DNA of 64,000 nt from a virus: positions 32,001 through 96,000 of the IMG/VR virus record IMGVR_UViG_3300026189_000002; one strand, written 5' to 3'. This document shows, piece after piece, positions 1 to 64,000 of this stretch; position 1 is the stretch's first letter, and the number at the start of each line of letters is the position of its first letter. The translations under genes and the position numbers were made by a program. The notes below the pieces were generated by a model. The model had not been told where the DNA came from, did not search any database, and saw nothing but the letters and a program-made list of their open reading frames with translations.

Positions 1-1788
1 GATGTATATAATAGCACGCTTTCTTCCTACGGCGCTTTTGATAGAATGTCTAGATACAGCGATTTCAGTGAAATGGAATCTACACCAGAAATATCTTCTG
101 CTTTAGACATATACGCCGAAGAAACAGTTTCATCTGACGAACACGGCAGAGTTCTTCATATACACTCCGACAATGCAAAAATAAAAGAAATACTAGACAA
201 TCTTTTTCACGATATATTAAATGTAGAATTTAATTTGCCAATGTGGACTCGTAATCTATGCAAGTATGGAGACTTCTTTTTATTTAATGACATTCATCCA
301 GAATATGGAGTCATAAACGCTTATCCAATTTCTATTAGCGAAGTAGAAAGAGAAGAAGGGTTTGACCCTAGCGACCCTAGCGCAGTTAGGTTTAGGTGGA
401 TTACTCAAGGTAATCAAATTTTAGAAAACTGGCAAATGTCTCACTTTAGGCTTTTAGGCAACGACGCTTTTTTGCCTTATGGAAATTCAGTATTAGAGTC
501 TGCAAGAAGAATATGGCGCCAGCTAATATTAATAGAAGATGCTATGCTTGTGTACCGAGTTATTAGAGCGCCTGAAAGAAGAGTTTTCTATATTGACGTA
601 GGTAATGTCCCCCCAGAAGACGTATCAAATTATTTAGAGCAAGCACAAACTAGCCTAAAAAGAAATCAAATAATTGACAAGTCTAATGGGCAAGTAGACT
701 TAAGATATAATCCGCTTAGCGTAGATGAAGATTATTTTCTTCCAGTCAGAGGCGGAGATTCAGGAACAAGGATAGATACACTAGCAGGCGGCCAAAATAC
801 TTCCGCAATAGAAGATGTTCAGTATATTCAAAAGAAGTTATTTGCTGCTTTAAAAATACCTAGAGCTTATCTAGGATATGATGAAGAAGTCGGAGCAAAG
901 GCTACGCTTGCTCAAGAGGATATAAGGTTTAGCAGAGCAATACAAAGAATTCAGAAAGTTATTATTTCTGAGCTAAATAAGGTTGCTATGATACATCTTT
1001 ATTGTCATGGTTATGAAGGAGAAGATTTAGCAGACTTTAATTTAATGCTATCTAACCCTTCTTCTTTAGCTCAACAACAAAAATTAGAGCTTATTAGAGT
1101 CAGGTTTGAAATTGCAGGATCTGCACCAGAGGGTTCGGTTAGTAGAAAATGGGTTCAAAAAAATGTTATAGGACTTACTGACTCTGAAATAGAAAACATA
1201 AAACAAGACAAGATAGACGAAAAACTATCTGATTCAGAGCTAGAAAATGTTCAGGCTGAAGCTCCTGAAGGGGCTGACGAAGATACAGATACAGCAGCAG
1301 ACGAAGAGGCCGAGGAAGATCTTTTCGCTTCTGACAAAAAAGGCGGAGAGTTATTGACAGCTCAACCGCCAGAAGAAAATAATAAAAAATCTTCTAAAAA
1401 AGACGAAGAAGAAATTCCAAATATAAAACTATCCATTGATGACGAAGACGCTCCGATAAAAGCCCAGTCCGCGATAAGAAACGTTTTTGGAGGCGAACTA
1501 AATAAAAAAAGGACATCTAATGGACCTTCAAAAAATTCAATGCCCGATTTTTTAAAGATGACTTCTACTGGAAAGTCCGGACGCGGTCAAGATAGCTTAA
1601 ATAAGCCTTACGGAAATAAGAAGTTTGTGGATCCATTTTCTGAATCAAGCGATCAGTCAGAGATGCCAAAACTATCAATAGGACTAGTAAAAACTTTGAA
1701 TCACATGTCGAACAAAATAGGTATTAATAATAAGGCCTTACTTTCAGAGGCCGAAGACAAAAAGGGGGACCATAATGGCGAAGCATAA
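1..1788 (+). CDS. Portal protein (T4 gp20-like), 5'-truncated by the window edge
   Basis: Frame is open from base 1. gp20 motifs EDAMLVYRVIRAPERRVFYIDVGN, EDYFLP, IDTLAGGQN and YIQKKLFAALKIP. Long acidic C-terminal tail. Confidence 0.95.
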   Translation, partial: DVYNSTLSSYGAFDRMSRYSDFSEMESTPEISSALDIYAEETVSSDEHGRVLHIHSDNAKIKEILDNLFHDILNVEFNLPMWTRNLCKYGDFFLFNDIHPEYGVINAYPISISEVEREEGFDPSDPSAVRFRWITQGNQILENWQMSHFRLLGNDAFLPYGNSVLESARRIWRQLILIEDAMLVYRVIRAPERRVFYIDVGNVPPEDVSNYLEQAQTSLKRNQIIDKSNGQVDLRYNPLSVDEDYFLPVRGGDSGTRIDTLAGGQNTSAIEDVQYIQKKLFAALKIPRAYLGYDEEVGAKATLAQEDIRFSRAIQRIQKVIISELNKVAMIHLYCHGYEGEDLADFNLMLSNPSSLAQQQKLELIRVRFEIAGSAPEGSVSRKWVQKNVIGLTDSEIENIKQDKIDEKLSDSELENVQAEAPEGADEDTDTAADEEAEEDLFASDKKGGELLTAQPPEENNKKSSKKDEEEIPNIKLSIDDEDAPIKAQSAIRNVFGGELNKKRTSNGPSKNSMPDFLKMTSTGKSGRGQDSLNKPYGNKKFVDPFSESSDQSEMPKLSIGLVKTLNHMSNKIGINNKALLSEAEDKKGDHNGEA

Positions 1789-2599
1789 CAAGAAGCGCAA
1801 CGTCGGTCTGATTCATGAGCAGCTGATCAGAAAAATTAGCGAACATGTAGTCGATAAGGACCAAGATAATATTGACAAAATTTTCAATATAATAGAAAAC
1901 AATTTCGTTAAAGGGAGCGAACTTTATAAAGAATTTAGGTTGTTCAATTCATTAGTTCACTCTAGAGTCGGATCTAAAGAAATTGCTTCTAAAATATTAG
2001 AAGAGAGTAAGTCAGCTGCTAAAAAACACAATATAAGCAAAATTGATCAGGAAAAATCAAAGTTGATAAAAGAGATCAATCACAACCTAGATGGAAAAGA
2101 TCTGTACTCAACTCGAGTTGAAACATATAAGGTTTTTTCTACCGTTCAAGCTTTACTTAATGAATGGAGAGGGCACGGAAATCTTTTTCCTGAAGAAATA
2201 GTAAAATACGAAAGCCTTTTAGAAAATTGGCTTTGTAGAGGTAAAGAGGAAAATCAGAACAGCAATAAAGTCGGAGATCCTCTTGTTTTAAAAATGATGA
2301 TACAAAAGTTTAATGAAAAGTATGAAGGAAACCTAAACAATATGCAGCGTTCCTTAATTGCTTCGAAGTTATCAGAAGATAATGAAAAAGTTTTAGAACA
2401 GGTCAGCACTATAAAAGAAGCAGGCCTGAAAAAAGTTAATGATTTTTATTCTAGCTGTGATAACAAGTTTTTGTTAGAGAAAAAAGAAGAAATTTTGTCT
2501 AGAATAGACAGTCTAGAGGTTTCTTCTTCTGATAAAATCATAGAAAGAGCTATGTCGTTAGCTAATCTTGTAGAAGAGCTGGAGAGTGAAGATGAGTAA
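1775..2599 (+). CDS. Hypothetical head-module protein
   Basis: 274-aa helical ORF between portal and protease, overlapping both. GGGGG SD-like tract upstream. Confidence 0.6.
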   Translation: MAKHNKKRNVGLIHEQLIRKISEHVVDKDQDNIDKIFNIIENNFVKGSELYKEFRLFNSLVHSRVGSKEIASKILEESKSAAKKHNISKIDQEKSKLIKEINHNLDGKDLYSTRVETYKVFSTVQALLNEWRGHGNLFPEEIVKYESLLENWLCRGKEENQNSNKVGDPLVLKMMIQKFNEKYEGNLNNMQRSLIASKLSEDNEKVLEQVSTIKEAGLKKVNDFYSSCDNKFLLEKKEEILSRIDSLEVSSSDKIIERAMSLANLVEELESEDE

Positions 2600-3203
2600 T
2601 AAAATGAAACTTTTAACCGAGTGGTTGCCTTTTGACTACTCTAAAGAAATGATAAAAGAGTCTAGAGATAACAACGACGGAAAAATAGTAATGAAGGGTA
2701 TTCTTCAAAAAGCAGATACGTTAAATCAAAACGGAAGAATATATCCGGAGCCTATTTTAGAAAGAGAAGTAAGAAATTACCAAAAGTTTATCGAAGAATC
2801 AAGAGCGCTAGGAGAATGCGATCACCCAGATAGCAGCGTCGTTGAACTAAAGAACGCTTCTCATATAGTAAGAGAAGCTTACATGCAAGAAGGTGTATGT
2901 TACGGAACCGTAGAATTGCTTGATACTCCAAGCGGTAAAATACTTCAAAGCTTAGTAGAGTCTGGAGTTACTCTTGGTATCTCCAGCAGAGGCGTAGGGT
3001 CAACAAGAAGAGACGGCGACTACGATGTAGTTCAAGATGATTTTCAGCTTATTTGCTGGGATTTTGTTTCAGAGCCTTCTACGCCTGGAGCATTTATGAT
3101 GAAAGAGGGAAGAGAGATTTCTAGAAGAGATCTAAACAACCACTTTAATAAAACAGATAGAATAAATAGGGCTATGAACGAAATCATAGCTTGGGAGGAT
3201 TAA
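2592..3203 (+). CDS. Prohead core protease (T4 gp21-like)
   Basis: Motifs NQNGRIYP, ALGECDHP, SHIV, GISSRGVGS and DFVSEPS. GGAG at 2581 favours ATG 2592. Confidence 0.95.
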   Translation: MSNKMKLLTEWLPFDYSKEMIKESRDNNDGKIVMKGILQKADTLNQNGRIYPEPILEREVRNYQKFIEESRALGECDHPDSSVVELKNASHIVREAYMQEGVCYGTVELLDTPSGKILQSLVESGVTLGISSRGVGSTRRDGDYDVVQDDFQLICWDFVSEPSTPGAFMMKEGREISRRDLNNHFNKTDRINRAMNEIIAWED

Positions 3204-3205
3204 TC

Positions 3206-3568
3206 ATGGGAAATTGGGTATTACCAGGACTTGGAGATGTTGGCGCGTATCAAGTTTCAGGAACTCCTTTTGTTTTTGACGCAACCGGCGAACAAGCTGC
3301 AGCGGTATCTGCAACAGCCACGCTAAAATACGTGACATCAGATGTTCAAATAAATACTACAGGAGCCGGCTGTACTGTTCACTTCGGTGACGTGGCCGAT
3401 ACTACATACGCACTTCCTGCCGGATTATCTACCTTTAGAGTAAAGTGCAAAAAAATTGTAGTTTCTGCAGCAGCTCAACAAACTGTCAGTGTGTGTGCAT
3501 CTTTAACGGGAATAGAAGCAAAACACCTGGAACAGCACGATCAAGACGATTACGGAACTGTAGTTTAA
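3206..3568 (+). CDS. Small beta-rich virion protein (possible capsid decoration)
   Basis: GGAGG SD before ATG 3206. N-terminal PGLGDVGAYQVSGTP followed by Ala/Thr/Val-rich beta pattern. Head-module position. Confidence 0.45.
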   Translation: MGNWVLPGLGDVGAYQVSGTPFVFDATGEQAAAVSATATLKYVTSDVQINTTGAGCTVHFGDVADTTYALPAGLSTFRVKCKKIVVSAAAQQTVSVCASLTGIEAKHLEQHDQDDYGTVV

Positions 3569-3578
3569 GGGATAAGAA

Positions 3579-3980
3579 ATGGCAAAATTAACTAAGACAG
3601 CGTTAAAAAGTATTGTAAAAGAGTGTTTAGTAGAAATACTCGCAGAAGGAATAGGTTCAACCAACGCAATCAATGAATCTAAAAAGACGCCTGCAAAAAA
3701 ACCGGTAAAAAGACCTGCGCCTACAAACAAAAAATTTGATCAAGCAGTTAGTCAAACCGTTGGCTCTATAACAGATGACGATATAATGAGAGAAATTTTA
3801 GCGGACACAGCTAAGGGTACTCTTCAAGAGCAGCTAAAGCATGAAAGATCAAAGCCTGGTGCAGTAGTTCAATCTGGATTATCTCAAGATCAATCTTCAG
3901 CAGGAATTAATTTAGATGGAATATTTAGTTCAGCTAGTGAAAATTGGTCTTCATTAGCATTCACTGAAAAGAAAAACTAG
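3579..3980 (+). CDS. Putative internal head protein
   Basis: N-terminal KLTKTALKSIVKECLVEILAE helix with hydrophobic-x-Glu sites like gp21 cleavage sites. Confidence 0.5.
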   Translation: MAKLTKTALKSIVKECLVEILAEGIGSTNAINESKKTPAKKPVKRPAPTNKKFDQAVSQTVGSITDDDIMREILADTAKGTLQEQLKHERSKPGAVVQSGLSQDQSSAGINLDGIFSSASENWSSLAFTEKKN

Positions 3981-4019
3981 TTACATAATATTTATTTTTG
4001 AGGACACTGGAGATTAACC

Positions 4020-4295
4020 ATGACTAAAAGAGTTAAAAGACTTACAGAAAAAAGCCTTCGCGATATGATAATCGAAGAAGCAAGAGCTCTAACAGAGACT
4101 TTAGAGCAAGGAAAAGATGACGCTGAAAAAGTTTCTGCTGAAGAATGCGATGCTGATAAATTAGCCGGTTCTTTAGAAAAAGATATAGATTACATGAAGG
4201 CCTTAAAGATTCACGAGAATAGACTTAGGTCTAGACTTGCAAAAATAGCAGAAGCTAAAAGCGTTTTGCAAAAAAGAATTATAAAAAGAATTTAA
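4020..4295 (+). CDS. Putative internal head / prohead core protein
   Basis: RLTEKSLRDMIIEE N-terminal motif and C-terminal coiled coil. GGAG SD, ATATTTA motif upstream. Confidence 0.5.
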   Translation: MTKRVKRLTEKSLRDMIIEEARALTETLEQGKDDAEKVSAEECDADKLAGSLEKDIDYMKALKIHENRLRSRLAKIAEAKSVLQKRIIKRI

Positions 4296-4304
4296 GGAGA
4301 AAAA

Positions 4305-4793
4305 ATGCCTAGCCACAAACAAGGTACAACTGAGGTCGTCCAAACGGAAGGATCTCTAGGTACTATTAGCGGATTGTCTACTTCGGATACAAACAGAATG
4401 CAATCTTTATTTCCTGGAAGTCCGATTCACTTAGGCGAGATGACTAGAGAGCAGCTAAGAGAGTATTTTAAGACTGCAGTTCTCACCGGCGTTATAAACG
4501 ACGGTGGCCATACTTTCGGCCAGCATAACACGGCTTTTTCTGATTCTCCAAATATAGACGATGTAGAAACTGGTGGTGAAGGACTACCTGCTTCTCCTCA
4601 TGTTCCTAACCCTGTATCGCCAGGCGTAGGAAGTAATAACGCTGGAGATCAAGCTGAAGCCCCAGAGGGATTTGGGACAAAGAGATCGGACGTTCCTGGT
4701 TCTGGACCTGGTTCTAAACTTCAGCCTTCTGAGTCTTCTGAGAAAGTATACAATCAAGATATAGACAAGCTGGTCTTAGGTAAAGGATCTTGA
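4305..4793 (+). CDS. Hypothetical head protein, tandem paralogue 1 of 4
   Basis: AAGGAG SD. Shares F/Y-x(1-2)-(S/A)P(N/D)...PN...P and xPSE motifs with the next three ORFs. Confidence 0.6.
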   Translation: MPSHKQGTTEVVQTEGSLGTISGLSTSDTNRMQSLFPGSPIHLGEMTREQLREYFKTAVLTGVINDGGHTFGQHNTAFSDSPNIDDVETGGEGLPASPHVPNPVSPGVGSNNAGDQAEAPEGFGTKRSDVPGSGPGSKLQPSESSEKVYNQDIDKLVLGKGS

Positions 4794-4805
4794 TAAGGAG
4801 TTAAC

Positions 4806-5411
4806 ATGCCAACAAGAACAACCGGAACCGGAACCCCTTCAGATACTCATTCTGAGGGCAGAAATTTTGGAAGAAGAAGAACGGACGGTAATCTAGACAC
4901 TTTTAGAATTCCTGTAGATTTAAATTATGTTAGTAGACCCACGACCGGAGTAGAAGGCGATAATGCAAAAGACGTTAGACAAAAAATATTAGAAGGAACA
5001 TTGGGGCAAAGTACCGGTACAGCTCTTGCAGATTTGCAAGGATATTACGGAATGACAGCTGCTGAAGTTTTGAACTTATTCAAGTACAACGCTCCTGATG
5101 TTGTAGCAGAAAGAGGTGCGCAGCCGGCTTATGGTCCAAATTTAGCCATACCTCCTTTTGCTTCAAGTAGACCGGCCAATGTACTAGGCACGGATGAAGA
5201 TGAGTCAGATAGAAAAACTCAAGATAATTCTACAAAAATAGTCGGGGCAACTTATGGATCAATGTCACGCGAATCTTCTGAAAACAGAGCAAACCCTTCT
5301 GAAAATTCTACTCATCCTAGAGATAAAAGACCTAGCATGACTAGTGATGGAACTGACAGTATTGCAACTTTGTCTACCTCAGGCGTAGGCGCCCCTCCTG
5401 CAGAAGGATAA
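4806..5411 (+). CDS. Hypothetical head protein, tandem paralogue 2 of 4
   Basis: AAGGAG SD. Motifs YNAPD...YGPNLAIPP...NPSENS. Confidence 0.6.
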   Translation: MPTRTTGTGTPSDTHSEGRNFGRRRTDGNLDTFRIPVDLNYVSRPTTGVEGDNAKDVRQKILEGTLGQSTGTALADLQGYYGMTAAEVLNLFKYNAPDVVAERGAQPAYGPNLAIPPFASSRPANVLGTDEDESDRKTQDNSTKIVGATYGSMSRESSENRANPSENSTHPRDKRPSMTSDGTDSIATLSTSGVGAPPAEG

Positions 5412-5431
5412 TAAAAATAAGGTAAAATGTT

Positions 5432-6031
5432 TTGAGCGAAGAAGTAAATCCATACGAAAAAGGTTCCTCTAATAAAGAGCACTTAAAAAGTGTTTTTATC
5501 GATCCTAGAGATGCCGACGACCGACCGCTGCAAATAGAGCATCTAAATAAAGAGCAGGGAAGAGCAGACATGTTGTCTGGAAATACTAGGGAAATAGAAG
5601 TAGGAGACCGCGACGAGGACGGAGAAGATGAAGTCTATTTAGTTCCTAGGGTCAACGATACAGAAAAATTGGCTAGCTACTGGGGTTTTAGCGATACAAA
5701 ATCAGTAGATTTACAATATAACGATGCGCCTGACTTTAGTAAAGATGCTACAAGACCGGCTTTTTTAAAATCTCCTTTTTGCCCTAATCTTGTACCTCCT
5801 AGTATAACTCCTGAGACTAGAGGAGCGTTTACTTCTGACGCTGATAATAGTGTAACATTTTCTTTACCAAATGGAGCAGATCCAACAAAACCTCGTTTTG
5901 GAACTAGAAGAGCAGTTTCTAATAGAAACAACGGTTCTTTAAAAAGCCCTTCTGAATTTGTTAGCTCTATTAAAGGCAGAGCTGTTAATCCGCCCGTTTT
6001 AGCTGTGAATCGCGTAAATTTTGAAGATTAG
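5432..6031 (+). CDS. Hypothetical head protein, tandem paralogue 3 of 4
   Basis: Motifs YNDAPDF...FCPNLVPP...TRGAFTSDADN...SPSEF. TTG start after AAGGT. Confidence 0.6.
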   Translation: MSEEVNPYEKGSSNKEHLKSVFIDPRDADDRPLQIEHLNKEQGRADMLSGNTREIEVGDRDEDGEDEVYLVPRVNDTEKLASYWGFSDTKSVDLQYNDAPDFSKDATRPAFLKSPFCPNLVPPSITPETRGAFTSDADNSVTFSLPNGADPTKPRFGTRRAVSNRNNGSLKSPSEFVSSIKGRAVNPPVLAVNRVNFED

Positions 6032-6048
6032 CAGTTGAGAGATAAGAG

Positions 6049-6567
6049 ATGCCTACTAATCCTGAAAATAGCACAAAGGTAATTACACACTCAGGAGAGT
6101 CTAAATGTAATACCGTTACAAACCCCATAAACGAAGAATCTCAATTCCACTCCAGTGACAATGCGTTTTTAGGAAAAAGATACAATAACAACACATCTGG
6201 TTTTAGAAGTTTAGAGGGTTTATCTATTACGGAGGAGTTAATTTTTCAAAAGGCTCAAATTGCAGTAACAGTCAATTTAAACTATTTAGCTCCTGATTTT
6301 GATGCTTCAGAAGTTGATTTATCTATATTGAGCGGTATGAGTTACTGGGCACCTAATCTTATACCTCCTATAGTTCACGAATCTACGAGAGGTGCATTTT
6401 CATCAGAAGACGACAATACACGTTCTTCATACGGAGAAGAACATCCTTTTTATCAGAATGCAAAACAATACATTGGCGAAACAGAATTTGAAAAAATAAA
6501 TCCGATTCAAGCATCTTCTAAAAATAAACAGACTACCTCCCGCATAATGTTAAGAAGATTGGATTAA
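6049..6567 (+). CDS. Hypothetical head protein, tandem paralogue 4 of 4
   Basis: Motifs YLAPDF...WAPNLIPP...TRGAFSSEDDN. Confidence 0.6.
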   Translation: MPTNPENSTKVITHSGESKCNTVTNPINEESQFHSSDNAFLGKRYNNNTSGFRSLEGLSITEELIFQKAQIAVTVNLNYLAPDFDASEVDLSILSGMSYWAPNLIPPIVHESTRGAFSSEDDNTRSSYGEEHPFYQNAKQYIGETEFEKINPIQASSKNKQTTSRIMLRRLD

Positions 6568-6569
6568 TT

Positions 6570-7103
6570 ATGATAGATAATCAGTCTAGGTATGACAGTA
6601 GAACAGGATTAGGCTACGGTCAGACTAAAGATAGATTTCAAAAGTCAAGGACTTCAAATTCATCTTTTCCTTATTCTCAATCCGATAAAGAAAAACAAGA
6701 AGATATTGAAGATTTTGAGCCAACAGAAGAAACTATTTCTGCAATTTATTCAAAATTTTTAAAAAAATTATCTTTTGATCCCGGCGCTCACAAATCTACC
6801 GACGGATTTTATTTTGCCGCAGGTAATACAAAACTTTCTGATTGTTATTTTAGAACAGAAAAAATGCTTTTAGAGATGGAAACTTTTTCTAATTCAATCT
6901 CTCCTATACCAGGGCTATATTCTTCTATGTCTACGCCCTCTGCTTCTCCTAGTTTAACAACAGGAAACTTTAAAAGAACGGGAACAACTAGGGGTTTTTC
7001 TTCTGCCCCGGAAGATTTTATAGAAGATGAAAAAGAATCTAAAGAAGAGTTTTATTCTTTGAAAGATCTAGTTAAAATAATTAGAAGCAAGCGAGGTGAG
7101 TAA
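6570..7103 (+). CDS. Hypothetical head-module protein
   Basis: 177-aa ORF tightly packed in the head operon. Contains an LLE site. Confidence 0.55.
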   Translation: MIDNQSRYDSRTGLGYGQTKDRFQKSRTSNSSFPYSQSDKEKQEDIEDFEPTEETISAIYSKFLKKLSFDPGAHKSTDGFYFAAGNTKLSDCYFRTEKMLLEMETFSNSISPIPGLYSSMSTPSASPSLTTGNFKRTGTTRGFSSAPEDFIEDEKESKEEFYSLKDLVKIIRSKRGE

Positions 7104-7149
7104 TTTTTGCTCTCATTAACCATACTTAATGATAAACGCAGGTGGACCT

Positions 7150-8856
7150 ATGACGAAATCCTTATACGAAGACGCGTTAGCGGATGCAAAAGAGCTTAGA
7201 GAGTTAGCCGAAGAGGCTGCAAAGAAAAGCTTAATTGAATCTATAACGCCACAAATACGCGACTTAGTTAATAAAAGACTAATGGGCGAAGACATATCAA
7301 TGGATGACTTAAAAGATCTAGAAGCTCCTGAATCAGATGATGACAGAGCGGAAATGTCTTTTGACGACTTGCCTGATGAGCCTATGCCAGAAGAAATTGA
7401 TGGACCGGTCGTTAATATAGACGCCGCTGGCGACGTAAATATAGATTTATCAGGATCATCTGACGATGATGATGACGAACCCGTGTTAACTGCAGCCATG
7501 GCTGAAAACTTAATGAGGTTAATTAACGGACATCGAGTAAATGAATCTAGCGGTTTAGAAAAAAGATTTAACTTGCTAGAAGAAAGATTTAATAAGTTAA
7601 AAGACGTAATTTCCATTGTGTCTGGTAGATCTGTATCAAATGATAAATCAGCCAGAATTCATAAATCGTATTCCATGTGTGTTAAAGAGGCGCATAAAAT
7701 ACACAAACAACTAATACTTAAAGAACAAGCGACTCAAGGGGATCTTGAGCAAAGACTGACTATAATGATCAAGGAGATGAAAAACATGTCAAAGTCAAAC
7801 AGTCGCAACATCTTTGACTTCCTCTTCGAGGGTGAGGGCGTTGATGAAAGCGCAGAAGTAAATGAAGCAGCTGCAGCTGCAGCTGGTACTGCAGCACGGA
7901 TGGCTACCGGAATAGCCGGTCACTTGGTCGGCAAAGGCGCAAAAGCTGCTGCTGATAAAGTAACAAGCGAAGCCGATTTAGAAGAGGCTGAGCTTTCTTT
8001 AGAACTTTCTGATGAAGAAAGAGACGAATTAGCAGATGCTGAAGACTCTGCTGCTGTTGACGCAGCTTTAGAGGATATTCTAGGCGATCTTGAAGTTTCA
8101 ATGGAAGCTGGAGATGACGCCGGTGAAGAGCCTGCCGAAGAAGAAGCCGAAGAAGAGGCTGAAGAAGACGAAGATGAAGGCGACGACGAGGACGATGAAA
8201 TGGATCTTCCTGAGGGGTCTCACATGGAAGAGACTTATAACGAAGCCGATACAGTCTACGAAATTGACGAGAATATGCTTAGAGCCGCTCTTAGTAGCCT
8301 TAACGAAGAGGCTTCTGATGAGGCTGATCAGTTTGGCGGAGGCGAACTTGGAGATGAAATGTTCGTTGATGTTGATGAGGAAGACCTTATTAACGCCCTA
8401 GCTGATGAGCTTGGCTCTGTTTCTGAGACTGGCGCTAGCGCTCCTGAGGTTGCTGCTGAGTCACGTTCATATAGAACAATGCGCAGAGAGCTAAACCAGG
8501 CGCACTTGCAGTTAGAGAAATATGACAATACTGTTAGAGAGCTTAAGAAGCAGTTGGTCGAAATGAATCTTTTTAATGCCAAGCTTCTTTATGCTAACAA
8601 ACTAATGCAAAACAAAGATCTTACTCTAAAGCAACAGAAGACGATTGTTGAAGCACTAGACAATGCTCAGACAATAAGCGAGGCTAAGCTTCTCTTTAAG
8701 ACTCTATCAGAGTCGTTGAGAAGAAAAAAGGGAACTAAGAATCTTCAGGAATCAAAAATCTTGGGTTCTTCATCAAAGGTTACCAAGTCCGGACAAGCTC
8801 AAAAAGTGAATCCAGAAGGCGCTCGTTGGGCAGTTCTTGCTGGAATTAAATCATAA
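7150..8856 (+). CDS. Prohead scaffolding/core protein (gp22-like), with a probable internal in-frame start at 7786
   Basis: Very acidic, with a C-terminal coiled coil (LVEMNLFNAKLLYANKL) and a RWAVLAGIK terminus. Lies directly upstream of the capsid gene. GGTGG SD before ATG 7150. Confidence 0.8.
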   Translation: MTKSLYEDALADAKELRELAEEAAKKSLIESITPQIRDLVNKRLMGEDISMDDLKDLEAPESDDDRAEMSFDDLPDEPMPEEIDGPVVNIDAAGDVNIDLSGSSDDDDDEPVLTAAMAENLMRLINGHRVNESSGLEKRFNLLEERFNKLKDVISIVSGRSVSNDKSARIHKSYSMCVKEAHKIHKQLILKEQATQGDLEQRLTIMIKEMKNMSKSNSRNIFDFLFEGEGVDESAEVNEAAAAAAGTAARMATGIAGHLVGKGAKAAADKVTSEADLEEAELSLELSDEERDELADAEDSAAVDAALEDILGDLEVSMEAGDDAGEEPAEEEAEEEAEEDEDEGDDEDDEMDLPEGSHMEETYNEADTVYEIDENMLRAALSSLNEEASDEADQFGGGELGDEMFVDVDEEDLINALADELGSVSETGASAPEVAAESRSYRTMRRELNQAHLQLEKYDNTVRELKKQLVEMNLFNAKLLYANKLMQNKDLTLKQQKTIVEALDNAQTISEAKLLFKTLSESLRRKKGTKNLQESKILGSSSKVTKSGQAQKVNPEGARWAVLAGIKS

Positions 8857-8867
8857 AAGGGGATAAG

Positions 8868-11351
8868 ATGTCTTTTACACTTGAGCAGCTTTCAGAGGGC
8901 ATCCGCGCTCGCCATCTAGGGGCTGAAAACAACAGATTAATTGAAAAATGGACCAAAACCGGTCTTTTACGCGGATTAAACGGTGTTAATCGAGAGTCTA
9001 TGGCTAGACTGCTTGAGAATCAGGCATCCCACGTTATTAAAGAGGCTTCTAGTCTTGGAAATGGTGGTAATGGTGCTTTAACAGCTTCTGGCGACATGAG
9101 AGGCTTCACTAATGTTGCTTTTCCTATCGTTAGAAGAGTATTTGGTGGCCTAATTGCAAATGATCTTGTTTCAATTCAGCCTATGAGTCTTCCTTCAGGA
9201 CTGCTCTTCTATCTTGACTACACAAGAGGCGGAGATCACGGCGTTGGAGATCCTATTAGCGGTCAGTCAAACTCAATATATGATAAAGGTTCTTCTTTAT
9301 ATAATAACCCAACGGGCTCTGCCATAAGAAAAGGTTCAAATGCAGTTGCTGGTCAATATGACCTTGCAGGAACTTCTTTTTCTAGAGCACACGGCAAGAG
9401 GTTGCTGGCTACTGCAGATATTGCAGCAGCTGGAACTGTTTTGGCTGACGGAACAATTGGTCGCGACATTGATGGCGATAACGGCGATAGAACAAAAACT
9501 TTGACAGCAACCGGAGCTGATGCACTTCTCCTTGATTTTGATCAGCAGGTTCTAGACACTGTTGCCGCTGGTGATAGTCATGCATCAGGTTCAAATCCAT
9601 TCTCCTTGCTCTGTGTTAAAACAGAGAACATGACGGATTTAGATCCAACCGCTATCAAGGGCGTTGCGCTACTAGCAAACTCTGGCTCTGCTGAGGGTAT
9701 TGGCGGCGGCGGTGGTCCTGCCTCTGCTACTGTTACAGTTTTAGCTGATTCGTTTGGCGATGCATTTGGAAATGGAAACGAATTAACTATAGGCATAGTT
9801 CTTCCTGCTGCTTTTGTTTCTCCTGAGGCTGGACAAAATGCCGCCGTTCCTGCAGCTCAGACCACAATAAGCGTAATCATTCAAGACTTCGGCGAATTAG
9901 GACCTGGTAATCCTGCACAGAATGCAATACACGTTGATTCTGCCGGAACAGCTAATATTAATGAAGTTGCAACACTTATAGCTAGTGCGCTTAACGGTAC
10001 AGAAGATGCTGCTATTGCTACAAATATAGCAGCTGCTCTAGCAAGTGGCGATGACGACATTGCAGATGGCCCAATTTTTGGTATTACGGCATCTGTGGAT
10101 GGTGCTGTTGTTACAATCTCTCAAGCTCGCGACGGAGATGAACATGCGGTTGGATTAACTGCTGCAGGCCAAGCTCACGATCAAGCTGCTCAAGTAACCC
10201 TAGGCGGTCTAGTCAACGGAAATCTTTCTGGTGGCGTTGATGATGGTACTCCTGTACACCTCAAGGTTGTTGGAAATGACTCAAAGGGTAATCCTTTCCA
10301 AGAGGGTGCTGGTTTGGTTAACATCAGAAGACTAAATGTTCTTGGTACAATGTCGGGCGGCGTCTTTACAGAGAATCCTTTCGCTGACGTAAAAAATGCA
10401 GCTACAGCAATCAGAATGGTTGTTGCAGGCGCTATACCAACAGAGACAATCGAAAAGGCAGAGCTCGATACTTCAGGTTCACTAGTTTACCCTAGAGCTT
10501 CGCAGCTTTCTACAGGAAACGGAGACACTCTAGTTGTTCCTTCTTTTGAGTCTGACTTTAACGGTGCAAACCCGCAGCCTTCAATCCCTGAGATTGACAT
10601 AAAGGTTGAGGCTGTTCCAGTTGTTGCTGAGACTAGAAAGCTAAGAGCAAGATGGTCTCCTGAATTAGCGCAGGACCTTAACGCTTATCACAGCCTAGAT
10701 GCAGAGGTTGAGTTGACTCAGATTCTATCTGAGCAGATTGCCCTAGAGATCGATAGAGAAATTCTCAGCGATCTTTTGACCGGCGCTTCTGCAGCAAACT
10801 TCTTCTGGTCAAGAGCTCCAGGTAAGTTTGTTAACAAGGAAACGGCTGAGGATGGCCCAGCGACCGCTAGCTTTACAGGTACGGTTCGTGAGTGGTATGA
10901 GACTCTAGTAGAGACGATCATAGACGTTGCCAATCAGATTCACAGAAAGACGCTAAGAGGTTCTGCGAACTTCATTGTCTGCGGACCTGATGTTGCGACG
11001 ATTTTAGAAGCTTCAGTTCTTTACAAGCCTAGCTACTCACTTGACGGTGACGGTCAGGTATCAGCGCCGATGGTTATTGGAGCTGATAGAGCAGGAACAT
11101 TGAGCAATAGATTTACAGTCTATAAGGACCCTTATTTCCCACGTAACAAGATCTTGGTCGGTTACAAGGGCGGAAGTTACTTAGAGACAGGTTTTGTATA
11201 CGCTCCTTATGTTCCACTTATCGTTACTCCTACAATCTTCCAGCCTGAAGACTTTACTCCTAGAAAGGGAGTGATGACTCGCTACGGTAAGAAGATGGTA
11301 AGAGCCGATTTTTACGGAACGGTTACTTGCTTGGATATGAATATCATCTAA
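8868..11351 (+). CDS. Major capsid protein paralogue 1 (gp23-like, 827 aa, extra inserted domain)
   Basis: gp23 motifs VSIQPMSLPSGLLFYL, RKLRARWSPELAQDLNAYH, EIDREIL, YAPYVPL and PRKGVMTRYG. Confidence 0.95.
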   Translation: MSFTLEQLSEGIRARHLGAENNRLIEKWTKTGLLRGLNGVNRESMARLLENQASHVIKEASSLGNGGNGALTASGDMRGFTNVAFPIVRRVFGGLIANDLVSIQPMSLPSGLLFYLDYTRGGDHGVGDPISGQSNSIYDKGSSLYNNPTGSAIRKGSNAVAGQYDLAGTSFSRAHGKRLLATADIAAAGTVLADGTIGRDIDGDNGDRTKTLTATGADALLLDFDQQVLDTVAAGDSHASGSNPFSLLCVKTENMTDLDPTAIKGVALLANSGSAEGIGGGGGPASATVTVLADSFGDAFGNGNELTIGIVLPAAFVSPEAGQNAAVPAAQTTISVIIQDFGELGPGNPAQNAIHVDSAGTANINEVATLIASALNGTEDAAIATNIAAALASGDDDIADGPIFGITASVDGAVVTISQARDGDEHAVGLTAAGQAHDQAAQVTLGGLVNGNLSGGVDDGTPVHLKVVGNDSKGNPFQEGAGLVNIRRLNVLGTMSGGVFTENPFADVKNAATAIRMVVAGAIPTETIEKAELDTSGSLVYPRASQLSTGNGDTLVVPSFESDFNGANPQPSIPEIDIKVEAVPVVAETRKLRARWSPELAQDLNAYHSLDAEVELTQILSEQIALEIDREILSDLLTGASAANFFWSRAPGKFVNKETAEDGPATASFTGTVREWYETLVETIIDVANQIHRKTLRGSANFIVCGPDVATILEASVLYKPSYSLDGDGQVSAPMVIGADRAGTLSNRFTVYKDPYFPRNKILVGYKGGSYLETGFVYAPYVPLIVTPTIFQPEDFTPRKGVMTRYGKKMVRADFYGTVTCLDMNII

Positions 11352-11371
11352 GCTTTTAGCTAGCGAAAATT

Positions 11372-11400
11372 AAAAGGGACCTTTTTGGTCCCTTTTTTTT
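11372..11400 (+). terminator. Rho-independent terminator after capsid gene 1
   Basis: AAAAGGGACC-TTTTT-GGTCCC followed by a T8 run. Confidence 0.9.
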
Positions 11401-11433
11401 ATTTTTAGTTTTTTCATAATACATTTTAACAAT

Positions 11434-11440
11434 ATACTTA
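11434..11440 (+). promoter_or_regulatory. Putative late promoter (ATA[ACT]TTA motif) for capsid gene 2
   Basis: ATACTTA just after the terminator. The same motif precedes many virion genes. Confidence 0.55.
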
Positions 11441-11445
11441 GTTAA

Positions 11446-11690
11446 GTGGATATAAGCTGCAAATGGAGGCCATTAATGGATCCAGCGGCGAAAGATTTTT
11501 AAAAGAGGATCAACTCACAATAGTTGTCCAAGAAGTTAATACAGATTGAATTCCCGGCCTTCTGTGTTTGTTTAGTATGGGAATGGTAAGTTCTGTTATC
11601 TAACAGATCGCTCCGGCTGACGCCTAATGGTTGCGATGAAGATTTTGGGGCTTTCCGATTTTGTTCGAATGATGACATAATATATTTTTT
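11446..11690 (+). ncRNA. Putative structured RNA / 5' leader of capsid gene 2
   Basis: GC-richer than the other spacers. Several hairpins (11507-11529, 11538-11568, 11592-11607, 11607-11637) and pseudoknot-compatible pairings. Confidence 0.55.
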
Positions 11691-11703
11691 AAGGAGTAAT
11701 AAA

Positions 11704-13677
11704 ATGTCAAACTTTTCATTGGAGCAGTTGACGGAGGGCATTCGCCAGAGACATCTCGGTAGCCAGAACCGTCAGCTCGTAGATAAGTGGGCCAGAACCG
11801 GTCTACTTCGTGGTTTAGAAGGCACAGGCCGTGAAAACATGGCTCGCCTACTAGAAAACCAAGCTTCACAGGTTCTTCGTGAGGCTTCTAGTCTTGGTGA
11901 CGGCGGCAACGGCGCTCTATCTGCTTCTGGCGATATGCGCGGTTTTACCAACGTTGCTTTCCCTATTGTTCGCCGTGTTTTCGGTGGATTGATTGCAAAC
12001 GATCTTGTTTCAATTCAGCCTATGAGCCTTCCTTCAGGACTGCTCTTCTATCTAGATTATACATCAGGCGCTGCTCACGGAGTAAGCCCCGCTCATGCAG
12101 ACGGCAGAAAAGCTGCTGCAGTTAATCCAGAGGGATCTTCTCTTTACAATGGCCCTTCAGGAGCCGGCGTCAGAACAGGCTCAACAGCAATAGGCGGAAA
12201 ATATGACTTAGGCGGTTTAGCCCAGTCTCGTAACATGAGACTAAATGAAGATCTTGATTTCCTAGGAACCGATGGAGAACCTGCAGCTTCTAGAAACTTT
12301 GTTTTCTTGGCCAATAATCATGATCTACCGGTTATACCTAATGCAAATGATCCCGGTCCCGGAGTTGGAACTACTGGTTTAGCCGGTAGACTTCTTCAGT
12401 TTGATGCACAGACAATTGCTGATATTGAAGCTGGACAAGAAGTCAGCTTCTTGCTTATACCGTTTACGGAGCATAACTTCAAAGACTGCGATTCAACTAT
12501 GGTTAAAGAAATCATGGTAGTTGATGATTCAGATGATGCTTCTTTGACTTATTTTCAAGCAGTTCCTACAACTCGCCAAGGTGCTTCCAACGCCTTAAAC
12601 ATTATGAAGCTTAATCAGCTTGTTAAGGTTGAAGATTCACACGGCACTGCCAAGTTGGATGCTCCCAAGATCGCCGCAATGACTCCCGCACCTTTAGCTT
12701 CTGTTGGAGACGATGATGTATGCTTGTTGGTTGCATGCCATAATGACGGTGGTGCTCTTACTAATGCCGATATGAATGATGGTGCTGGCGGTAAGCTAGG
12801 TGTTGTATATCCAGTTGCATCATCCTTATCTGCTGAAGACGGATCAAGCATAGTTGTTCCTTCTTTCGAGTCAGACATGGATGCTTCTAATCCGCAGCCT
12901 ACAATCCCAGAGATTGACATCAAGGTTGAGGCCGTTCCAGTTGTTGCTGAGACTCGCAAGCTACGTGCACGTTGGTCACCAGAGCTCGCTCAGGATCTTA
13001 ACGCTTATCACAGCCTTGACGCTGAGGTTGAGTTGACCCAGATCCTTTCAGAGCAGATTGCTTTGGAAATCGACCGCGAGATCCTTAGTGATCTTCTTAC
13101 TGGCGCTTCTGCAGCAAACTTCTTCTGGTCAAGAGCTCCAGGTAAGTTTGTTAACAAAGAAACAGCAGCTAATGTAGTAAGTTCCGGAGTTCCTTCTTTT
13201 ACAGGAACTGTTCGTGAGTGGTATGAGACTCTCGTAGAAACAATCATTGACGTTGCTAATCAGATTCACCGCAAGACGCTTCGCGGTTCTGCAAACTTTA
13301 TCGTTTGCGGTCCGGACGTTGCAACAATTCTTGAGGCATCTGTTCTTTACAAGCCTTCTTACACCCTTGATGGTGACGGACAGGTTTCGCAGCCAATGGT
13401 TATCGGTGCAGACCGCGCTGGTACACTAAGTAACCGCTTCACTGTTTACAAGGATCCTTACTTCCCAAGAAATAAGATTCTTGTTGGTTACAAGGGCGGA
13501 AGCTACTTGGAGACTGGATTCGTCTATGCTCCTTACGTACCATTGATTGTCACACCTACAATCTTCCAGCCAGAGGATTTCACCCCACGTAAGGGTGTCA
13601 TGACTCGCTACGGCAAGAAGATGGTTCGTGCTGACTTCTACGGCACAGTCACTTGCTTGGATATGAACATTATTTAA
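11704..13677 (+). CDS. Major capsid protein paralogue 2 (gp23-like, 657 aa; probably the dominant shell protein)
   Basis: Same gp23 motifs as paralogue 1. AAGGAG SD. CGT/CGC-biased Arg codons in the core. Has its own promoter motif and terminator. Confidence 0.95.
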   Translation: MSNFSLEQLTEGIRQRHLGSQNRQLVDKWARTGLLRGLEGTGRENMARLLENQASQVLREASSLGDGGNGALSASGDMRGFTNVAFPIVRRVFGGLIANDLVSIQPMSLPSGLLFYLDYTSGAAHGVSPAHADGRKAAAVNPEGSSLYNGPSGAGVRTGSTAIGGKYDLGGLAQSRNMRLNEDLDFLGTDGEPAASRNFVFLANNHDLPVIPNANDPGPGVGTTGLAGRLLQFDAQTIADIEAGQEVSFLLIPFTEHNFKDCDSTMVKEIMVVDDSDDASLTYFQAVPTTRQGASNALNIMKLNQLVKVEDSHGTAKLDAPKIAAMTPAPLASVGDDDVCLLVACHNDGGALTNADMNDGAGGKLGVVYPVASSLSAEDGSSIVVPSFESDMDASNPQPTIPEIDIKVEAVPVVAETRKLRARWSPELAQDLNAYHSLDAEVELTQILSEQIALEIDREILSDLLTGASAANFFWSRAPGKFVNKETAANVVSSGVPSFTGTVREWYETLVETIIDVANQIHRKTLRGSANFIVCGPDVATILEASVLYKPSYTLDGDGQVSQPMVIGADRAGTLSNRFTVYKDPYFPRNKILVGYKGGSYLETGFVYAPYVPLIVTPTIFQPEDFTPRKGVMTRYGKKMVRADFYGTVTCLDMNII

Positions 13678-13701
13678 GTTCATTTCTAGCAATCGCTAAT
13701 C

Positions 13702-13735
13702 GGAGGGGTCGTTATTCGGCCCCTCCTTTTTTTTT
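13702..13735 (+). terminator. Rho-independent terminator after capsid gene 2
   Basis: GGAGGGGTCG-TTATT-CGGCCCCTCC followed by a T9 run. Confidence 0.9.
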
Positions 13736-13791
13736 CTTATTTTTAAATCTGATATTTATACTTGTCTATTTTTCTGTTTGAGGTTTATACT

Positions 13792-14316
13792 ATGTCTAGC
13801 GAACGTCTAAAGCGATTAAAGTGTCTTGTTGATGAATTGTCAGACAGGGATCGCCAACTAAAAAGCGATTCTGGCATGTTTGTCGATTTTTTTCAAAACT
13901 TTCCTATTCCTGTTACCATGTGGTCTTTAGACGAGTCGGGGAATATATTAGCTAAGCGTGGAAATGCAGTTGTTAAAGAAGCCGGTGCGACTTGCTTAGG
14001 CAATATGTTTTTAGACAATTATTCTAACGAATTTAAGGAAGCCCATAAAAAAGCATACGAAGGACAAAACGTAGAATTTTTTTCTGAGCTAACAGATAAA
14101 GTATATTACACTAGACTTGTTCCTAGAAAATCTGAAGATGAAATAATAGGACTAACAGGAATATCTTGGGATATAACTTCTAATTTTAAAATTTTACAAT
14201 CACTAAAATCCATAATTGAAATGTGCGATAATGAAAACTCTGAAAAAAAAGATATTAAAAAAATCGCTCAAGAATCAATAAACATCAGCAGAATAAAAAA
14301 ACTGTTAGGAGAATAA
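13792..14316 (+). CDS. Stand-alone PAS/PAC domain protein
   Basis: FFQNFPIPVTMWSLDESGNI...HKKAYEG...YYTRLVP...EIIGLTGISWDIT fits the PAS/PAC pattern. GAGG SD before ATG 13792. Confidence 0.7.
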   Translation: MSSERLKRLKCLVDELSDRDRQLKSDSGMFVDFFQNFPIPVTMWSLDESGNILAKRGNAVVKEAGATCLGNMFLDNYSNEFKEAHKKAYEGQNVEFFSELTDKVYYTRLVPRKSEDEIIGLTGISWDITSNFKILQSLKSIIEMCDNENSEKKDIKKIAQESINISRIKKLLGE

Positions 14317-14652
14317 ATGAGCGACAATAATCAAAACGGCTGGAATGAATATTCTAGGCTAGTATTAAAAGAGCTAGAAACTCTTGCAGATGGAATAGAG
14401 TCAGTAAAATCAGAACTTCAAGAAGTCAGACAAGAGATGGCAAAAATGCAAGTTAGAGAAGACCGCATGGAAGAAATAAAACAGTGGAAAGAAAGAGTTG
14501 ACGATGTTGCTTCTCCGATACAACTAAAAGAACTAGTTAACGAAGTAAGTTCCCTTAAAGAATTTAAAACTAGGGCTATAACAATTTTTGCAGTCGTACA
14601 GTTTATAATGGCGTTTTCTGTATGGTATGTTAAATTCTTTCCGACAGGTTAA
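14317..14652 (+). CDS. Coiled-coil protein with C-terminal transmembrane helix (XhlA/holin-like topology)
   Basis: Heptad region followed by AITIFAVVQFIMAFSVWYV. AGGAG SD, abuts the PAS gene. Confidence 0.55.
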   Translation: MSDNNQNGWNEYSRLVLKELETLADGIESVKSELQEVRQEMAKMQVREDRMEEIKQWKERVDDVASPIQLKELVNEVSSLKEFKTRAITIFAVVQFIMAFSVWYVKFFPTG

Positions 14653-14686
14653 TTTATGATCATATTTACTTTTATGGAACTGCAAC

Positions 14687-15853
14687 ATGGCTAATTTTTT
14701 AAACACACAAAATCCTACCCCTTTTGGATTTTTTGATTCTGATAGGGACTTTCAAGTAGAAGCAGACTCCATGGTTGTATTTGTTAAAAGAAAACTAGGC
14801 GACGATATACTCAGCGTAGAGTTAACTAATAAACAAATATGGGCTGGTTTCGAAGAATCTATGCTTGAATACAGCTCTATTATAAATCAATACCAAGCGA
14901 AATCTCAACTTTCTAATCTACTAGGTGAAGCCACAGGTTCTTTAGAAGGAATGGAGAATAAGTTTTTTAGAGAGAGCGTAGAGTTTATGCTTAGAAGAGC
15001 AGAGCCCTATGCTATGGAAGCCGGCTTAGGTGGATCTTTTAATATGATGTCTGGTTCTATAAAGCTAGAAAAAGGCAGGCAGGATTACGATATTTATACA
15101 GAGCTAAAAGATTCAGATGGAACTCCTCTTTTCGAAAGAGAAGATACGCCCGACTCAAAAATGAAAATAATGGAAGTATTTCACTTTTCTCCTCAGGCGG
15201 CATATAGATTTTTTGATTCTACATCGGCTATAAACTATTTAAATAACGAATTTTCTTTTGAGTCTTTTACGCCTGAAACTGTATTTTACGTTCTTCCAGT
15301 TTTTGAAGATGTTCTTAGAGGCGGGATGTTAGATATGTCTTCTAGGGTTAGAAGATCTAACTATTCATATAAAATAACAGGCACCAAGATAAGAATATAT
15401 CCAGTTCCAACTCAAGAAAACCCCCAGTCTTTATTTTTAAGAGTTCATTTTGCACCGAATGTTTCTAATCCATCGTTTAAAGACAGTTCTATTTCAGGGG
15501 TTAGTAATCTGTCGAATGTTCCTTACGGAAGAATACAGTTCAGCGGGATAAATTCAATAGGCAGACAATGGGTTAGACAATTTTGCTTAGCAAACTGCAA
15601 AGAGTTATTAGGCATGGTTAGATCTAAGTTTTCTAGCGTTCCAATACCCGGAAGCGATCTGCAGTTGAACGGAACTGATTTAATAGCTCAAGGAAGAGAA
15701 GATAAAGAATCACTGAGAGTAAAGTTGTCTGAAATGCTAGATAGTATGACTTACAGTAAGATGCTTGAAGACGAAGCTCAAGCTTCAGAAAACTTAACGA
15801 CTATACTAAAGAAATTGCCTATTCCCAATGGAAAAGCTATAATAGTAGGATAA
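14687..15853 (+). CDS. Neck protein (gp13-like head-tail adaptor)
   Basis: KRKLG...VELT..QI at the N-terminus and WVRQFCLA..KELLG..RSKF...LNG near the C-terminus. Position after the capsid genes. Confidence 0.8.
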   Translation: MANFLNTQNPTPFGFFDSDRDFQVEADSMVVFVKRKLGDDILSVELTNKQIWAGFEESMLEYSSIINQYQAKSQLSNLLGEATGSLEGMENKFFRESVEFMLRRAEPYAMEAGLGGSFNMMSGSIKLEKGRQDYDIYTELKDSDGTPLFEREDTPDSKMKIMEVFHFSPQAAYRFFDSTSAINYLNNEFSFESFTPETVFYVLPVFEDVLRGGMLDMSSRVRRSNYSYKITGTKIRIYPVPTQENPQSLFLRVHFAPNVSNPSFKDSSISGVSNLSNVPYGRIQFSGINSIGRQWVRQFCLANCKELLGMVRSKFSSVPIPGSDLQLNGTDLIAQGREDKESLRVKLSEMLDSMTYSKMLEDEAQASENLTTILKKLPIPNGKAIIVG

Positions 15854-15857
15854 AAAA

Positions 15858-16526
15858 ATGGCTAGGCTATTTATTACGGCTAGAGAAATAGATTTAATAT
15901 CTGACCTTACTAAAGAAGTAATCAAAGATGTTTCTGGCCAAAAAGTTTTTTATTACAGAGTAAGAGAAGACTTAACAGACGTTCACGAGATTTACGAAGA
16001 AGCAGAAAATAAAGTATTTGATCCACCAGTAGAAATAGAAGCCCGCGTAGAGTATCAGCCCGGAATAATAAAAACCAACAGGTTCGGCAACGAGGAAATA
16101 GATACGATAAATGTTTTTTTCCACGAGAGAGATATAATAGACAAAGATTTAGAAATAAGAATGGGCGATTACTTTAGTTACGGAGAAGTTTTTTTTGAAA
16201 TAACTAGCGCAGTAGTAGAGTCAAACATTTTTGGACAAATAGAGCACTCTATAGGCATAAAGGTTATAGGAAAGCAGGCAAGAAAAGGTGCTATAGACTT
16301 TACCGCTTTAGGTCCTACTCAAAATGGAATAGAGGAAAACAAAGTAGTACAAGAAGAATTTGAACAACAAAGAGGGCTAAAAGAAAATTCTTCAGGAGAA
16401 ACAAACGACGTTAGGGCTTTACAAGAAAAAGGAAAAGTTGATCCTGTTAAAGAGCCGGCTAAAGTAAAAAATCAAAAGACTAAAGATTCCGGAACAACAG
16501 AATCATTTTTTTACGGGGATAGATAA
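15858..16526 (+). CDS. Head closure/neck protein (gp14-like)
   Basis: GQKVFYY...IYEEA...FG...GDYF pattern. Follows the gp13-like gene. Confidence 0.65.
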   Translation: MARLFITAREIDLISDLTKEVIKDVSGQKVFYYRVREDLTDVHEIYEEAENKVFDPPVEIEARVEYQPGIIKTNRFGNEEIDTINVFFHERDIIDKDLEIRMGDYFSYGEVFFEITSAVVESNIFGQIEHSIGIKVIGKQARKGAIDFTALGPTQNGIEENKVVQEEFEQQRGLKENSSGETNDVRALQEKGKVDPVKEPAKVKNQKTKDSGTTESFFYGDR

Positions 16527-17683
16527 TGACTACAAGAACGTTTAAAAATAATGGTATATTTGCAGTCCCTGCTAGAACCACAGAATATTCTATTCCCGAA
16601 GATTTTGATATACCAAACTGCACTGTAGAAGACGTTGATCGAGCCGTGTTTAATCTTTTTGAAAAGGAGCTTCCTTTTACTTATAGCCATAAATCCGGAT
16701 CAAAAAAAGTACCTGTTATATTTGCTACTGGAGAAAGATTTGCGGTGCTAAGAAGAAAAAAGCCGCTTAGAGATAAGGCAGGCGCTCTCATACTTCCGTT
16801 AATCTCTATAATGAGGACAGGCATATCTCAAGTGCCCACCATGGGATCTGCAACAAACCAAAGCACTCCTATGACTATCAAAAGAAGGCTTTCTAGCGAA
16901 GACCCATTTTATCAAAGAATTATAAATAAACAAGGAATAAAAAACTCCGACGATTTTTCTGTTTCTTCTAAAAAAGAAGTTTTTGCATCTGCAGACGGTC
17001 CAATGGGACTAGCATCCGGCGGAGGTGTGGTAAGCTTCTCAGGCGTTTTAGATGTTTCCGGCTCTGCTAGACTAATAAACTCAGAAAAAGGTTTAGACCA
17101 AAACATATTTGAATTTATTACTTTGCAGCCTCCTAGATATTATACGGCAAGTTATGAAGTGACTTTTTGGACTCAGTATACTACGCAAATGAATGACATG
17201 ATGATGAGCATGATGTCGCTATATCAATCTTTTTCTCAAAGAACATTTAAGTTATCGACTGAAAAAGGTTACTGGTTCGTTGCTTACGTTGGCGAAGAGT
17301 TTAGTCCAAGTAGCAACTTTGAAGAATTTACAGACGAAGAGAGATTAGTTAAACATTCTTTTACTATTAACGTGCCTGCTTATTTAGTAGGTTCTGTAGT
17401 GCCAGGTGGTCAAAAATTATTGAGAAAATCTTATTCCGCAACATCTTTAAGTTTTGGAATAGAAACGGTTCATAAAGTTTCTTCTAAAAAAGCACCGGCC
17501 GGTATACAGTCTGGAAACGTTAATGATTATACTTTAGAAGATATAAGGACTACTGATGAACCGCTTCCGGGCCAGTCTATAGCTGGTTCAGATTCAGACG
17601 CAGAGGTAGATACTAGAGGCCCGAATAAAGACACAACGAAAGAAGTGGAAATAGTTGCAGGCACTATTTCTAGAAATTCTTAA
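16526..17683 (+). CDS. Tail completion/terminator protein (gp15-like)
   Basis: KVPVIFATGER...LPLISIMR...P..Y..SYEVTFWT...QMN pattern. Precedes the sheath genes. Confidence 0.65.
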   Translation: MTTRTFKNNGIFAVPARTTEYSIPEDFDIPNCTVEDVDRAVFNLFEKELPFTYSHKSGSKKVPVIFATGERFAVLRRKKPLRDKAGALILPLISIMRTGISQVPTMGSATNQSTPMTIKRRLSSEDPFYQRIINKQGIKNSDDFSVSSKKEVFASADGPMGLASGGGVVSFSGVLDVSGSARLINSEKGLDQNIFEFITLQPPRYYTASYEVTFWTQYTTQMNDMMMSMMSLYQSFSQRTFKLSTEKGYWFVAYVGEEFSPSSNFEEFTDEERLVKHSFTINVPAYLVGSVVPGGQKLLRKSYSATSLSFGIETVHKVSSKKAPAGIQSGNVNDYTLEDIRTTDEPLPGQSIAGSDSDAEVDTRGPNKDTTKEVEIVAGTISRNS

Positions 17684-17835
17684 AAAGAGTTATATTTTTA
17701 TTTGATATAACCGATTAAAGTTCCTGCTGAAAGATATTTAATATTAATGAGTGGATCCGTGCATAAGGTTCGTAGAATTTTTAACCTTTTGCTCAATACT
17801 TATTCAACGAAGATACACGCGCTCGAGGAGATATA

Positions 17836-20800
17836 ATGGCTGAGCAGACATTCAGATCACCGGGATTTTTTGAAAGAGAACTTGATAGATCGGCACCGAC
17901 TGTCACACCTAACAACGCTGTACCAGCGGGTATAATAGGAACTTCTGAGAAGGGTCCGGCCTTCGTTCCAGTTACGGTTGGAAATAAAAACGATTTCAAA
18001 AATAAGTTTGGTAACAACAACATTTATAGATTTGGTCCATACGCGGCAGAAGCCATGTTTGGAAAAAACCAAAAGGCTATTACCTTTATCAGGGTTTTAG
18101 GTGCAGGTGCAAACGATAGTGTAACTGATATATCAAACACATTAACACAAGGAACAGTTAAAAACGCGGGCTTTGTTTTAAAAGGAAATGATGGCCACAG
18201 TGATGCCCATGTTCCTCCTAGAAGCAATTTAGGGGACCCGAACTCACCAACGCAGACGCTGGCTAACTTGGGCTCTAGAAAAATAGGTTCGATACAGTTC
18301 TTGACTGCTATACACAGCGTAAATGACGCAGAGCCCCAAGGATTTCCTATTTTTACAGATAATAGAAGTACTCCTATGAATGCATCTGTACCTGACGGCG
18401 TCGCTGACGGAGATGTCTCACTTCTTCGTGCAGTATTAATGACTCCAAGCGGTTCTACATTTTTAGTCGGCGATCACGACGCAGCTACAGCAGACGACTA
18501 CTTTGATACAGCTAGCACCGGTGACGTGAATCAGTTTAAGCTTCTTTTGACTTCTTCTTCCGGGGCTGGACTTGGATCTGATTTAAATGCAGGGTCTAGA
18601 CTGTTTGATATATCTTTAGACCCTAACGCTGACAACTATATTTCTAGAGTATTAAACACGAACCCTCTTAAGTTTCAAGAAGAGGAGCACTTACTTTACT
18701 TAGATTTTGCTGTAGAAAATGAAATTGCTCCAGTTAAAACCGGTGGTGGTGCAGCAAATAATAGAAACGGGTCAACAGTAGCTTTGCTGATGGGTTCTAA
18801 TAACAATACCGCAGCCGGCGGAATTAGCAATTCTCCATTTAGGGATCTCTTTGGAAGATATGATACCAGATATCAAACGGCTAGAACATCCGCATTTATA
18901 TCTCAGCCCTATGGATCCAAAGAATACGAGCTTTTTCATTTTGAAACAATAGACGACGGAGCATCTGCATCAGATGAATTTAAGGTATCTATAGCAAACT
19001 TGAGAGCGTCTAACGATGAATCTAATCCTTATGGAACTTTTGAGGTTCAAATAAGGTCTTTTTCTGATTCAGACAAAGGACCAGAAATATTAGAGCGATA
19101 TCCTTTTTGTAACTTAAATCCATCTTCAGACGACTTCGTCGCAAAAAAGATTGGAGACTATAAAGCAAGATATGACTTTGATCAAGCTGATCCTGATGAG
19201 CGTAGAATAGTAGTAACAGGAAGATATCCCAATATGTCTTCTAGAGTAAGAATTGTAATCAACGAAGATGTATATAGTTCTGAAGTTCCAAGTAATGCTC
19301 TGCCTTTTGGCTTTAAAGGAATCCCGGTTTTAAGAACGTCGAATACTTTAACAGATAGGTCGGCTAATCCTTTACCAGGAGGAACAGCTGAAGCAGCAAC
19401 AGCTAGACTCGCTGCTCCTTCATCAGGAATAGAAGCTGACGAGTCGCCGTTAGCACTTCAGCACGCAGTAGTGCCACCTCTTCCGTTTACTTTTAAAGTA
19501 ACTAGAGGCGAACTTTCACAAGCAGCAGGCGCTGCTTATTTATTCACTGGTATGCCCAGCGATACAGAAAGAGTTGACAGTGCTTACTACTGGGGAGTTA
19601 AAACAACACGCCTCCCGCGCGCTGTAGACGTAGGTAGCGATGCAACTGCTGTTAGAAGATCGAATGAGAGTTCTATAATTAACCCGTTGGTTAGAGCATA
19701 TACTAAATTTCAAGGAATAGAAAAGCTTGATGTTTTAGTAACAGGCTCTTCTAACGTAGACGATTTTAATGATAATAAGTTTACATTGGCCAGAGTGGCT
19801 TTTTCACAAACTGGAACTGACTTAGGATCTATACAAACAGATTTTTCTGGTTCAGCTAGAGAGCACATGAAAGATGCTGCCTACATAAGAAACGGGGAAC
19901 CTAACACAGTAACTTATACAGTAAACGACATAGACGCGAATGGACGACTTAACGGCGCTGTAGATAAGACAGACCGGTTTACGATGGCTAGCCTTTTAGC
20001 TACCAGTTCAATTATATTTAATAGATTTTCTTCTTACGCAAAATTTACTAACATATTCTACGGCGGTTTTGACGGCGTTAACATCCTGGATAGAGACCAG
20101 ACGTTTTTTAGAGATAGAGCTCTATCTGCAGACTCTGACGGAAAAGCTAGAAAGGTAACTGGCGCTCCTGAAATAGTAGATAACGGCATAGCTGTTTCTA
20201 GTGCGACTGAAAATCCATTTGGATCAGGAAGAAAAAACAATTACGTCGCTTCTATTAATAGAGCGATCGATATCATGACTGACCCTACTGCTACTCGCGT
20301 TAATATACTCGCAATACCAGGAGTAAGAGAGCCCTTTGTTACTGATCACGCATTAGAAAAAACAAAGCAATACGGCCAAGCACTATACGTCATGGATAGC
20401 ATTCAGTACGATGAGCTAGGAAACAGGTTATACGACGACTCCGCCGCTCGCCCGGACGTAAGAGAGACATCAGAAAAATTTGAGGCTAGAGGACTAGACA
20501 ATAATTACGGAGCTACTTATTTTCCAGACGTTTTTATAAGCGACCAAGATAACAACCAAGTCGTAAAAATGCCATCTAGTATCCCAGCTCTGGCTACTCT
20601 ATCAAATACGGACGATTTAAGAGCACCGTGGTTTGCTCCTGCTGGTTTTGCTAGAGGGGCATTAGATTTTGTTGTCAACGTAGACGTAAGATTATCTTCA
20701 GAAGACAGAGACGTCTTATACGACTCTAGAATCAACCCAATTGCGGTTTTTCCAAGAGCAGGCTTCGTAATTTTTGGTCAAAAAACTCTGCAGCAAGCTA

Positions 20801-21126
20801 AATCTGCTCTAGATAGAGTTAACGTCAGAAGATTAATGGTAGAAGTAAAAAGAAAGATTGTAGGAATTGCCCTAAATCTTCTTTTTGAGCCTAACAATGG
20901 AACCACGAGAGCAACATTTATTTCTGAAGCAGCGAGCGCTTTAGCAAATATACAACTCGGTGCAGGCATAGAGTCATTTAATATTGTTATGGATGATTCA
21001 AATAATTCACAGGAGGACATAGATTCAAACCGCCTAAACGGTAGAATCGAAGTTGTTCCTACTCGTGCCGTAGAGTTTATAGCAATCGACTTTGTTATAA
21101 CAAATAGCGGCGTAGAGTTTAATTAA
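17836..21126 (+). CDS. Tail sheath protein 1
   Basis: N-terminal SPG..RE.D and GPAFVP. C-terminal PWFAPAG, INPI, GQKTL and DRVNVRRL. Confidence 0.95.
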   Translation: MAEQTFRSPGFFERELDRSAPTVTPNNAVPAGIIGTSEKGPAFVPVTVGNKNDFKNKFGNNNIYRFGPYAAEAMFGKNQKAITFIRVLGAGANDSVTDISNTLTQGTVKNAGFVLKGNDGHSDAHVPPRSNLGDPNSPTQTLANLGSRKIGSIQFLTAIHSVNDAEPQGFPIFTDNRSTPMNASVPDGVADGDVSLLRAVLMTPSGSTFLVGDHDAATADDYFDTASTGDVNQFKLLLTSSSGAGLGSDLNAGSRLFDISLDPNADNYISRVLNTNPLKFQEEEHLLYLDFAVENEIAPVKTGGGAANNRNGSTVALLMGSNNNTAAGGISNSPFRDLFGRYDTRYQTARTSAFISQPYGSKEYELFHFETIDDGASASDEFKVSIANLRASNDESNPYGTFEVQIRSFSDSDKGPEILERYPFCNLNPSSDDFVAKKIGDYKARYDFDQADPDERRIVVTGRYPNMSSRVRIVINEDVYSSEVPSNALPFGFKGIPVLRTSNTLTDRSANPLPGGTAEAATARLAAPSSGIEADESPLALQHAVVPPLPFTFKVTRGELSQAAGAAYLFTGMPSDTERVDSAYYWGVKTTRLPRAVDVGSDATAVRRSNESSIINPLVRAYTKFQGIEKLDVLVTGSSNVDDFNDNKFTLARVAFSQTGTDLGSIQTDFSGSAREHMKDAAYIRNGEPNTVTYTVNDIDANGRLNGAVDKTDRFTMASLLATSSIIFNRFSSYAKFTNIFYGGFDGVNILDRDQTFFRDRALSADSDGKARKVTGAPEIVDNGIAVSSATENPFGSGRKNNYVASINRAIDIMTDPTATRVNILAIPGVREPFVTDHALEKTKQYGQALYVMDSIQYDELGNRLYDDSAARPDVRETSEKFEARGLDNNYGATYFPDVFISDQDNNQVVKMPSSIPALATLSNTDDLRAPWFAPAGFARGALDFVVNVDVRLSSEDRDVLYDSRINPIAVFPRAGFVIFGQKTLQQAKSALDRVNVRRLMVEVKRKIVGIALNLLFEPNNGTTRATFISEAASALANIQLGAGIESFNIVMDDSNNSQEDIDSNRLNGRIEVVPTRAVEFIAIDFVITNSGVEFN

Positions 21127-21164
21127 AATAGTATTTAAGGAATGAGGATTTTAGGAGACACTAA

Positions 21165-24100
21165 ATGGCAGAGTTAACATTCAAGAGTCCAGGAGTAAGC
21201 ACAAGAGAGATAGACCATTCGGGTCCTACTCCACAATCACCCACGGGTGTACCGGCCGGAATTATAGGCCCCTCAGTTAGAGGGCCTGCATTTGTTCCAG
21301 TCACTGTCGCAACATTTCAGGACTTTGTTAACAAGTTCGGTAACGCTGATGGTAAAAAGTTTGGTCCTATAGCCATGAATGAGTGGTTAAACAATGCTGG
21401 ATCAGGAACTTATGTTAGAGTCTTAGGCGTTGGAGATGGAAAAAAGAGAAACGCTGATGGAACTGTAACAAACGCAGGCTTTGTTGTTGGATCTGATAAG
21501 CCGCAAGAAAACGGTTTGATAGGAAACAACGAGTATGCAGAAAGCGGAAGCGTTCCAGCAGTTACAGCTAAAGCCCACCTAGAAACAGCTGGAGTTGCTA
21601 GTGCTGAAGTAGACATAGACGTTGGTAATGCAGACAACGCCCGCTCAACTTTAACACTAGAGGATACAGAAGGCAATTCTTCTGAGTTTATGTTTGTTAA
21701 TTCTGAGTCTCCTCGGGTTGTATTAACTTCCGGTACAGCAATTCAGGCCGACGACCCTATAGACGCTCTCGCCGGCGAGAATCCCGCAGCCGGGGATACA
21801 GCTCAAGCGAATGATGCAGGCCGTATTGCAATAGCTCCTATAGGAACAGGGGGATCTGCACCAACCGCATCTATAAGACTAAAGCAAAGCGATCCCGCAA
21901 GTTTAGACGCACTGGCGGTTGACGACGGATCTTCTTTCGACATTGATATACCAGCTGCTGCTCCAAGCTCGGTCTCTGGAACGCTTACTATTAAGTTTGT
22001 AGCTGAAGCCAGCGTTACTTTAGACCAAGCAACCGATGGCGAGTTGAATACAGTTATAATAGTAACAGACAAGGATGACGGAGCCGACGGCTCGGAAGAA
22101 AACGCATTAAGATTAATCAAAGCAATTTTAGAAGGAACTGACATTACCACGGTGCAGCGCGAAGATGGCGTTACTAATTTCGATAATGCTTCAGTTCTTT
22201 ACGCTTCTACAGGCGCTGTCGGTAGATTAGGACAAAACGATTACGGCCTAAGCGCTACGATAACAAGCCAAGTGCCTAACGGGGCCGGCGATGCAGTCGA
22301 GACTGGTGCTTCTATTGCAATTGCTTCTGTAGTAACCAGTACTTTGGCTCATAGAATAAGCATACAGACTGCGAATAACGACGCTGTACTGTCTATGGGG
22401 CCTGATGCTGCTGGATTACAAGCAGTAGAAGCCGCTGAAGCGACCACTCAAAACCTGGTTGGCGCTGTTATTACAAACGCAAACTTGCTAAGCGCAATAA
22501 AAGATGCTGTAAACGCTCAAGCCGGATTAAATATTACAGCCGGAAATGTAGACGGTAATGTCCTTCAGTTAGATCAAGACACTGCAGGCGACACTACAAC
22601 TGCAATCGGTCAGACTGGGACTTTCGATGGAGACGATACTTTGATTGTTGCCGGCGGAACAAAAGCTGCACCTGCAGAAAATGCAGCAAATCGATTTGGC
22701 GGTGGCGACGACGGAGTAGCTGCTGCAGATTTATACGCCGGAAGAACATACGTTTTAGGCGCATTTATGGTAGACGCCAACAGCAGCGGTCTGCTAGCTG
22801 ACGCTGGAATTACCAATAACGCCGGCGGAGGTGCCCCTGTAGCTCGTGGTATTTTAATGTGCCCAGCAGGCGTTATACCTTCAATAAAGTCTGTTAGAAA
22901 TTCAAATACGACCCCACAAGGAGTTCACACACAGGATTTAACAGCAGCCAATAGAAATCCAACCAATCACGATTCTCCTGGGTCTTACCCTAGGTTTGGA
23001 CCTAACTTTATGGCAGGAAATGAAGTAGGGGATTTAAATGATGATCTAACTACTTTTGACCTTTACCTTAACGGACTAAAGATTACGGGCAACGAATATA
23101 TTAACAGCCGCACTTTAAAAATCTCCTTTGATCCAGATCAGCCCTCTTATTTTGTTAACAAATTAAATACTGATCCAAGCAAGATCGAAGAGATGGGCCA
23201 CTATCTCTATATGCACTTTGATATAAGCAAGCAATTTGCAACAATTGAAAACAGCGACGGCGTCAATGCAAATGACGACAATTCTGGAAGGCATGCCGTT
23301 TTCTGTTTACCTACTCAACAGCTTAGGGATACAAGCGTACCAAGCGCTAACGACCTTATCGGTGTTCCTAACCTGGAGTCTTTTGAGGATAGATATTCAA
23401 CTGCAGTTTCACCTTTTGTTATATCTCAAAAGTTCGGTGGAAGAAATAGAGACCTGTTTAGGTTCCACGCTTTAGATGATGGCGCTGTTGGGGCTGGAGC
23501 TTATAAGATAACCATAGAAAATATAACATCCTCCAGATCGGGCGCTAATCCTTTTGGAAAATTTGACGTATTGGTAAGAAAGTTTGACGATACGGATAAA
23601 ACCCCGTTTGTTTTAGAAGCTTATAGGGGCGTCAATATCGACCCTTCATCGGATCGTTATATAGCAAAAGTCATAGGCGATACTCACGCCTATTACGATT
23701 TTGATAAGAGTGCCGCAAGTCAAAAACTAGTTATATCGGGAAGATATGATAACAACTCTTCTTATGTACGCGTAGAAGTTTCTGACGATTTACTAAACAA
23801 CAACATAGATAATACGGCTTTACCATTTGGGTTTCGAGGGTTAAACCACATGGTTTTTGACGGAACTGCTAAAGTAAATGCAAACGCAGGCGGAAATACC
23901 GGCTGTTCATCTATATTGGATCACGGTGATTGCGACACCGGTATCAAAGTAGACTTTCAGACTGTAAAGATGCCTCCTGTGCCTATGAGAGAAAGATTGT
24001 CGGTTGGAACAGGCGTAAAGAAATCACTGGATTCTGATTTAACGTGGGGAGTTCAGTTTGAAGTTAAACCTAATCCTGCCGAGCCTAATGCTGGAAAGAA

Positions 24101-25451
24101 GATAGATGCATCTATACTTTCTCACGTAAGATTTATGCCATCTTTTGATACAACGGGATTAAAGTCTTCTGTAGGAAATAACGCTGGAGTCGCAGACATA
24201 GCAGGGGCTATATTGGATTCCGATCGTTATAACAACAATAAATTCTCTTTAGAAAATATAGCTGTTATACTCTCAGGGGATAAACCTGACAAAGAGCTTT
24301 GGGCTTATAGCAGATATATTAGAAACGGCGTTAACCCAGGAACTCTAGACGATGATGAGGGCGTTGCTCAAGTAGCTAGGTTAATAATCCCTTCGGATCT
24401 AGAAAACAATGCTGTTACAAAATACATGAAGTTTACACTACCTTTGACTGGTGGATTTGACGGAACAGATAAATTTGTTAAGTCTAAGGTTGAATTTACT
24501 AATGAAGCTGTTCACAACGAATCTTCAGATCCTAATGAAAATTCTGTAAGCTCTGCCACTATAGCCTCTTATAGAAAAGCAATTGACGTTATGGAAGAAA
24601 GAGCGGATGTTGATATTCAGTTGCTTTCTGTTCCTGGAATAAGGAATCCAAAGGTAACAGATTACGCAATGGAATCTGTAGAAAGACGATTCGACGCGCT
24701 GTATATTATGGATATAGAAGAAAGAGACGCGCAAAATAATGTTATTCTTTCTGATGCGCCTGTTTCTGTTTCAAACACGGTTGCTGGATTTTTAAATAGA
24801 GATATCGACAGCTCTTTTGCTGCCGCGTATGCTCCGGATGTTATTATAAAAGATCCAGGAACCGGCACAAACGTAAAATGTCCCCCGTCCGTTGCAGTAC
24901 TGGGAGCTATCAGCTTAAACGATACCATAAAACATCCTTGGTTTGCGCCTGCTGGATTTAACAGGGCGTCTTTACCTTCTACAGTTGAAGTAAATACTAG
25001 GCTCAACAGATCAAATTTAGATGATCTATATGATGCAAAAATAAACCCAATAACTAAGTTCCCTGCAGCTGCTGGTACAACTCAGGCTAACCCTGTTATA
25101 TGGGGCCAAAAGACTCTTCTTGCAGCTCCGTCTGCTTTAGATAGAATAAATGTAAGAAGGCTTTTAATAAATGTAAGAAGAAAAGTCAGGGCTGAAGCAA
25201 ACAAAATATTGTTTGAACCAAATAGAGAAAGTACACTAGCACAGTTTAGCGCTGCGGTTAATCCGATATTAGCTGATATACAAGCTAATCAGGGTGTCGA
25301 TAGATTTAAGGTCGTTATTGATACTTCAACGACAACTCAAGCGGATGTAGAGAATAATACCATTAGGGGCAAAATATTCTTGCAGCCGACTAGATCGCTA
25401 GAATTTGTTAGTTTAGACTTTGTTGTTAAAAATGCAGGCGCTGACATTTAA
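21165..25451 (+). CDS. Tail sheath protein 2 (large nested insertion)
   Basis: Motifs SPGVSTREID, GPAFVP, PWFAPAG, INPI, GQKTL and DRINVRRL. Confidence 0.95.
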   Translation: MAELTFKSPGVSTREIDHSGPTPQSPTGVPAGIIGPSVRGPAFVPVTVATFQDFVNKFGNADGKKFGPIAMNEWLNNAGSGTYVRVLGVGDGKKRNADGTVTNAGFVVGSDKPQENGLIGNNEYAESGSVPAVTAKAHLETAGVASAEVDIDVGNADNARSTLTLEDTEGNSSEFMFVNSESPRVVLTSGTAIQADDPIDALAGENPAAGDTAQANDAGRIAIAPIGTGGSAPTASIRLKQSDPASLDALAVDDGSSFDIDIPAAAPSSVSGTLTIKFVAEASVTLDQATDGELNTVIIVTDKDDGADGSEENALRLIKAILEGTDITTVQREDGVTNFDNASVLYASTGAVGRLGQNDYGLSATITSQVPNGAGDAVETGASIAIASVVTSTLAHRISIQTANNDAVLSMGPDAAGLQAVEAAEATTQNLVGAVITNANLLSAIKDAVNAQAGLNITAGNVDGNVLQLDQDTAGDTTTAIGQTGTFDGDDTLIVAGGTKAAPAENAANRFGGGDDGVAAADLYAGRTYVLGAFMVDANSSGLLADAGITNNAGGGAPVARGILMCPAGVIPSIKSVRNSNTTPQGVHTQDLTAANRNPTNHDSPGSYPRFGPNFMAGNEVGDLNDDLTTFDLYLNGLKITGNEYINSRTLKISFDPDQPSYFVNKLNTDPSKIEEMGHYLYMHFDISKQFATIENSDGVNANDDNSGRHAVFCLPTQQLRDTSVPSANDLIGVPNLESFEDRYSTAVSPFVISQKFGGRNRDLFRFHALDDGAVGAGAYKITIENITSSRSGANPFGKFDVLVRKFDDTDKTPFVLEAYRGVNIDPSSDRYIAKVIGDTHAYYDFDKSAASQKLVISGRYDNNSSYVRVEVSDDLLNNNIDNTALPFGFRGLNHMVFDGTAKVNANAGGNTGCSSILDHGDCDTGIKVDFQTVKMPPVPMRERLSVGTGVKKSLDSDLTWGVQFEVKPNPAEPNAGKKIDASILSHVRFMPSFDTTGLKSSVGNNAGVADIAGAILDSDRYNNNKFSLENIAVILSGDKPDKELWAYSRYIRNGVNPGTLDDDEGVAQVARLIIPSDLENNAVTKYMKFTLPLTGGFDGTDKFVKSKVEFTNEAVHNESSDPNENSVSSATIASYRKAIDVMEERADVDIQLLSVPGIRNPKVTDYAMESVERRFDALYIMDIEERDAQNNVILSDAPVSVSNTVAGFLNRDIDSSFAAAYAPDVIIKDPGTGTNVKCPPSVAVLGAISLNDTIKHPWFAPAGFNRASLPSTVEVNTRLNRSNLDDLYDAKINPITKFPAAAGTTQANPVIWGQKTLLAAPSALDRINVRRLLINVRRKVRAEANKILFEPNRESTLAQFSAAVNPILADIQANQGVDRFKVVIDTSTTTQADVENNTIRGKIFLQPTRSLEFVSLDFVVKNAGADI

Positions 25452-25469
25452 TAGTTAAAAGGGTTATCT

Positions 25470-28400
25470 ATGTCAGAGTTCCCGCTAAAACACTCGGGAG
25501 TAACAGCCCGCTTTACAACAGGCAGTGTAAATACAGGTTCGTCTAACGTAATCACCGGTATTCCGTACTGTTTGATTGGCACTTCTGTATCCGGCCCTGC
25601 TTTTGTTCCGCTTTCTTTTGGAAATAAAGAAAAATTTAGCCAGATTCACGGAGATTTAGTTTCCGACCACTTGGCTCAAGTTACTACTGACGAGCTGTTA
25701 AATCTAGAACAAGATGTGACTTTTGTTAGAATATTAGGCACCGGTGACGGCAAACCTAGAAACTTAGATGGAACAGTAACCAACGCTGGATTTATTGTAG
25801 GCGAAAATCAAATTCAAAACAACGTAGTAATAGATACTAGGCCTACAATTAACAATAATCAACAGATGGATGAAATAGTAGAAACAAATACTCTGCTAGA
25901 AAGATCTTTAGGCAATAATAAATTTTCTCATTCTCCAATAAACACTGCTGAGGCATCAAATTCTCACGGTAGAACTTATATATTAGGCTGTTTTTTAAAG
26001 CCTTATATAATAAGCAGGGTCGCCGGTGGTGGCTTGTTTGATCTTCCTGATAATAGCAAAATAAATACTTTTACCAGGTCTGGAATAGACATGAGTAAAA
26101 AGTCTGCTCCTATAATCAGAGCAGTCATAATGGCGGCATCAGGTGTTTCACTTTCAGTATCATCTTCTATTGAAAATACTCATAACGAACCAATAGATCA
26201 AGGGGTTACTGGGATATTTGGAATAGGTAAAGACGCAGGCCATCAAATTGGCAATGTAGATAAAGGCCCGGGTGGTGCTCTTCAAGAATTTTGTTTGTTT
26301 CAAAATGGGCATAAAGATGCTTCAAAAAGAAAATTAAATCTCAGCTTTGATAAAACAAATGATAGATTTTTTGCCTCTATATTGAATAGAGATCCAGATA
26401 GGCTTGAAGAAGAAGGCCACTATCTTTATACTAGCTATGATGACGTATATTTTTCTGATGCAGTCGTCGACAATGCTTACACAAATGCTACTCCTAAAGC
26501 ACCGGAGGTTCAAGGAGATCAAGAGCTGCAGGGGATTGAAGATGGAGAATATTCGGTTTTTTGTCTAAGAACAAATTCTGGAATTGGAGCGCAGGCTCAA
26601 CAAAAAGTATTAATTGCTCATGACGACGGCTTAAATGGAGAAACTATAATCATTACTATCCCTGCTAATATTCACGGTCAGGGAATACCCGCTCAAGCTA
26701 CGCCAATAACTATTAAAATAAAAACTGTAGAAGCAGTAATTGAAGATTTAGATGGGCTAACAAATACTATCGTGGTCTCTATTGCAGGTTTGCAAGGCGT
26801 AGCCCTTGCAAGAATAGAAATAGCACAGAGAATCAAAGAAGTCTTAAACAGAAAACTAGATGATCAAGGAAATCCAGATTTTCTTCACCATGTTCATAAT
26901 TTGCCGGCAGAACTAACTTCTAGTGAATCCCTAATAAAAGGCATAATAGCAGAACACGATCCTGCGGTAGACACAGTTAATTTAATACTAAAGGCATTAG
27001 GCAACGGAATATACGGAAACTCTATTTTAATAGAAACTTCTGATGAATCAAAGATAGCCGCTCAAGGATCCACTTTTGAGGGCGGCATAGATAATCAGCC
27101 AGGATCTTCCGGAACAACTTCCACAGAAGACTATTTGGGTATTCCTAATTTTGAAAAATTTAGAAATAGATATACTCATCCTAAAACCCCGTTTTTTGTT
27201 TCCCAGACAGTTAATGGAAGAGTATACGATCTTTTTAGGTTACACGCCGTATCAGATGGAGAGCATAAGGAGCCAATAGTTGCAACTATAAAACAAATAA
27301 GCCCTTCGGCTTCTTCATTTCAGAACAGAATAGAAAATACTTCAGACCGTCAAGTTAATGTAGATTTATATGGAACGTTTTCTTTAGAGATATCTGGGTC
27401 GATTATAGGCGATCCTATACTGGCAGATAACTTAAGTTTAGACCCTAGTAGTCCGGACTTTATCTCTAGAAGAATAGGCGACGTGCACTTGTATCACAAC
27501 CTTGATTCTTCTGAAAAAACTGTAGTAGCTGGAAAATATCCAGCTTTCTCTAATGATCCTCAGACTTTTGGAAAAATAAGAGTAGAAGTAAACCCGGCAA
27601 TCGAAAGAAAAGAAATACCACCAGAGTGTTTACCCTTCGGCTTCAGAGGAATGCCGCACTTAGCAACGGCAGGAAATACAGATGCTAATTCAAACGGCAT
27701 TTTTTATTTGCAAGATGATTGCCCTGCGGTCATTAAAAATATGCTAAATTCAGTAACAGAACCTCCTTTCCCATTAAGAGACAGAATTTGGGTAGATTTA
27801 AACTCTGAACCATCTGTAACAAACGTTAGTTGGGGAGCAGCAACTCAAGTATTAGGTACAAACAAAAACTTGTTTAACAACATGTCTTTTACAAGATATT
27901 TTCCAGATTTTAATACTAACATTCAAAATCCATGGATTGTTGATAATACTAGCAAAACAATTCTCGGTGGCAAAGAAATTAATAACGACAAATTTAATAA
28001 TAATGGATTTTCTTTAGAGAAAATATTAGTTCCTTGCAATGCAGATGAAGACGGCGTAAAGTCTATATTAGGCACATTTACAGACGGTGATATTACTAAC
28101 CCCAGGGATCTTCCAGGATACTTTTGGAAAGCGGCCAGGTATATTAGGGATGGTATAGACGACGGCGGTATTCTTCTCAACTATCCAAATAAAGACGACA
28201 CGCGATTTAATTTAAGTGCCGGTAATTCTACAAAGTTTCTAGAATTAAAAGACTTATTAAACACCGGTGTCCAAACATTGGCAAAATTTTCTTGTTTGTT
28301 TTATGGCGGATTTGACGGATTAAATATTTTTGACAAGCAAAAAAGAAATATGACAAATTTGGCTCTGTATGATGAGCAGTCAGAGTTAAGCCATAATAAA

Positions 28401-29465
28401 CACTTAGGCGGTCCAACTTTTAATGCGTATAGAACTGCTTTAGATATAGTAAAAGACAAGTCTTTTTCTGATTTTGACGTGTTATTAGTTCCATCGATAA
28501 CAAATAGAAAAATTTGCCAAGAAATATTGGATTTGGTAGAGGATAGGTTTGATTGTGTTTATATAATGGATCTGGAAAAATTAGATCAAGCAGGAAATAT
28601 TTTAGACCCCGAAATACAGCAGATTATACAAGATCGCTACGATGAGATTGCGTTAAGCAATTTAAATGAGTTTACCACGATCGTTCCTAATACGGTGCCT
28701 TTATATTCTGATGATAAAACTTTGGAAAACTTTAGAGACATTTCAGAAGATTCAAGCTTCTGTTCAGTTTTTTTTCCTGGCGCCAGATACAATAAAGAAT
28801 TTGGGGGTGTTACAGAAAATATCGCAATCCCAGGTTCTTCTTGTGCAGCCATGGTTTTAGCCAATACGCAAAAAGAAAAATCGTTAGCAGTAGCTACTAC
28901 TGGAAAAACTAACGGAAGTCTACCATTAGAATTAGCAGAAAGATCAATAGTTATAGGCCCAGATATAGAAAGATCTAGATATTCAAGTTTAGGTATTAAT
29001 TTATTTTTACCCAGCGAATCAGGATCTGGAATACACTTATCGGAAGCTAAAACCCTTATATTAAATACCTTAGGAAATAATTCAGGAAGAGATAGTAATC
29101 TATATTATCTTGCGCACAGAAGATCTATAATACACTTTAGAAGAGCGGTTAGGAATGCGTCTATGAGAACACTTTTTCAAGAAAATTCCAAAACTAATAC
29201 AACCAAACTTTTAAGAACTAGGATAAACGCGCTAGGTAGTTTAATGGTAGAAAACGACATTATAGACAGTTATTCTATAGTGTTTCCACACCCAGGAGAG
29301 TCTACCGGTTTAATTAATATAGCGGATGCTGCAACTTCCTCTCCATCTATTATCTACGGAACAGGAAATCAACTGGTAAGAGGATTAATTAATATAAAAT
29401 TAAGGTCTTCAAATATAGAAGAAGAAATAGAAGCAGAAGCTGATGACGATAATCCGAATGCATAA
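25470..29465 (+). CDS. Tail sheath protein 3 (divergent C-terminal domain)
   Basis: GPAFVP, VRILGTGDGK, LPFGFRG and GGFDG blocks shared with sheaths 1 and 2. WFAPAG, GQKT and RINVRR are degenerate. Confidence 0.85.
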   Translation: MSEFPLKHSGVTARFTTGSVNTGSSNVITGIPYCLIGTSVSGPAFVPLSFGNKEKFSQIHGDLVSDHLAQVTTDELLNLEQDVTFVRILGTGDGKPRNLDGTVTNAGFIVGENQIQNNVVIDTRPTINNNQQMDEIVETNTLLERSLGNNKFSHSPINTAEASNSHGRTYILGCFLKPYIISRVAGGGLFDLPDNSKINTFTRSGIDMSKKSAPIIRAVIMAASGVSLSVSSSIENTHNEPIDQGVTGIFGIGKDAGHQIGNVDKGPGGALQEFCLFQNGHKDASKRKLNLSFDKTNDRFFASILNRDPDRLEEEGHYLYTSYDDVYFSDAVVDNAYTNATPKAPEVQGDQELQGIEDGEYSVFCLRTNSGIGAQAQQKVLIAHDDGLNGETIIITIPANIHGQGIPAQATPITIKIKTVEAVIEDLDGLTNTIVVSIAGLQGVALARIEIAQRIKEVLNRKLDDQGNPDFLHHVHNLPAELTSSESLIKGIIAEHDPAVDTVNLILKALGNGIYGNSILIETSDESKIAAQGSTFEGGIDNQPGSSGTTSTEDYLGIPNFEKFRNRYTHPKTPFFVSQTVNGRVYDLFRLHAVSDGEHKEPIVATIKQISPSASSFQNRIENTSDRQVNVDLYGTFSLEISGSIIGDPILADNLSLDPSSPDFISRRIGDVHLYHNLDSSEKTVVAGKYPAFSNDPQTFGKIRVEVNPAIERKEIPPECLPFGFRGMPHLATAGNTDANSNGIFYLQDDCPAVIKNMLNSVTEPPFPLRDRIWVDLNSEPSVTNVSWGAATQVLGTNKNLFNNMSFTRYFPDFNTNIQNPWIVDNTSKTILGGKEINNDKFNNNGFSLEKILVPCNADEDGVKSILGTFTDGDITNPRDLPGYFWKAARYIRDGIDDGGILLNYPNKDDTRFNLSAGNSTKFLELKDLLNTGVQTLAKFSCLFYGGFDGLNIFDKQKRNMTNLALYDEQSELSHNKHLGGPTFNAYRTALDIVKDKSFSDFDVLLVPSITNRKICQEILDLVEDRFDCVYIMDLEKLDQAGNILDPEIQQIIQDRYDEIALSNLNEFTTIVPNTVPLYSDDKTLENFRDISEDSSFCSVFFPGARYNKEFGGVTENIAIPGSSCAAMVLANTQKEKSLAVATTGKTNGSLPLELAERSIVIGPDIERSRYSSLGINLFLPSESGSGIHLSEAKTLILNTLGNNSGRDSNLYYLAHRRSIIHFRRAVRNASMRTLFQENSKTNTTKLLRTRINALGSLMVENDIIDSYSIVFPHPGESTGLINIADAATSSPSIIYGTGNQLVRGLINIKLRSSNIEEEIEAEADDDNPNA

Positions 29466-29551
29466 TCTACAAATGTATAATTGAAACGAAAAGTTTTTCT
29501 TTCAGTACATATTTAATATAGAGATACTCATTGAGTTAGGAGATTTACAAA

Positions 29552-30040
29552 ATGCCAAATACTTTACCAGTATCGGACATGCTGCCAAATAAGTTTGAGC
29601 CCAAAAGAAAGTTTAGATGGGTTTTTGCTATTGAAGGTATAGACGCTTTTCTTATGAAGACAGCAAACCGTCCGACTATAAATACTGAAGAGATTACAAT
29701 TCCTTACATGAACCACACAAGGTATGTAGCTGGAAAGACTACTTTTGATACAGTTTCAGTCACTCTTCACGACCCGATTGCTCCTTCAGGCGCACAGCAG
29801 GTTATGGAATGGGTAAGAACCCACTTTGAATCTGTTTCAGGTCGAGCTGGTTATGCTGATTTTTACAAGCGCGATTGTCAATTAAAGCTTCTTGATCCTG
29901 TTGGAACCGTTGTTGAACTATGGGACCTAAAAGGAACTTTTATAACAAGCGCCGGCTTTGGAGATTTAGATTACGGTGCTAGTGATCCTACCGAAATATC
30001 TCTAACGCTACGATTTGATAACTGTATACTCCAGTATTAA
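29552..30040 (+). CDS. Tail tube protein (gp19-like)
   Basis: FEPKRKFRW...YVAGK...VMEW...YKRD..LKLLDPVG.VVE.W.LKG...LDY pattern. AGGAG SD. Confidence 0.9.
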   Translation: MPNTLPVSDMLPNKFEPKRKFRWVFAIEGIDAFLMKTANRPTINTEEITIPYMNHTRYVAGKTTFDTVSVTLHDPIAPSGAQQVMEWVRTHFESVSGRAGYADFYKRDCQLKLLDPVGTVVELWDLKGTFITSAGFGDLDYGASDPTEISLTLRFDNCILQY

Positions 30041-30134
30041 TAAAAAATTAGTTAATTTTTTCTCCCTGGTATTTACATTAGCAATAAAAAAAATTACATT
30101 TATTTGGAATATAAAATAGAAAAGGGTTTTTTTT

Positions 30135-30986
30135 ATGTCAAATGACAACAGGGAGAATAATGCTATCTTCACTGCAGATGCAGCTCAGCGAGCTGGGTTT
30201 CAGGCTAGAAATGTATTAAAAGACGATTTCGGTCTAGAAATTCCAGTAGAGTCAATTCCACTTCCTTCGGGTGGAAAAGTATACAGCGCAGACTCTGCTC
30301 TATACGGAAAAGAAAGTATAGAAATAAGAGCAATGACAGCAAAAGAGGAAGATATATTAACCTCTAGAGCTCTTATTAAAAAAGGCACTGTAATAACAGA
30401 ACTAATAAAGTCATGCTTAATAGATAAAACTATAGACGTAGACGAAATGATTGCAGGGGATAGAAATGCAATCATGACTGCTTTAAGAATTACCGGTTAC
30501 GGTTCTGAATATAATGTAGAAGTAGACTGCCCTAATTGTGGCGGTAGAAGTAAACACGATTTTCAACTATCTGAGCTTCCTATAAACTATCTAGAAAAAA
30601 ACCCAGTTGCTGAAGGCGCAAATTTATTTGAGTTTAGTCTTCCTGTTTCTAAGAAAAAAGTACATTTTAAATTTTTGAATGGCAAAGATGAGACAGAGAT
30701 AGCTGTAGCTCAAGAAAGAAGAAAAAAGCAAGGGATGAAGTCTGATAACTTAATAACAACAAGACTTCAGTATGCAATAGTTGCAGTCGAAGAAATAACC
30801 GATAAGAACAAGATAAACACTTTTATCAGAAGTATGCCTGCAAGAGATTCTTTAGCTCTTAGACGCTTTATAGATTCTACTGAGCCAGGAATAGAAATGA
30901 AAGCGTGGATGGACTGCCCCCACTGCGATGAAAGTTCGGAGGTAAATCTGCCCTTAGGGGCCTCGTTTTTTTGGCCTGAATCCTGA
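30135..30986 (+). CDS. Tail/baseplate-hub assembly chaperone (gp26-like), upstream part of a frameshifted pair
   Basis: LPSGG.VY, MTAKEEDIL, two CPxC motifs, ends FFWP. Sits between tube and tape measure. Confidence 0.85.
   Translation: MSNDNRENNAIFTADAAQRAGFQARNVLKDDFGLEIPVESIPLPSGGKVYSADSALYGKESIEIRAMTAKEEDILTSRALIKKGTVITELIKSCLIDKTIDVDEMIAGDRNAIMTALRITGYGSEYNVEVDCPNCGGRSKHDFQLSELPINYLEKNPVAEGANLFEFSLPVSKKKVHFKFLNGKDETEIAVAQERRKKQGMKSDNLITTRLQYAIVAVEEITDKNKINTFIRSMPARDSLALRRFIDSTEPGIEMKAWMDCPHCDESSEVNLPLGASFFWPES
30966..30972 (+). promoter_or_regulatory. Putative programmed frameshift site (T7 run, +1 or -2)
   Basis: TCG TTT TTT TGG in frame 0 versus TTT TTT GGC in the +1 frame. The +1 frame is open to 31236 and closed upstream by TAG at 30955. 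Confidence 0.65.
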
Positions 30987-31236
30987 GGATAAAAACATAT
31001 TTTTAGAAGCCATATTTACCTTAATGTATTATATGGGCTTTACATATAGAGAAGCTTATATGCTTCCTATATGGCAGAGAATATGGTTTATTAATAGAAT
31101 ATCTGAAGAGTTTAAGAGAGCAAACGAAAGGCAATCTCAAGCTTCAAGAGCTGCTCACGACAATACGCCCGACATGAGAGCCCTCCAGGGCAATTCCAGA
31201 AGCCATGTACCTTCTAGATTATCTAGGTTTACTTAA
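30973..31236 (+). CDS. Frameshift-accessed C-terminal extension of the tail chaperone (gp51-like)
   Basis: Reads GLNPEDKNIFLEAIFTLMYYMGFTYREAYMLPIWQRIWF. No SD before ATG 31024. Confidence 0.65.
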   Translation, partial: GLNPEDKNIFLEAIFTLMYYMGFTYREAYMLPIWQRIWFINRISEEFKRANERQSQASRAAHDNTPDMRALQGNSRSHVPSRLSRFT

Positions 31237-31301
31237 AATAATGTCTAAGGTGAACTTAGGCAATATAATAATTATTTCCATGAAGATTTTGGTAAAGTAA
31301 T

Positions 31302-34300
31302 ATGGCTGATGAAGATTTAGGAAACCAACTTAAAATTCAGCAGCAGATCAACAACGTTCTCGCTAAAAGGCAGAAAATGTTGCTTGATCAAGTCCAAACG
31401 CTTGGTGCTCAAGCCAAGATGGCTAAAGAAATATGCAAAGGTCTAGAGTGTAAAGAGCTAGACGGCATGGACGAAAGAATTAATAGTATAAATGGAGGAT
31501 TAAAAGACGTAAGAACTCGCACCGATGAACTAAACGGTGCACTAGATCAAACCGGTAAAAATGCTAATAAAGCAGCTAAAGGCATTTTTAATATGAGCAA
31601 CGCTGTTAAAGCGGCAGCTTTAGTAGGTTTCGCCGGCGGCGTAGTATCTGCTTTTAAGGGCGCATTAACTATAATAAAAAACGTTATATCCGCTGCTGTA
31701 ACTTTAGTTAAAACAATCTACAATATAGGTAAAGCCGTTGTAAGCATACCATTTCAGGTAATGGAAGGATTATCTAAAATGGCTGCCAAAACGCACGATA
31801 TGTTAATTCCCGTAAGGGAAGCAGTTCAAGACATAGTAAGAGAATTTGGCAGCTTATCTTCGAACGAAGGCAAAGCTGTAATTGGTACATTTAAAACGCT
31901 GCAGAAACAGTCTAAGACTTTAGCAAAGGCTGGAATAAGTTTAGGAAACGCTTATGGTATAGATGAGGCCGGCGCTGCAGCTAGACTAAAGGCTATGAAT
32001 GAAATGGGGAAAGCTGCAGGCGCAGGAATTCACATTTTATCAAAAGATATTAAAGAAAATTCCATTGTTCTAGACGTTATGAGAAGAACCATAGGTCTTA
32101 CAGCTGAACAGCAGGCCTTTATGGGTCTTATGGCTAAAAAGTCCGGAAAGTCAATGCTGCAAGCTCAAAAAGATTTTCACGAAGCCGCAATAGCTGCCGG
32201 CGTAGGAAGCAAGATAAGCTCAAAAGTTATCGGAAAAGCTATGGGTGAAATAATATCCGATTTCGAAGAGTTTGGAGAAATGGCCCCAGAAGCTCTTGCT
32301 AACACTGCAGCTTTTGCTTTAAAATTAGGCGTAGAAATCAAATCGTTAAAGGGGCTGCTTAAGTTTGATAATTTTGAAACAGCGGCTAAATCTGCAGCAA
32401 AACTTGCAGGAGCTTTTGGCATTAATGTTGATGCAATGAAGTTAATGAGAACTCAGGATGTTGCCGAACGCTTAAAGTACTTACAGCAACAGTTTAAAGC
32501 TTCTGGAAAAACTATAGAAGGTATGAGCCGAATTGGATTTAAAAATCTAAGTAGCGCTTTAGGCGACATGGACAGAAAGACAATAGAGTTAGCTTTTTCT
32601 AACGAAGGTCTAAATTTGTCGTACGAAAAAATAAAAAATGCAACTAAGGATAATAAGAAAGAAGGAAGAAGCACGGAGCAAATACTTTCAGATGTTGCTG
32701 ACAACTTAGGAAAAGTTGTCCATAAAATGGAGAAAGAATTTAAAGGGTTTTTTGATGCATTTAAATCCGGTTTTCTTGACGGGATTTTTAGATCTAAAGA
32801 AATGCGAGGTATGCTAGTTAATTTAGCATCTGCATTAAGACAAACTTTTTATGCCGGCAGAGAAGTAGGCTACATGTTTATGGCGCTGTTTCCAGGTGTC
32901 TCTGACATGGCCGGCGCACTAAAAGAGTTTTTTAGTCCCAAGGTAATAGGTAGATTATTATCAGGAATAAAAGATGCTTTTAGACAGCTTTTTTTAGATT
33001 TACAGGCTGACCCTAATTCAGGCTTCGAAGGTTTTATACATCGATTAAGAATAGCGTTTTCTAATTTCTTTGCTACAAATGGATACCTCTACAATATTCT
33101 TGTCGAAGGAGCACAAACAGCGCTTACTGCACTTTCTGGATTAGCAGCTCAACTAGTTGATTTTATAGTTCCTCAAATAGCTACAGGCCTAGGTCACCTT
33201 GCTGACTTTTTAAGAACTGGAAGTTTCGATACATTGAGAGCTGTAGGAGGGTGGTGGACAGATATCATGGATCCTCTCCTAACATCTCTTGAAAACAACC
33301 TTCCAATATTGGGTTCTGCCTTAGGAGATTTTTTTACAGTAGCGTGGGATTTAGCAAAACCTCACGTCATGGCCGGCCTTAAAGAATTTGGAAAGTGGCT
33401 ATTATATTACATGGGAGCCGTCATAGTCTTTAGCACAGGTAAAGCTGTAGTCAGCACTGTTTTAGCAGGCATAGTATCATCTATGCTTTTCGGCGGAGCT
33501 ATTGGCACACCTGGAATGGCTGCCGCGCAAACAGCTGAAATGAGAACAGTAATAGGCGGGCTGGCAACTATGTCAACCGGCGAGATTGCAAGAGCGTCAG
33601 CTAATCTAGCGATAATAGGCACTATACTTTTAGTAGCGCTAGGAGGAGCTGTTACTGTTATTGCGATGATGATAAAAGGAGCAAAGGTTTCTCTAGAGCA
33701 AGTCGGCTCTGCTGCCATAGCCTTAATAGGAATAACTGGATCAATTGCACTTATGGCATACGCAGCAACAGCCTTGGCTGGTATATCAGAAGGCTCAATA
33801 TTTAAGGCAACCTCCGCAATGATCGCAATTGGCGTGTTTACTGGCGTTTTAGGTTTAGCGGCTGTAGGATTAGCTAGCTTGATGAAGTGTGTTCCTATAA
33901 CTGCAGTAGCCGCGTTTGCTGGAATGATGGTAACTTTAGTAGGTTCAATAGTTGCAATAGCATTTACTGCTAAAACTCTGGGTCTAGCTTTTGCTGGACC
34001 GCAAGCATTAATAGCAGGCCCTGCTTTATTAGCTGGAATGGTAGTCTTAGGAAAAGTATCTTTGGCTGTCGTTGGCTTTGCAACAGCTTTTATACTGGCA
34101 TTTAAATCATTTAATCCAAGCGATATGGATAATGCAGTTAAAGCATCGACTGTAACATTCGATTTAATGAAAACAGTTGTAATGGTTGCAGCTGCTACTC
34201 TAGCTTCAGGAATGTCTCATGCTTTTACAGCAATAGCAGTAGGAAGAGATCCAGTTGCAGACGGCCTTAGAACTTTAGAGGGCGTAACAAAAATAATGCA

Positions 34301-36440
34301 AGACTTTTTGCCTAAAATAATAAAAAATATAGTGAAGGCACTAGAAGGAGTTAACGTAGAGGAAACAAAAGCAACAGTTCAAGCAGTAGAATCGGTAATG
34401 AATGCATTAAGCCCCATGATAAACGTCACCGCGGCTTTAGGACAAACAGCTGCCGGCTTAGCGTCTGCTCAAAGAGATAATCCAGTTGACCCTCAAGAAA
34501 TAAAAGAAGTTTTAAAAACTGTACAAGATGGAATGAGCAGCGTTTTTACAGGCGTTCAAGATGTAGTGAATACAATAGTTTCTAGTCTTACAGAACTTAC
34601 TCCTGGTCAAATAAAAGCTGCGTCTGCAGCTGCTCCTGTAATGAAAGCTACTGGCGCAATGTTAAGCGCAATTATGGGCCCAGTCAATACTGTTCTTAAA
34701 GGCGCGCGTGATATTCGCGACGGAATCAAAGAAGGCGAGACTCTTTTTATGGCCGCTGATTACGAAAGAAGAGACTACGGTATAAGCGCAGACAAAGTAA
34801 AAGACACGATGAAAGCTTTGGGCGAGACTCTTCCCGGAGTAATGAAATCCATGGGTGCTGCTGTAACGTCCATAATGGGAGCAATAAAAGAGTTTACCAT
34901 AACAGAATCAGAGGGTAAAAATATATCAAGGGTTGCTAAGATAATGAGGCCTGCCGGACAAGCTGTTTTAAACATTTCTAAAGCCATGTCGGGATTTATG
35001 GAAATGCTAAAGTCTCTGGGAGGTGAAAAATGGAATGACTACCCTGTTTTATTTGATAGCATTAACACGATGGGAATGCTTTTAACTGGAGGATCCGGCT
35101 TCTACTTAGACGAAGACGGCAACGAAAAAGCAGGAACACGCGTAACAACATCGGGGCTTTTGCCTATAATAAAAGGCATGATAACTTTCTTTGACGGAGT
35201 TACAATAACAGGAAACTTACAAACATTAAAAGCCAAATCAGAAGCTATAGCTGGAGTAGTAAGCGCAATAGGCGCAGTAACTGGAACACTAGGTGGTGCT
35301 ATAAGCACTTTATTTGGATCAAGCGCTAAAAAACACGGCATAGATTCAATGTCCGCAACGACCATAGCTAACACTGTGCTAAAAGCAAAAATGATAGTTG
35401 ATGGAATGATAGCAGCTGGATTTGGCGAAACAGGTTTCGTAAAAGATTTAATGGACAAAATATATAGTTTTGGAGACGATGCTTTTGGAAAAGGCGGTAT
35501 TAAAAAAGTAAGATTTGTTGCTAAAAAAGCAAAACTTATAGGCGAAATAATGGGCGTTATACCTACGCTGACTACCATGGTAACCTCTATAAAGACAATG
35601 CAAAAGATGATAGGCCCTAGTATTTTTGATTCCATACTAGCAGAAGCCGATCCAGAGGCTGCAGCTAATAAATTTAATAATCCTATACAGTCTCTTTGGG
35701 ATAATACAATTAGCAAGTTTTTTGGCGAGGACGGAAAAATTGGTCCTCTTGAGCTGATATTAAGTCACATGCAGCAAGTAGCTTCTATTATAAAAGAGCC
35801 TAAAAAACTATCTTCTAGAGTAAGTGCAATGTCGTCTGCTTTCGATGCTGTGGGAAGAATGTCTACTCTACTACAAAGATTTGGTTCAGATCCTCAAGAA
35901 GGAAACGGAAAGCCTCCTCCTCCAAGTGCATACACAGCCGCTCAAAAAGGAGCATCTCGATTAGCGACTATATTAAGCAACGAAAATTTTACTAAAGTAA
36001 TAAACAGGGTCAAACTTTTCGCAGGAAAAGGCGATATGTCACTTCCTAATACAACTCAGAGCAAATATACTATAGCCAGACTAAAGCATATGTCTCTAGC
36101 TTATGCAGAAATGCAAAAAGTATTAGAAGGCAAAAGCTCTGGAGACTTTTCAAAAATGGTTAACGACCCAGATTTTGCAGCTAATTTTGTAAAAAATATA
36201 AACAACATAAACAAAGTGTTTAAAGAAACCGGTGGAATACAGTCTGTCGCCGCAAAACTAAACGAAGGCGGAACTATAGAAGTAAAACACAGTTTAAGAA
36301 ATGTTCAAATGCATATTGCTGTCCACATAGATTCACAGCAATTAGTGAAAGAGTTGTATGATGTCTCGGCTATGACTGTGGGCAAAGGAAACCAAAAAGC
36401 TCAAAAGCGCAAGCTAAACTACGTTTTAGCTACTCCATAA
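31302..36440 (+). CDS. Tape measure protein
   Basis: 1712 aa, helical and Ala/Gly-rich with a central multi-TM hydrophobic region. Canonical position after tube and chaperones. Confidence 0.9.
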   Translation: MADEDLGNQLKIQQQINNVLAKRQKMLLDQVQTLGAQAKMAKEICKGLECKELDGMDERINSINGGLKDVRTRTDELNGALDQTGKNANKAAKGIFNMSNAVKAAALVGFAGGVVSAFKGALTIIKNVISAAVTLVKTIYNIGKAVVSIPFQVMEGLSKMAAKTHDMLIPVREAVQDIVREFGSLSSNEGKAVIGTFKTLQKQSKTLAKAGISLGNAYGIDEAGAAARLKAMNEMGKAAGAGIHILSKDIKENSIVLDVMRRTIGLTAEQQAFMGLMAKKSGKSMLQAQKDFHEAAIAAGVGSKISSKVIGKAMGEIISDFEEFGEMAPEALANTAAFALKLGVEIKSLKGLLKFDNFETAAKSAAKLAGAFGINVDAMKLMRTQDVAERLKYLQQQFKASGKTIEGMSRIGFKNLSSALGDMDRKTIELAFSNEGLNLSYEKIKNATKDNKKEGRSTEQILSDVADNLGKVVHKMEKEFKGFFDAFKSGFLDGIFRSKEMRGMLVNLASALRQTFYAGREVGYMFMALFPGVSDMAGALKEFFSPKVIGRLLSGIKDAFRQLFLDLQADPNSGFEGFIHRLRIAFSNFFATNGYLYNILVEGAQTALTALSGLAAQLVDFIVPQIATGLGHLADFLRTGSFDTLRAVGGWWTDIMDPLLTSLENNLPILGSALGDFFTVAWDLAKPHVMAGLKEFGKWLLYYMGAVIVFSTGKAVVSTVLAGIVSSMLFGGAIGTPGMAAAQTAEMRTVIGGLATMSTGEIARASANLAIIGTILLVALGGAVTVIAMMIKGAKVSLEQVGSAAIALIGITGSIALMAYAATALAGISEGSIFKATSAMIAIGVFTGVLGLAAVGLASLMKCVPITAVAAFAGMMVTLVGSIVAIAFTAKTLGLAFAGPQALIAGPALLAGMVVLGKVSLAVVGFATAFILAFKSFNPSDMDNAVKASTVTFDLMKTVVMVAAATLASGMSHAFTAIAVGRDPVADGLRTLEGVTKIMQDFLPKIIKNIVKALEGVNVEETKATVQAVESVMNALSPMINVTAALGQTAAGLASAQRDNPVDPQEIKEVLKTVQDGMSSVFTGVQDVVNTIVSSLTELTPGQIKAASAAAPVMKATGAMLSAIMGPVNTVLKGARDIRDGIKEGETLFMAADYERRDYGISADKVKDTMKALGETLPGVMKSMGAAVTSIMGAIKEFTITESEGKNISRVAKIMRPAGQAVLNISKAMSGFMEMLKSLGGEKWNDYPVLFDSINTMGMLLTGGSGFYLDEDGNEKAGTRVTTSGLLPIIKGMITFFDGVTITGNLQTLKAKSEAIAGVVSAIGAVTGTLGGAISTLFGSSAKKHGIDSMSATTIANTVLKAKMIVDGMIAAGFGETGFVKDLMDKIYSFGDDAFGKGGIKKVRFVAKKAKLIGEIMGVIPTLTTMVTSIKTMQKMIGPSIFDSILAEADPEAAANKFNNPIQSLWDNTISKFFGEDGKIGPLELILSHMQQVASIIKEPKKLSSRVSAMSSAFDAVGRMSTLLQRFGSDPQEGNGKPPPPSAYTAAQKGASRLATILSNENFTKVINRVKLFAGKGDMSLPNTTQSKYTIARLKHMSLAYAEMQKVLEGKSSGDFSKMVNDPDFAANFVKNINNINKVFKETGGIQSVAAKLNEGGTIEVKHSLRNVQMHIAVHIDSQQLVKELYDVSAMTVGKGNQKAQKRKLNYVLATP

Positions 36441-36461
36441 TTTAAAGAAAGGTTTTATGTC

Positions 36462-36734
36462 ATGGTAGATAAAAATGAAATGTATAAACTTCAAGCTTTA
36501 GCAGAATGGAAAAGGCAGCTTGAAAACAACGAAGGCATTCCTGCAATGTATAGAAAAATGTTTCCGGAAAATACAGAATTTTGGGATAAGATAATAGAAA
36601 AGTATGTAAAAGAAGTAGCTTGGCTTGGTTTTTCTGCCAAAGATAATTTTTCTGGAGTAACAGAAAAAGATATCGAGAAAACAGTAAACGATTTAAAAAA
36701 TAGGCCCAGCGGTTATAAAGAAGATAAAAAATGA
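36462..36734 (+). CDS. Hypothetical protein
   Basis: 90-aa ORF with AAGG SD, overlapping the next start. Confidence 0.55.
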   Translation: MVDKNEMYKLQALAEWKRQLENNEGIPAMYRKMFPENTEFWDKIIEKYVKEVAWLGFSAKDNFSGVTEKDIEKTVNDLKNRPSGYKEDKK

Positions 36735-39700
36735 CTAGAAAAACACTCGGCGACTTTATCGACACTAGAGGCACTGGAAAAAGTGTTGACAAATCAGAGC
36801 TAAGAAAATCTGCGGCTGAAGCAATATCTCCTCGCGCCACCGCGGTCGCCTCTGAAGAAGTTTATGAAAAAGAAGCCAGAGATTTTTATTCTAAACTAAG
36901 ATTTAAATCAGAAGCGGATGTTAACGCAATGTTTGCTTTAGAGGACGATTTAAGAAATTTTAATGGAGAGAGCGGAACTCGCGACGTTTTAAGTTCAGAT
37001 TCAAAATTTTCTGGAGCAAAAATAAAAGGTTTAGACGATCAAGGCATAAAAATATCCCAGGGAGACCTTCAAAGATCTTCTATTTTAAAAGATTACTTTG
37101 AATCTTTAAAACTACCAAACGATAAACCTACTGGTGAATACTTAGATCCTTCTTCAGAGATTAAACAGGAATCAGACATTGTAGTTTCTGGCCTTTTGCA
37201 AGCTTTAAAAGATTCAAACCGCTTTACTCCAGGTAGTAATACTCCATTTATACAAGAAATAGGCGGAGTAAAAAGAATCACAAAGGACATACATCATGTA
37301 TATGATGCAGCATCACTGACAAGGGCTCAAGATGGCGGATTAGATTCTACAACTCCTAATGCGTTCGGTAGATATCAAAGCATTTTTTCAGAGATAAAAA
37401 GTCTTCCTTTGGTAGATATACAAAGAATGGCAATTAGCAACTTGGCAGGAGCAACAGGCGTTGAAACTTTTTTTACTAGAAAGCCTTTTAACAAAGACGG
37501 CGATTATCCCAGCGATGACTTTTTAGATGAAGTCAAAAGGGGCTTTGATAAGGTCACTGGAGGAGTAATACCAAATTTACCCCTTGTTTCTCAGGGCGAA
37601 TGGAAAATACCGGTAAGCACAATGGGCATTTCATCTTTTTCATTAATAGATAGAAATGGAGACGGAGGAGAAATAGGCGACGATAGAGAAGATTATGGCT
37701 CTTCAGACCCTATGAACAACAAATCTTTTGGTGTTATGAATTTTCCCGGTGGCCATTTTAAAGAACCTTTTAACTTTGGAATGTTATGGCCTGCCTTATT
37801 ATCTTTAATATTTTTGTTCGTTATACTATATGCTTTCCAACTTCTTTGGGAAGCTTTTGGCGCTATAAGAAGGCTCATGAGCGGATCCTTTTTAGATCCT
37901 GAAGATTCCCAGTTAGACGAAGACACTGAGCACCTTCCGGATCCAAAATATGAACTAGACGCTATGGCTATGGGGAGTAGGCATACACCCGACAGCAAAT
38001 CAGACGCGCTAGAAGCTTTATTTGATATGCTGTACGCTGCTTTAGATTGGCCCAGGTGGACAAGGTTTGGATTTTTTGCTAATGCTTTTAGAGGTCTATT
38101 AATGTTTATGGGCTTTGGAGTACAAGCCCATAAAAGCATCTGGGTACCGGATGTTGAACCTCAATCGGCCGTCCAAGCTCTTATAGAATTAATGAAAAAC
38201 CCAGGCTATTACGTTGTTGTACTTAAACAAGTATTCAGAGAAATAAGTAATATAGCAGCCGGGTTTGGAAGTTTTAGTGCGGCAAATTTTGCCGCATTTG
38301 TAAGCAGCTTGATAGGGCTCTTTGACGCTATAAGAGAGTCGGCTACTTGGAGGTTTATTTTAATATTATCCGATTTAGGAGAACAAGCTGCAAGAGCAAC
38401 CATGTTGCGCGCAAAAGCACCCTGGATAGGTCAGGCAGGAGCAGTTGCAAAACTGGCTGAAGGTAAAAATTACGCTAGCGACGTTATAGAAGACGTTTCT
38501 AATTACAGGCATTTAAACAGAGTGAAAACTAAGTCTTCGTCTCCATCTAGGTCTGCTTTATCAATTCACATGTTTAGATCCGTGATTTTATCAGGTCAGC
38601 CTTACGGATCAACCGCCGGAACAGAGCAATTGATCGATTTAACTAAATTAACTGACATTTCTGCCGAAGTCGGCGATGCTAAATCAGACATTATTAAAGT
38701 CGGACCAACTAAAGAAGCTGATGCTCAGCTTACTAGAATACCTAAAGAATTAGTTGAAAAATACGAAAAACAGCTATCAGCTGAATATTGCCCTTTCTAT
38801 ATACAGGACCTTAGAAATAATGAAATTATACAACTGCCGGCTTTCATAACGCAGTTAAACGATAATTTTGCAGCAGAATACAACGCTTCAAGCGGATTTG
38901 GAAGAACGGACGCTGTAAAAACTTATTCAAAAACGCAAAGATCCATACAGATTGGCGTTAAGTTAGTTGCTATGAGTAAAGAAGATCACAGTCACATGTG
39001 GTTTGTTATAAACAGACTAATTTCTATGCTTTATCCTCAAAGGTCTTTAGGAAGAATAAAAAATGTTCCAGGCGGAGGAACAAAGTTGCAGCCATTTTCT
39101 CAAGTTCCTACTTCTAGCCCTATGGTTAGGCTAAGGCTAGGGGATTTGTATAGGAGTAACTATACTGATTCCGCTTTTGCAAAAATGTTAGGCTTTCCGG
39201 GCTACTTAAATCCTCCTGGAGATGGTGATAAAAACATTTTCAGCGATGACGAAATGAAAAAGCTTCAAGTTTTTGGTTCTACTATACCTTTAAAGCTAAG
39301 AAAAGCTAAGCAAAAACTAATAGACGAATTTAATGAAGTAATGAAAAAAAAGGAATCTTCTGCTACAGATAAAGTCGAAGCAGTAAAAAAATTAGCAGAA
39401 TCCTCCGACAAAAACCCGTGGGGCGGGCATATTCTGTTAAAACCAGGTATGCCTATATATTTGAGAGGCTACAAGCCCCCAAACCCTTTGGATATGCTAG
39501 GTGATTTATTAGGCGGAGGCGACGGAGACGAAAAAGTTGGAAATGCAGATTTCGAAATAAAAAATTTAATTTACGCTAAGCCGTTAGCTGCTAAAGCGAA
39601 GGACGAAGCAGCTTACATATGCGCTCAAACAAACGTTTTTAATCCACAAGAAAACTCAGACCTTAAAGAACTAGTCAAAATAATGAATGATTATTATGAT

Positions 39701-40453
39701 GTTCCAGACGAATCTCGAATGGGCTTCGGTGCCAAAGATTCTAGTAAAAAAATTAGCAAAGCAGACGCTAGATTATACGCTTTTAATCATAATAAAAACA
39801 AATTTTTTGTCAGTAACAAAAAACAAATGATGAGGCTTCAAGATATATGTAAAGACTCTACTTCTACTGTTGTAGAAAGTATAGCTAAGATTATAAAAAA
39901 AGATTCTGAATATAAGATTGTTTGTTGCTTTGAGGCAGGAAAAACAGAAAAATACGCCGTAGTTCCAAGCATTCAAAAAATATACGACACTATGGATAAT
40001 CAAGAGGTTGCAAAGATTCTTAAAAAATCTGCAACTGGAGACGAAGGAAAAAATTTACAAAAAATAAGAGAATTTATACAGAATGATGATATGTATAAAT
40101 TTTTTAAAGAAACATCAGGATACGGATTAGCAGGTTTTATAACACAGATGTCTTTAGATTACGGAGATTCTACTTGGGAAATAGATCAAGGGTCTAAGGC
40201 TCCTAAAAAAGTAGAGCTAACTCTAAGCTTTGACCCTATTCATGATTTAACACCAGGAATTGATAATTCAGGCAGAATGCAAAACCCAGTTTTTCCTGTC
40301 GGCGAATATTCAGGCGGTGATTTAGACCCATGGACAAAGGATATTTCTTCTTACTCTATGTTTGAACAAGCTAAAACAATGATAGTAGATGCAACAGGAG
40401 ATAACCCTGTTCCGGAACCAGAACCGCCAGGTTTTCCAGGTAACTTATTATAG
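36731..40453 (+). CDS. Baseplate/tail-tube initiator-like protein with hydrophobic helices
   Basis: PFYIQDLR...AFITQLND.F...GR.D.V.TY..T.R.I and GFITQMSLDY...WE...PK.VELTLSF.PIH suggest a tube-like fold. TM-like stretches in the N-terminal half. Confidence 0.6.
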   Translation: MTRKTLGDFIDTRGTGKSVDKSELRKSAAEAISPRATAVASEEVYEKEARDFYSKLRFKSEADVNAMFALEDDLRNFNGESGTRDVLSSDSKFSGAKIKGLDDQGIKISQGDLQRSSILKDYFESLKLPNDKPTGEYLDPSSEIKQESDIVVSGLLQALKDSNRFTPGSNTPFIQEIGGVKRITKDIHHVYDAASLTRAQDGGLDSTTPNAFGRYQSIFSEIKSLPLVDIQRMAISNLAGATGVETFFTRKPFNKDGDYPSDDFLDEVKRGFDKVTGGVIPNLPLVSQGEWKIPVSTMGISSFSLIDRNGDGGEIGDDREDYGSSDPMNNKSFGVMNFPGGHFKEPFNFGMLWPALLSLIFLFVILYAFQLLWEAFGAIRRLMSGSFLDPEDSQLDEDTEHLPDPKYELDAMAMGSRHTPDSKSDALEALFDMLYAALDWPRWTRFGFFANAFRGLLMFMGFGVQAHKSIWVPDVEPQSAVQALIELMKNPGYYVVVLKQVFREISNIAAGFGSFSAANFAAFVSSLIGLFDAIRESATWRFILILSDLGEQAARATMLRAKAPWIGQAGAVAKLAEGKNYASDVIEDVSNYRHLNRVKTKSSSPSRSALSIHMFRSVILSGQPYGSTAGTEQLIDLTKLTDISAEVGDAKSDIIKVGPTKEADAQLTRIPKELVEKYEKQLSAEYCPFYIQDLRNNEIIQLPAFITQLNDNFAAEYNASSGFGRTDAVKTYSKTQRSIQIGVKLVAMSKEDHSHMWFVINRLISMLYPQRSLGRIKNVPGGGTKLQPFSQVPTSSPMVRLRLGDLYRSNYTDSAFAKMLGFPGYLNPPGDGDKNIFSDDEMKKLQVFGSTIPLKLRKAKQKLIDEFNEVMKKKESSATDKVEAVKKLAESSDKNPWGGHILLKPGMPIYLRGYKPPNPLDMLGDLLGGGDGDEKVGNADFEIKNLIYAKPLAAKAKDEAAYICAQTNVFNPQENSDLKELVKIMNDYYDVPDESRMGFGAKDSSKKISKADARLYAFNHNKNKFFVSNKKQMMRLQDICKDSTSTVVESIAKIIKKDSEYKIVCCFEAGKTEKYAVVPSIQKIYDTMDNQEVAKILKKSATGDEGKNLQKIREFIQNDDMYKFFKETSGYGLAGFITQMSLDYGDSTWEIDQGSKAPKKVELTLSFDPIHDLTPGIDNSGRMQNPVFPVGEYSGGDLDPWTKDISSYSMFEQAKTMIVDATGDNPVPEPEPPGFPGNLL

Positions 40454-40462
40454 GATATATGC

Positions 40463-40747
40463 ATGACTTTTTCAAGATATAGTAACGATCCAGCGTTTAG
40501 TAATCATCTAGGGACTTCTTTAAAAACTTCTAAAATAAGAGCCCTTGTTCAAGATGGTTCTTTAGAGATAACTTTGTATACCACCAAAGAAGGTGAAAGA
40601 TTAGACCACATTTCTGGAAAATATTACGGTGATGGAAGATACTGGTGGATTATCGCCGCGGCTAGCAACATTGGTTGGTGGCTACAAGTACCGGCTGGCA
40701 CAAGCCTAATTATACCATTAAACTTAGATGAAATTGAAGTTTTATAA
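40463..40747 (+). CDS. LysM-type baseplate wedge protein (gp53/gpX-like)
   Basis: YTTKEGERLDHISGKYYGDGRYWWIIAAASNI...LIIP. Confidence 0.85.
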   Translation: MTFSRYSNDPAFSNHLGTSLKTSKIRALVQDGSLEITLYTTKEGERLDHISGKYYGDGRYWWIIAAASNIGWWLQVPAGTSLIIPLNLDEIEVL

Positions 40748-43700
40748 TGTTAGTTGATTTTGAAGGAAACCCTATAGTATCCGACCAGGGTGACGTCAGC
40801 GTTGCAGCAGAATACAAGCGTATGATGATATCGATGGGAATTGCGCAAAAAGAGCACGAAGCTAGATGCTCCATACCCATTGCATCAGAATCAAAAAAAG
40901 ATGCAGAGGAAACAAAAGCTGGACCCAAAAGCAGCGCAAACGCCTCGCGCAGAGGTACAAAAAAAAGAAGGCGAAAAAAATCTAAAGATCCTAAAAAAGG
41001 TGAACTAGAAAAAAGTATAGACAGCAGTTTTGCTGGTCTTCTAGACTCAAATAGAGCCGCTATAAAACAAGAAGCTGAATTTAGATCTAATAAACAAATG
41101 CAACTACCTGTAGACCTATTGGACTTTGCTGCTTTTTCAGATTCCCCTGTTTATTTTCCAATATACAACATGAATATATTCGAAGCCCAGGGCGATGCTA
41201 CTTCAGGCTTTATAAAAAAAGGCAGTTTTGCAGACTCTATGAAAAAATTGCAAGGAGCTAAACTAGGATATTATTTGTCTTACGATTCTGGAGTTATGCA
41301 TAAAGCTAGCGCCGACGCTAACGCTTCTTTAAAAACCAGAGAAGACCGCGGCGCTGCAGGAATTCTTTTAAAAGAAAAACCCGGGCATCTTGAATATCTT
41401 TCAATAGGTAGTGGTCTAGACAGAACAAAAATATTGAGTCAGTATAGAGACCCGTCGACAACATCTACTGACGGCATCTATCCAGGCGTAGGAGCTTTTT
41501 TAGTTTTTGATTCTCAAGATTCTGTTAACGAGACTTCAGTTCAAAGCCCTTCTTACTTTTCTACTATTTGTAATACTAAACTAATGTCTTCTGCTGTTCC
41601 TTTTTTAGATATCAAAGTAATAAATTCAATACCTCAATCTAATGCAGATAACAATTTTAAATCGACAGAAAGTTTTAGTACATTTCCAATGAGCATGGAA
41701 TTATTTTTAGACCAGGGAGTCGTTAGAAAAAATCCCTCAATAGGCGTTACAACAATCGGGGAATTCCATTCTGGCGATAAAATTAATGTAGCCACATCGG
41801 GAATGGAAATATTTACATCCCCTCAAACTCTTACAAACCCTAAAAGAAAAATATCTAGAAATGATACCAAAGATACTATGAGGCCTTTTTTGTCGGTTAT
41901 AGACCTTTCTATAGATGTAGTCGGATTGGGAGCCGGAGTTCTTTCTTTTAAATTGGCAAAATTAAAATTAAAATTACACGACAGAACAAACTTAAGGTTA
42001 ATAGGAAATTTAATTTCGCCCGACATGTACGATTCGGTAAGGTTTGAAATAGACTATGGGTACTCTTTAAATGTTAATAAATATAGTTCAAAAGCTGAAC
42101 ATTATATTAACAACATGAGAATGAAAGAAACTTTTCAAGTTGCAAATAGCGCTTATACGGTTTCTGAGTCAGAAGTTGATATAGACTTGACATTAGTCAG
42201 TTTAGGATCTACGTCAGTTGACGAAGTAGACTTATCTATGCCGCCTGGATCCGGCCCTTCTTATGAAGATTTAGTTAAATTATTATATGAAGCAAGAAAA
42301 ACAATACTCGGGTTACCAAATTTTGCGGACTTAAAAGTCCCTACAGTTATATCTGGTGAAGGATATCACAAATTTATGTCTTTTACAGATAAAGAAATTC
42401 AAGAAATACTAAGTTTTTCAAAAAAGCTAAGAAACCAAGGTGAAGACGGTATAGAAGCAGCTAAAAAGCTAGTAACGATGTTTCAAGATGAAAACAAAAG
42501 GAAAAAGAAAAAATTAGGGACTGCTAGAAAAAAGACGCAAGACATATTAAAAAGTATAAAAGAAAGATTAAGCAAAGCGCCTACAAAAGATAATCCGGAC
42601 CCTTTTTTGCACAAACAGTATTTTCCTTTAAAAGCAGATGGTAAAAAAATAAAATCTGGTTCAACAACACAGAGATCACACAAGCAATATATATCTTTAG
42701 GCCACTTATTGATGTCCATGATTGCTCCGCATTTACATAAACAAGGCGGAGGAACAGAGGTCCTTTTTGTTTTCGGCTGCTGTAATAAAAATGCTGGAGC
42801 TAGTTTTGTAGAAAATTTAGCTAGTTTTCCTCTAGAAAGAAAAAAGGTCTTGGATGTTCTTGTTAATAATAAAGACGCTCTTTTTAAGCAAAACAAAAAA
42901 ATATCTATAAGAAAGTTTGTAACAGCGGTAGCAAACAGTTTAGTTGCGGACATTAACTCTGTAGGTTATTTCGGAAAAGACTATAAAAGTTACGAGAATA
43001 GAACAAAAAAAGAGGCGCAGCTTAGAAGAATTTATTCTACTACCGCCCCTTTAAAGTCGCAGGCTGATTTAACACCCATTTCTTTAGGGATGAAGCTTGA
43101 TTCTGGTCCTATGGTAAACACTGAATCTAACGTTCCAGGAGCTAAAGATCCAGACAGAAAATTGACTAGAATAACTTTTTATGATAATGCTCACAATCCA
43201 AAACAATCTGTAAGTAAAATTTTAAGTGGATTATCATCTGGGAAAATTACTTTTCCTTATAAAAACGAAGGTGAAAGAAAATTTGCTCCTAGGCATTTTA
43301 AGGCGTCTTTAGAGCAAATACAGAGCTTTAATTTTGCTCTAAAGCCTGATCTTAACAATAAATCTGAAACAGATCTACCTGCTTACGTGGTAACCCGCAC
43401 AGAAGATGCTCCTGAATCTGTAAAAGACCACATAAGGACAATTAGTCCTACACTAGATTACGCTACAGAAAACTCTTGTATAATAAAGGCCGACCTTTCT
43501 TTAGAAACAGATGCCGACTTGCTAAGTATGAGATTGACCAATACAAATACAGACGCCGCAACTACAGCACCGGTAGATATTCCGTTGACTGTAATGCCTG
43601 GAAGTTTAAAAATAGAAACTTTTGGATGCAATCATTTTGCTATTGGGCAACAGTATTTTATAGACTTTGGAACAGATACAACTTTAGACGGATATTATGG

Positions 43701-43893
43701 CGTCACGTCTATAAGCCATTCTTTATCTAACGGAAAGTTTTTAACGAGCGTTGGGCTACAGCCTACCGGTACGCAACCGCACTATAGTTCAATAAACTCT
43801 CTAGCTAGGTCTTTAAAAACAACTCCAGATGTTATCGTCGAAGGTGACGCAGGTCAGAAAAATCAGCACATAGGAGCCTCCGCGATTGGTTAA
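40747..43893 (+). CDS. Baseplate hub protein (gp27/gpD-like), putative
   Basis: C-terminal G......GQ..FIDFGT.T.LDG.Y.V..ISH....G.F.T pattern. Follows the LysM gene. Confidence 0.6.
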   Translation: MLVDFEGNPIVSDQGDVSVAAEYKRMMISMGIAQKEHEARCSIPIASESKKDAEETKAGPKSSANASRRGTKKRRRKKSKDPKKGELEKSIDSSFAGLLDSNRAAIKQEAEFRSNKQMQLPVDLLDFAAFSDSPVYFPIYNMNIFEAQGDATSGFIKKGSFADSMKKLQGAKLGYYLSYDSGVMHKASADANASLKTREDRGAAGILLKEKPGHLEYLSIGSGLDRTKILSQYRDPSTTSTDGIYPGVGAFLVFDSQDSVNETSVQSPSYFSTICNTKLMSSAVPFLDIKVINSIPQSNADNNFKSTESFSTFPMSMELFLDQGVVRKNPSIGVTTIGEFHSGDKINVATSGMEIFTSPQTLTNPKRKISRNDTKDTMRPFLSVIDLSIDVVGLGAGVLSFKLAKLKLKLHDRTNLRLIGNLISPDMYDSVRFEIDYGYSLNVNKYSSKAEHYINNMRMKETFQVANSAYTVSESEVDIDLTLVSLGSTSVDEVDLSMPPGSGPSYEDLVKLLYEARKTILGLPNFADLKVPTVISGEGYHKFMSFTDKEIQEILSFSKKLRNQGEDGIEAAKKLVTMFQDENKRKKKKLGTARKKTQDILKSIKERLSKAPTKDNPDPFLHKQYFPLKADGKKIKSGSTTQRSHKQYISLGHLLMSMIAPHLHKQGGGTEVLFVFGCCNKNAGASFVENLASFPLERKKVLDVLVNNKDALFKQNKKISIRKFVTAVANSLVADINSVGYFGKDYKSYENRTKKEAQLRRIYSTTAPLKSQADLTPISLGMKLDSGPMVNTESNVPGAKDPDRKLTRITFYDNAHNPKQSVSKILSGLSSGKITFPYKNEGERKFAPRHFKASLEQIQSFNFALKPDLNNKSETDLPAYVVTRTEDAPESVKDHIRTISPTLDYATENSCIIKADLSLETDADLLSMRLTNTNTDAATTAPVDIPLTVMPGSLKIETFGCNHFAIGQQYFIDFGTDTTLDGYYGVTSISHSLSNGKFLTSVGLQPTGTQPHYSSINSLARSLKTTPDVIVEGDAGQKNQHIGASAIG

Positions 43894-43973
43894 TAAAAAG
43901 AGTATGTAAAAACTAAACTGCAATGATTGGCCAAATATAAATGTAAAAGCTTTTTTTACTTATAGGTTTTATT

Positions 43974-45014
43974 ATGAGCAATTTTTACCCGATGAATAGC
44001 TATGCATCAGCAATCTCTATAGCAGAAATTTTTGGTTTTTCTAACGAAATACCGCCAGAATACAAAAAAATGATGGACTGCCTGGGCTTAAAAAGTGGGT
44101 GTAAAAAATATATGCCTTCATTTTTAACAAAAAAAAGAGACGATAATTTATCTGCTTTTTTTAAATCCATTGTAGAAAATAAAGACAACTTTAAATACGC
44201 TGTTTTCCATCAGGAGTGCTTAGATTTTATAAGCAGCCTACACACTCCTAATTTCGATATAGGGTCAACAAAAAAAGCTAAGAAAAAATACGCGAATATA
44301 TCAAACATAGACTTTAGGTTTATAGAAAAAACAAAATATTCTTGCTCAAAAACGTCGACAGGAAGAATGACCGTAGTAGAAGGTTTTAACATACTAACTG
44401 CTCCTGCAGAATTAAGATCCTGTATAAGGTCTAAATACAAAAATGGAAAAATAATGCAAATAGACCTTGTTTCTGCTGAGCCTAAATTTGCGCTTTTTAC
44501 TTCGGGCAAAAAAATGCCTAAAGATGTTTATGATGACATATCAAGCGTTTGCAATCTAGAAAAATTAACTAGACAGCAGGTGAAGATGTCAGTAATTTGC
44601 AGCCTTTACGGTCAATCTTCTTTTAGGTTGTCTAATTCATTGCCAGGCAATTTTAACTCTGAATCAATCATACGATCGGTAAAAAAATACTTTTCGTATA
44701 ATGAGTTGTTAAAAAAATTAACAGACGATCACAGCATAGGTAATTTTAGAAATTTTTTTGGAAGACCGCTAGCAACAAAAGACAGCTCTCTGTTGATTAG
44801 TCACTATCTGCAAAGCAGCGTAGCTGACTGTTCTTTGGCACTATTTAAAACCTTTTGTAAAAATAACAGCGATCTTATAACTCCGTACTATTTAATACAC
44901 GATGCTTTAATATTTGATGCATCTCCTGAATTTTTAAAAATCTACTCTCATGAAGACTATGTAGATTTACAGTATTCGAATATAAGATTAATGGCAAAAA
45001 TAAGCGAGGTTTAA
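43974..45014 (+). CDS. Compact family A DNA polymerase domain (no exonuclease domains)
   Basis: TGR motif, motif A IDLVSAEP, motif B RQQVK...LYG, FGR, LQSSVAD and motif C IHDA. Confidence 0.8.
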   Translation: MSNFYPMNSYASAISIAEIFGFSNEIPPEYKKMMDCLGLKSGCKKYMPSFLTKKRDDNLSAFFKSIVENKDNFKYAVFHQECLDFISSLHTPNFDIGSTKKAKKKYANISNIDFRFIEKTKYSCSKTSTGRMTVVEGFNILTAPAELRSCIRSKYKNGKIMQIDLVSAEPKFALFTSGKKMPKDVYDDISSVCNLEKLTRQQVKMSVICSLYGQSSFRLSNSLPGNFNSESIIRSVKKYFSYNELLKKLTDDHSIGNFRNFFGRPLATKDSSLLISHYLQSSVADCSLALFKTFCKNNSDLITPYYLIHDALIFDASPEFLKIYSHEDYVDLQYSNIRLMAKISEV

Positions 45015-45025
45015 TATTTATATTC

Positions 45026-45616
45026 ATGGAAAAATTGCAAAACATACATTTTATCCTTAGGGAAGTATTAGGCGAAGAAAATAAAAGTTCGGATAATTCT
45101 GAAAAAACTAAAAGTACGGATAACTCTGAAAAAACTAAAAGTACAGATGGCCCTAAAAAAAATAAAAATAAAGCTAGCAATAGAAATATAATATCAACTA
45201 AGGGGGCTTTTGGATCTGGGGGTAGGCCTCAAAAATTTGTATCTAGTTTAAAATCTAGAGCTAGGACTCCTTCTACAGCCCCGGGACTTTTAAAAGACCT
45301 AGGAATTAAAAGCCGCCCTTCTGGAGATGACTTAGATAAAGTTTTAGAAGTACTAAACCAAGGTATACACGGAAACCAGCTTTTATCTAGGGCCTATTTA
45401 GGCGCAGTTATTTCTAGCGACGCTAGAGATATATCAGGAGAAAAAATATCTGAAAAAGTTGTAGAGGTTACTGTTTCAGAAATAGATAAAAAAAACGGCG
45501 TAAGATTTTTAGCAGAAATGCTTAACGCATGCATAACCGCAGAGTTTATTAACTTAAAAGCCGGTATCCAGTTCGTTCAAGGTAGATCAAATACAATTCT
45601 TCTTCAATCTTTTTGA
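45026..45616 (+). CDS. Hypothetical protein (possible head-internal protein)
   Basis: N-terminal IHFILREVLGEE. ATATTTA motif ends 5 nt before the ATG. Confidence 0.5.
   Translation: MEKLQNIHFILREVLGEENKSSDNSEKTKSTDNSEKTKSTDGPKKNKNKASNRNIISTKGAFGSGGRPQKFVSSLKSRARTPSTAPGLLKDLGIKSRPSGDDLDKVLEVLNQGIHGNQLLSRAYLGAVISSDARDISGEKISEKVVEVTVSEIDKKNGVRFLAEMLNACITAEFINLKAGIQFVQGRSNTILLQSF
45083..45148 (+). repeat. 27-bp coding tandem repeat (about 2.4 copies)
   Basis: AAAAGTTCGGATAATTCTGAAAAAACT / AAAAGTACGGATAACTCTGAAAAAACT / AAAAGTACAGAT, encoding KS(S/T)DNSEKT. Confidence 0.9.
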
Positions 45617-45646
45617 ACATGTAAAAAAAACCTGTTATCTTTTATC

Positions 45647-46213
45647 ATGAATAAAGAACCAGAAAAATTATTAGAAAATTACAAAAGATTTATCTCGATA
45701 CTTTCAAAAGTTGTTGACAAGTCATCTGTTGAAAAAATAGAAAATCAGCTTGCTGAAAGATTAATATTGTCACCCCGAGGATTAAAATTGTCTGAAGGAG
45801 GCTATCCAGGAGCTCTACTAGAGTTTTCTATAGACGTAGCGACAGCCGCCAGTTCTATGTCTTCATATTTTGACAATAAAAAGTCCTTAGTTAAAGTATC
45901 TTTGCTTCATGAAATTGGAAGGTTAGGCGATTTAGATAACGACCTATATATAAATCAAGAATCAGAATGGCATAGAGATAAACTAGAGCAGCATTTTAAG
46001 TACAATGAAAGCTGTCCAAAAATGTCTATATCGCATAGAACTCTATGGCTTTGCTCTCATTTAAATATAGCCTTATCACAAAGCGAATATCTTTCTATAC
46101 TGACCGGCCAAGGTTTACATCTTCCTGAAAATCAATTTTACGGAAAACTTAATGACCCAATTGTATCTGGGCTGCAGGCTTCGCGTGGAATAGTTTTGTC
46201 TACTCATAATTAA
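45647..46213 (+). CDS. HD-domain-like protein, degenerate
   Basis: YPGALLEFS...SLLHEIGRLG...EW...FKYN...HRTLWL resembles phage HD proteins, but HD is HE and other metal ligands are missing. Confidence 0.55.
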   Translation: MNKEPEKLLENYKRFISILSKVVDKSSVEKIENQLAERLILSPRGLKLSEGGYPGALLEFSIDVATAASSMSSYFDNKKSLVKVSLLHEIGRLGDLDNDLYINQESEWHRDKLEQHFKYNESCPKMSISHRTLWLCSHLNIALSQSEYLSILTGQGLHLPENQFYGKLNDPIVSGLQASRGIVLSTHN

Positions 46214-46217
46214 GTTT

Positions 46218-46463
46218 ATGAAAATAACAGAATCACACCTAAGAAAAATAATAAGGGTTATTTTAGAAAAAAAGAAGCTATTATCTGAACCCGATCTAAA
46301 TAAAAAAGATAAAGAAAACGAGGCTTCTGTATCAGGCTCTGTTGCTGGAGTCACGGTTCCGCTAGGAGCTGAATCTACATATCCAAACAAAAAAAAGAAA
46401 AAAAGAAAGCCTCCTCACAAGGTAGCCGGTAGAGCTTTTGGAAATGCAAAATTAGCTAAATAG
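46218..46463 (+). CDS. Small basic protein with head-targeting-like N-terminus
   Basis: MKITESHLRKIIRVILE N-terminus and Lys-rich C-terminus. ATAATTA ends 5 nt before the ATG. Confidence 0.55.
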   Translation: MKITESHLRKIIRVILEKKKLLSEPDLNKKDKENEASVSGSVAGVTVPLGAESTYPNKKKKKRKPPHKVAGRAFGNAKLAK

Positions 46464-46541
46464 TTACTATACAATCTAGCCTTTGCTCTAATATTTTAAT
46501 TACTAATTTGATAGTTGCTAATTAAAAATTTGGAGGTTAAA

Positions 46542-47333
46542 ATGGCAATTGATTTAGACGCAATTCGTAGAAAGCTAAACCAGCTTTCAGGTCAAAATAC
46601 AAAAAAGAACACTATGTGGCGGCCAGTAGAAGGAGAAGAGCATACTGTTAGAATTCTTTCGTTTCCTGATAACGACGGACAACCTTTTAAGGAAAGGTGG
46701 TTTTACTATAACATTGGTAACAACCCCGGTCTTTTGGCTCCATATCAGTTTGGTAAGGATGATCCAATTCAAGAGCTAATAAATAAATTAAGAGATGATG
46801 GATCAAAAGAGTCTTACGAGCTAGCTAAAAAGCTTTATCCTAAAATGAGGTGTTATGCACCAGTTGTTGTTAGGGGTGAAGAAGACAAGGGAGTAATGCT
46901 CTGGTCTTTCGGTAAAATGGTATACCAGTCTTTATTAAACATTATGCTAGACGAAGACTACGGAGATATCACGGATCCTATCGATGGCCGTGACGTTAAG
47001 GTTATCTGTACAAAGGCGCCAGGAAGAATGTGGGCTTCTACAGAAGTAAGGCCACGAGGCAAGGCTTCAAAGCTTGCGAATTCTTCAAAAGAGGTATCTA
47101 CTATGATGGAAAGCATACCTTCTTTAGACGAGCTTTTTACTCTTAAGTCTTACGAGGAGTTAGAAAAAATAGTAAACGACTGGCTGAATGGAGATTCAGA
47201 AGAGTCTACTTCCGAAGGGACTTTTAGAGGAGGGAATACTTCTAGCTCAAGTACAACCACTACCGGTAGTTCAAACGAAACAACTAAGTACAAGTCTCTA
47301 GATGACGCTTTTGCAGACCTAGAAGATCTATAG
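46542..47333 (+). CDS. Single-stranded DNA-binding protein (gp32-like)
   Basis: W.P..GE..VRIL, DPI.E, V.VRG...GV..W.FG and YGDITDP..GRD motifs. Acidic tail LDDAFADLEDL. GGAGG SD before ATG 46542. Confidence 0.85.
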   Translation: MAIDLDAIRRKLNQLSGQNTKKNTMWRPVEGEEHTVRILSFPDNDGQPFKERWFYYNIGNNPGLLAPYQFGKDDPIQELINKLRDDGSKESYELAKKLYPKMRCYAPVVVRGEEDKGVMLWSFGKMVYQSLLNIMLDEDYGDITDPIDGRDVKVICTKAPGRMWASTEVRPRGKASKLANSSKEVSTMMESIPSLDELFTLKSYEELEKIVNDWLNGDSEESTSEGTFRGGNTSSSSTTTTGSSNETTKYKSLDDAFADLEDL

Positions 47334-47347
47334 GGTAGGAATTTAAA

Positions 47348-48535
47348 TTGGCTAAAAAATCAAATAAAGCGCAGGATTTTACAGACGATCTGATAAAATC
47401 TTTAAACAAAGAACACGGTGCAAAAATAGCTTACAACTTAGCTCATGACGATTCTCCTACGCACGTAAATAGGTGGATTAGTACTGGTTCTAAGCTTTTA
47501 GATTATACAGTCTCTAATCGGCCTGATGGTGGGCTTCCGGAGGGTCGAATTGTCGAAATTTTCGGCCCTCCGTCTATAGGTAAATCTCATATAGCAATAC
47601 AGATAGCCAAGTCGACTCAAGACTCTGGGGGTATCGTAGTATACATTGATACAGAAAACGCGACCAGCGTTGAAAACCTGTCTTTATTGGGCGTAGATAT
47701 TAGCAAGAGGTTTGTTTATGTTGATACTCACTGCACAGAAGAAGTTTTATCGATAGCAGAGGCTACTATTTTAAGAGCTAAAGCTATGAACAAAGACGTT
47801 CCTATTACTATAATTTGGGACTCTGTTGCAGCTACATCCCCTAAAGCTGAACTGATAGGTGATTATGATAAAGACAGCATTGGCCTTCAGGCTCGAGCTA
47901 TATCTAAGGGAATGAGAAAAATAACCGGAGTTATAGCTAATCAAAATGTTTTGATGGTTTGCTTAAATCAAATAAGAACAAAAATAGGCGTAATGTTTGG
48001 AGATCCTACAACAACTCCAGGAGGAAAAGCTATACCTTTTCACTCTTCGGTTAGGATAAAATTAGGCGCTGGTCAACCTATATTAGACAAAAACAAAGAA
48101 GTTATAGGAATAAACGTATCTGCTAAGACTATAAAAAATAAAGTTTCGCCACCGTTTAGAACTGTTAATTTTGAAATACACTTCGGAGTGGGCATAAAAG
48201 AACATGAACAAGTTTTTGATGTTTTAAGAAAACACGGCCCAGAAAATTTAGAAGGAAGAACCGTTGCAATAACAGGAACCGGTGCTTGGAAGTCTCTTAT
48301 AGTAAATGACTCTAATACCGGAGAAGTAATTGTGGAAAAAAAGTTTTATAAGTCAGATTTTGATGAAATATTAAAAAATCCAGAGTTTGCTCCTTATTGC
48401 GATTTTCTACTTCAGAAAGCAATGATTAAAACTATGTCCGATAACTCCAACGTAGACATAGATGTAGAGTCCTACGAAGAAGTAAAAAGTATATCGATGG
48501 AAATGTCTGATGAACTAATAGATCCGGAGGAATAA
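47348..48535 (+). CDS. recA: RecA/UvsX recombinase
   Basis: ISTGS..LD, GLPEGRIVEIFGPPSIGKS, YIDTE, WDSVAA, NQIR.KIG, TTPGGKA and KNKV.PPFR. Confidence 0.95.
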   Translation: MAKKSNKAQDFTDDLIKSLNKEHGAKIAYNLAHDDSPTHVNRWISTGSKLLDYTVSNRPDGGLPEGRIVEIFGPPSIGKSHIAIQIAKSTQDSGGIVVYIDTENATSVENLSLLGVDISKRFVYVDTHCTEEVLSIAEATILRAKAMNKDVPITIIWDSVAATSPKAELIGDYDKDSIGLQARAISKGMRKITGVIANQNVLMVCLNQIRTKIGVMFGDPTTTPGGKAIPFHSSVRIKLGAGQPILDKNKEVIGINVSAKTIKNKVSPPFRTVNFEIHFGVGIKEHEQVFDVLRKHGPENLEGRTVAITGTGAWKSLIVNDSNTGEVIVEKKFYKSDFDEILKNPEFAPYCDFLLQKAMIKTMSDNSNVDIDVESYEEVKSISMEMSDELIDPEE

Positions 48536-49491
48536 TGAAAAGGCCTGTTCTTCTAATAGATGGCCTAAATTTATTCATGAGGCACTTTGTCGTTAATCCT
48601 ACAATAGATGACTCCGGAAATCACGTTGGCGGAGTTGTTGGCTTTTTAAAATCTTTAGGTTACCTAGTAACAAGAGTTAATCCTTCTAGAGTAATAATAG
48701 CTTGGGAAGGAGGAGGCTCAGCTAGAAGAAGAGCTATATACAAAGACTACAAAAACAATAGAAGGCCTCAAAAGTTAAATCGTTATTATGGCGATCAAAT
48801 ACCAGATACGGTTGAAAATAGAAACAGCCAAATATCAAAAATAGTATCGATACTGAGGTCTGTTCCTGTTGATCAAATATATATTGACGATTGTGAAGCA
48901 GACGATATAATAGGATACATTGTAAAAAATAAAATACAGGAAAGGTCTGTTATAGCCTCTTCTGATAAAGATTTATATCAGCTTCTTTCAAAAAAAACTA
49001 TACAGTGGTCTCCTGGTCAAAAAAAGTTTATAACTAAAAAAGACCTAATAGACAAATTCGGAATATCCGCAACCAACTTTTGTACAGCTAGGTCTTTTAT
49101 AGGAGATTCTTCAGACGGCGTCGATGGAGTAAAACTAGCGGGTTTTAGATCTTTGTCAAAAAGATTCCCAGAGCTATCCGAAGATGCTTTTTTTAGCGTT
49201 CAAGATGTTTTTGATAGTTGTAAAAAAATAGAAGATAAGAAAAAGCTAAAATTGCACAACAACATAATAGAATCGATTGACTTAGCTAAAAGAAACTGGA
49301 AGCTAATGTATTTAGATATAACCAATTTGTCTGCAGAGCAAATTAAAAAAATAGATTTTTGTTTAGAAAATAAATGTAAATCCGCAAACAAAATGCAACT
49401 ATTAAAATCAATATCGAAATTGGGAATAAAAAATTTCGATATTGATTCTTTTTACTCAAATATGATTATTGTTAGGAAAAATAATGTCTGA
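48535..49491 (+). CDS. 5'-3' exonuclease / flap endonuclease (PolI N-terminal or T4 RNase H-like)
   Basis: LLIDG, YK.NR, EADDII, SSDKDLYQL and GDSSDGVDGV. Confidence 0.92.
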   Translation: MKRPVLLIDGLNLFMRHFVVNPTIDDSGNHVGGVVGFLKSLGYLVTRVNPSRVIIAWEGGGSARRRAIYKDYKNNRRPQKLNRYYGDQIPDTVENRNSQISKIVSILRSVPVDQIYIDDCEADDIIGYIVKNKIQERSVIASSDKDLYQLLSKKTIQWSPGQKKFITKKDLIDKFGISATNFCTARSFIGDSSDGVDGVKLAGFRSLSKRFPELSEDAFFSVQDVFDSCKKIEDKKKLKLHNNIIESIDLAKRNWKLMYLDITNLSAEQIKKIDFCLENKCKSANKMQLLKSISKLGIKNFDIDSFYSNMIIVRKNNV

Positions 49492-50893
49492 AGATTTTTT
49501 GCCAGCTCGATCAAGCAATCCGCATTTTGGACAATACGGAAAATCTTTTCAAGAAAAAATATTTCAATCTCTTATTTCAGATAGAGAATGGGCTGCACAA
49601 ATGGTTGAGGTTATGGATCCAAACTTTTTTGATGTATCATACCTAGAATACTTAAGTGACAAGTTTTTTTCTTACTATAGAAAATATAAATGTTTTCCAA
49701 CTCTAGGATTGCTTGTAACGATTATAAAAGATTCTCTTTCGGAAAGAGACGATACTATATTAAGAGATCAGATCGTACAGTTTTTACACAGAATAAAATC
49801 TAGCCCAGATGTTAGTGATCTTGCTTTTGTTAAGGATAAGTCTTTAGATTTTTGCAGAAAGCAAGCATTCAAAGATGCTCTAGAGCAGGCAGTAGACTTG
49901 ATACAAACAGAGAAATTTGAACACGTATTAACTCTTATGAGGCACGCTGTTTCTGTAGGATTACCTAGCAGCACTGGACACGACTTTTTTGAAGATGCTG
50001 AAGCAAGATTTGTAAAAATAAATAGGCAGGTATGCCCAACTGGTCTTCCTAGGCTAGATGCAAAAGATGTGCTTCAGGGAGGTCTAGGTCGAGGCGAAAT
50101 AGGCGTAGTTACTGCAAACACTGGCGTAGGAAAGTCACATTGGCTTGTAGCTATGGGTGCTAACGCAATGAGAAACGGTAAAAATGTTTTACACTATACG
50201 TTTGAATTAACGGAGCACGCCGTAGGACTTAGGTATGATTCGAATCTTTGCAATATACCTTCTAATGAAGTGCAAGATAGAAAATCTAAAGTTATGAAGC
50301 ATTATGAAGATTCGGATTACGGAAGATTAGTAATTAAAGAATATCCTACAGGCTCAGCTACGGTTATAACGATTAGAAACCACGTAGAAAAACTAATGCT
50401 TAAAGGATTTAGGCCCTCTGTTATTATAATCGATTATGCAGATATTATGAGGTCTACTAGAAGTTATGACTCTTTAAGGCATGAACTAAAGCTAATTTAC
50501 GAAGAATTAAGAAATCTAGCTATGGACTTAAACATACCGATTTGGACAGCTTCTCAAGCAAACAGGGATTCTGCAAATTCTGATATTGTAGGACTAGAAA
50601 ATATGTCTGAAGCCTATGGAAAAGCTATGGTAGCAGATTTAGTAATATCGATATCTAGAAAAGCAACAGAAAAATCTACAGGATCAGGAAGATTGTTTGT
50701 AGCAAAAAATAGAGCAGGAAGAGACGGAATACTTTTTCCTATTCACATTGACACTTCCAGAAGTACTTTTGAAATATTAGATGAAAATTCGCTAACTCTA
50801 GAAGAAGCAGTAAATCAAAACCAAAATGATATGAAGATGCTGCTTAAGAAGAAGTGGAAACAGGTGGAGGCTGAAAATGGAAAAGCAGGTTAG
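49484..50893 (+). CDS. dnaB: Replicative DNA helicase (DnaB/gp41-like)
   Basis: Walker A ANTGVGKS, HYTFEL, IKEYP, IIDYAD, TASQANR and KNR.GRDG. Confidence 0.93.
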   Translation: MSEDFLPARSSNPHFGQYGKSFQEKIFQSLISDREWAAQMVEVMDPNFFDVSYLEYLSDKFFSYYRKYKCFPTLGLLVTIIKDSLSERDDTILRDQIVQFLHRIKSSPDVSDLAFVKDKSLDFCRKQAFKDALEQAVDLIQTEKFEHVLTLMRHAVSVGLPSSTGHDFFEDAEARFVKINRQVCPTGLPRLDAKDVLQGGLGRGEIGVVTANTGVGKSHWLVAMGANAMRNGKNVLHYTFELTEHAVGLRYDSNLCNIPSNEVQDRKSKVMKHYEDSDYGRLVIKEYPTGSATVITIRNHVEKLMLKGFRPSVIIIDYADIMRSTRSYDSLRHELKLIYEELRNLAMDLNIPIWTASQANRDSANSDIVGLENMSEAYGKAMVADLVISISRKATEKSTGSGRLFVAKNRAGRDGILFPIHIDTSRSTFEILDENSLTLEEAVNQNQNDMKMLLKKKWKQVEAENGKAG

Positions 50894-51365
50894 TTTTAGA
50901 TTTACTTCTGATTGTTTAGATGAATTAGTTTCTAGCAATCAAAGCCCAAGAGAAGTTGCAGATCAAATAATAGGCGTTGGCCACATAGATCTTTTTAATA
51001 TGTCTGAAGACACGACAATCTTAGGAAGAACAAAGTATGTAGCTTTCGGAGAAGAAAACTGCAGCACTATTAAAACCGGAATTAAATTAGCTTTGCCCGA
51101 AGATGTAATTGGAATACTTTCGGGAACTGAAGAGCTAAATAATACCGGAGTGATAGTAAGGCAAAATATATTTTTTCACGGAAATACAAACGAGGTTTTA
51201 GTTAGTTTTTTAAACTTAGGTGAAAAAGACGTTGTTTTAAAGAAAGGGTTTAGGGTTCCTGCAAAAATTATTTTTGTTTCTTCGGCTAAGTCTATAGACG
51301 TCGTTAGCGATTTAGAATACTTAGATAAGACAGCCGTCGATCAACAAAATTCGGAGAATCAATGA
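50877..51365 (+). CDS. dUTPase-fold protein lacking catalytic motifs
   Basis: [10 protein letters not shown]...G...GV.V......G..NEV.V...N.G...V.L.KG.R resembles a trimeric dUTPase, but RS, ID.DY and RG..GFGS are absent. Confidence 0.55.
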
Positions 51366-52327
51366 ACGAACCAATTCTGCTAGAAAATAAAAATAGATTT
51401 GTAATTTACCCAATAAAACATGACGATATATGGTCTTCTTTTAAAAAACAAGAAGCTAGTTTTTGGACAGCCGAAGAAATAGACTTAAATCAAGATCTTG
51501 TCGATTGGAAAAAATTAAGTAATGACGAAAAACATTTTATAAAGCATGTACTAGCATTTTTTGCCGCTAGCGATGGCATAGTAAATGAAAACCTATGTTT
51601 TAGGTTTATAAACGAGGTCCAGTACCCTGAAGCTAGAGCAGCTTATACTTTTCAAGCAGCAATGGAAACTATACACAGCGAAACTTACAGCTTACTTATA
51701 GACACTTATGTTGAAAACGAAGAAGAAAAGCTCAGCCTTTTACACGCTATAGAAAATCTCCCGTCAGTATCTAGAAAAGCAGACTGGGCCATGAAGTGGA
51801 TAGACAGTGATACAAGCTTTGCTCATAGATTAGTGGCTTTTGCAGCAGTAGAAGGAATATTTTTCAGTGGTTCTTTTTGCGCTATATTCTGGCTAAAGCA
51901 TAGAGGGCTAGGTATGCCTGGCTTGACTTTTTCAAACGAATTAATTAGTAGAGATGAAGCTATGCATACAGATTTTGCAATTATGCTATATAGGCGCCAT
52001 CTTCAGAATAAATTAGACGAAGAAGAGGTTAGACAGATTATTTCTGAAGCAGTATCCATAGAAAAAGAGTTTGTATGCGAGTCTTTGCCGGTTTCTTTAA
52101 TAGGCATGAATTCTGAATCAATGTCTTCTTACATAGAGTTTGTAGCAGATAGGCTTTTGACAGACTTAGGATATTCTAAGCTTTATAATACTAAAAATCC
52201 ATTTCAGTGGATGGAAATGTTGGCGTTAGAAGGAAAAACTAATTTTTTTGAAAGAAAAGTTTCGGAATATGCAAAGGCCGGCGTAGTATCAGGAAATAAT
52301 GACCTTACTTGGGATGAAGAATTCTAA
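51362..52327 (+). CDS. nrdB: Ribonucleotide reductase class Ia beta subunit
   Basis: [42 protein letters not shown] and KTNFFE. Confidence 0.97.
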
Positions 52328-54681
52328 TGCACCAATACGTTATTAAGAGCAGTGGCGAAAAAGAAACGATAAAATTTGATAAAATAACTAGAAGAATAAG
52401 AAATCAGTGCAAAGGCTTAAACAGCAATTTTGTAAGCCCTTTAAATGTAACTAGGAAAGTTGCTGAATCTGTTATTGATGGAATAACAACAGAACAAATA
52501 GATTACATGATTTCTCAAGAGTGCGCAAGAATGGTCACGATACACCCCGACTATTCTTTGCTAGGAGCTAGAGTTTTAATAACTAGATGGCAAAAGTCTA
52601 TACCTCTTAGTTTCTCTGAAAATATCGGTATACTATATGATTATATAGATCCAACTACCGGAAAGCATGCTCCTTTAGTTAGTTCTGAAATACAAGAATT
52701 AGTTTCAAAACCTTCTTTCGCTAGAAAAATAGATCGATCTATTATACACGACAGAGACTATAATCTAGACTACTTTGGCTTGATGACTTTACAAAGAGGT
52801 TATTTAAAATCTCACAACGGGCAAATATTAGAGACCCCTCAGTTTATGTGGATGAGAGTTGCTCTAGGTATTCATGGAGAAGATATAGTTAGTGCGATAA
52901 GGTGTTATGAGAGTATGTCTCAAGGATACTATACTCATGCAACCCCAACCTTGTTTAATGCAGGAACATCTAGACAACAAATGTCGTCTTGCTTTTTGCA
53001 AGCTATGAAAAACGACTCTATAAAAGGGATATTCGAAACTTTCTTAGAAATGGCAGAAATATCAAAGCACGCCGGCGGAATTGGTGTTCACATACACGAT
53101 ATAAGGGCAAAGGGTTCTTACATAGCAGGGACTGGAGGAACTAGCAACGGAATAGTTCCCATGTTAAAAGTAATGAACGAAGAAGCTAGGTATGTAGATC
53201 AAGGCGGCGGGAAAAGAAAAGGGTCTTTTGCTGTTTATCTAGAGCCTTGGCATGCAGATATAGAGGATTTCTTGGAATTAAAGAAAAACCACGGAAAAGA
53301 AGAGTTGAGAGCAAGAGATCTTTTTTATGCCCTTTGGATACCAGACCTTTTTATGAAATCTGTAAAAGAAGATGGCGACTGGCATTTAATGTGCCCAAAA
53401 GAATGCCCAGGCCTTTCAGAAGTTTGGGGAGACGATTTTGAAAATCTGTATAATTCTTACGTAGAAAAAAACAAATTTAGGGAAAAATTAAAAGCTAGAG
53501 AACTTTGGGTAAAAATTATAAAAGCTCAAATAGAAACTGGAACTCCTTACATATTATACAAAGACTCTTGTAATAAGAAGTCTAATCAAAAAAACCTAGG
53601 GACTATAAAATCCAGCAATCTTTGCACAGAGATAATTCAGTACTCTAAGGATGGGGAGACTGCTGTATGTAATTTAGCGTCTATAGCAGTTAACAAGTTT
53701 ATATCTGGAAAAAATGTAGACTATGATAAAATAGCTTCTGCATCTTACGAAATAACTGAAAATCTAAATAAGATTATAGACAGAAACTATTATCCTACAG
53801 AACCAGCCGAAGTTTCTAATATGCTACACAGGCCTATCGGTATCGGAATACAAGGGCTAGCAGACCTTTTTGCTGCTCTTAAGCTGGATTTTGATTCTGA
53901 AAAATCTAGAGAAATAAACAAGAGAATATTTTCTTCTATATACTACGGAGCCCTTAAGGCTTCTTGTGATTTAGCTAAAAACTCTGAGCCTTATAGTTCT
54001 TTTGAAGGCAGCCCAGCGAGTGAAGGCATTTTGCAATTTGATTTATGGGGAATAGATCCGGACGAAAATTACAACTGGAAATCTTTAAAAAACAGAATTA
54101 AAAAGCACGGTTTAAAAAACTCGCTGCTAATAGCTCCCATGCCGACAGCTTCTACTAGCCAAATATTAGGAAACAACGAGTGCTTCGAGCCGTTTACTTC
54201 CAACATTTACGTTAGAAGAGTTTTATCCGGCGAGTTTATAATGGTAAACAAGCATTTAGTTAGAGACCTAATAGAAATTGGCATGTGGTCAGAAAATATA
54301 AAAGATGATATAATCAGGGGAAATGGGTCTATACAGCATATCAATTACATACCTGAAGAAATAAAATCTAGATACAGAACGGTTTGGGAGATGTCTATGA
54401 AATCAATTATAGAAATGGCCGCAGATAGAGCTCCATACATTTGTCAATCCCAGTCTATGAACTTATTTTTAGCAGAGCCCAACGTTGGAAAAGTTAACTC
54501 TATGCATTTTTACGCTTGGGAAAACGGCTTAAAAACAGGCATGTACTACTTGAGATCCAAACCAGCTAGTCAGTCAAAGAAAATTACGATAGAAGAAAAC
54601 AGCAACACTCAAGCAGAAGATCAGGAAGGCTTGATGTGTTCATTAGAAAACCCAGAATCCTGTGAAATGTGTAGTGGATAA
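52327..54681 (+). CDS. nrdA: Ribonucleotide reductase class Ia alpha subunit (ATP cone)
   Basis: N-terminal ATP cone, HATPTLFNAG, SSCF, SNLCTEI, CNLAS, APMPTAS, KTGMYYLR and C-terminal CxxC. Confidence 0.97.
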   Translation: MHQYVIKSSGEKETIKFDKITRRIRNQCKGLNSNFVSPLNVTRKVAESVIDGITTEQIDYMISQECARMVTIHPDYSLLGARVLITRWQKSIPLSFSENIGILYDYIDPTTGKHAPLVSSEIQELVSKPSFARKIDRSIIHDRDYNLDYFGLMTLQRGYLKSHNGQILETPQFMWMRVALGIHGEDIVSAIRCYESMSQGYYTHATPTLFNAGTSRQQMSSCFLQAMKNDSIKGIFETFLEMAEISKHAGGIGVHIHDIRAKGSYIAGTGGTSNGIVPMLKVMNEEARYVDQGGGKRKGSFAVYLEPWHADIEDFLELKKNHGKEELRARDLFYALWIPDLFMKSVKEDGDWHLMCPKECPGLSEVWGDDFENLYNSYVEKNKFREKLKARELWVKIIKAQIETGTPYILYKDSCNKKSNQKNLGTIKSSNLCTEIIQYSKDGETAVCNLASIAVNKFISGKNVDYDKIASASYEITENLNKIIDRNYYPTEPAEVSNMLHRPIGIGIQGLADLFAALKLDFDSEKSREINKRIFSSIYYGALKASCDLAKNSEPYSSFEGSPASEGILQFDLWGIDPDENYNWKSLKNRIKKHGLKNSLLIAPMPTASTSQILGNNECFEPFTSNIYVRRVLSGEFIMVNKHLVRDLIEIGMWSENIKDDIIRGNGSIQHINYIPEEIKSRYRTVWEMSMKSIIEMAADRAPYICQSQSMNLFLAEPNVGKVNSMHFYAWENGLKTGMYYLRSKPASQSKKITIEENSNTQAEDQEGLMCSLENPESCEMCSG

Positions 54682-55283
54682 TGAAGTACGTATCTAAAAT
54701 ATCGCCATTAATAAAAGAAGTAGAGCTAAGAAAAAACCCTATAATGATAAGGGTTAATAAGTTTGATGAAGATTCTGCAAGAAAATTCTCTGCTGAAATA
54801 GCTGCTGCTCACAATACGGGTCAAAAAATAATACCAATTGTTATTGACTCTTACGGCGGCCAAGTTTATAGCCTAATGTCTATGATTGGAGCAATACAAA
54901 ATTCAGAACTTCCTATAGCCACAATAGTAGAAGGAAAAGCGATGTCGTGCGGCGCTGTACTTTTTTCTTTTGGTGAAGAAGGAAGAAGATTTATGGATAA
55001 AAATGCAACGATTATGATACACGATGTTTCTTCTATGGATTTTGGAAAAGTAGAAGAACTAAAAGCAGGCGCAAAAGAGGCAGACAGATTAAATAAAATA
55101 ATATATAAAATGATGGCTCAAAACTGTGGTCATGATGATGACTACTTTATGGAAATAGTCGACAAGAAAAAGCATGCAGATTGGTTTATTGACGCTAAAG
55201 AAGCATCCAAGCACAACTTGGCCAACCACATAAGAATTCCCACTATTGATATTGACATATCGGTTAAGATTAGGCTAAAATGA
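54681..55283 (+). CDS. clpP: ClpP-like serine protease
   Basis: IDSYGG.V, AMSCG (Ser), MIHD (His) and DWF...EA.... Confidence 0.85.
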   Translation: MKYVSKISPLIKEVELRKNPIMIRVNKFDEDSARKFSAEIAAAHNTGQKIIPIVIDSYGGQVYSLMSMIGAIQNSELPIATIVEGKAMSCGAVLFSFGEEGRRFMDKNATIMIHDVSSMDFGKVEELKAGAKEADRLNKIIYKMMAQNCGHDDDYFMEIVDKKKHADWFIDAKEASKHNLANHIRIPTIDIDISVKIRLK

Positions 55284-55999
55284 AAATTGATCTGTATGAT
55301 GACGGAATAGGCTCTCTGGATTACGTTCAACACGTTGGTTCCGATCTAACAATAGTAAATTCCGCTAGAGTATCTTTTGGAAAAGAAAAAGAGGAAATAG
55401 ACGAAAAGGATAAAAAGCTAATAAGCTACCTTATTAAGCATAAGCATACTTCTACTCTAGAGCACAATATAATTACTTTTAGGTGCAAAGTTCCATTGTT
55501 TGTTAGGTCTCAGCATCACAGGCATAGAACTTGGTCTTACAATGAAATAAGCAGAAGGTATACTAGTATAGACATGCAGTTCTATGAGCCTAAAAGTTTC
55601 AGAACTCAGCACAAGTCAAATAGGCAATCAAGTAACGACGAATTAATTAATCCTGATATAAACGATTTTAATAATAGGCCATTACCTGTTTCTGCATATT
55701 ATGCAAATCAGGCAGTCAAGGATCACAATACCAGAAGTTTAGGATTATATAATAAGCTTCTGGAAAAGGGTATTTGTAGAGAGCAAGCCAGGGGAGTTTT
55801 GCCACAAAGTCTTTATACTGAGTATTATGCAACTTGCAATCTTAATAATCTATTAAAGTTTGTTTCTCTTAGAACGCATGAAGGAGCGCAATGGGAAATA
55901 AGGCAGTTGGCTTTAGCCATGTTAAAAGTTGCCAAAGACTTGTGGCCGATCACTATAGAATCTTATGAGAGTGTAAACGATGTCAAATTATCCGGTTAG
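55280..55999 (+). CDS. thyX: Flavin-dependent thymidylate synthase
   Basis: VNSARVS, HTSTLEH, RHR..SYNEISRRY, REQARGVLP and LR....AQWEIR. Confidence 0.96.
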   Translation: MKIDLYDDGIGSLDYVQHVGSDLTIVNSARVSFGKEKEEIDEKDKKLISYLIKHKHTSTLEHNIITFRCKVPLFVRSQHHRHRTWSYNEISRRYTSIDMQFYEPKSFRTQHKSNRQSSNDELINPDINDFNNRPLPVSAYYANQAVKDHNTRSLGLYNKLLEKGICREQARGVLPQSLYTEYYATCNLNNLLKFVSLRTHEGAQWEIRQLALAMLKVAKDLWPITIESYESVNDVKLSG

Positions 56000-56780
56000 A
56001 GGCTACGTTAAAGATGAAAAGTCTTTTCACACATACAGAGACTGGAGTTCCGCAGTTGATTTTTTGTTATCTTCTCAAAATCTAGGAATTGATACTCGTG
56101 GAGGAAATTTGTCTTGCAAGCTAAAAGATTGTGATGAAAAAGAGCTTCAGACAACCGAAGAGGTAATAGACTATTTTTTTGGTCATATAAAGCAAGATAT
56201 AGATAGATACGATTTACTAAGCGAAAAATCATATTTTGACTTCATAGAAGATTTTATAAATCACAAATTTTGGGCATTAGAAAAAAACTACTCGTCTTAT
56301 TTTAAAGATTTTAAAACGTGCAGGCTTTCTTTTTTATATAGCAGAGGCGACATAGAACCCTACGTTTTAATAGATGATAACTTTACTAACCAAATTTACG
56401 GAAGCCTTTTTAATCCAATCGAAGTTATCCACTATACAACCCAGGATGGATTACAAAATATAAAAAAATCAATCGATAGTGGTCTGCAATTTGACATAAG
56501 CACTATGACTATAAAGTCTAGAGACTTTTTTGATAGTAAATCAAACGTAGAAGTCAGGCTTTTAGGAAACGCTAAGGCCATCTTTAGAAGTGACGTAAAG
56601 TCATTTGCTGTTTCAAATGGTAATAGAGCAGCGAATTTATTAAGGTTTGAATATCCGGGAAAAAATATTACCAACCTATGCTATAATGCTTTGGGCTGCG
56701 AATCCGAATTAAAAACGGGTATATGGAACGAGATAATAGCAACTCCAATAAAAATTTTAGATTTTAAGCTTATAAATTAG
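55980..56780 (+). CDS. Hypothetical protein (possible ADP-ribosyltransferase-like fold)
   Basis: 266-aa ORF with a HYT...G..NI, IST, WNEII arrangement. Confidence 0.4.
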   Translation: MSNYPVRGYVKDEKSFHTYRDWSSAVDFLLSSQNLGIDTRGGNLSCKLKDCDEKELQTTEEVIDYFFGHIKQDIDRYDLLSEKSYFDFIEDFINHKFWALEKNYSSYFKDFKTCRLSFLYSRGDIEPYVLIDDNFTNQIYGSLFNPIEVIHYTTQDGLQNIKKSIDSGLQFDISTMTIKSRDFFDSKSNVEVRLLGNAKAIFRSDVKSFAVSNGNRAANLLRFEYPGKNITNLCYNALGCESELKTGIWNEIIATPIKILDFKLIN

Positions 56781-56832
56781 TTCACCACTCTTATAATTTT
56801 TATGACATTAAAAGTCTTAAGAAAGGATAAAC

Positions 56833-57054
56833 ATGAACTATAAAATGTCTGATTTTAGTATCTCTCAAATTGTTAGATTAATTCAAATGGGTATATTGAC
56901 AGGTACAGATGTATCTGATCAACTAAGAACATTCGAGCTTTGCGTAAACAGCGAAGGTAATTTAGACCCATCCCCAGAGTTTATTGATAATTTTCAAAAC
57001 AATATTACTAAGTTAGAGAAGCAAGCTCTTGAAGCACAGGCAGAAACAGAATAA
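56833..57054 (+). CDS. Hypothetical protein
   Basis: AAGGA SD. 73-aa ORF (ILTGTDVSDQLR). Confidence 0.65.
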   Translation: MNYKMSDFSISQIVRLIQMGILTGTDVSDQLRTFELCVNSEGNLDPSPEFIDNFQNNITKLEKQALEAQAETE

Positions 57055-57244
57055 TCTATTGTCAAAAATAGTAAAGGTTAATGCTAACTCTAGTGGTTTC
57101 ATAATGGAGGCAAATAGTCCTTCTTATATAAACAATAGATTTTCTAGCTATCACCTTTGCGTAGACCATTTCCACGAAGAAATAGGCATACTGTTATCCA
57201 GCGGAGACATAGCTTATTTTAATTTAGAAAACATATCTTTTTAA
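57029..57244 (+). CDS. Possible small hypothetical protein
   Basis: Fills the gap before dnaE. Start uncertain. Confidence 0.3.
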   Translation: MKHRQKQNNLLSKIVKVNANSSGFIMEANSPSYINNRFSSYHLCVDHFHEEIGILLSSGDIAYFNLENISF

Positions 57245-57296
57245 GTGCAGATCTTTTAATATCGTGTTAAAATTATATTAACAGATTAGGAGTAAC

Positions 57297-60200
57297 ATGA
57301 AAAATAAACCGAACAGATTCTTTGGATTACACGCACATTCAGGGTTTAGTACTTTTGATGGTCTAGGGTATCCAAATGAGCACATGGACTTTTGTTTGCA
57401 AAACGGCTTAGATGGCTGGGCTTTAACAGACCACGGCCACATGAACGGTTTTGGTTATGCTCAATTACACGCAGACAAACTTAAGTCAAAAGGCGTAAAT
57501 TTTAAGTTTATTCCAGGTTGCGAAATGTATGTTCATCCATCTTTGGAAACTTGGCAAATAGATTATGATTTAAGGGCTGCAAGAAAACGCGGGGATTCTC
57601 AAGCAGAAAAAATTCTTTTAGAGCAAAGAGAGCAGATAATTACTCCTATTCACGCAGTTACAGATGGAGACGATGAGGTTTTAGACGTAGGTTTAGATGA
57701 GGCTTCTCTTACTGTTGAAAACGAAGAAGAAACAAAGTCAGCAAAGTTTTATGACCCTATTAAAAGAAGGCATCACTTAGTTGTTCTTCCAAAAACTAGT
57801 ATCGGATTACAAAGGCTTTTTTCTTTAGTATCTAAAGGCTATACTGATGGCTTCTATAGGTTTCCAAGAGTGGACTACAAAATGCTTAAAGAGGCGGCTT
57901 CTGGAGGCCATCTAATGGTTTCTACGGCATGCTTAGGCGGACCTCTTTCTTATGAAGTATTTAGGTTTTTGCAAAATATAGAATTTGATAATCTAAGCCA
58001 AGATTTGTTAAACGACGAGTCTATTTCTAAAAAGATAATTGAGTCAATATCTAACTCGTATGACGATTTATCTTTTGCTATGGGAAAAGATAATGTTTTC
58101 TTAGAGTTACAATTTAACAAACTGCCTGCGCAACATTTGGTCAATAGAGCGATAATAGAGTTTTCTAGAAAACACGGACTAACAGATAAGCTTGTAGTGA
58201 CTTGCGATTCTCATTATTCTAGTCCGGACCACTGGAAAGAAAGAGAGATATATAAAAAGCTAGGATGGCTAAACTACAAAGATTTTGATCCTTCTTCTCT
58301 ACCTTCATCTCGTGATGAATTAAAGTGTGAGCTTTATCCTAAAAACGCTGATCAAGTTTGGGATTCTTTTTTAGAAACCACAGAAGATATGGATTTTTAT
58401 GACGAACAAGAAATTATTTCTGCTATAGAGAGAACACACGACGTAGCTCATGACCTTATAGGAGAAATATCTCCAGATCGTTCAATGAAGCTACCTTCAT
58501 ATGTTATACCTAAAGACACTACGGCTGATCAAGCCCTAGTTGATATGTGCAAAAAAGCTTTAGTAGAAAAAGGGTTTAATAAAAATAGCGAGTATGTAGA
58601 AAGAACAATAAGCGAACTAAAGGTCATAAAGCAAAAAAAGTTTTCCGAATATTTTCTGACTATGAAGAAAATAATCGACGTTGCTTGGAAAAAAATGATT
58701 GTAGGCCCGGGCAGAGGTTCTGGCGCTGGTTCTTTAGTAAACTATCTTTTAGGCATAACTAACATCGACCCGATAAAATATGATTTGTTATTTGAAAGAT
58801 TTCTTGACCCACTGCGTACTGAGTATCCGGATATAGATACCGACGTCGCGGATAGAGATGAGTTAATCGCTCTACTTAGAGACGAGTTTGGAAAAAACAA
58901 CGTAGTACCCATATCAAACTATAATACCTTTAAGTTAAAGTCCCTGATAAAAGATGTGTCTAGATTTTACGGAATACCATTTCAAGAAGTCAATAAAGCT
59001 ATTTCTTCTCTAGAGAGAGACGTAAACAATGGAAGAAGAAGAGATAAAGTTTCAGACGCTACTTTTGATATTCAGCTTGAAGAGGCGCTAAAGTATTCTT
59101 CTAGTACAAGAGAATATCTAGAAAAATATCCAGAAATTTTAGAGCCTATTGGCGTTCTTTTTAAGCAAAACAAAAACCTAGGTAGGCACGCTGGGGGCGT
59201 TATAGTTTCTGAAAACATAGAAGACAGAATGCCTTTGATACTAGCCAAGGGAGAGCTACAAACTCCTTGGATAGAAGGCATGACCGCTAAGCACCTTGAA
59301 ACTTTTGGTTGGGTAAAATTTGACCTTTTAGGATTAGAGACTCTAAGAATAATAGAGAGCACGATTAAATTGATACTGATGAAGTCAGGTGTTAGTGATC
59401 CTACTTTTGAAGACATAAAGAAGTGGTATAATGATAATCTAGATCCTTCTACAATGGACTTAAGTGACCAAAGCGTCTATGAAAACATTTATCACTCAGG
59501 TAGGTTTGCTGGTGTATTTCAATGTACACAAAAAGGTGCTCAAAAGCTTTTTACAAACGCAAAGCCTAATTCCATTATTGATATAGCTACGCTAACGTCA
59601 ATATACAGGCCAGGACCTCTTAGCGCTAAAGTAGACAAGATATACATTGGAGCAAAAAAAGATCCATCAAGCGTCGATTATGGCCATCCTTTGATTAAAC
59701 AAGTTCTAGAGCCGACGTACGGCTGCATAGTTTTTCAGGAGCAAGCTATGCAACTGTGCCACGTCGTTGCAGGAATACCTAAGCTAGAATTAAATAAGAT
59801 AAGAAAAATGATGAAGCCTGGCGGAAACAGTGACGAAAACGTCGAGAAAGCTATGGCGCTAAAGGAAAGGTTTATTACAGGTGCTGTAGAAAATGGTGTA
59901 GAAAAAAACACTGCTGAACGCTTATATGAAAAAATACTTTACTTTTCCGGCTACGGTTTTAATGCTAGCCACGCTGTTTCTTATGCAATTATATCTTACT
60001 ATTGTGCCTGGTTTTTAACTCACTATGAAAAAGAATGGATAACTGCATACCTAGAGTCTTCTTCTGGCAACCCAAAGAAATTATCAAAGGCCATATCGGA
60101 AGCTAAAGGCTTAGGCTACAAAATATCTCGCATCGATATAAATCTTTCTGACAGAATGTGGACTTGCACAGACGACAAAGTTTTAGTACCTTCTTTCTCT

Positions 60201-60887
60201 TCATGTAAAGGTATAGGTGATGCGGCTGTACAAGAAATATTGTCGCAAAGGCCTTATACCAGCGTAGAAGATTTATTTTGGAATAAAGACGGCTCGTGGA
60301 AACATTCTAAGTTAAACAAAAGGGCGATATCAGTTTTATTGCAACTAAGAGCTTTTGACTCTATCGAATGGAAAAGTATGTTTAACTCGTATAAACACTT
60401 TCACGACGTTGTAATAGAGAATTGGAACGATATTAAAAAGAGCACTAAGAGAGACCCGGAAAAAGGCAAAAACTTTCTTAAGTCTTTTCTTTTAGAAAAC
60501 AACACCTCTACAGAATGGACAATGCAAGAGTTAGCAGAAAATAGCATGGCTTTGTTAGGAACTGTTAATGTAGAGATGATAATGCCGGATAATCTTCTAG
60601 ATAGGCTTTCTGAAAAAGGCGTGTATTCTATAGACGAGTGGTCTGGAGAAAATATTCACTGGATGCTATTGACCGATTACATCTCTAAAAAAACAAAGAA
60701 AAACAAGCCTTATTTTATACTAACTGGAATGGGAACTTCCGGAAAAAAGCATAAGATATTTTGCTGGAATCCTCCCGCTGATAAAAAACCTAGTAAGTAC
60801 AAAGTTTTTGCAGTACAATTGCAAAGCGGCGATTACGGTTTTTCTACAACTTGGAGCAAACTTATGGAACTACGTCAAGGTAGTTAA
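57297..60887 (+). CDS. dnaE: DNA polymerase III alpha subunit (family C)
   Basis: PHP motifs HAHS..S..DG, TDHG, GCE and DSHY, plus GPGRGS.AGSL, FERF, PDIDTD, HAGG, KFDLLGL, RPGP and YGFN.SH. Confidence 0.97.
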   Translation: MKNKPNRFFGLHAHSGFSTFDGLGYPNEHMDFCLQNGLDGWALTDHGHMNGFGYAQLHADKLKSKGVNFKFIPGCEMYVHPSLETWQIDYDLRAARKRGDSQAEKILLEQREQIITPIHAVTDGDDEVLDVGLDEASLTVENEEETKSAKFYDPIKRRHHLVVLPKTSIGLQRLFSLVSKGYTDGFYRFPRVDYKMLKEAASGGHLMVSTACLGGPLSYEVFRFLQNIEFDNLSQDLLNDESISKKIIESISNSYDDLSFAMGKDNVFLELQFNKLPAQHLVNRAIIEFSRKHGLTDKLVVTCDSHYSSPDHWKEREIYKKLGWLNYKDFDPSSLPSSRDELKCELYPKNADQVWDSFLETTEDMDFYDEQEIISAIERTHDVAHDLIGEISPDRSMKLPSYVIPKDTTADQALVDMCKKALVEKGFNKNSEYVERTISELKVIKQKKFSEYFLTMKKIIDVAWKKMIVGPGRGSGAGSLVNYLLGITNIDPIKYDLLFERFLDPLRTEYPDIDTDVADRDELIALLRDEFGKNNVVPISNYNTFKLKSLIKDVSRFYGIPFQEVNKAISSLERDVNNGRRRDKVSDATFDIQLEEALKYSSSTREYLEKYPEILEPIGVLFKQNKNLGRHAGGVIVSENIEDRMPLILAKGELQTPWIEGMTAKHLETFGWVKFDLLGLETLRIIESTIKLILMKSGVSDPTFEDIKKWYNDNLDPSTMDLSDQSVYENIYHSGRFAGVFQCTQKGAQKLFTNAKPNSIIDIATLTSIYRPGPLSAKVDKIYIGAKKDPSSVDYGHPLIKQVLEPTYGCIVFQEQAMQLCHVVAGIPKLELNKIRKMMKPGGNSDENVEKAMALKERFITGAVENGVEKNTAERLYEKILYFSGYGFNASHAVSYAIISYYCAWFLTHYEKEWITAYLESSSGNPKKLSKAISEAKGLGYKISRIDINLSDRMWTCTDDKVLVPSFSSCKGIGDAAVQEILSQRPYTSVEDLFWNKDGSWKHSKLNKRAISVLLQLRAFDSIEWKSMFNSYKHFHDVVIENWNDIKKSTKRDPEKGKNFLKSFLLENNTSTEWTMQELAENSMALLGTVNVEMIMPDNLLDRLSEKGVYSIDEWSGENIHWMLLTDYISKKTKKNKPYFILTGMGTSGKKHKIFCWNPPADKKPSKYKVFAVQLQSGDYGFSTTWSKLMELRQGS

Positions 60888-60897
60888 GGAGATTATT

Positions 60898-61719
60898 TTG
60901 AAAAAATTTAAAAGCTTGCAAGATGTTTTTCTAAACTACTGTAAAAACATCACAAAAGCGCCTTTAGTAAATAGCAGAGGTTCTACTCAAAGAGAACTGT
61001 TGTTTGAATCGTTTGAAATAACAGACCCTACTGCAATAGACATAAAAGTAGATGATAGAAAGTTTTCTACAAATTATGCCTTAACCGAATGGCTATGGTA
61101 TCTTTCTTGCGATAGAAACGTAAACAACATAGGTAAAATGGCAAAAATATGGAATCAGATATCTGACGAAAAAGGTGAAGTAGAGTCAAACTATGGAACC
61201 TACATAGCTCCTCAATGGTCTTGGATATTAGGAGAGTTAACTGACGATAGAGACTCTAGAAGAGCAACCATAGTAATAAACCAAGTTCATCATAAGTTTT
61301 CTAACGAAAAAGACTATCCTTGTACCCAGTACATACAATTCTTCATAAGAGAAAATAAGCTTCACATGGGTGTAAACATGAGATCCAACGATTTAATTTT
61401 TGGATTGTGTAACGACGTTTTTACATTTTGTCTTTTTCAACAGCTAATGTTAAATGATTTAAATGACAGGGGCGCAGAGTTGGAGCTAGGAAGTTATTTT
61501 CATCATGCTGGAAGTCTTCACGTTTACGAGAGGCATTTTAGTATGGTTTCTGGTATTAATTCAAAAAATCACAGTAGCGAAGAGTGCAATAAATTTGAGC
61601 TTTCTTCGGGAATAACAATGTCTGGGTGCCCAGTCTTGCCTCAAATGGATATGCCCAAGCAGGAAATGCAAAAATATACTAAGAGCGTAAAGGAGAAAAT
61701 ATTCCGTGAATATTCTTGA
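60898..61719 (+). CDS. Thymidylate synthase superfamily enzyme, probably a dCMP hydroxymethylase or other dCMP-modifying enzyme
   Basis: SNYG, DSRRA, YPCT, MRSNDLIFGLCND and SLHVYERH. AAGGAG SD favours a TTG start at 60898. Confidence 0.8.
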   Translation: MKKFKSLQDVFLNYCKNITKAPLVNSRGSTQRELLFESFEITDPTAIDIKVDDRKFSTNYALTEWLWYLSCDRNVNNIGKMAKIWNQISDEKGEVESNYGTYIAPQWSWILGELTDDRDSRRATIVINQVHHKFSNEKDYPCTQYIQFFIRENKLHMGVNMRSNDLIFGLCNDVFTFCLFQQLMLNDLNDRGAELELGSYFHHAGSLHVYERHFSMVSGINSKNHSSEECNKFELSSGITMSGCPVLPQMDMPKQEMQKYTKSVKEKIFREYS

Positions 61720-61972
61720 AGAAGCAAACTCAATAGTAAACCAGAGGTCAGAAGAAAAAGAAAGGCAGTATGGTCCTTTTAGCGAAGGAATGAAAAGGGC
61801 AGCTTCAATAGCTTCAGGCATGTCGGGAAAAGATGTTGATGCAAACGATATGTACATTGCTTTAGTAGCTTTAAAGCTTAGTCGTCAAAGCTATCATTTT
61901 AAAGATGATAATTTACTGGACGCTGTGGCCTATTTAGGAGCTTGGCACAATTTTATAAAGGATGAAAAATGA
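61706..61972 (+). CDS. DUF6378-like small helical protein (putative nucleotide pyrophosphohydrolase fold)
   Basis: IL.EA..IV...R...YG...LKLSR......D...D...Y pattern. AGGAG SD. Confidence 0.6.
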   Translation: MNILEEANSIVNQRSEEKERQYGPFSEGMKRAASIASGMSGKDVDANDMYIALVALKLSRQSYHFKDDNLLDAVAYLGAWHNFIKDEK

Positions 61973-62406
61973 AAATTTGTAAAACAAGAGAAGTAAAAAC
62001 GCCGAACAGAGGAACCCCGGAGTCTGCAGGTATAGACTTTTTTGTTCCTGACGATTTTGAAAAGTCAGAAATACAACCCGGCCAAGCTATATTTGTACCC
62101 AGCGGAATAAAAGCTGATGTTCCTAAGTCGCACGCCCTGATTGCTTTTAATAAAAGCGGAGTAGCCCTAAGGAAAAATTTAGCAGTAGGAGCTTGCGTAG
62201 TAGATGAAGATTACCAGGGAGAAATACACCTACATCTTTATAATTTTGGAACTGAACCTGCAACTGTATCGCCAGGAGAAAAGCTTGTTCAAATGGTGTT
62301 AGTACCCGTATCTTATGGAGACGTAGAAGTAGTAAACGAAGAATCTCTCTTTCAGCAAGAGTCCGAAAGAGGATCAGGCGGATTTGGCAGTACTGGAATT
62401 TTCTAA
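61969..62406 (+). CDS. dut: Trimeric dUTPase
   Basis: SAGIDF, KSG, VVDEDYQGE, Q and RGSGGFGSTG. Confidence 0.93.
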   Translation: MKICKTREVKTPNRGTPESAGIDFFVPDDFEKSEIQPGQAIFVPSGIKADVPKSHALIAFNKSGVALRKNLAVGACVVDEDYQGEIHLHLYNFGTEPATVSPGEKLVQMVLVPVSYGDVEVVNEESLFQQESERGSGGFGSTGIF

Positions 62407-63410
62407 TGTCTTTAGTTATTAGTCCAATAACAAATCACGCAAATAGAGACCACAGCCATAGAACGGGCTGGGGAAGAATGTGGGCTGCATCTTTAAATAG
62501 CAAGCTAGGCTTTAATAAAGACTGGACTAAAGAAGACAAGGTTTATTTAGAACACGGAATGGAATTTAACGCTAAGTCTAAGGGTGTAAACGTATTTCTA
62601 AAAGAACCAAAGTCGTGGGATAAACTAGCTGAAAAAGCTAAAATGTTATCTAACTTTAATGGAGAATTATACTCTTTAGATATAGACTGTCCGGACTATG
62701 GAGAAAGACTAAAGACAAGAGTTAGGCCTCATTCTACAGACAACTATAAAAATTTAGATTTTGATAAAATATCAGCAGTTTGTAAGAAAGCTAAAACAAT
62801 TAGGCAAAAAGATTTAAACAAAAAAGGCTTGGTTTTAGGCGATTCTCACTCTTTATCTGCCTGGAGAAAAGATGCGCATCTTTGTAGAAATGATGGACAG
62901 ACTTTAAATGGAGCAATCAATAAGGGTTTTGATTTATGGATAGACGATTTTAAAAAAACTAATTTAAATTTTATTAGAACCTATTTTGGAAATATTGATA
63001 TAAGGCATCACATCTGTAGAATATCAACAGGACAAAAAGAGCAGTTATCGACTGTAAGCAGTCTTGTTTCTAGATATTTTAATGAACTAAATAGAGTTAA
63101 AGAAAAATACAGCCTTGACTTAATAGAAGTTGTGGCTGTTTTGCCTATAGAAAATATATCTAGAAAGCTTCCTAAAACTGGATACTATAAAGGAAAACCA
63201 TATTGGGGATCTTGGGAGGAAAGAAACAGAGTGCATATTCATTTTAATGAAGAGTGCGAAAAACTTTGTTTAAAAAATGGTTTTAGTTTTATAAAATGGC
63301 CTAACAGTTTTTACAACGAAAAACTAGAAATGGGATTTGAAAACATGGAAAAGCCTAGGTCAGTTCATGTTAGTCCTAAAAAATATATGTGGGAGGCATT
63401 TAGTGACTAA
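62406..63410 (+). CDS. SGNH-hydrolase-like protein in the DNA-modification cluster
   Basis: VLGDSH, G.TL, FGNIDIRHH and terminal SVH. Confidence 0.55.
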   Translation: MSLVISPITNHANRDHSHRTGWGRMWAASLNSKLGFNKDWTKEDKVYLEHGMEFNAKSKGVNVFLKEPKSWDKLAEKAKMLSNFNGELYSLDIDCPDYGERLKTRVRPHSTDNYKNLDFDKISAVCKKAKTIRQKDLNKKGLVLGDSHSLSAWRKDAHLCRNDGQTLNGAINKGFDLWIDDFKKTNLNFIRTYFGNIDIRHHICRISTGQKEQLSTVSSLVSRYFNELNRVKEKYSLDLIEVVAVLPIENISRKLPKTGYYKGKPYWGSWEERNRVHIHFNEECEKLCLKNGFSFIKWPNSFYNEKLEMGFENMEKPRSVHVSPKKYMWEAFSD

Positions 63411-64000
63411 AATAACAACAAATTTATATTTTGAAGATTTTTTAAGATATTACGAACTTGCAAAAAAAGTTCAGAACGAATGCAACCTAGGCGGTAAACC
63501 TTACGTAGGTTCATGCGGTGACGACTTAATTGAGAATGTTACGATATACGATACTGTAGAAAGAAGGCACGCTGGCTTTCAAAATATGCTTCAGGATATA
63601 TGGCTAGGATCTAAGGCTCCAAAGTTTTATAAGTGGGACGAGGAACATAAAAAAAGAAATAAAACGTATGACAACCTTCATGAAAGATTTAGTAAATACG
63701 AGTGGTTGTTCTTATTCGTTCTTCACAGAATAACAGGATCAGGCGCTTCTTTTGAATCTGATCACGGATATAGAAACACAGCTATTCCTGATTTAGTTGG
63801 TCAAAAATCGTATTATATGATGATGAATACAGTAAGGTATTATCCAAAACCTATGTATACTAGCATAGGAAACCAAATACCTGCATTTCCAAAGCCTTCA
63901 ATGGGATATCAAACAGGAGGAAAATTTTGGTGGGGCCAGCATTCTATTAATTTGGTAGACGATGTTTGGAAATTTATAGATGGCATAAATTCGTCAGGAA
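63403..64000 (+). CDS. Putative DNA base hypermodification protein (aGPT-Pplase / amino acid:DNA transferase-like), 3'-truncated
   Basis: Not in the ORF track. GGGAGG SD plus GTG at 63403, open to the window end (MTKITTNLYFEDFLRYY...DDLIENVTIYDTVERRHAGF...HRITGSG...MYTSIGNQ). Family call rests on loose motif resemblance and context. Confidence 0.45.
   Translation, partial: MTKITTNLYFEDFLRYYELAKKVQNECNLGGKPYVGSCGDDLIENVTIYDTVERRHAGFQNMLQDIWLGSKAPKFYKWDEEHKKRNKTYDNLHERFSKYEWLFLFVLHRITGSGASFESDHGYRNTAIPDLVGQKSYYMMMNTVRYYPKPMYTSIGNQIPAFPKPSMGYQTGGKFWWGQHSINLVDDVWKFIDGINSSG

What the first reader, a model, noticed from the sequence alone, without database searches (positions are those of the whole stretch)
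9702..27095. One mobile ~170-aa domain inserted in both a capsid protein and tail sheaths
Seen: the extra segment of capsid 1 (about 9702-10247) aligns by eye with an insert in sheath 3 (about 26580-27095): ELTIGIVLPA/ETIIITIPA, VPAAQTTISVII/IPAQATPITIKI, NAIHV/NTIVV, EVATLIASALN/EIAQRIKEVLN, IFGITASVD/IKGIIAEHD, LSGGVDD/FEGGIDN. Sheath 2 carries related material (FDIDIPA..TLTIKF..NTVII..LRLIKAILE..YGLSATI). Capsid 2 and sheath 1 lack it. Inference: a plug-in display domain (adhesion or shielding) coats head and tail through decorated paralogues mixed with plain ones. This may be an undescribed virion surface-display system.
Basis: partly seen in the sequence, partly recalled or inferred. Interest (0 to 1): 0.85.

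Follow-up and report, generated by a model that had tools for sequence, protein, structure and literature searches.

The report
Shared plug-in domain on phage head and tail
An uncultured large contractile-tailed phage carries the same uncatalogued ~175-residue protein module inserted into one of its two capsid proteins and into its tail-sheath proteins. This is a new example of the known phage habit of moving accessory surface domains between virion proteins, and the module's job is untested.

Summary
Capsid 1 (aa ~274-460) and sheath 3 (aa ~368-551) each carry a clean insertion that close relatives lack, and the two inserts are homologous. The window's own pair is not significant by BLASTP or Smith-Waterman. 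A capsid-1 orthologue (P0007) matches the sheath-3 insert at E 2e-8 (z 12.9), and a profile-profile comparison of the two independent families gives 90% probability, P 1.5e-6.

Sheath 2 is a weaker case. Capsid 2 and sheath 1 lack the module.

Iterated profiles found 33 different copies:
- at three sheath sites;
- in the capsid insertion-domain region;
- twice in ~3,700-aa proteins encoded next to baseplate genes of unrelated viral contigs.

There were no hits in Pfam, PHROGs, PDB sequences, 50,697 GenBank phages, or (by motif scan) cellular genomes.

Both AlphaFold models failed (pLDDT ~36), so the fold is unknown. The function (adhesion or decoration) is inferred, not shown.

The concept is already known from Ig-like domains (Fraser 2006), and this scan has found the same habit in other phages. 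I class it as a new member of a known kind.

The parts
8868..11351 (+). Capsid 1 (P0001, 827 aa), a gp23-type major capsid protein paralogue that carries the module
   Evidence: Pfam PF07068 E 8e-77, phrog_138. The core is identical in protein to capsid 2.
9687..10247 (+). Module copy in capsid 1 (aa ~274-460), nested in the enlarged insertion-domain region of the capsid protein
   Evidence: Clean insertion relative to L001 and others. Family HMM E 2.7e-31. It is the most variable part among orthologues: 48-68% identity against 89-96% in the flanks.
11704..13677 (+). Capsid 2 (P0002, 657 aa), the plain paralogue without the module
   Evidence: PF07068 E 2e-76. No module HMM hit. In the 159-codon C-terminal core there are 85 synonymous and 2 non-synonymous differences from capsid 1.
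17836..21126 (+). Sheath 1 (P0003, 1096 aa), without the module
   Evidence: phrog_23 E 6e-54, PF17482. No module hit.
21165..25451 (+). Sheath 2 (P0004, 1428 aa)
   Evidence: phrog_23 E 3e-49, PF17482.
21546..22739 (+). Sheath 2 insert (aa 128-525) at sheath site A. It is probably a diverged and expanded module. The N-half match is aa ~251-326 (nt ~21915-22142) and the C-half match is aa ~437-505.
   Evidence: Clean insertion relative to L002 and L028. At least nine sheath-2 orthologues carry a clear module at this same site. HHalign P 2e-4 to 1.8e-3. 0 of 200 shuffles reach the score. The L081 orthologue was recruited at E 7e-5. It was not found by the final HMM.
25470..29465 (+). Sheath 3 (P0005, 1331 aa), a divergent sheath paralogue
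   Evidence: phrog_23 E 2e-5. 27% identity to sheath 2, E 3e-65. The L081 orthologue has 40% identity.
26571..27122 (+). Module copy in sheath 3 (aa ~368-551) at sheath site B, a different loop from the sheath 2 site
   Evidence: Clean insertion relative to L028 and L002. BLASTP E 2e-8 to capsid-1 orthologue P0007. HHalign Prob 90%. Family HMM E 5.5e-23. Conserved in L081 sheath 3.

Best explanation
What it is. The feature is an uncatalogued, virus-restricted accessory domain of about 165-185 residues. Its predicted strand and helix order is four strands, one or two helices, then three or four strands. Recurrent motifs are F-x-I-x-I-P, N-x-I-x-I, A-A-L-I-x-x-A-I-N-G-T, G-I-T-A, G-x-x-G-N and a closing G-G.

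Shown:
- Recombination has inserted it into loops of different virion proteins.
- In this phage one copy is nested in the insertion-domain region of capsid paralogue 1.
- A second copy sits in a loop of sheath paralogue 3.
- A third, strongly diverged and expanded copy very probably forms the 398-aa insert of sheath 2.

Inferred (location). All three sites lie in parts of the capsid and sheath folds that face outward in T4 and other myoviruses. The module would therefore be displayed on the surface of head and tail.

Inferred (mechanism).
- It has no conserved catalytic-type residues; only Gly, Ala, Asn and hydrophobic positions are kept.
- It evolves much faster than its scaffolds.
- It works in unrelated lattices and in tandem within giant proteins of the baseplate and fibre gene region.
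- It is therefore most likely an autonomous, non-enzymatic display domain. The likeliest role is weak binding to host or environmental surface polymers, as proposed for Ig-like domains on phages, rather than an essential building block.

Inferred (mixing). The plain paralogues (capsid 2, sheath 1) have near-identical or conserved assembly cores. Mixed assembly with the decorated ones is therefore plausible but untested.
For: Homology between capsid 1 and sheath 3.

Clean insertions at non-equivalent sites.

Orthologous retention in a second phage (L081) with the same gene order.

Family of 33 different copies:
- sheath site A in at least nine sheath-2 orthologues and one sheath-1-like protein;
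- sheath site B (window and L081);
- sheath site C (L104);
- the capsid;
- two copies in ~3,500-3,700-aa proteins two genes downstream of gp6-like baseplate wedge genes, three tandem copies in L171, and one copy alongside Laminin_G_3 in L173.

Patchy distribution:
- A complete 298-kb relative has none, and a 95%-complete 175-kb virus has it only in the giant protein.
- None of 100 related capsid genes has it.

Faster evolution than the scaffolds (module or insert identity against flank identity):
- capsid 1: 48-68% against 89-96%;
- sheath 3: 30% against 50-53%;
- sheath 2 insert: 36% against 62-80%.

Only Gly, Ala and Asn positions are invariant or nearly so.

Outward location rests on established knowledge. 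The T4 gp23 I domain makes bumps on the capsid surface (PMC9958956). Additional sheath domains lie away from the tube (PMC9230969).
Against: - No reliable 3D model exists. AF2 gave pLDDT 36.5 and 35.6, so fold, surface exposure and any binding site are unverified.
- There are no expression, virion-proteomics or binding data.
- Sheath 2 membership rests on weak profile scores plus positional argument, and the 33-sequence HMM built without sheath-2 sequences does not find it.
- The iterated profile started from borderline hits (E 1e-4 to 4e-3), although those then reached E 1e-30 or better and show every motif.
- Whether capsid 1 and capsid 2 (or the three sheaths) co-assemble is unknown. The record is only ~34% complete.
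Confidence: 0.72

Rival explanations
1. Lattice cement. The module mainly makes contacts between neighbouring subunits, stabilising an unusually large capsid and a long sheath. In that case it would be a built-in decoration protein rather than a binding device.
For: The T4 I domain, in whose region the capsid copy is nested, reinforces capsomers (PMC9958956). Extra sheath domains have been proposed to stabilise sheath discs (PMC9230969). The genome is probably very large: the 113-kb record is estimated 34% complete. The ESM Atlas structure lead listed a phage cement-protein cluster among the look-alikes, at TM 0.57; this is a lead only.
Against: The same module works in three unrelated sheath loops, in a capsid loop, and in tandem inside giant baseplate-region proteins. 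Specific lattice contacts would not transfer easily between such contexts. It evolves far faster than the scaffolds it would have to grip. Plain paralogues and module-free relatives assemble without it.
Confidence: 0.17
2. The sheath 2 insert is not a copy of the module. Sheath site A is an insertion hot spot, and in this lineage it holds a different, unrelated ~400-aa domain set.
For: - No pairwise or HMM signal.
- The 33-sequence HMM without sheath-2 sequences gives no hit at E <= 10.
- HHalign probabilities are only 8-44%, or 65% for the excised inner piece.
- The insert is more than twice the module's length.
Against:
- 0 of 200 column shuffles, and none of 12 chunk profiles from the six other orthologous protein pairs (max 17), reach the score.
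- The L081 orthologue was recruited at E 7e-5 by a profile holding no sheath-2 sequence.
- At least nine sheath-2 orthologues have an unmistakable module at exactly this site.
Confidence: 0.18
3. Chance or compositional resemblance. The inserts are unrelated beta-rich segments that merely look alike.
For: The window's own capsid-1 and sheath-3 inserts are not significant by BLASTP, Smith-Waterman or phmmer. Both are strand-rich.
Against: P0007 versus the sheath-3 insert gives E 2e-8 with compositional adjustment, and z 12.9. Profile-profile P is 1.5e-6 over 106 columns. Sheath 3 is the only outlier among 81 proteins of the genome. Collinear motifs run across 33 copies.
Confidence: 0.02
4. Neutral passenger or decoy. 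The module spreads because insertion into tolerant surface loops is harmless, or it serves to mask the virion (shielding) rather than to bind anything.
For: Patchy presence among close relatives. High substitution rate. No conserved polar residues that would mark a binding site.
Against: It is retained at the same site in orthologues as diverged as 40% identity (sheath 3 in the window against L081). It is retained across many sheath-2 orthologues. The reading frame is intact in all 33 copies. Carrying ~175 extra residues on a protein made in hundreds of copies is costly.
Confidence: 0.12

Closest known systems
Ig-like accessory domains (I-set, FN3, Big_2) on tailed-phage virion proteins. Source: Fraser et al. 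2006, as cited in PMC9230969, and the T4 Hoc literature (PMC10385173).
   Same: Both are small, autonomous, non-essential domains found on capsid, tail and fibre proteins. Both are exchanged between structural genes and between phages, are patchy among relatives, and are proposed to bind surface carbohydrates weakly.
   Different: No Ig-type Pfam family matches any of 13 members. The module is about twice as long and is predicted to contain one or two helices between two strand blocks. It is nested inside loops rather than appended at an end or added by frameshift.
Insertion (I) domain of T4 gp23/gp24-type capsid proteins
   Same: The capsid copy lies in the same region of the fold: between Pfam Gp23 model positions 79 and 118, the E-loop insertion region. 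That region forms surface bumps in T4.
   Different: The T4 I domain has ~60 residues and is part of every subunit. Here the region has ~265 aa in capsid 2 and ~430 aa in capsid 1. The module is a further, separable 185-aa insertion that is absent from all 100 related capsid genes examined.
Additional (protruding) domains of multi-domain tail sheath proteins: T4 gp18 domains I and II, and the 'type 3' sheaths of PMC9230969
   Same: Both are extra domains inserted between the conserved N- and C-terminal sheath core, located away from the tube, more numerous in large phages, and of function unproven.
   Different: Those domains are described per sheath lineage and mostly as Ig-like sandwiches. 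This module is demonstrably the same sequence family at three different sheath sites, and also outside sheaths, in a capsid protein and in giant baseplate-region proteins.
Analogous cases noted earlier in this scan on other genomes (e1-5333178, e1-3968608, e1-4570009, e1-5859662, e1-3581049)
   Same: In each, one unnamed domain is inserted into capsid and sheath (and other) virion proteins of one phage, and each was read as a portable surface add-on.
   Different: Those modules are described as 85-120-aa all-beta domains, or as a 255-aa two-repeat unit. I did not test for relationship to this ~175-aa family.

Membership tests
New module family (defined here; 33 different copies) | Significant sequence similarity between the capsid-1 insert and the sheath-3 insert | tested here: met
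   BLASTP P0007 versus the sheath-3 insert, E 2e-8. Smith-Waterman z 12.9. HHalign between the two independent families, Prob 90%, P 1.5e-6. Family HMM E 2.7e-31 and 5.5e-23.
New module family (defined here; 33 different copies) | The sheath-2 insert belongs to the same family | tested here: inconclusive
   HHalign P 1.8e-3 to 2e-4, 6e-5 for the excised inner piece, always in the same register. Shuffle and real-protein controls passed. Orthologues carry a clear module at the same site. No hit with the final HMM or pairwise.
New module family (defined here; 33 different copies) | Same three-dimensional fold in capsid and sheath copies | tested here: inconclusive
   Both AF2 models are unreliable, with pLDDT 36.5 and 35.6. 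Only the order of predicted strands and helix agrees. No fold search was run on them.
Ig-like phage accessory domains (Big_2, FN3, I-set) | Match to an Ig-type Pfam model; ~90-100-aa all-beta sandwich | tested here: not met
   No Pfam hit at E <= 10 for the inserts or for any of 13 family members. Length is 165-185 aa with a predicted helix.
Flagellin_IN-like motif (PF07196). This resemblance was recalled from memory, prompted by A-I-N-G-T ... G-I-T-A. | Match to PF07196 | tested here: not met
   PF07196 does not appear for any member at E <= 10. The profile finds no PDB chain, flagellins included.
gp23-type major capsid protein (PF07068): capsid 1 and capsid 2 as host proteins | Pfam Gp23 above the gathering score | tested here: met
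   259.6 and 258.3 bits against a cut-off of 24.4. These are the only two such genes in the 113-kb record.
Contractile tail sheath (phrog_23 / PF17482): sheaths 1-3 as host proteins | Sheath profile match including the C-terminal domain | tested here: met
   Sheath 1 and sheath 2: phrog_23 E 6e-54 and 3e-49, with PF17482 above its cut-off. Sheath 3: phrog_23 only at E 2e-5 and no PF17482 hit, but 27% identity to sheath 2 over 750 aa, E 3e-65.

The most novel reading that the evidence does not exclude
The phage builds mosaic particles. Capsid 1 and capsid 2 are kept identical in their assembly cores by very strong selection, and the three sheath paralogues co-assemble. The density of one new binding fold on head, tail and (in other viruses) baseplate fibres would then be set by paralogue ratios. 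The result would be a whole-virion, tunable adhesin coat based on a domain family with no solved or catalogued relative.
Probability: 0.2. Interest if true: 0.7.

Novelty: new member of a known kind. Interest (0 to 1): 0.47.

Why it matters
It adds a well-delimited, non-Ig, virus-restricted domain family to the small set of accessory domains that phages move between head, tail and fibre proteins. The family has 33 copies and at least five insertion contexts.

It comes with a natural experiment. Decorated and plain paralogues of both the capsid and the sheath protein sit in one genome, and the two capsid cores are held identical in protein despite 85 synonymous changes in 159 codons. That makes the question 'what do such add-on domains do?' directly testable.

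It also gives annotators a profile for large unannotated stretches of jumbo-phage sheaths and of ~3,700-aa baseplate-region proteins.

It does not reveal a new principle.

Tried and rejected
- Pairwise BLASTP, Smith-Waterman and phmmer between the window's own inserts were not significant. The link needed orthologues and profiles.
- Word-index searches found only two capsid-1 orthologue clusters, and nothing for the sheath inserts.
- The exhaustive phmmer of the sheath-3 insert against 1.84 billion representatives gave 0 hits.
- The genome search could not reach the metagenome records.
- Viral-contig scans with single inserts and with the ETxxITIPAN motif found nothing.
- Alignment A8 was too divergent for the search for related loci.
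- AF2 on the capsid module (3 sequences) and on the sheath-3 module (4 sequences) gave pLDDT 36.5 and 35.6. No fold search was run, because low-confidence models give meaningless matches.
- The ESM Atlas gave only weak leads: TM 0.5-0.58 to parts of sheath, neck, cement and stabilisation proteins.
- Pfam, PHROGs, PDB sequences and GenBank phages gave no hit for any insert or for the family profile.
- The Flagellin_IN resemblance, recalled from memory, was not confirmed.
- The motif scan of bacterial and archaeal genomes gave 25 chance matches only. The best, L190, is an HD-domain protein.
- The module tree does not resolve a donor. Capsid copies form one clade (98/97), but deep branches are weak and the window's sheath-3 copy sits on a very long branch.
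- A nested 'module within module' reading of the sheath 2 insert is possible but not established.

Full report
**Setting**

The window is bases 32001-96000 of a 113-kb IMG/VR virus record that CheckV estimates at 34% complete. It encodes:
- two gp23-type major capsid proteins: capsid 1 (8868-11351, 827 aa) and capsid 2 (11704-13677, 657 aa). Both match PF07068 at about 259 bits;
- a connector and neck block;
- three tandem tail-sheath paralogues: sheath 1 (17836-21126), sheath 2 (21165-25451) and sheath 3 (25470-29465), supported by phrog_23 and PF17482;
- a tail tube gene and a baseplate hub gene.

The nearest sequenced phages share less than 50% capsid identity.

**Are the inserts real insertions?**

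Yes. tblastn of the proteins against 80 related metagenome loci shows three clean insertions.
- Capsid 1: aa 126-273 and 459-542 match directly adjacent DNA in L001 and others. About 185 residues (aa ~274-458) are therefore extra.
- Sheath 2: aa 1-127 and 526 onwards flank only ~6 residues in L002 and L028, which leaves a 398-aa insert.
- Sheath 3: aa 1-323 and 514/547 onwards flank 8-36 residues in L028 and L002.

Sheath 2 and sheath 3 are interrupted at different places in the sheath fold.

**Are the capsid-1 and sheath-3 inserts related?**

The two window sequences are not significantly similar to each other:
- BLASTP E 2.5;
- Smith-Waterman z 0.6-0.8;
- no phmmer cross-hit.

The word-index search found two capsid-1 orthologue clusters, P0006 and P0007. 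In these the module is the most variable segment. Using them changes the picture.
- A 3-sequence capsid-module profile scores 36-38 against sheath 3 with HHalign. The maximum over 150 shuffles was 21, and the maximum over the other 79 proteins of the genome was 19.
- P0007 aligns with the sheath-3 insert at E 2e-8 with compositional adjustment. Smith-Waterman gives z 12.9, with 0 of 1000 shuffles as high and 28.5% identity over 165 residues.
- A close relative from IMG/VR, L081, has the same gene order and a sheath-3 orthologue that carries the module at the same site.
- Profile-profile comparison of the capsid family with the sheath-3 family gives 90% probability and P 1.5e-6 over 106 columns.

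Chance is excluded.

**Sheath 2**

Pairwise and HMM tests fail.
- 4e-3 with 7 sequences;
- 1.8e-3 with the tool's own hhalign;
- 2e-4 with 33 sequences;
- 6e-5 for the excised inner piece.

Controls:
- No column shuffle out of 200 reaches the score.
- None of 12 chunk profiles from the six other orthologous protein pairs reaches it either; their maximum is 17.
- The L081 sheath-2 orthologue was recruited at E 7e-5 by a profile that contained no sheath-2 sequence.

The strongest argument is positional. At least nine sheath-2 orthologues (L089/L090, L116, L137, L180, L106, L167, L086, L110, L104) carry an unmistakable module at exactly this site. Against this, the 33-sequence HMM built without sheath-2 sequences does not recover either sheath-2 insert.

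I rate membership at about 0.8. The insert is expanded and may contain more than one copy. Capsid 2 and sheath 1 give no signal in any test.

**How wide is the family?**

An iterated HMM over the open reading frames (ORFs) of 160 related loci, plus a motif scan of IMG/VR (AAL[ILV][ILV]xAINGT), gave 33 different copies. All 20 new motif hits were full-length modules at E 1e-24 to 1e-58.

Contexts found:
- the capsid insertion-domain region, only in this phage and in the P0006 and P0007 lineages;
- sheath site A, in many sheath-2 orthologues and in one sheath-1-like protein (L176);
- sheath site B, in the window and in L081;
- sheath site C, as the second copy in L104;
- proteins of ~3,500-3,700 aa with two copies, in contigs that share no other gene with this phage. 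The truncated L161 member is encoded two genes downstream of a gp6-like baseplate wedge gene;
- three tandem copies in L171, directly downstream of a further ORF that follows a gp6-like baseplate wedge gene;
- one copy with Laminin_G_3 domains in L173.

Distribution is patchy. A complete 298-kb relative has none, and a 95%-complete 175-kb virus has it only in its giant protein.

The same motif in 596 Gb of bacterial and archaeal genomes gave only chance matches. tblastn of four different members against 50,697 GenBank phages gave nothing. No Pfam, PHROG or PDB-sequence match exists for members or for the profile.

In the module tree the capsid copies form one supported clade (98/97), which is consistent with a single insertion into the capsid gene. 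The deep order is unresolved and no donor can be named.

**What it probably does**

Shown:
- The module is a separable unit that has been inserted repeatedly into different virion proteins.
- It is retained at the same site in orthologues.
- It evolves faster than its scaffolds:

| Host protein | Module or insert identity | Flank identity |
|---|---|---|
| Capsid 1 orthologues | 48-68% | 89-96% |
| Sheath 3 (window vs L081) | 30% | 50-53% |
| Sheath 2 (window vs L081) | 36% | 62-80% |

- Its conserved positions are Gly, Ala, Asn and hydrophobic residues only.

From established knowledge: the T4 gp23 insertion domain forms surface bumps (PMC9958956), and extra sheath domains lie away from the tube (PMC9230969). 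The insertion sites should therefore face outward.

Inferred: the module is a non-enzymatic, autonomously folding display domain. I favour an accessory binding role, meaning weak adhesion to host or environmental polymers. Three things point that way:
- It also occurs in tandem in giant proteins of the baseplate and fibre gene region.
- It occurs beside lectin-like domains.
- It functions in unrelated lattices.

Lattice cementing and a neutral or shielding role remain live rivals.

The 'decorated paralogues mixed with plain ones' idea is compatible with the striking conservation of the capsid cores: 85 synonymous against 2 non-synonymous differences in 159 codons. It is untested.

**Limits**

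- Both structure predictions failed, at pLDDT 36.5 and 35.6. They were run before the wider family was found. Only the order of predicted strands and helix agrees between the two models.
- The ESM Atlas structure look-alikes (sheath, neck, cement and stabilisation protein clusters at TM 0.5-0.58) are leads only.

**Verdict**

The homology and mobility parts of the interpretation are supported. The sheath-2 claim is probable. Function and paralogue mixing are unproven.

Conceptually this is the known habit of phages to move accessory surface domains between head and tail proteins (Ig-like domains; Fraser 2006, via PMC9230969). This scan has met that habit several times in other genomes. What is new here is a ~175-residue family that is absent from the libraries searched.

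Noticed in passing
window 8868-13677 (capsid 1 and capsid 2): The two capsid genes encode almost identical cores but are old duplicates. In 159 C-terminal codons, 72 are identical, 85 differ synonymously and only 2 differ non-synonymously. None of 100 related loci has a second capsid gene within 10 kb. No third PF07068 gene (a gp24-like vertex protein) is in the 113-kb record.
   Followed up: partly
window 17836-29465; L081 3993-13405: Three sheath paralogues in tandem ahead of one tube gene (29552-30040, phrog_4542). The same order is seen in L081, and tandem sheath pairs occur in many relatives (L002, L005, L009, L047, L137). Sheath 3 has no PF17482 match and ends in an acidic tail.
   Followed up: partly
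L162 2402-12895; L170 3575-10618; L164 2679-12086; G001:C1 ~141-147 kb: Proteins of ~3,500-3,700 aa have no Pfam or PHROG match and carry exactly two module copies about 1,000 residues apart. In L161 the homologous, contig-truncated protein is encoded two genes downstream of a gp6-like baseplate wedge gene, and L179, L170 and L177 show the same ~600- and ~500-aa upstream genes. The loci share no other gene with this phage.
   Followed up: partly
L104 5436-9527; L176 2-3055; L171 3558-6845; L173 1-7323: Further architectures were seen. A sheath-2 orthologue has two modules (aa 123-303 and 840-1002). A sheath-1-like protein has one module. A protein next to a baseplate wedge gene has three tandem copies. 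A 2,441-aa protein combines the module with Laminin_G_3 lectin-like domains.
   Followed up: partly
whole record G000 (113,062 bases; window = 32001-96000): IMG/VR virus record estimated by CheckV at 34% complete, so the genome may be about 330 kb. The nearest GenBank capsid relatives are an uncultured 484-kb phage (LR756508), the Flavobacterium immuto phages and Microcystis phage Mel-JY01, all below 50% identity.
   Followed up: no
window 8000-14000 against the rest: G+C is 0.45 over the two capsid genes and 0.41-0.44 over sheaths 1 and 2. It is 0.33-0.38 in most of the window, with sheath 3 at 0.36-0.39.
   Followed up: no
window 21546-22739 (sheath 2 insert): The insert may hold more than one module. 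Joining aa 128-247 to aa 420-525 gives a better match to the family (P 5e-4, 101 columns) than either piece alone. Meanwhile aa 240-415 matches the N-terminal half of the module (P 6e-5). This hints at one copy nested inside another.
   Followed up: partly

Follow-up and report, generated by a model that had tools for sequence, protein, structure and literature searches.

The window analysed here is a stretch of 64,000 nucleotides from a 113-kb IMG/VR virus record (IMGVR_UViG_3300026189_000002) of an uncultured marine T4-like phage. It covers a structural module in which all called genes lie on the plus strand except one open reading frame (ORF) of 98 aa (61561-61857), which is nested in a plus-strand ORF at 60808-61719. 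This latter frame encodes 303 aa from a TTG start, and its first 80 nt overlap the 3′ end of the 1196-aa gene before it.

Two genes of the Gp23 family are arranged in tandem and are the only members of this family in the whole record. Capsid gene 1 (8868-11351, plus strand, 827 aa; PF07068 E 7.9e-77, phrog_138) is the last gene of a scaffold-capsid unit and starts 11 nt past an upstream gene of 575 aa. Capsid gene 2 (11704-13677, plus strand, 657 aa; PF07068 E 2e-76) follows after a spacer of 352 nt. Both genes match PHROG 138, the major head protein. Their nearest cultured relatives are Flavobacterium phages, with about 45% identity over aligned pieces (66% of capsid 2).

The initial annotation had described this spacer as the longest non-coding stretch in the window, and this holds since an apparent gap of 673 nt at 60888-61560 belongs to the ORF at 60808-61719. 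It had furthermore proposed that the part at 11446-11703 is a structured RNA of about 250 nt with pseudoknot potential, acting as a regulator of the capsid ratio, as an mRNA stabiliser or as a stand-alone non-coding RNA. We examine below the elements of the spacer, their counterparts in related phages and the readings which they permit. A literature search returned no description of this arrangement.

Terminator and putative late-promoter motif

An intrinsic terminator follows capsid gene 1 on the plus strand (11372-11404). The terminator scan reports a stem-loop at 11372-11396 with a 10-bp stem and a 5-nt loop, and the GC-containing stem runs directly into a U run. The same terminator stands after the first capsid gene in two related loci, L001 and L173, where the stem has changed on both sides (GGGACC/GGTCCC versus GGGAGGC/GCCTCCC) while the element is kept in place.

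The heptamer ATACTTA is found at 11434-11440 (plus strand) and belongs to the family ATAYTTA. The window contains 19 plus-strand copies of this family, ten of which are intergenic in a sequence with only 3.4% intergenic DNA; none of the six minus-strand copies is intergenic. All three copies of the exact motif CATATTTA are intergenic and on the plus strand, and L001 has CATATTTA at the position matching the motif of the window. Further ATAYTTA sites include those at 3988, 13752, 14662, 17734, 29509, 31012 and 45014. Strand-specific enrichment upstream of genes is the behaviour expected from the late promoter of a phage group, and ATAYTTA is likely to be such an element here. The family differs from TATAAATA, the late-promoter motif of T4.

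The remaining ATAYTTA copies lie 1-96 nt upstream of a start codon, usually less than 40 nt. The distance from ATACTTA to the ATG of capsid gene 2 is 264 nt, which makes for an exceptionally long leader. As described initially, the stretch of interest lies between this motif and the SD of capsid gene 2 (AAGGAG, 11691-11696). The position of terminator and promoter motif is kept in L001 and L173, and the order of parts is common to both: terminator, CATATTTA, a leader of about 225 nt, AAGGAG and ATG.

Capsid gene 2 possesses a terminator of its own in the scan (13702-13726). Its 3′ side (13702-13761) repeats the module found behind capsid gene 1, with a strong terminator and then ATATTTA, and the next start codon is only 4 nt further on. 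The downstream junction shows how the junction between the two capsid genes would look if it lacked about 225 extra nucleotides.

Tandem capsid genes in related phages

About 180 related loci were gathered by protein-guided scans. Nearly all of these loci have only one capsid gene, which lies 10-60 nt behind an upstream gene of 450-620 aa in the scaffold position. Tandem capsid pairs were restricted to three of these loci, L001 (3834-5699 and 6001-7914), L173 and L074, with spacers of 298 nt in the first two and 93 nt in the third. Capsid 2 of L001 is 67% identical to that of the window, and L173 is a close variant of L001. Because the long spacer is seen only in tandem pairs, the long leader goes with the duplicated layout and is not typical of the capsid genes of the group as a whole.

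L074 comes from a more distant phage. Its spacer (7888-7980) is dissimilar to the leader of the window and carries a GC-rich hairpin without a U run, and its two capsid copies are each other's closest relatives in the tree. This pair looks like an independent duplication.

Closer relatives are present in a large protein collection (P0002-P0004, with capsid 2 75-78% identical), where P0014 and P0015 are their capsid 1-type partners. Candidate tandem pairs in this collection, matched by the length of the longest contig of each protein, are P0006/P0033, P0007/P0044, P0010/P0018, P0002/P0014 and P0004/P0015, and the protein tree splits them into groups of first and second copies. Given several candidate pairs, tandem duplication appears to mark a whole clade of uncultured marine phages and not one genome. 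In addition, a metagenome scan yielded no relative above 62%, a search of IMG/VR with the insertion domain of capsid 1 found nothing, and the N-terminal coding pattern which recovered L173 found nothing in a further contig collection.

Within each genome (window and L001), the C-terminal 260 aa of the two paralogues are 96-97% identical as protein and only 41-49% identical at four-fold sites. Orthologous capsids of the window and L001 share 87-88% protein identity. Paralogues of the same genome are thus closer to each other than to their counterparts elsewhere, despite scrambled codons. This pattern suggests that the lattice partners have co-evolved or that recombination between the repeats is selected against. 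In a quick protein tree, both paralogues of the window fall into one clade with P0002-4, P0011, P0014-15 and P0017 (support 97), and both paralogues of L001 into a separate one (support 96). Such a topology fits either independent duplications or the co-evolution of paralogues which share one lattice. The derived features shared by the leaders of the window and L001 favour one old duplication event, without settling the question.

The initiation region and the origin of the junction

The leader ends in an open, AU-rich translation-initiation region (11640-11703, plus strand). It contains UAAGGAG, with the SD located 7 nt before the ATG at 11704. These last 64 nt are strikingly unstructured (z +2.2; 200 of 200 shuffles fold at least as well), as expected where translation of a highly expressed gene begins in an open region.

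The end of the leader has recognizable relatives. Its last 40 nt reach z 5.3 against the single-capsid locus L012, and those of the L001 leader reach z 7.0 against L002, 6.0 against L024 and 5.1 against the region upstream of its own capsid gene 1. Where relatives have a single capsid gene, the scaffold gene stops at the UAA of UAAGGAG, and this stop codon overlaps the capsid SD. The final 30-40 nt upstream of capsid gene 2, UAAGGAG included, are homologous to this junction as seen in L002; unlike there, however, no open frame enters the UAA in the leaders of capsid 2. Any coupling with an upstream gene has therefore been lost, and initiation must occur de novo. The homology of UAAGGAG to the scaffold-capsid junction also implies that the duplicated unit carried the very end of the scaffold gene.

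We consider it probable that the stretch is an unusually long 5′ UTR of capsid gene 2, a junction left behind by the tandem duplication of the capsid gene. The duplication as its origin would account for the restriction to tandem pairs; the alternatives are weighed in the following sections.

Conservation along the leader

Three homologous leaders were reached, of which two are near-identical (L001 and L173), and covariation analysis is almost without power in such a sample. Conservation does not extend over the whole length. The segment 11446-11595 of the window is unalignable with L001 5782-5896, scoring -17 where shuffles score -5.6 ± 4.3. The 3′ 93 nt are identical to L001 in 57 of 79 aligned columns, with a score of 9.5 (shuffles -6.4 ± 3.9; z about 4, equalled by 2 of 2000 shuffles).

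The comparison of L001 with L173 offers a finer scale. Third codon positions differ by 12.3% in the 750 nt on each side of the spacer, and the parts of the spacer were compared with these positions by Fisher tests. There are no differences in the terminator and promoter (5703-5792, 0/90, p 3.9e-5) nor in the 3′ part, which matches the initiation region (5927-6000, 0/74, p 1.8e-4); the two ends combined give 0/164 (p 2e-8). The middle (5793-5926) shows 11 differences in 134 positions (8.2%) and two one-base indels (p 0.22). The constrained parts are the terminator-promoter module and the final 74 nt ahead of the start codon; in between, the leader drifts at close to the neutral rate.

Ten of the 13 differences between L001 and L173 fall at unpaired sites of the consensus fold, and each of the three in stems leaves a wobble pair. 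In the first hairpin of L001 (5785-5804), three of the four loop bases have changed, as has one stem base, which still pairs. This pattern, recognized post hoc in one pair of genomes, may reflect a degree of structural constraint in that lineage.

The conserved hairpin block

A conserved block of 41 nt (11607-11647, plus strand) consists of a bulged hairpin at 11607-11637 followed by GAAGAUUUUG. The hairpin has the layout AUCGC-U-CC-GGC[UGAC]GCC-UAAU-GG-UU-GCGAU and a folding energy of -10.8 kcal/mol. The pattern shared among the leaders reads TCGCYCCGGC, a loop of 4-5 nt, GCCTARTGG and then CGATGA-G-TTTTG. Among the hairpins listed in the initial annotation, ATCGC 11607/GCGAT 11633, enclosing GGC-TGAC-GCC, is the one retained in this block, whereas most of the others lie in the unalignable 5′ 150 nt.

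Comparison of the window with L001 at -120 to -37 gives a local score of 15 against 8.0 ± 1.6 (z 4.5), which was attained by none of 2000 shuffles. At the four-fold sites of capsid 2 the same two genomes are only 39-53% identical, which is near saturation; a block conserved over this distance is probably under constraint. Across the three sequences, all nine pairs of the hairpin are standard. Three pairs vary on one side (A-U/G-U, U-A/U-G and G-C/G-U) and none on both, and the internal loop on the 3′ side is retained as UAAU or UAGU.

Each phage record contains a single copy of the block, and 0.93 Mb of related loci yielded no other. Scans of IMG/VR with the hairpin pattern recovered L001 and L173, plus one chance match in a GC-rich coding region of L184. 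Covariance models R1 and R2 detected no extra copy in about 1.4 Mb and in the 0.93 Mb of related loci, and the marginal matches of R1 correspond to the shared start region.

The block may act as a small element of regulation or stability, affecting capsid 2 output or the stability of the mRNA. A more specific proposal is a cis-regulatory operator at 11607-11647 which is bound by a phage protein, possibly a head protein, or cut by a nuclease, and which would set the amount of capsid 2 relative to capsid 1. Retention of the block between lineages near synonymous saturation, intact pairing through three one-sided changes, the preserved UARU bulge on the 3′ side and a near-constant distance to the start codon (in the window the block begins 97 nt upstream of the ATG, in L001 92 nt) all agree with such a role. 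L001 and L173 are moreover identical from the 3′ arm of the hairpin to the ATG, but the 5′ half of the hairpin falls in the part which evolves near-neutrally between them. The hairpin taken alone reaches only z -1.4, no pair has changed on both sides in what are only three sequences, and at a distance of at least 67 nt from the start codon the hairpin leaves the SD untouched. With one copy per genome, it is also not an element common to several late genes. We regard an operator as possible but unlikely. The narrower version, in which a phage head protein would bind here and set the relative amounts of two major capsid paralogues which assemble together, is more doubtful still.

The block may instead be coding sequence which decays slowly, as a weak match to the scaffold end of L002 would suggest. 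Beyond -37, pairwise DNA comparison of L001 with this scaffold end gives z 1.9. An nhmmer profile of 138 upstream regions and a protein profile of 135 scaffold C-termini matched none of the three leaders, and blastx returned nothing. Descent of the block from the 3′ end of a scaffold gene is thus a weakly supported and uncertain suggestion. The block may tune capsid 2 output, mark a processing site or be former coding DNA in slow decay.

The lineage-specific 5′ part

The first 150 nt of the leader (11446-11595, plus strand) are specific to the lineage of the window. They contain hairpins at 11456-11489, 11507-11529, 11538-11568 and 11548-11584 and a mini-ORF of 8 codons (11476-11502) situated 6 nt behind GGAGG (11465-11469), whose counterpart is missing from L001 and L173. 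The stretch as a whole is richer in GC than other spacers, as had been noticed at the outset (38.8% versus 27.8% in the 16 other spacers).

Plus-strand ORFs of 28 and 21 aa in the spacer are without counterpart in L001, and a 41-aa spacer ORF of L001 is frameshifted in L173 by an insertion of 1 nt. A small protein-coding gene in the spacer was rejected, as no ORF is kept across relatives.

Homing-endonuclease genes sit between conserved genes in T4-type phages, and the 5′ 150 nt could be the remains of a small gene or mobile element which once separated the capsid genes. Its GC content of 40% is closer to coding than to spacer DNA, short ORFs are present, and the complete difference between the window and L001 in this part is what independent insertion or decay predicts. 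Searches for a source were nonetheless empty throughout: the 5′ 150 nt matched none of the neighbouring genes at the DNA level and none of the neighbouring ORFs or proteins by blastx, and blastn of the spacer gave no match in phage records and only the terminators among all related loci. The frameshift in L173 indicates that the L001 ORF, at least, is non-coding now. We hold a decayed gene or element to be improbable.

Folding of the leader compared with chance

The complementary segments reported in the initial annotation were all found where they had been placed. The stretch as a whole, however, folds no better than shuffled sequence. The MFE of 11446-11703 is -58.6 kcal/mol, compared with -60.2 ± 4.6 kcal/mol for dinucleotide shuffles (z +0.35), and the opposite strand gives z +0.17. 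When the open 3′ end is left out (11446-11640), z is -0.35 and the mean z of local 40-nt folds is -1.28; two coding controls behave alike (z -0.36 and -1.21). Individual hairpins score z -1.1 to -2.75 when folded alone, in windows which were chosen around them.

Helix counts tell the same story. Watson-Crick helices of at least 5 bp number 18 (28.9 ± 5.1 in shuffles), those of at least 6 bp number 4 (7.7 in shuffles) and those of at least 7 bp are absent (2.1 in shuffles). With G-U pairs allowed, there are 36 helices of at least 7 bp against 37.2 in shuffles. Since these counts are at or below those of shuffles, the crossing and mutually exclusive pairings are what any sequence of 258 nt offers. 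The proposed pseudoknot has, in addition, one arm of each crossing helix in the unconserved 5′ part, and the switch-like alternatives depend on partners at 11465-11475 and 11550-11562, which are likewise unconserved.

The initial annotation had recognized no tRNA, intron or riboswitch class in the stretch, and Rfam 15 gave no match across the window at the gathering score. At E values up to 10 (11330-11760), only weak sub-threshold matches appeared, the best of them overlapping the terminator hairpin. No tRNA or tmRNA was found. The terminator scan detected no terminator-like site within 11446-11703, and the stretch continues straight into the SD and ATG of capsid gene 2, which speaks against a stand-alone non-coding RNA.

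That the whole 250 nt form a pseudoknotted RNA, be it a switch, a riboswitch-like regulator or a stand-alone transcript, is highly improbable: complementarities, a GC content above that of other spacers and a leader far longer than the other late leaders of the window do exist, but set against them are a fold and helix counts no better than chance, the empty Rfam search once terminator-driven matches are put aside, a 5′ 150 nt with an arm of every crossing pair and no counterpart in L001 or L173, a near-neutral leader middle in the sister lineage and the lack of a terminator or other 3′ end signal before the SD.

The initial reading holds for an unusually long capsid 2 leader and for one hairpin, which lies in the conserved block; structure over the whole length, the pseudoknot and the switch are not supported in a stretch which is for the most part unconserved and shows no covariation. 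Folding no better than shuffles and a lack of conservation and covariation are two outcomes which the initial annotation had itself named as refuting its proposal, and both apply to most of the 250 nt. Only the hairpin block at 11607-11647 and the open initiation region show evidence of function.

Proposed expression of the two capsid genes

The long 5′ UTR at a duplication junction, which is the reading we prefer, suggests the following sequence of events. The major capsid gene would have been duplicated in tandem, which created a non-coding junction before capsid gene 2. Capsid gene 1 would be transcribed together with the scaffold gene, and this transcript would end at the terminator (11372-11396). 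Capsid gene 2 would then be transcribed anew from the late-type promoter ATAYTTA (11434-11440), in addition to read-through of the terminator. A terminator followed by a separate promoter would make the two paralogues separate expression units.

The transcription start, which we infer from the motif, would give rise to a leader with three parts. The first comprises about 150 nt of lineage-specific sequence, which is ordinary in its hairpin content and gives no indication of constraint. The second would be the conserved 41-nt block, whose bulged hairpin lies 67-97 nt upstream of the start codon and may serve mRNA stability, mark a processing site or bind a protein. The third would be the open, AU-rich region where ribosomes land, with a UAAGGAG probably brought along by the duplication.

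Public sequencing data cover part of this region. Among four runs, X5 provides a DNA contig over 11136-12014, which has 9 differences. Contigs from RNA libraries start at 11576 (X6) and 11676 (X15), and no RNA-library contig covers 11440-11547; such contigs are uninformative on transcript ends or on the absence of a transcript.

Relation to known systems and biological significance

In phage T4, genes 23 and 24 encode the major capsid protein and its vertex paralogue and are adjacent late genes. The present locus is similar in that Gp23-family genes follow one another just past the scaffold gene and in that the second has a late promoter of its own, here a predicted one. In contrast to the T4 pair, the capsid cores of the window are 96% identical as protein, and this speaks for variants which assemble together, not for a long-established specialist of the vertex. 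Furthermore, most relatives have a single gene at this locus, and the spacer of the window carries a long non-coding leader.

The 5′ UTR of ompA is an example of a stabiliser of bacterial mRNA with a stem-loop at the 5′ terminus. The capsid 2 leaders resemble it by a hairpin near their predicted 5′ terminus (window 11456-11489, L001 5785-5804) and by the loop changes between L001 and L173 under which the stem still pairs. They differ from it in that the hairpins of the window and L001 are non-homologous and the transcript start is deduced from the motif.

Translational operators of phages include the coat-protein hairpin of MS2/R17 with its bulged base, the leader pseudoknot of T4 gene 32 and the operator of T4 gene 43. 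The present system shares with them a small hairpin with a bulge, located in the leader of a dosage-sensitive phage gene. Unlike them, the hairpin described here ends 67 nt before the start codon, clear of the SD and AUG, the pseudoknot is unsupported and no Rfam family matches.

The late regions of phages commonly contain long 5′ leaders, small hairpins within them and junctions of a terminator with a promoter. The broader interest lies in a clade of uncultured marine T4-like phages with two major capsid genes, whose protein cores are near-identical, whose codons have strongly diverged and which would be expressed as separate units. If the hairpin tunes the output of capsid 2, it would provide a handle on how the make-up of a mixed capsid lattice is controlled. 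If it were an operator for a head protein, these phages would possess a form of dosage control specific to duplicated capsid genes.

What the first reader, a model, noticed from the sequence alone, without database searches (positions are those of the whole stretch)
13752..14652. Stand-alone PAS sensor paired with a membrane-anchored coiled-coil protein in the morphogenesis region
Seen: a two-gene unit between late motifs (13752 and 14662). The first gene is a PAS/PAC domain flanked by helices with no kinase or cyclase output. The second abuts it and has a coiled coil plus a C-terminal TM helix. Known: PAS domains sense ligands, redox or light; XhlA-type membrane proteins with this topology act in lysis. 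Inference: a late sensing module that may tune lysis timing or jam host PAS kinases.
Basis: partly seen in the sequence, partly recalled or inferred. Interest (0 to 1): 0.7.

Follow-up and report, generated by a model that had tools for sequence, protein, structure and literature searches.

The report
PAS protein plus tail-anchored membrane partner
An uncultured giant marine T4-like phage carries a late-expressed gene pair, a soluble PAS-fold sensor-type protein and a small coiled-coil protein anchored in the membrane by its tail; the pair is always linked across hundreds of marine phage contigs and matches no described family, and its function is still unknown.

Summary
Gene A (13792-14316, 174 aa) is a stand-alone PAS protein: N-terminal helix, PAS core, C-terminal helices. 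The evidence is an AlphaFold model (pLDDT 83), VIA Z-scores of 10-11 to solved PAS domains, and PAS_4 hits in 27 of 45 homologues. Gene B (14317-14652, 111 aa) abuts it (TAAATG). It has about six clean heptads, an invariant Ser-Pro hinge and one C-terminal transmembrane helix, so it is tail-anchored with its N-terminus in the cytoplasm.

The pair has its own ATANTTA motif, which I show is strongly enriched before genes on the coding strand and is probably this phage's late promoter. A terminator lies upstream.

New points:
- B is the constant part. I found 1565 homologues and 342 IMG/VR loci, and none in cultured phages.
- In 70 of 70 evaluable loci a small gene abuts B upstream. Only about 60% of these carry the PAS core; the rest are 71-93-aa helical proteins, and only three of these (the DRD type) share A's N-terminal helix with good support.
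- The cassette sits in at least three genome contexts.

The XhlA, T4 RIII, T4 gp40 and ssr2422 tests all failed. A separate holin/spanin-like cassette lies 55 kb away.

Best reading (about 0.4): a membrane-tethered complex acting late, modulated by the PAS domain. Lysis timing is the leading output but is unproven (about 0.25).

The parts
13702..13735 (+). Intrinsic terminator after capsid gene 2 (10-bp GC-rich stem followed by a T run)
   Evidence: sequence
13752..13758 (+). ATATTTA, an instance of ATANTTA, the candidate late promoter of the pair, 40 nt before the start codon
   Evidence: Enrichment and strand bias. The motif occurs upstream of the pair in 39 of 53 unique related loci, against 7.5% of control windows.
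13780..13783 (+). GAGG ribosome-binding site of gene A
   Evidence: sequence
13792..14316 (+). Gene A: 174-aa cytoplasmic stand-alone PAS protein (the partner)
13795..13899 (+). A residues 2-36: N-terminal helix with the L..L..LV..LSDRD.QLK motif. A matching N-terminal helix motif occurs in the PAS-less partners: well supported for the three DRD-type short forms, weakly for the commoner C..W type.
   Evidence: AF2. hhalign of DRD-type short partners against the PAS family: probability 96%, E 4.6e-9. All short forms: probability 77%.
13906..14181 (+). A residues 39-130: PAS core (strands 41-47, 51-56, 94-99, 104-114, 117-127; F-alpha-like helix 75-89 carrying H85, invariant in the 45 aligned homologues)
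14176..14307 (+). A residues 129-172: C-terminal helices after the WDIT motif
14307..14311 (+). AGGAG ribosome-binding site of gene B, inside the end of gene A; stop and start abut (TAAATG), suggesting translational coupling
   Evidence: Sequence. In related loci the stop-to-start offset is -16 to +15 nt.
14317..14652 (+). Gene B: 111-aa tail-anchored coiled-coil membrane protein, the invariant member of the cassette
14335..14508 (+). B residues 7-64: cytoplasmic helix, with the invariant head NGW.EYS.LVL.ELE.L followed by about six 3-4 heptads
   Evidence: heptads read directly from the sequence
14512..14517 (+). B residues S66-P67: invariant hinge between the two helices
14572..14634 (+). 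B residues 86-106: single C-terminal transmembrane helix with one conserved face (A87, F91, Q95, M98)
14662..14668 (+). ATATTTA, the next ATANTTA motif, 25 nt before the head-tail adaptor gene; marks the downstream edge of the unit
14687..15853 (+). Neighbour: head-tail adaptor gene (phrog_211). Not part of the cassette.

Best explanation
This is a late-transcribed, translationally coupled two-gene accessory cassette of uncultured marine T4-like myophages.

Gene B makes a tail-anchored inner-membrane protein. About 85 residues of helix/coiled coil face the cytoplasm, followed by a Ser-Pro hinge and one C-terminal TMD. The TMD has a conserved polar face, which suggests packing inside the membrane.

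Gene A makes B's soluble partner. Across the family, the best-retained part of the partner appears to be an N-terminal amphipathic helix. In this phage, and in about 60% of loci, a complete PAS domain sits between that helix and the C-terminal helices.

Inferred mechanism: the partner docks on B's cytoplasmic coiled coil, giving a membrane-tethered complex. Where a PAS domain is present, a cytoplasmic cue (ligand, redox or energy state) changes the docking or oligomeric state and so gates what B does at the membrane late in infection.

Most likely output: control of the timing of membrane permeabilisation or lysis, acting as a regulator or co-factor rather than as the holin itself.

Shown: the folds, the topology prediction, the linkage, the optional PAS core, the promoter-like motif and the distribution. 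Inferred: A-B binding, sensing by the PAS domain, and the output.

Sub-odds: A and B act as one complex, 0.7. The PAS domain acts as a regulatory input, 0.5. The output is lysis timing, 0.25.
For: Linkage. All 27 PAS loci carry B directly downstream. All 70 evaluable B loci carry an abutting or overlapping upstream partner, 43 long and 27 short.

The partner's N-helix appears in PAS-less forms. hhalign gives probability 96%, E 4.6e-9 for the three DRD-type short partners, but only 77% for all short forms pooled. The PAS HMM hits the short ORFs.

Mobility. The cassette moves as a unit between at least three contexts: capsid to adaptor, after ThyX, and others.

Conservation. B is 57-69% identical across phages whose partner is only 34-43% identical. 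The conserved N-terminal head, hinge and TMD face persist across 84 representatives that share <=50% identity.

Late expression. The ATANTTA motif lies before the pair here and in 39 of 53 unique loci, against 7.5% of controls, including the ThyX contexts. The same motif precedes the capsid leader, adaptor, sheath and tube genes and the holin-like gene.

PAS fold.

Lysis lead (weak). B has the same topology as XhlA/SPP1 gp24.1, which act as co-holins (PMC6316719). The Atlas's nearest named cluster is XhlA, score 0.91 with 166 shared features. In ThyX contexts an Amidase_2 endolysin-type gene lies 2.4-3.3 kb upstream.
Against: - No direct evidence of A-B binding.
- No holin or endolysin is adjacent to the pair in the capsid context. 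In relative G002 the amidase is 39 kb away.
- The phage has a separate late-motif-driven cassette 55 kb downstream: a 67-aa two-TMD protein, a 117-aa protein with an N-terminal TMD and a coiled coil, and a 150-aa protein with a signal sequence and a C-terminal TMD. This could supply all canonical lysis functions.
- The XhlA HMM does not hit B, and T4 RIII shows no similarity to the partner.
- B's high conservation is unusual for holins.
- B has no charged C-terminal tail.
- The co-variation between B's head (GWN versus GWS/A) and the partner type follows two lineages, so it is not independent evidence.
Confidence: 0.4

Rival explanations
1. Host take-over at the membrane. B's invariant cytoplasmic head binds and inhibits or redirects a conserved host inner-membrane or thylakoid machine (divisome, FtsH, Sec/YidC, respiratory or photosynthetic complexes). 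The partner acts as a regulator or adaptor.
For: B's cytoplasmic head is extremely conserved across phages that probably infect different hosts, including a phage-like contig (carrying a DUF3310-like gene) in a Prochlorococcus single-cell genome. The cassette is accessory and mobile, and it sits in a slot that holds PhoH and other auxiliary genes in cultured relatives. Cyanobacteria have their own tail-anchored coiled-coil proteins of the same build, the ssr2422 family.
Against: Take-over genes are usually early, whereas the pair carries the motif shared with structural genes. No homology to ssr2422 was shown (hhalign probability 38%, reversed control 17%). No candidate target has been identified.
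Confidence: 0.2
2. Assembly or packaging anchor. B tethers a late process (prohead initiation, packaging, or tail/neck joining) to the cytoplasmic face of the membrane, as a functional analogue of T4 gp40. The partner acts as an adaptor.
For: Late-type motif. The most common position is between the major capsid and head-tail adaptor genes (38 of 70 evaluable loci had a capsid gene upstream within the fetched flank). B is conserved at a level similar to structural proteins. All contexts examined look T4-like.
Against: The pair is absent from all 50,697 cultured phage records, including the nearest T4-like relatives, so it is not a core assembly factor. It also occurs next to ThyX and MazG-type genes, far from head genes. 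There is no similarity to T4 gp40, which lacks a TMD.
Confidence: 0.15
3. Superinfection exclusion or inter-phage conflict. This would be a cytoplasmic sensor (A) plus a membrane effector (B), following the RexA/RexB logic: the membrane is depolarised or DNA entry blocked when a competitor is sensed.
For: Two-component sensor-plus-membrane-effector architecture, accessory and mobile distribution, and a conserved polar face in the TMD.
Against: PADLOC gives only coiled-coil noise. Late expression is a poor fit for exclusion. The short partners have no recognisable sensing domain.
Confidence: 0.1
4. One reading: the PAS protein acts as a decoy that heterodimerises with host PAS histidine kinases and jams them, and B is incidental.
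For: PAS domains do dimerise. The flanking helices resemble the N-cap and J-alpha helices of sensor kinases.
Against: About 40% of loci keep B and the partner's helices but have no PAS core, so the conserved function cannot depend on PAS-PAS decoying. The closest relatives are all viral.
Confidence: 0.03

Closest known systems
PAS domains of bacterial sensor proteins (Pfam PAS_4/PAS clan; e.g. TodS PAS1 5hwv, SrrB 7jl6, ThkA 3a0s, Rv1364c 3kx0)
   Same: Same fold: Z 10-11 over the whole core. Canonical motifs are present (the Asn of the '.GN.' loop, and G...WDIT at the last strand). Flanking N-cap and C-terminal helices are present.
   Different: No kinase, cyclase or DNA-binding output on the same chain. 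It is instead paired with a separate tail-anchored membrane protein. Sequence similarity is marginal (window protein E 0.07). The ligand is unknown.
Stand-alone 'PAS domain' proteins of uncultured phages in BFVD (e.g. A0A6J5KZZ3, 169 aa; A0A8D9CBR8, 165 aa)
   Same: Similar size, and they are the top structural matches among viral proteins (E 2.8e-6). This shows that small PAS-only proteins recur in phages.
   Different: Only 14-19% identity. Their neighbours were not examined. As far as my searches reached, none has been studied.
XhlA (PBSX) / SPP1 gp24.1 co-holins, Pfam PF10779
   Same: Small phage protein with a helical N-terminal part and a single C-terminal TMD (PMC6316719). It is the nearest named cluster by language-model features, at 0.91.
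   Different: The PF10779 HMM does not hit B at E<=10. B is not next to a two-TMD holin or an endolysin. XhlA is known from phages of Gram-positive hosts and has no PAS or helical partner gene.
T4 RIII (cytoplasmic antiholin) with holin T
   Same: The logic is similar: an 82-aa helical cytoplasmic protein acts on the cytoplasmic part of a single-TMD membrane protein to set lysis timing. It is similar in size to the short partners (71-93 aa).
   Different: No sequence similarity (hhalign probability 0.2%). T has a large periplasmic domain, whereas B has none. The T4 genes are not adjacent.
Cellular tail-anchored coiled-coil proteins: the cyanobacterial ssr2422 family (NF053525); E. coli ElaB/YqjD (recalled, not tested)
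   Same: 70-110 aa, an N-terminal coiled coil, one C-terminal TMD containing a Gln.
   Different: Below the family cut-off (14.9 versus 38 bits). hhalign probability is 38% against 17% for the reversed control. The resemblance is in architecture only.

Membership tests
PAS fold (Pfam clan PAS_Fold, PAS_4 PF08448) | Five-stranded antiparallel sheet flanked by helices, superposable on solved PAS domains | tested here: met
   AF2 pLDDT 83. VIA Z 10.9-9.0 for the top 50 entries, all PAS/LOV/phytochrome-PAS domains, rmsd 2.4-3.5 A. Foldseek E down to 1.2e-6.
PAS fold (Pfam clan PAS_Fold, PAS_4 PF08448) | Profile-HMM match above the curated cut-off | tested here: inconclusive
   The window protein scores 13.8 bits against a cut-off of 23.1. 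27 of 45 homologues match PAS_4, best E 2.6e-5. The distant L111 partner hits TIGR00229 at E 0.0011, 19.1 bits against 22.9.
PAS sensor with a bound cofactor (heme, flavin) | Conserved ligating residue in the pocket (proximal His on F-alpha for heme; Cys in NCRFL for LOV) | tested here: inconclusive
   H85 on helix 75-89 is invariant in 45 sequences but is shifted by one residue in the L078-type partner. There is no LOV Cys motif. No coordinates or docking were available.
XhlA (PF10779) | Match to the family HMM | tested here: not met
   In a six-frame search of the phage record, PF10779 gives no hit at gene B even at E<=10. It is not among the Pfam hits at E<=1.
XhlA (PF10779) | Single C-terminal TMD after a helical N-terminal part | tested here: met
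XhlA (PF10779) | Encoded in a lysis cassette beside a two-TMD holin and an endolysin | tested here: not met
   The neighbours are the capsid and adaptor genes. The holin/spanin-like genes lie 55 kb away. No Amidase_2 was found in the record (the record is only 34% complete).
Holin (generic) | Small membrane protein with a charged C-terminal tail, usually in a lysis cassette | tested here: not met
   There is one TMD but only about 5 residues after it. No lysis neighbours.
i-spanin (Rz-like) | N-terminal TMD with a periplasmic coiled coil, and an o-spanin gene embedded or adjacent | tested here: not met
   The TMD is C-terminal and the positive charges lie on its N side. There is no lipoprotein gene beside it.
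T4 RIII antiholin | Sequence or profile similarity to RIII | tested here: not met
   hhalign probability 0.2% (short partners) and 0.0% (PAS partners).
T4 gp40 head-vertex assembly chaperone | Sequence or profile similarity to gp40 | tested here: not met
   hhalign probability 0.1%. gp40 has no TMD (KD19 maximum 0.83).
ssr2422 thylakoid membrane protein family (NF053525) | HMM score above the cut-off, or profile-profile homology | tested here: not met
   14.9 bits against 38. hhalign probability 38% against 17% for the reversed control.
Anti-phage defence proteins (PADLOC) | Match to any defence-system model | tested here: not met
   Only coiled-coil-type weak hits, E >= 7e-4.

The most novel reading that the evidence does not exclude
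The cassette is a lysis or membrane 'clock input'. A PAS sensor, tethered to the inner membrane through a dedicated tail-anchored coiled-coil protein, would let marine T4-like phages tune the moment of membrane permeabilisation to the host's redox, energy or light state. PAS-less lineages would have lost the sensory input but kept the timer. This would be a new class of lysis regulator, unrelated to RI/RIII, and the first assigned function for a phage stand-alone PAS protein.
Probability: 0.15. Interest if true: 0.8.

Novelty: new variant of a known kind. Interest (0 to 1): 0.55.

Why it matters
The membrane protein family is large: 1565 proteins at 90% clustering, 509 clusters at 50% identity and 342 IMG/VR loci. 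It is strongly conserved, is found only in uncultured marine phages, and has no Pfam, PHROG or NCBIfam home. That makes it a clear, testable piece of viral dark matter.

The partner comes with or without a PAS core, which is a natural experiment. The family can be used to ask what a sensory domain adds to a phage late function.

If the output is lysis timing or a host membrane process, it would show how ocean phages couple their late programme to host physiology. If not, the pair still defines a new tail-anchored phage membrane protein with an obligate cytoplasmic partner.

Tried and rejected
- **Complex prediction.** PAS (alignment A1) with B residues 1-86 (alignment A2): no verdict, ipSAE 0.00 in two runs, controls not run. 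This is no evidence either way.
I used the search for related loci instead.
- **Cultured phages.** blastn and tblastn of A, of B and of two distant B relatives found no match.
- **Solved structures.** Sequence and profile searches of the PDB with A found nothing.
- **Family scans of B.** Pfam, PHROG, NCBIfam and PADLOC gave only generic coiled-coil noise, e.g. ABC_tran_CTD, FlgM, ZapB, DivIC, Rad50, LmuB.
- **Foldseek of the B model against BFVD:** no match.
- **DUF7201 lead from the Atlas:** no hit in the record.
- **Fusion protein P0054 (293 aa, A+B).** The junction reads like a frameshifted C-terminus of A, and it comes from a single contig. I do not use it as Rosetta-stone evidence.
- **Longer relatives of A:** none found (weak evidence).
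- **Co-variation of B's GWN/GWS head with partner type.** It tracks two lineages, so it is not independent.
- **RNA libraries.** Only short contigs were recovered: 13702-13852 at 150 of 151 identity, and a 93%-identical relative of B. They show presence in RNA libraries, not transcription, and no transcript ends.
- **Literature searches** found no study of a phage PAS plus tail-anchored pair.

Full report
**Setting.** The window is part of a 113-kb IMG/VR virus record that CheckV estimates to be 34% complete. It is a giant marine T4-like myophage. All genes lie on the + strand: two gp23-type capsid genes (8868-11351 and 11704-13677), then the finding, then a head-tail adaptor (phrog_211) and the tail sheath genes. 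Near-identical DNA occurs in marine metagenomes from many studies.

**The observation.**

Gene A is best read from ATG 13792, with GAGG at 13780-13783, to 14316 (174 aa). Its closest homologues begin at the same Met. Gene B runs 14317-14652 (111 aa). Its ATG follows A's TAA with no gap, and AGGAG lies 5 nt upstream, which is a layout typical of translational coupling.

A strong terminator (13702-13735) closes the capsid gene. Three counts support this as a promoter-like motif:
- On the + strand of the window, 11 of 30 copies fall in the 5.4% of the window that is intergenic, each shortly before a gene. Only 1 intergenic copy lies on the - strand.
- In the whole record, 16 of 52 copies are intergenic.
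- These copies precede the capsid-2 leader, A, the adaptor, sheath and tube genes and, outside the window, a holin-like gene.

I read ATANTTA as this lineage's late promoter. That is an inference from enrichment, strand bias and the kind of genes it precedes.

**Gene A is a PAS protein.**
- Alone it scores only E 0.07 against PAS_4, but 27 of its 45 aligned homologues hit PAS_4, best E 2.6e-5.
- The AlphaFold model (pLDDT 83) has helix 2-36, a five-stranded PAS core at 41-127 with an F-alpha-like helix at 75-89, and helices 129-172.
- Foldseek returns dozens of PAS domains.
- VIA-align gives Z 10-11 at 2.4-3.5 A rmsd over residues 39-130.
- Language-model neighbours are all PAS.
- There is no second domain, no TMD (KD19 maximum 0.8), and no longer relatives were found.
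- Among viral models, the best matches are other small 'PAS domain' proteins of uncultured phages.
- H85 on the F-alpha-like helix is invariant in the 45 sequences, which is where heme-PAS proteins place their proximal His (established knowledge). It is displaced by one residue in a divergent subgroup, so this is only a lead.

**Gene B is a tail-anchored coiled-coil protein.**
- The sequence shows an unbroken 3-4 hydrophobic spacing from L20 to V64.
- AF2 gives helices 7-64 and 67-107, broken at the invariant S66-P67.
- Residues 87-105 reach KD19 = 2.04.
- Lys and Arg residues lie before the TMD and only about 5 residues follow it, so the bulk of the protein should face the cytoplasm.
- Across 84 representatives that share no more than 50% identity with one another, three blocks stay conserved: the head NGW.EYS.LVL.ELE.L, the WK..DEV.SP.Q hinge, and LK.FKT.A.T.F...Q running into the TMD. 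The conserved TMD residues (87, 91, 95, 98) lie on one helical face, which argues for packing in the membrane rather than simple anchoring (inference).

**Linkage, and what is constant.**
- Searching with A found 27 IMG/VR loci. All have the order capsid, A, B, adaptor, with A and B abutting.
- Searching with B found far more: 1565 proteins, 342 IMG/VR loci and 509 clusters at 50% identity.
- Of the best 80 loci, 70 have enough upstream sequence to evaluate, and every one has a small gene abutting or overlapping B (offset -16 to +15 nt). 43 of these are PAS-type (173-213 aa) and 27 are short helical proteins of 71-93 aa.
- Short partners of the 'DRD' type match A's N-terminal helix at hhalign probability 96%, E 4.6e-9. 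All short forms taken together reach 77%. A colinear match to A's C-terminal helices is not significant.
- A phage-like contig in a Prochlorococcus single-cell genome carries a 138-aa N-helix-plus-PAS partner overlapping a 46%-identical B.
- So B plus an abutting small partner gene is the constant unit; a shared N-helix is well supported only for the DRD-type partners. The PAS core is an optional module that a weakly resolved B tree suggests was gained or lost several times (at least 5 changes; well-supported branches force only 1).
- B is 57-69% identical where A is 34-43%.

**Context.**
- The cassette occurs between the capsid and adaptor genes, with either partner type.
- It also occurs directly after ThyX in a block with an Amidase_2/PG-binding endolysin-type gene, a glutamine-synthetase-like gene and a thioesterase (short partners only), and in other places.
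- In cultured relatives, the capsid-to-adaptor gap holds other accessory genes such as PhoH.
- ATANTTA lies upstream of the pair in 39 of 53 unique loci, against 7.5% of random windows, including the ThyX contexts.
- Neither protein, nor distant relatives of B, is found in 50,697 cultured phage records.

**Tests of known families.**

| Candidate | Test | Result |
|---|---|---|
| XhlA (PF10779) | HMM on gene B | No hit at E<=10 |
| XhlA | Atlas language-model features | Nearest named cluster, 0.91, 166 shared features: a lead only |
| T4 RIII | hhalign | Probability below 1% |
| T4 gp40 | hhalign | Probability below 1%; gp40 has no TMD |
| ssr2422 family | Architecture | Same build as B |
| ssr2422 family | hhalign | Probability 38%, reversed control 17% |
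| PADLOC, PHROGs, NCBIfam | Family scans | Coiled-coil noise only |

**Where the lysis genes probably are.** Outside the window, at record positions 101434-102428, an ATACTTA motif precedes three genes:
- a 67-aa protein with two TMDs;
- a 117-aa protein with an N-terminal TMD and a coiled coil (Rz-like spanin, E 0.005);
- an overlapping 150-aa protein with an N-terminal signal sequence and a C-terminal TMD, which is a u-spanin-like build.

The 150-aa protein is conserved in three relatives, far from their A-B pairs. This makes it unlikely that B is the holin. It does not exclude a regulator: T4's lysis regulators are also scattered across its genome (established knowledge).

**Mechanism.** I commit to a membrane-tethered complex. 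The partner docks by its N-helix on B's cytoplasmic coiled coil. The PAS domain, where present, modulates this in response to a cytoplasmic cue. B then acts at the inner membrane late in infection. My odds are about 0.7 that A and B work as a complex, 0.5 that the PAS domain is a regulatory input, and 0.25 that the output is lysis timing. The rivals are host membrane take-over (0.2), an assembly or packaging anchor (0.15), superinfection exclusion (0.1) and kinase jamming (0.03). The one complex prediction gave no verdict. RNA-library contigs show presence only.

**Novelty.** The PAS fold and tail-anchored coiled coils are each known, and small PAS-only phage proteins have been annotated before. 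The obligate two-gene module, its optional PAS core, its breadth in marine viromes and its absence from every family library and cultured phage are new as far as these searches reach.

Noticed in passing
window 3988, 7122, 11434, 13752, 14662, 17734, 17796, 29509, 31012, 31268, 46460: ATANTTA on the + strand is strongly enriched in intergenic DNA just upstream of genes (11 of 30 copies lie in 5.4% of the window; 1 intergenic copy on the - strand). It is probably this lineage's late promoter and differs from T4's TATAAATA.
   Followed up: partly
L116:5434-6425 (record 101434-102428, outside the window): Candidate lysis cassette behind an ATACTTA motif. It encodes a 67-aa two-TMD holin-like protein, a 117-aa protein with an N-terminal TMD and a coiled coil (phrog_312 Rz-like spanin, E 0.005), and an overlapping 150-aa protein with an N-terminal signal sequence and a C-terminal TMD (u-spanin-like). 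The 150-aa protein is conserved in relatives G001-G003.
   Followed up: partly
L111:3546-4309 (Prochlorococcus sp. AG-409-L21 single-cell genome contig): A divergent version of the cassette, a 138-aa N-helix-plus-PAS partner overlapping a 116-aa B homologue, sits on a phage-like contig in a Prochlorococcus SAG. This hints that some carriers infect picocyanobacteria.
   Followed up: partly
L068:648-4195, L069, L085, L092, L098: In a second context the cassette follows ThyX in a block with a PG_binding_1 + Amidase_2 endolysin-type gene, a glutamine-synthetase-like gene and a 4HBT thioesterase. In L069, two small membrane or lipoprotein-like ORFs lie between ThyX and the pair.
   Followed up: partly
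L117 and L118 (Flavobacterium phage immuto, Microcystis phage Mel-JY01): In cultured T4-like relatives, the gap between the major capsid gene and the head-completion/adaptor gene holds variable accessory genes (PhoH and small hypothetical genes). This slot looks like a hot spot for auxiliary cassettes.
   Followed up: no
P0054 (metagenome protein, 293 aa): A single-contig protein joins an A homologue to a B homologue. The junction reads like a frameshifted end of A, so it is probably an assembly or sequencing artefact rather than a natural fusion.
   Followed up: partly
L123-L142 (cyanobacterial genomes): The ssr2422 family (NF053525) consists of multi-copy tail-anchored coiled-coil proteins of 70-110 aa, with variable heptad-repeat numbers and a near-invariant TMD (YQ.ATQWVVQLAF.LIASAT). 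In 61 sampled cyanobacterial genomes, 28 scored above the cut-off.
   Followed up: partly
window 13702-13852: An RNA-library contig (run X16) matches 150 of 151 bases across the terminator, the ATATTTA motif and the start of gene A. If it is RNA, it would mean read-through from the capsid gene. It may also be DNA carried over into the library.
   Followed up: no

What the first reader, a model, noticed from the sequence alone, without database searches (positions are those of the whole stretch)
60898..64000. Probable cytosine hypermodification cluster directly downstream of dnaE
Seen: the ThyA-fold enzyme reads RSNDLIFGLCND. The last Asp aligns with T4 dCMP hydroxymethylase D179 (RSNDVVFGFRND), not with the dUMP-specifying N177 of E. 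coli ThyA (RSCDVFLGLPFN). ThyX already supplies dTMP. Overlapping genes follow: DUF6378-like, dUTPase, an SGNH-like protein and a truncated ORF loosely resembling aGPT-Pplase/amino acid:DNA transferases, which are characterised on 5-hmU. Inference: modified dCMP is incorporated and further decorated by a non-glucosyl route, possibly giving an undescribed cytosine base.
Basis: partly seen in the sequence, partly recalled or inferred. Interest (0 to 1): 0.8.

Follow-up and report, generated by a model that had tools for sequence, protein, structure and literature searches.

The report
Candidate phage cytosine hypermodification gene cluster
A marine phage carries a tight gene cluster, repeated in hundreds of other viral contigs, that very probably makes 5-hydroxymethylcytosine DNA and then decorates it by a non-sugar, amino-acid-type route that no paper I could find describes.

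Summary
Directly after dnaE lies a translationally coupled operon. It starts with a ThyA-fold enzyme whose best solved relative is T4 dCMP hydroxymethylase. This enzyme carries all three published signature residues of a 5hm-dCMP synthase (L143D, D169 kept, N177D). Next come DUF6378, a dUTPase, and a two-domain protein with an SGNH-hydrolase domain (ORF4). ORF5 follows: a helical protein whose best solved match is the 5-PmdU glycinyltransferase (amino acid:DNA transferase) gp46 of phage PaMx11, with an invariant Glu-x3-Cys motif. Beyond the window end come a fold-type-II PLP enzyme, thymidine kinase, a DHH phosphoesterase and dCMP deaminase. ThyX is 5 kb upstream.

Comparative evidence is strong:
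- At least 584 IMG/VR loci encode ORF5 relatives.
- In the 80 loci fetched, all 47 distinct neighbouring ThyA-fold genes have the cytosine-specifying Asp.
- ORF4, the PLP enzyme and the ThyA-fold gene sit within about 5 kb of ORF5 in most loci.
- Eight protein clusters are ORF4-ORF5 fusions.

ORF4 also occurs, fused to a helical domain, in T4-like Aeromonas phages that encode gene 42 but no glucosyltransferase.

The final base and the role of the SGNH protein remain inferred. Other first-stage notes of this scan had already flagged this same stretch of the same genome.

The parts
55280..55999 (+). ThyX, flavin-dependent thymidylate synthase. It supplies dTMP, so the ThyA-fold gene is free for another role.
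   Evidence: PF02511 E 1.2e-50; phrog_85 E 8e-67.
60898..61719 (+). ThyA-fold enzyme, predicted dCMP hydroxymethylase (5hm-dCMP synthase).
   Evidence: PF00303 E 9.7e-20. Best PDB hit is T4 dCMP hydroxymethylase, E 1.5e-25, with Cys148 and Asp179 aligned. Signature is DYPC (L143D), RSND (D169 kept) and final D (N177D), read against the criteria of PMC13326640.
61706..61972 (+). DUF6378 small helical protein. It may be the counterpart of the DUF1599 'nucleotide modification associated domain 1' found next to the ThyA-fold gene in relatives.
   Evidence: PF19905 E 1.1e-10. hhalign against the DUF1599 cluster gives E 0.0034 over 89 columns, which is only weak. DUF1599 is present in 39 of 80 related loci.
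61969..62406 (+). Trimeric dUTPase.
   Evidence: PF00692 E 3.7e-23; TIGR00576 105.6 bits, above its cut-off of 102.55.
62406..63410 (+). ORF4, a two-domain protein. Residues 1 to about 130 form an unassigned alpha/beta domain. Residues 133-331 form an SGNH-hydrolase fold with invariant Ser147 (GDSH) and His321.
   Evidence: No Pfam or NCBIfam hit. phrog_13881 E 1e-57. AF2 model pLDDT 92. VIA-align top match 2hsj, Z 15.1, 169 aa, rmsd 2.7, followed by dozens of GDSL esterases and O-acetyltransferases. Invariant residues. Fused to ORF5-like domains in 8 representative clusters.
63403..64000 (+). ORF5, cut by the window end. The full gene runs to window-equivalent 64449 (349 aa). It is a divergent amino acid:DNA transferase-like (aGPT-Pplase/HhH superfamily) protein with invariant Glu294-x3-Cys298.
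   Evidence: No Pfam or PHROG hit. AF2 model pLDDT 91.9. BFVD top hit is named 'Amino acid:DNA transferase domain-containing protein', E 2.6e-23, TM 0.90. PDB top match is 8z2m PaMx11 gp46, Z 9.8, followed by HhH glycosylases. The best hhalign local alignment puts E294/C298/P309 on gp46 E243/C247/P258, with P 0.012.

Best explanation
The cluster is a pathway for a hypermodified cytosine. It is built on the same logic as the known thymidine hypermodification pathways, but it starts from dCMP.

Step 1 (well supported): the ThyA-fold enzyme converts dCMP to 5-hydroxymethyl-dCMP. ThyX, dCMP deaminase, dUTPase and thymidine kinase keep dTTP supply separate. After phosphorylation, 5hm-dCTP is incorporated by the phage replisome.

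Step 2 (inferred from fold, motif and context): ORF5 flips the 5hmC out of DNA. Its conserved Cys298 attacks C6, assisted by Glu294. A leaving group departs from the 5-methylene, and a nucleophile, most likely an amino acid, is added. PaMx11 gp46, M6 gp51 and ViI gp247 do this on 5-phosphomethyl-dU.

Step 3 (inferred): the fold-type-II PLP enzyme directly downstream processes the appended amino acid. Decarboxylation, as by ViI gp226, is most likely. A beta-replacement or beta-elimination is possible.

Step 4 (least certain): the SGNH-fold protein ORF4 works hand in hand with ORF5, and the two are one polypeptide in several relatives. It occupies the place that the 5-hmdU DNA kinase holds in thymidine pathways. 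I propose that it prepares the hydroxymethyl group, for example by O-acylation, or delivers or unmasks the donor.

The product would be a non-glycosyl, amine-bearing 5-substituted cytosine that shields the DNA from host nucleases.
For: The first enzyme is cytosine-specific and of the hydroxymethylase type.
- T4 dCMP hydroxymethylase is the best solved relative, with Cys148 and Asp179 aligned.
- L143D, D169 kept and N177D match the published signature.
- 47 of 47 distinct ThyA-fold genes next to ORF5 relatives have Asp and keep D169.
- MetaGPA independently tied this residue to cytosine-modified contigs (PMC8670742).

ORF5 resembles an amino acid:DNA transferase.
- The confident model's top PDB match is the 5-PmdU glycinyltransferase, Z 9.8 over 210 aa.
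- BFVD hits are named AADT, Pplase1 and 5-hmdU DNA kinase helical domain.
- The invariant E-x3-C...P spacing is identical to gp46 E243-C247...P258. Cys247 is the proposed catalytic nucleophile (PMC11472151), and Cys and Glu are essential in M6 gp51 and ViI gp247 (PMC8989533).

The genes form a conserved module.
- Among 27 loci with at least 5 kb on both sides of ORF5, ORF4 is present in 26, the PLP enzyme in 23, the ThyA-fold gene in 22 and all three in 20. The median span is 4.7 kb, and gene order varies.
- Eight 50%-identity clusters are ORF4-ORF5 fusions.
- At least 584 viral loci encode ORF5 relatives.

The PLP enzyme is of the right class.
- It matches phrog_7093 at E 4.5e-38 and has a weak PALP hit.
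- It has an invariant Lys57.
- ViI gp226 was modelled on a fold-II template.

Cultured phages give a further link.
- T4-like Aeromonas phages carry ORF4 fused to a helical domain with a weak PF18723 hit.
- The 44RR gene 42 product has the 5hmC-type signature.
- These phages lack glucosyltransferases (PMC2993671).
Against: - There are no chemical data of any kind.
- ORF5 is not detected by the Pfam AADT or HMUDK_hel models.
- Profile-profile comparison with true AADTs is not significant: probability 3.6%, P 0.012. A competing local alignment places gp46 Cys247 on a non-conserved Cys212.
- Z 9.8 for an all-helical protein is within the range the tool's own notes call possibly generic.
- No kinase or other obvious activating enzyme, no acyl donor and no dNMP kinase were found. 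Only about 34% of the genome is in hand.
- The SGNH domain lacks the canonical DxxH Asp.
- Nine related loci have ORF5 without the ThyA-fold gene, the PLP enzyme or ORF4 nearby.
- A ThyA-fold enzyme with this signature could still have an unexpected product, as the 5-hydroxy-dCMP synthases showed.
Confidence: 0.6

Rival explanations
1. The phage DNA carries only plain 5-hydroxymethylcytosine, or 5hmC modified by genes elsewhere in the genome. ORF4, ORF5 and the PLP enzyme would then do something else that is linked to modified DNA. One possibility is an HhH-type glycosylase or repair function that removes deaminated or unmodified bases, together with unrelated metabolic enzymes.
For: - After gp46, ORF5's next structural neighbours are true DNA glycosylases and the queuine-salvage DUF2419 enzymes.
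- Some relatives sit next to a bona fide HhH-GPD protein and lack the other module genes.
- Sequence-level membership in the AADT family is not shown.
Against: - An invariant Glu-x3-Cys motif is the mark of C6-attacking pyrimidine-modifying enzymes, not of HhH glycosylases.
- The conservation of the four-gene module, and the fusion of ORF5 to an SGNH enzyme, are hard to explain by repair.
- The PLP enzyme is the class used in known hypermodification pathways.
Confidence: 0.15
2. The decoration happens before replication, on free nucleotides. ORF4, ORF5 and the PLP enzyme would convert 5hm-dCMP or 5hm-dCTP into a modified dNTP, which the polymerase then incorporates.
For: - The only characterised non-sugar 5hmC-modifying enzyme, the carbamoyltransferase, also acts on 5hm-dCTP (PMC8670742).
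- The module sits among nucleotide-metabolism genes: dUTPase, thymidine kinase, dCMP deaminase and a DHH phosphoesterase.
- DUF2419, which acts on a free nucleoside or nucleotide, is the second-best structural match.
Against: - The closest solved structure is a DNA-bound base-flipping enzyme (PMC11472151).
- All characterised AADTs act on polymeric DNA (PMC8989533).
Confidence: 0.15
3. The pathway targets thymidine after all. The ThyA-fold enzyme would make 5hm-dUMP or dTMP, and ORF5 would be an ordinary thymidine-type transferase.
For: - All characterised AADTs work on 5hmU derivatives.
- dCMP deaminase and dUTPase both supply dUMP.
Against: - Asp occupies the N177 position here and in 47 of 47 relatives.
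- The best solved relatives are the dCMP and CMP hydroxymethylases.
- ThyX explains why dUMP supply is needed.
- No 5-hmdU DNA kinase or PF18724/PF18723 match is found in the contig.
Confidence: 0.05

Closest known systems
Thymidine hypermodification pathways of phages ViI, M6, PaMx11, SP10 and PhiW-14: dUMP hydroxymethylase, 5-hmdU DNA kinase, amino acid:DNA transferase (aGPT-Pplase clade 2) and a PLP decarboxylase.
   Same: - A ThyA-fold hydroxymethylase sits next to an HhH-like helical enzyme with a Glu-x3-Cys motif and a fold-II PLP enzyme.
- Many relatives carry a paralogous pair of the helical enzyme, as the T pathways do.
- The partner enzyme is fused to the helical enzyme in some genomes, as in the SP10 kinase fusion.
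   Different: - The base is cytosine: Asp at the specificity position in every case.
- No P-loop 5-hmdU DNA kinase is present. An SGNH-fold two-domain protein takes its place and its fusion position.
- The helical enzyme is too divergent for the Pfam AADT model.
- No radical SAM, FAD or acetyltransferase tailoring genes are present in this contig.
T-even phage 5hmC pathway: gp42 dCMP hydroxymethylase, gp56, gp1, cd, tk, then alpha- and beta-glucosyltransferases.
   Same: - The first enzyme is the same, about 35% similar to gp42 and with the same catalytic and specificity residues.
- The supporting genes are the same (dCMP deaminase, thymidine kinase, dUTPase-fold proteins), and dTMP supply is separate.
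   Different: - No glucosyltransferase is present in the cluster.
- ThyX replaces Td.
- Decoration is predicted to be of the amino-acid type rather than a sugar.
5-hydroxymethylcytosine carbamoyltransferase clusters found by MetaGPA (PMC8670742).
   Same: - It is a non-sugar decoration of 5hmC encoded next to an Asp-type ThyA-fold gene, dCMP deaminase and, in relatives here, a MazG-like PRA-PH gene.
- It is found in uncultured phages.
   Different: The enzymes are entirely different: a TobZ-like carbamoyltransferase there, against the SGNH, AADT-like and PLP proteins here.
5-hydroxycytosine glycosylation pathways of RB69, DLP3 and RL38J1 (PMC13326640).
   Same: A ThyA-fold enzyme with N177D and an acidic L143 position makes a non-canonical dCMP, which is decorated after replication.
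   Different: Those enzymes carry D169N, whereas this one keeps Asp169. Their decoration is arabinose or hexoses added by glycosyltransferases.

Membership tests
T4-type dCMP hydroxymethylase (5hm-dCMP synthase, thymidylate synthase superfamily) | Thymidylate synthase fold or Pfam PF00303 match, with a hydroxymethylase as the closest solved relative. | tested here: met
   PF00303 E 9.7e-20. 1b49 T4 dCMP hydroxymethylase E 1.5e-25 and MilA E 3e-19, against about 1e-10 for ThyA.
T4-type dCMP hydroxymethylase (5hm-dCMP synthase, thymidylate synthase superfamily) | Catalytic Cys (E. coli C146, T4 C148). | tested here: met
   DYPCTQ aligns with T4 DFMCTN.
T4-type dCMP hydroxymethylase (5hm-dCMP synthase, thymidylate synthase superfamily) | Asp at the E. 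coli N177 / T4 D179 position, which gives dCMP specificity. | tested here: met
   RSNDLIFGLCND lies on RSNDVVFGFRND. The criterion comes from PMC13326640 and PMC8670742.
T4-type dCMP hydroxymethylase (5hm-dCMP synthase, thymidylate synthase superfamily) | An acidic residue at the E. coli L143 position (hydroxymethyl rather than methyl product), and Asp169 kept (not a 5-hydroxy-dCMP synthase). | tested here: met
   Asp lies three residues before the catalytic Cys (DYPC), and the motif RSND keeps Asp169. Criteria.
T4-type dCMP hydroxymethylase (5hm-dCMP synthase, thymidylate synthase superfamily) | Enzymatic conversion of dCMP and methylene-THF to 5hm-dCMP. | not testable with these tools
   Needs an enzyme assay or the in vivo nucleoside assay.
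Amino acid:DNA transferase (AADT, aGPT-Pplase clade 2, Pfam PF18724) | Match to the family HMM. | tested here: not met
   No PF18724 hit for ORF5, for 30 relatives or in the six-frame contig at E up to 10. hhalign against an AADT alignment gives probability 3.6%.
Amino acid:DNA transferase (AADT, aGPT-Pplase clade 2, Pfam PF18724) | Two-helical-bundle HhH-like fold of gp46/PUGT. | tested here: met
   8z2m_A is the top hit of 48,161 chains: Z 9.8, 210 aa, rmsd 4.2, model residues 12-313 on chain residues 8-268. BFVD hits are named AADT and Pplase1.
Amino acid:DNA transferase (AADT, aGPT-Pplase clade 2, Pfam PF18724) | A conserved catalytic Cys with a Glu four residues upstream (gp46 E243/C247). 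| tested here: inconclusive
   E294 and C298 are invariant in 30 sequences and at least 90% conserved in 45. They are also present in the paralogue family. The best hhalign local alignment and the ends of the structural alignment range place them on E243/C247, but P is only 0.012 and no residue-level superposition was available.
Amino acid:DNA transferase (AADT, aGPT-Pplase clade 2, Pfam PF18724) | Works with a 5-hmdU DNA kinase (P-loop plus PF18723 helical domain). | tested here: not met
   No PF18723 match in the contig. No conserved kinase among the neighbours in 80 loci. The contig covers only about 34% of the genome.
SGNH/GDSL hydrolase superfamily (ORF4 residues 133-331) | SGNH fold. | tested here: met
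   Z 15.1 to 2hsj, and more than 40 further GDSL/SGNH enzymes at Z 10-14.
SGNH/GDSL hydrolase superfamily (ORF4 residues 133-331) | Block I GDS Ser, block III Asn and block V His. | tested here: met
   G145-D146-S147-H148, G195-N196-I197-D198 and H321 are invariant in 30 sequences. The canonical Asp of DxxH is absent; E315 is the only invariant acid nearby.
SGNH/GDSL hydrolase superfamily (ORF4 residues 133-331) | Match to the Pfam Lipase_GDSL models. | tested here: not met
   No Pfam hit for ORF4. One fusion relative reaches only E 0.066.
Fold-type II PLP-dependent enzymes (PALP, PF00291) | Family HMM match and a Schiff-base Lys. | tested here: inconclusive
   PF00291 scores 19.3 bits, below the cut-off of 35. 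phrog_7093 E 4.5e-38. Lys57 in the VVRDD..GxK motif and the S184-T185-G186 loop are invariant. PDB profile hits are weak, to cysteine synthases at E 0.016. Protein-atlas neighbours include a cluster named 'Trp synthase beta-like PLP enzyme'.

The most novel reading that the evidence does not exclude
A large and so far unrecognised class of aquatic phages replaces cytosine with an amino-acid-derived 5-substituted cytosine, for example an aminoalkoxymethyl- or aminoalkylaminomethyl-cytosine. The class includes jumbo phages, pelagimyophage-like T4 relatives and, in a fused variant, cultured Aeromonas T4-like phages. The base would be made by a new clade of Cys-dependent DNA transferases that needs no DNA kinase. 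Instead, an SGNH-fold enzyme activates the hydroxymethyl group or delivers the donor. That chemistry has not been seen before on DNA.
Probability: 0.4. Interest if true: 0.9.

Novelty: new variant of a known kind. Interest (0 to 1): 0.8.

Why it matters
All amino-acid or polyamine hypermodifications characterised so far sit on thymine. Cytosine is known to be glycosylated, carbamoylated or carboxymethylated. A cytosine counterpart of the AADT pathway would add a new base to the catalogue and a new clade of DNA-modifying enzymes.

Such enzymes would be useful as 5hmC-specific labelling tools for epigenome sequencing. An SGNH enzyme working on DNA would probably be a new activation chemistry.

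The module is abundant, with at least 584 IMG/VR loci. It occurs in T4-like phages of marine bacteria, where the ThyA-fold gene has been read as a second thymidylate synthase (PMC7029224). Its presence therefore bears on restriction evasion, on sequencing bias and on interpreting marine viromes.

Cultured Aeromonas phages (44RR2.8t, 31, Aes012, phiAS4 and others) carry the related fused gene. This makes the long-standing question of how gene-42 phages without glucosyltransferases protect their DNA directly testable.

Tried and rejected
- **Near-identical phage DNA.** A megablast of the region against 50,697 phage records found nothing.
- **ORF5 against cultured phages.** tblastn found nothing.
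- **Sequence searches of ORF5 and its profile against the PDB.** Only a chance colicin hit at E 0.22.
- **Foldseek of ORF5 against the PDB.** Nothing significant, although gp46 chains appeared at probability about 0.5.
- **Profile-profile comparisons.** I compared the ORF5 family with gp46 alone, with a 26-sequence AADT alignment, with ViI gp247, and after merging with the paralogue family. All were non-significant. I do not claim family membership by sequence.
- **The C-terminal half of Aeromonas ORF233c against ORF5.** No similarity by BLASTP, hhalign or HMM. There is only a weak PF18723 hit.
- **PLP family against ViI gp226.** Only a C-terminal motif, probability 12%.
- **N-terminal domain of ORF4.** No named neighbour in the protein atlas, and the structural list is dominated by the SGNH domain.
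- **Walker-A scan of the contig.** No small kinase candidate.
- **Conserved neighbours of relatives.** The DUF1599, MazG-like, ORF5-paralogue, GT-A-like and UDG-like genes have no homologue in this 113-kb contig.
I used the search for related loci instead.
- **5-hydroxy-dCMP synthase.** Rejected, because D169 is kept.
- **dCMP methylase.** Rejected, because the L143 position is Asp. A weak DHFR-like gene downstream keeps a small doubt alive.

Full report
**Where the window lies.** The window is bases 32001-96000 of a 113,062-bp IMG/VR virus record. CheckV estimates the record at 34% complete, so the genome is roughly 330 kb. I fetched the remaining sequence. L002 is contig 92001-112000, and a window coordinate equals the L002 coordinate plus 60000. 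All genes discussed here are on the + strand.

**The observation.** After dnaE (57297-60887) comes a run of genes that overlap by 1 to 14 nt.
- The ThyA-fold gene starts at TTG 60898 behind an AAGGAG and ends at 61719.
- It is followed by DUF6378 (61706-61972), a dUTPase (61969-62406) and ORF4 (62406-63410).
- ORF5 starts at GTG 63403, with GGGAGG 6 nt upstream. It overlaps the ORF4 stop codon by 8 nt and runs to window-equivalent 64449.
- Beyond the window lie a PLP enzyme (64459-65337), thymidine kinase (65394-65954), a DHH/DHHA1 phosphoesterase (65951-66820) and dCMP deaminase (66823-67248).
- ThyX is at 55280-55999.

**The ThyA-fold enzyme.** It matches PF00303 (E 9.7e-20). Among solved structures its best match is T4 dCMP hydroxymethylase (E 1.5e-25), then the CMP hydroxymethylase MilA (3e-19). 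Thymidylate synthases come only at 1e-12 and weaker. The printed alignment puts DYPC on T4 DFMC (Cys148) and RSNDLIFGLCND on RSNDVVFGFRND (Asp179).

A 2026 paper gives three diagnostic positions in E. coli numbering (PMC13326640):
- N177D confers dCMP specificity.
- An acidic residue at L143 goes with hydroxymethylated rather than methylated products.
- D169N marks the newly found 5-hydroxy-dCMP synthases.

The window's enzyme has Asp at the L143 position, keeps Asp169 and has Asp at N177. It therefore fits the 5hm-dCMP synthase type. It fits neither a methylase nor a 5-hydroxylase.

**ORF5.** Pfam, PHROGs and NCBIfam find nothing. The protein belongs to a family of at least 280 clusters at 90% identity, and 187 representatives at 50% identity. 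All are unannotated and mostly come from marine metagenomes.

An AlphaFold model built on 30 relatives is confident (pLDDT 91.9) and all-helical. Its structural neighbours are as follows:
- Against predicted viral structures, the top hit (E 2.6e-23, TM 0.90, 40% identity) is named 'Amino acid:DNA transferase domain-containing protein'. Weaker hits are the SP10 and PhiW-14 5-hmdU DNA kinase helical domains and 'Pplase1' proteins.
- Against 48,161 PDB representatives, the top match is 8z2m, the 5-PmdU glycinyltransferase gp46 of PaMx11 (Z 9.8, 210 residues). DUF2419 and a series of HhH DNA glycosylases follow.

The family has an invariant Glu294-x3-Cys298-Asp299 and a near-invariant Asn306-Tyr307-x-Pro309. 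gp46 reads E243-x3-C247 ... N254-G-H-Y257-P258. Cys247 is its proposed C6-attacking nucleophile (PMC11472151). In M6 gp51 and ViI gp247, both the Cys and the nearby Glu are required for activity (PMC8989533).

A local hhalign run with alternative alignments gives exactly this pairing as its best-scoring alignment: E294/C298/P309 on E243/C247/P258. The P value is only 0.012. A second alignment, to a non-conserved Cys212, scores almost as well. The ends of the structural alignment (model 313 on chain 268) fit the first pairing.

I conclude that ORF5 works like an AADT. It belongs to the same fold superfamily, but it is a separate clade that fails the Pfam family test.

**ORF4.** It has no Pfam hit, matches phrog_13881 at E 1e-57, and belongs to a family of at least 654 clusters. 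The model is confident (pLDDT 92). Residues 133-331 are a clear SGNH hydrolase fold: Z 15.1 to 2hsj, and dozens of GDSL esterases, sugar O-acetyl esterases and the O-acetyltransferase PatB at Z 10-14. GDSH (Ser147), GNID (Asn196) and His321 are invariant. The canonical Asp of DxxH is missing. The first 130 or so residues form a separate alpha/beta domain with its own invariant residues and no assigned fold.

**The PLP enzyme.** It matches phrog_7093 ('threonine dehydratase', E 4.5e-38) and, weakly, PALP. An alignment of 21 relatives shows an invariant Lys57 in a VVRDD..GxK motif and an S-T-G loop. The profile weakly hits cysteine synthases. The decarboxylase ViI gp226 of the thymidine pathway was likewise modelled on a fold-II template (PMC8989533). 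Direct similarity to gp226 is only a C-terminal motif.

**Comparative genomics.** A scan of IMG/VR with the ORF5 alignment found at least 584 loci, and I analysed the best 80. Using the window's proteins as phmmer queries against six-frame ORFs:
- ORF4 relatives are present in 63 loci, PLP relatives in 60, ThyA-fold genes in 53 and dCMP deaminase in 34. Many of the loci are cut short.
- Among the 27 loci with at least 5 kb on both sides of ORF5, ORF4 is present in 26, the PLP enzyme in 23, the ThyA-fold gene in 22 and all three in 20. The four genes span a median of 4.7 kb.
- Gene order differs between groups, so synteny alone does not explain the association.

All 47 distinct ThyA-fold proteins in these loci have Asp at the N177 position and keep Asp169, and most have Asp three residues before the catalytic Cys.

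Eight representative proteins of 560-790 aa are fusions of an ORF4-like N-terminal part to an ORF5-like C-terminal part. For seven of them hhalign probability is about 100% for both halves; the truncated 560-aa one scores 97% for its partial ORF5 half. This is the same kind of evidence that links the 5-hmdU DNA kinase to aGPT-Pplases.

Most of the 40%-identity loci are T4-like. They carry gp45 clamp, gp44 clamp loader, UvsX, a DnaB-like helicase and peptide deformylase. [quoted passage not shown] These relatives often add the following genes, none of which has a homologue in this contig:
- DUF1599, 'nucleotide modification associated domain 1'.
- A MazG-like PRA-PH protein.
- A paralogue of ORF5 that keeps the E-x3-C motif (hhalign 90.8%, E 1.2e-6).
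- A protein with DxD motifs that looks like a GT-A glycosyltransferase.

**Cultured phages.** Among cultured phages, ORF4 relatives occur in 38 Aeromonas records and 2 Stenotrophomonas records of T4-like phages, and partially in Tenacibaculum phages. In Aeromonas phage 44RR2.8t the relative is the N-terminal 334 aa of the 795-aa ORF233c. Its C-terminal part gives a weak hit to the 5-hmdU DNA kinase helical domain (E 0.0036). The 44RR gene 42 product has the 5hmC-type signature. Phages 44RR, 31 and 25 are known to encode genes 42 and 56 but no glucosyltransferase, and the state of their hm-dCMP is unknown (PMC2993671).

**Mechanism.** Shown or well supported:
- A dCMP-specific hydroxymethylase-type enzyme is present.
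- dTMP supply is separate.
- A four-gene module is conserved.
- ORF4 and ORF5 are coupled, physically or functionally.
- ORF5 has an AADT-like fold with a Cys/Glu motif.
- ORF4 has an apparently active SGNH site.
- The PLP enzyme is of fold type II.

Inferred:
- ORF5 substitutes the 5-methylene of 5hmC in DNA with an amino acid.
- The PLP enzyme then decarboxylates it or otherwise processes it.
- Because no radical-SAM isomerase is present, a side-chain-linked amino acid with a free alpha-amine (as for serine in ViI) is the more likely intermediate.

Most uncertain is ORF4. It stands where the kinase stands in thymidine pathways. It may acylate the hydroxymethyl group to create a leaving group, or it may provide or unmask the donor.

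**Literature.** I searched the held library for combinations of AADT or aGPT-Pplase, 5hmC, hypermodification, SGNH, dCMP hydroxymethylase and marine phages. I found no description of an AADT-type pathway on cytosine. Known non-sugar cytosine decorations use a carbamoyltransferase (PMC8670742) or a carboxymethyl handle (PMC12783734, judged from its abstract only). AADTs are described only as thymidine-hypermodification machinery (PMC13229309).

**Earlier notes of this scan.** First-stage notes on the same genome had already flagged this operon, the specificity residue and the 'SGNH in the kinase slot' idea. They are unchecked AI notes on the same stretch, and I tested their claims independently here.

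**Verdict.** The cluster is best classed as a new variant of a known kind of system. It is abundant in nature and experimentally tractable through cultured relatives.

Noticed in passing
window 50877-51365 (+): A second, divergent dUTPase-fold protein (PF00692, E 1.9e-7) lies between a helicase and nrdB, in addition to the canonical dUTPase at 61969. In a phage that replaces C, a dUTPase-fold protein could be the dCTPase that excludes dCTP.
   Followed up: partly
L002:8265-8870 (window-equivalent 68265-68870, beyond the window): A 201-aa ORF hits a trimethoprim-resistant DHFR model weakly (NF000126, E 2.5e-4). A DHFR is not needed by ThyX or by a hydroxymethylase, so its role is unclear. It keeps a small doubt alive about a methylase-type activity.
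   Followed up: no
L002:7588-8268 and L002:11585-11944 (beyond the window): An Fe/Mn superoxide dismutase-like gene (Sod_Fe_C E 2.4e-12; NF041312 E 3e-21) and a pterin-4a-carbinolamine dehydratase gene (E 1.3e-13) lie downstream of the nucleotide-metabolism block.
   Followed up: no
window 54681-55283 (+): A ClpP-family protease gene (PF00574, E 5.2e-24; PHROG head maturation protease) lies immediately upstream of ThyX and overlaps it.
   Followed up: no
Related loci, e.g. L086:2166-3182, L031:4727-5695, L069:8206-8592, L029:4993-5424: Many relatives carry extra conserved genes beside the module. These are a paralogue of ORF5 that keeps the E-x3-C motif (37 loci), a protein with DxD motifs that looks like a GT-A glycosyltransferase (25 loci), DUF1599 (39 loci) and a MazG-like PRA-PH (34 loci). 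None has a homologue in this contig. Those phages may add a sugar as well.
   Followed up: partly
L088:9095-9970, L025:8095-8874 and seven further loci: In nine related loci an HhH-GPD superfamily protein (PF00730) sits directly upstream of ORF5 or ORF4. Most of these loci lack the ThyA-fold and PLP genes within 6 kb.
   Followed up: partly
L094:1177-1854 (Tenacibaculum phage PTm5): This cultured phage has only the SGNH half of ORF4 (ORF-050). Its thymidylate synthase homologue reads EYPC and RSNN...D, which is the D169N signature of 5-hydroxy-dCMP synthases.
   Followed up: partly
L089 (Erythrobacter phage vB_EliS_R6L gp1) and L090:6986-7696 (Microcystis phage Mae-JY30): The only cultured-phage relatives of the PLP enzyme (29-32% identity) are annotated 'DNA modification methylase'. 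One of them lies next to two ParB/sulfiredoxin genes. This suggests the PLP fold is reused in other DNA-modification systems.
   Followed up: no
L006:4402-5925 (Aeromonas phage 44RR2.8t): A sodium:solute symporter-like gene lies directly upstream of the 795-aa ORF4-like fusion gene in a T4-like phage. It may import the donor molecule.
   Followed up: no
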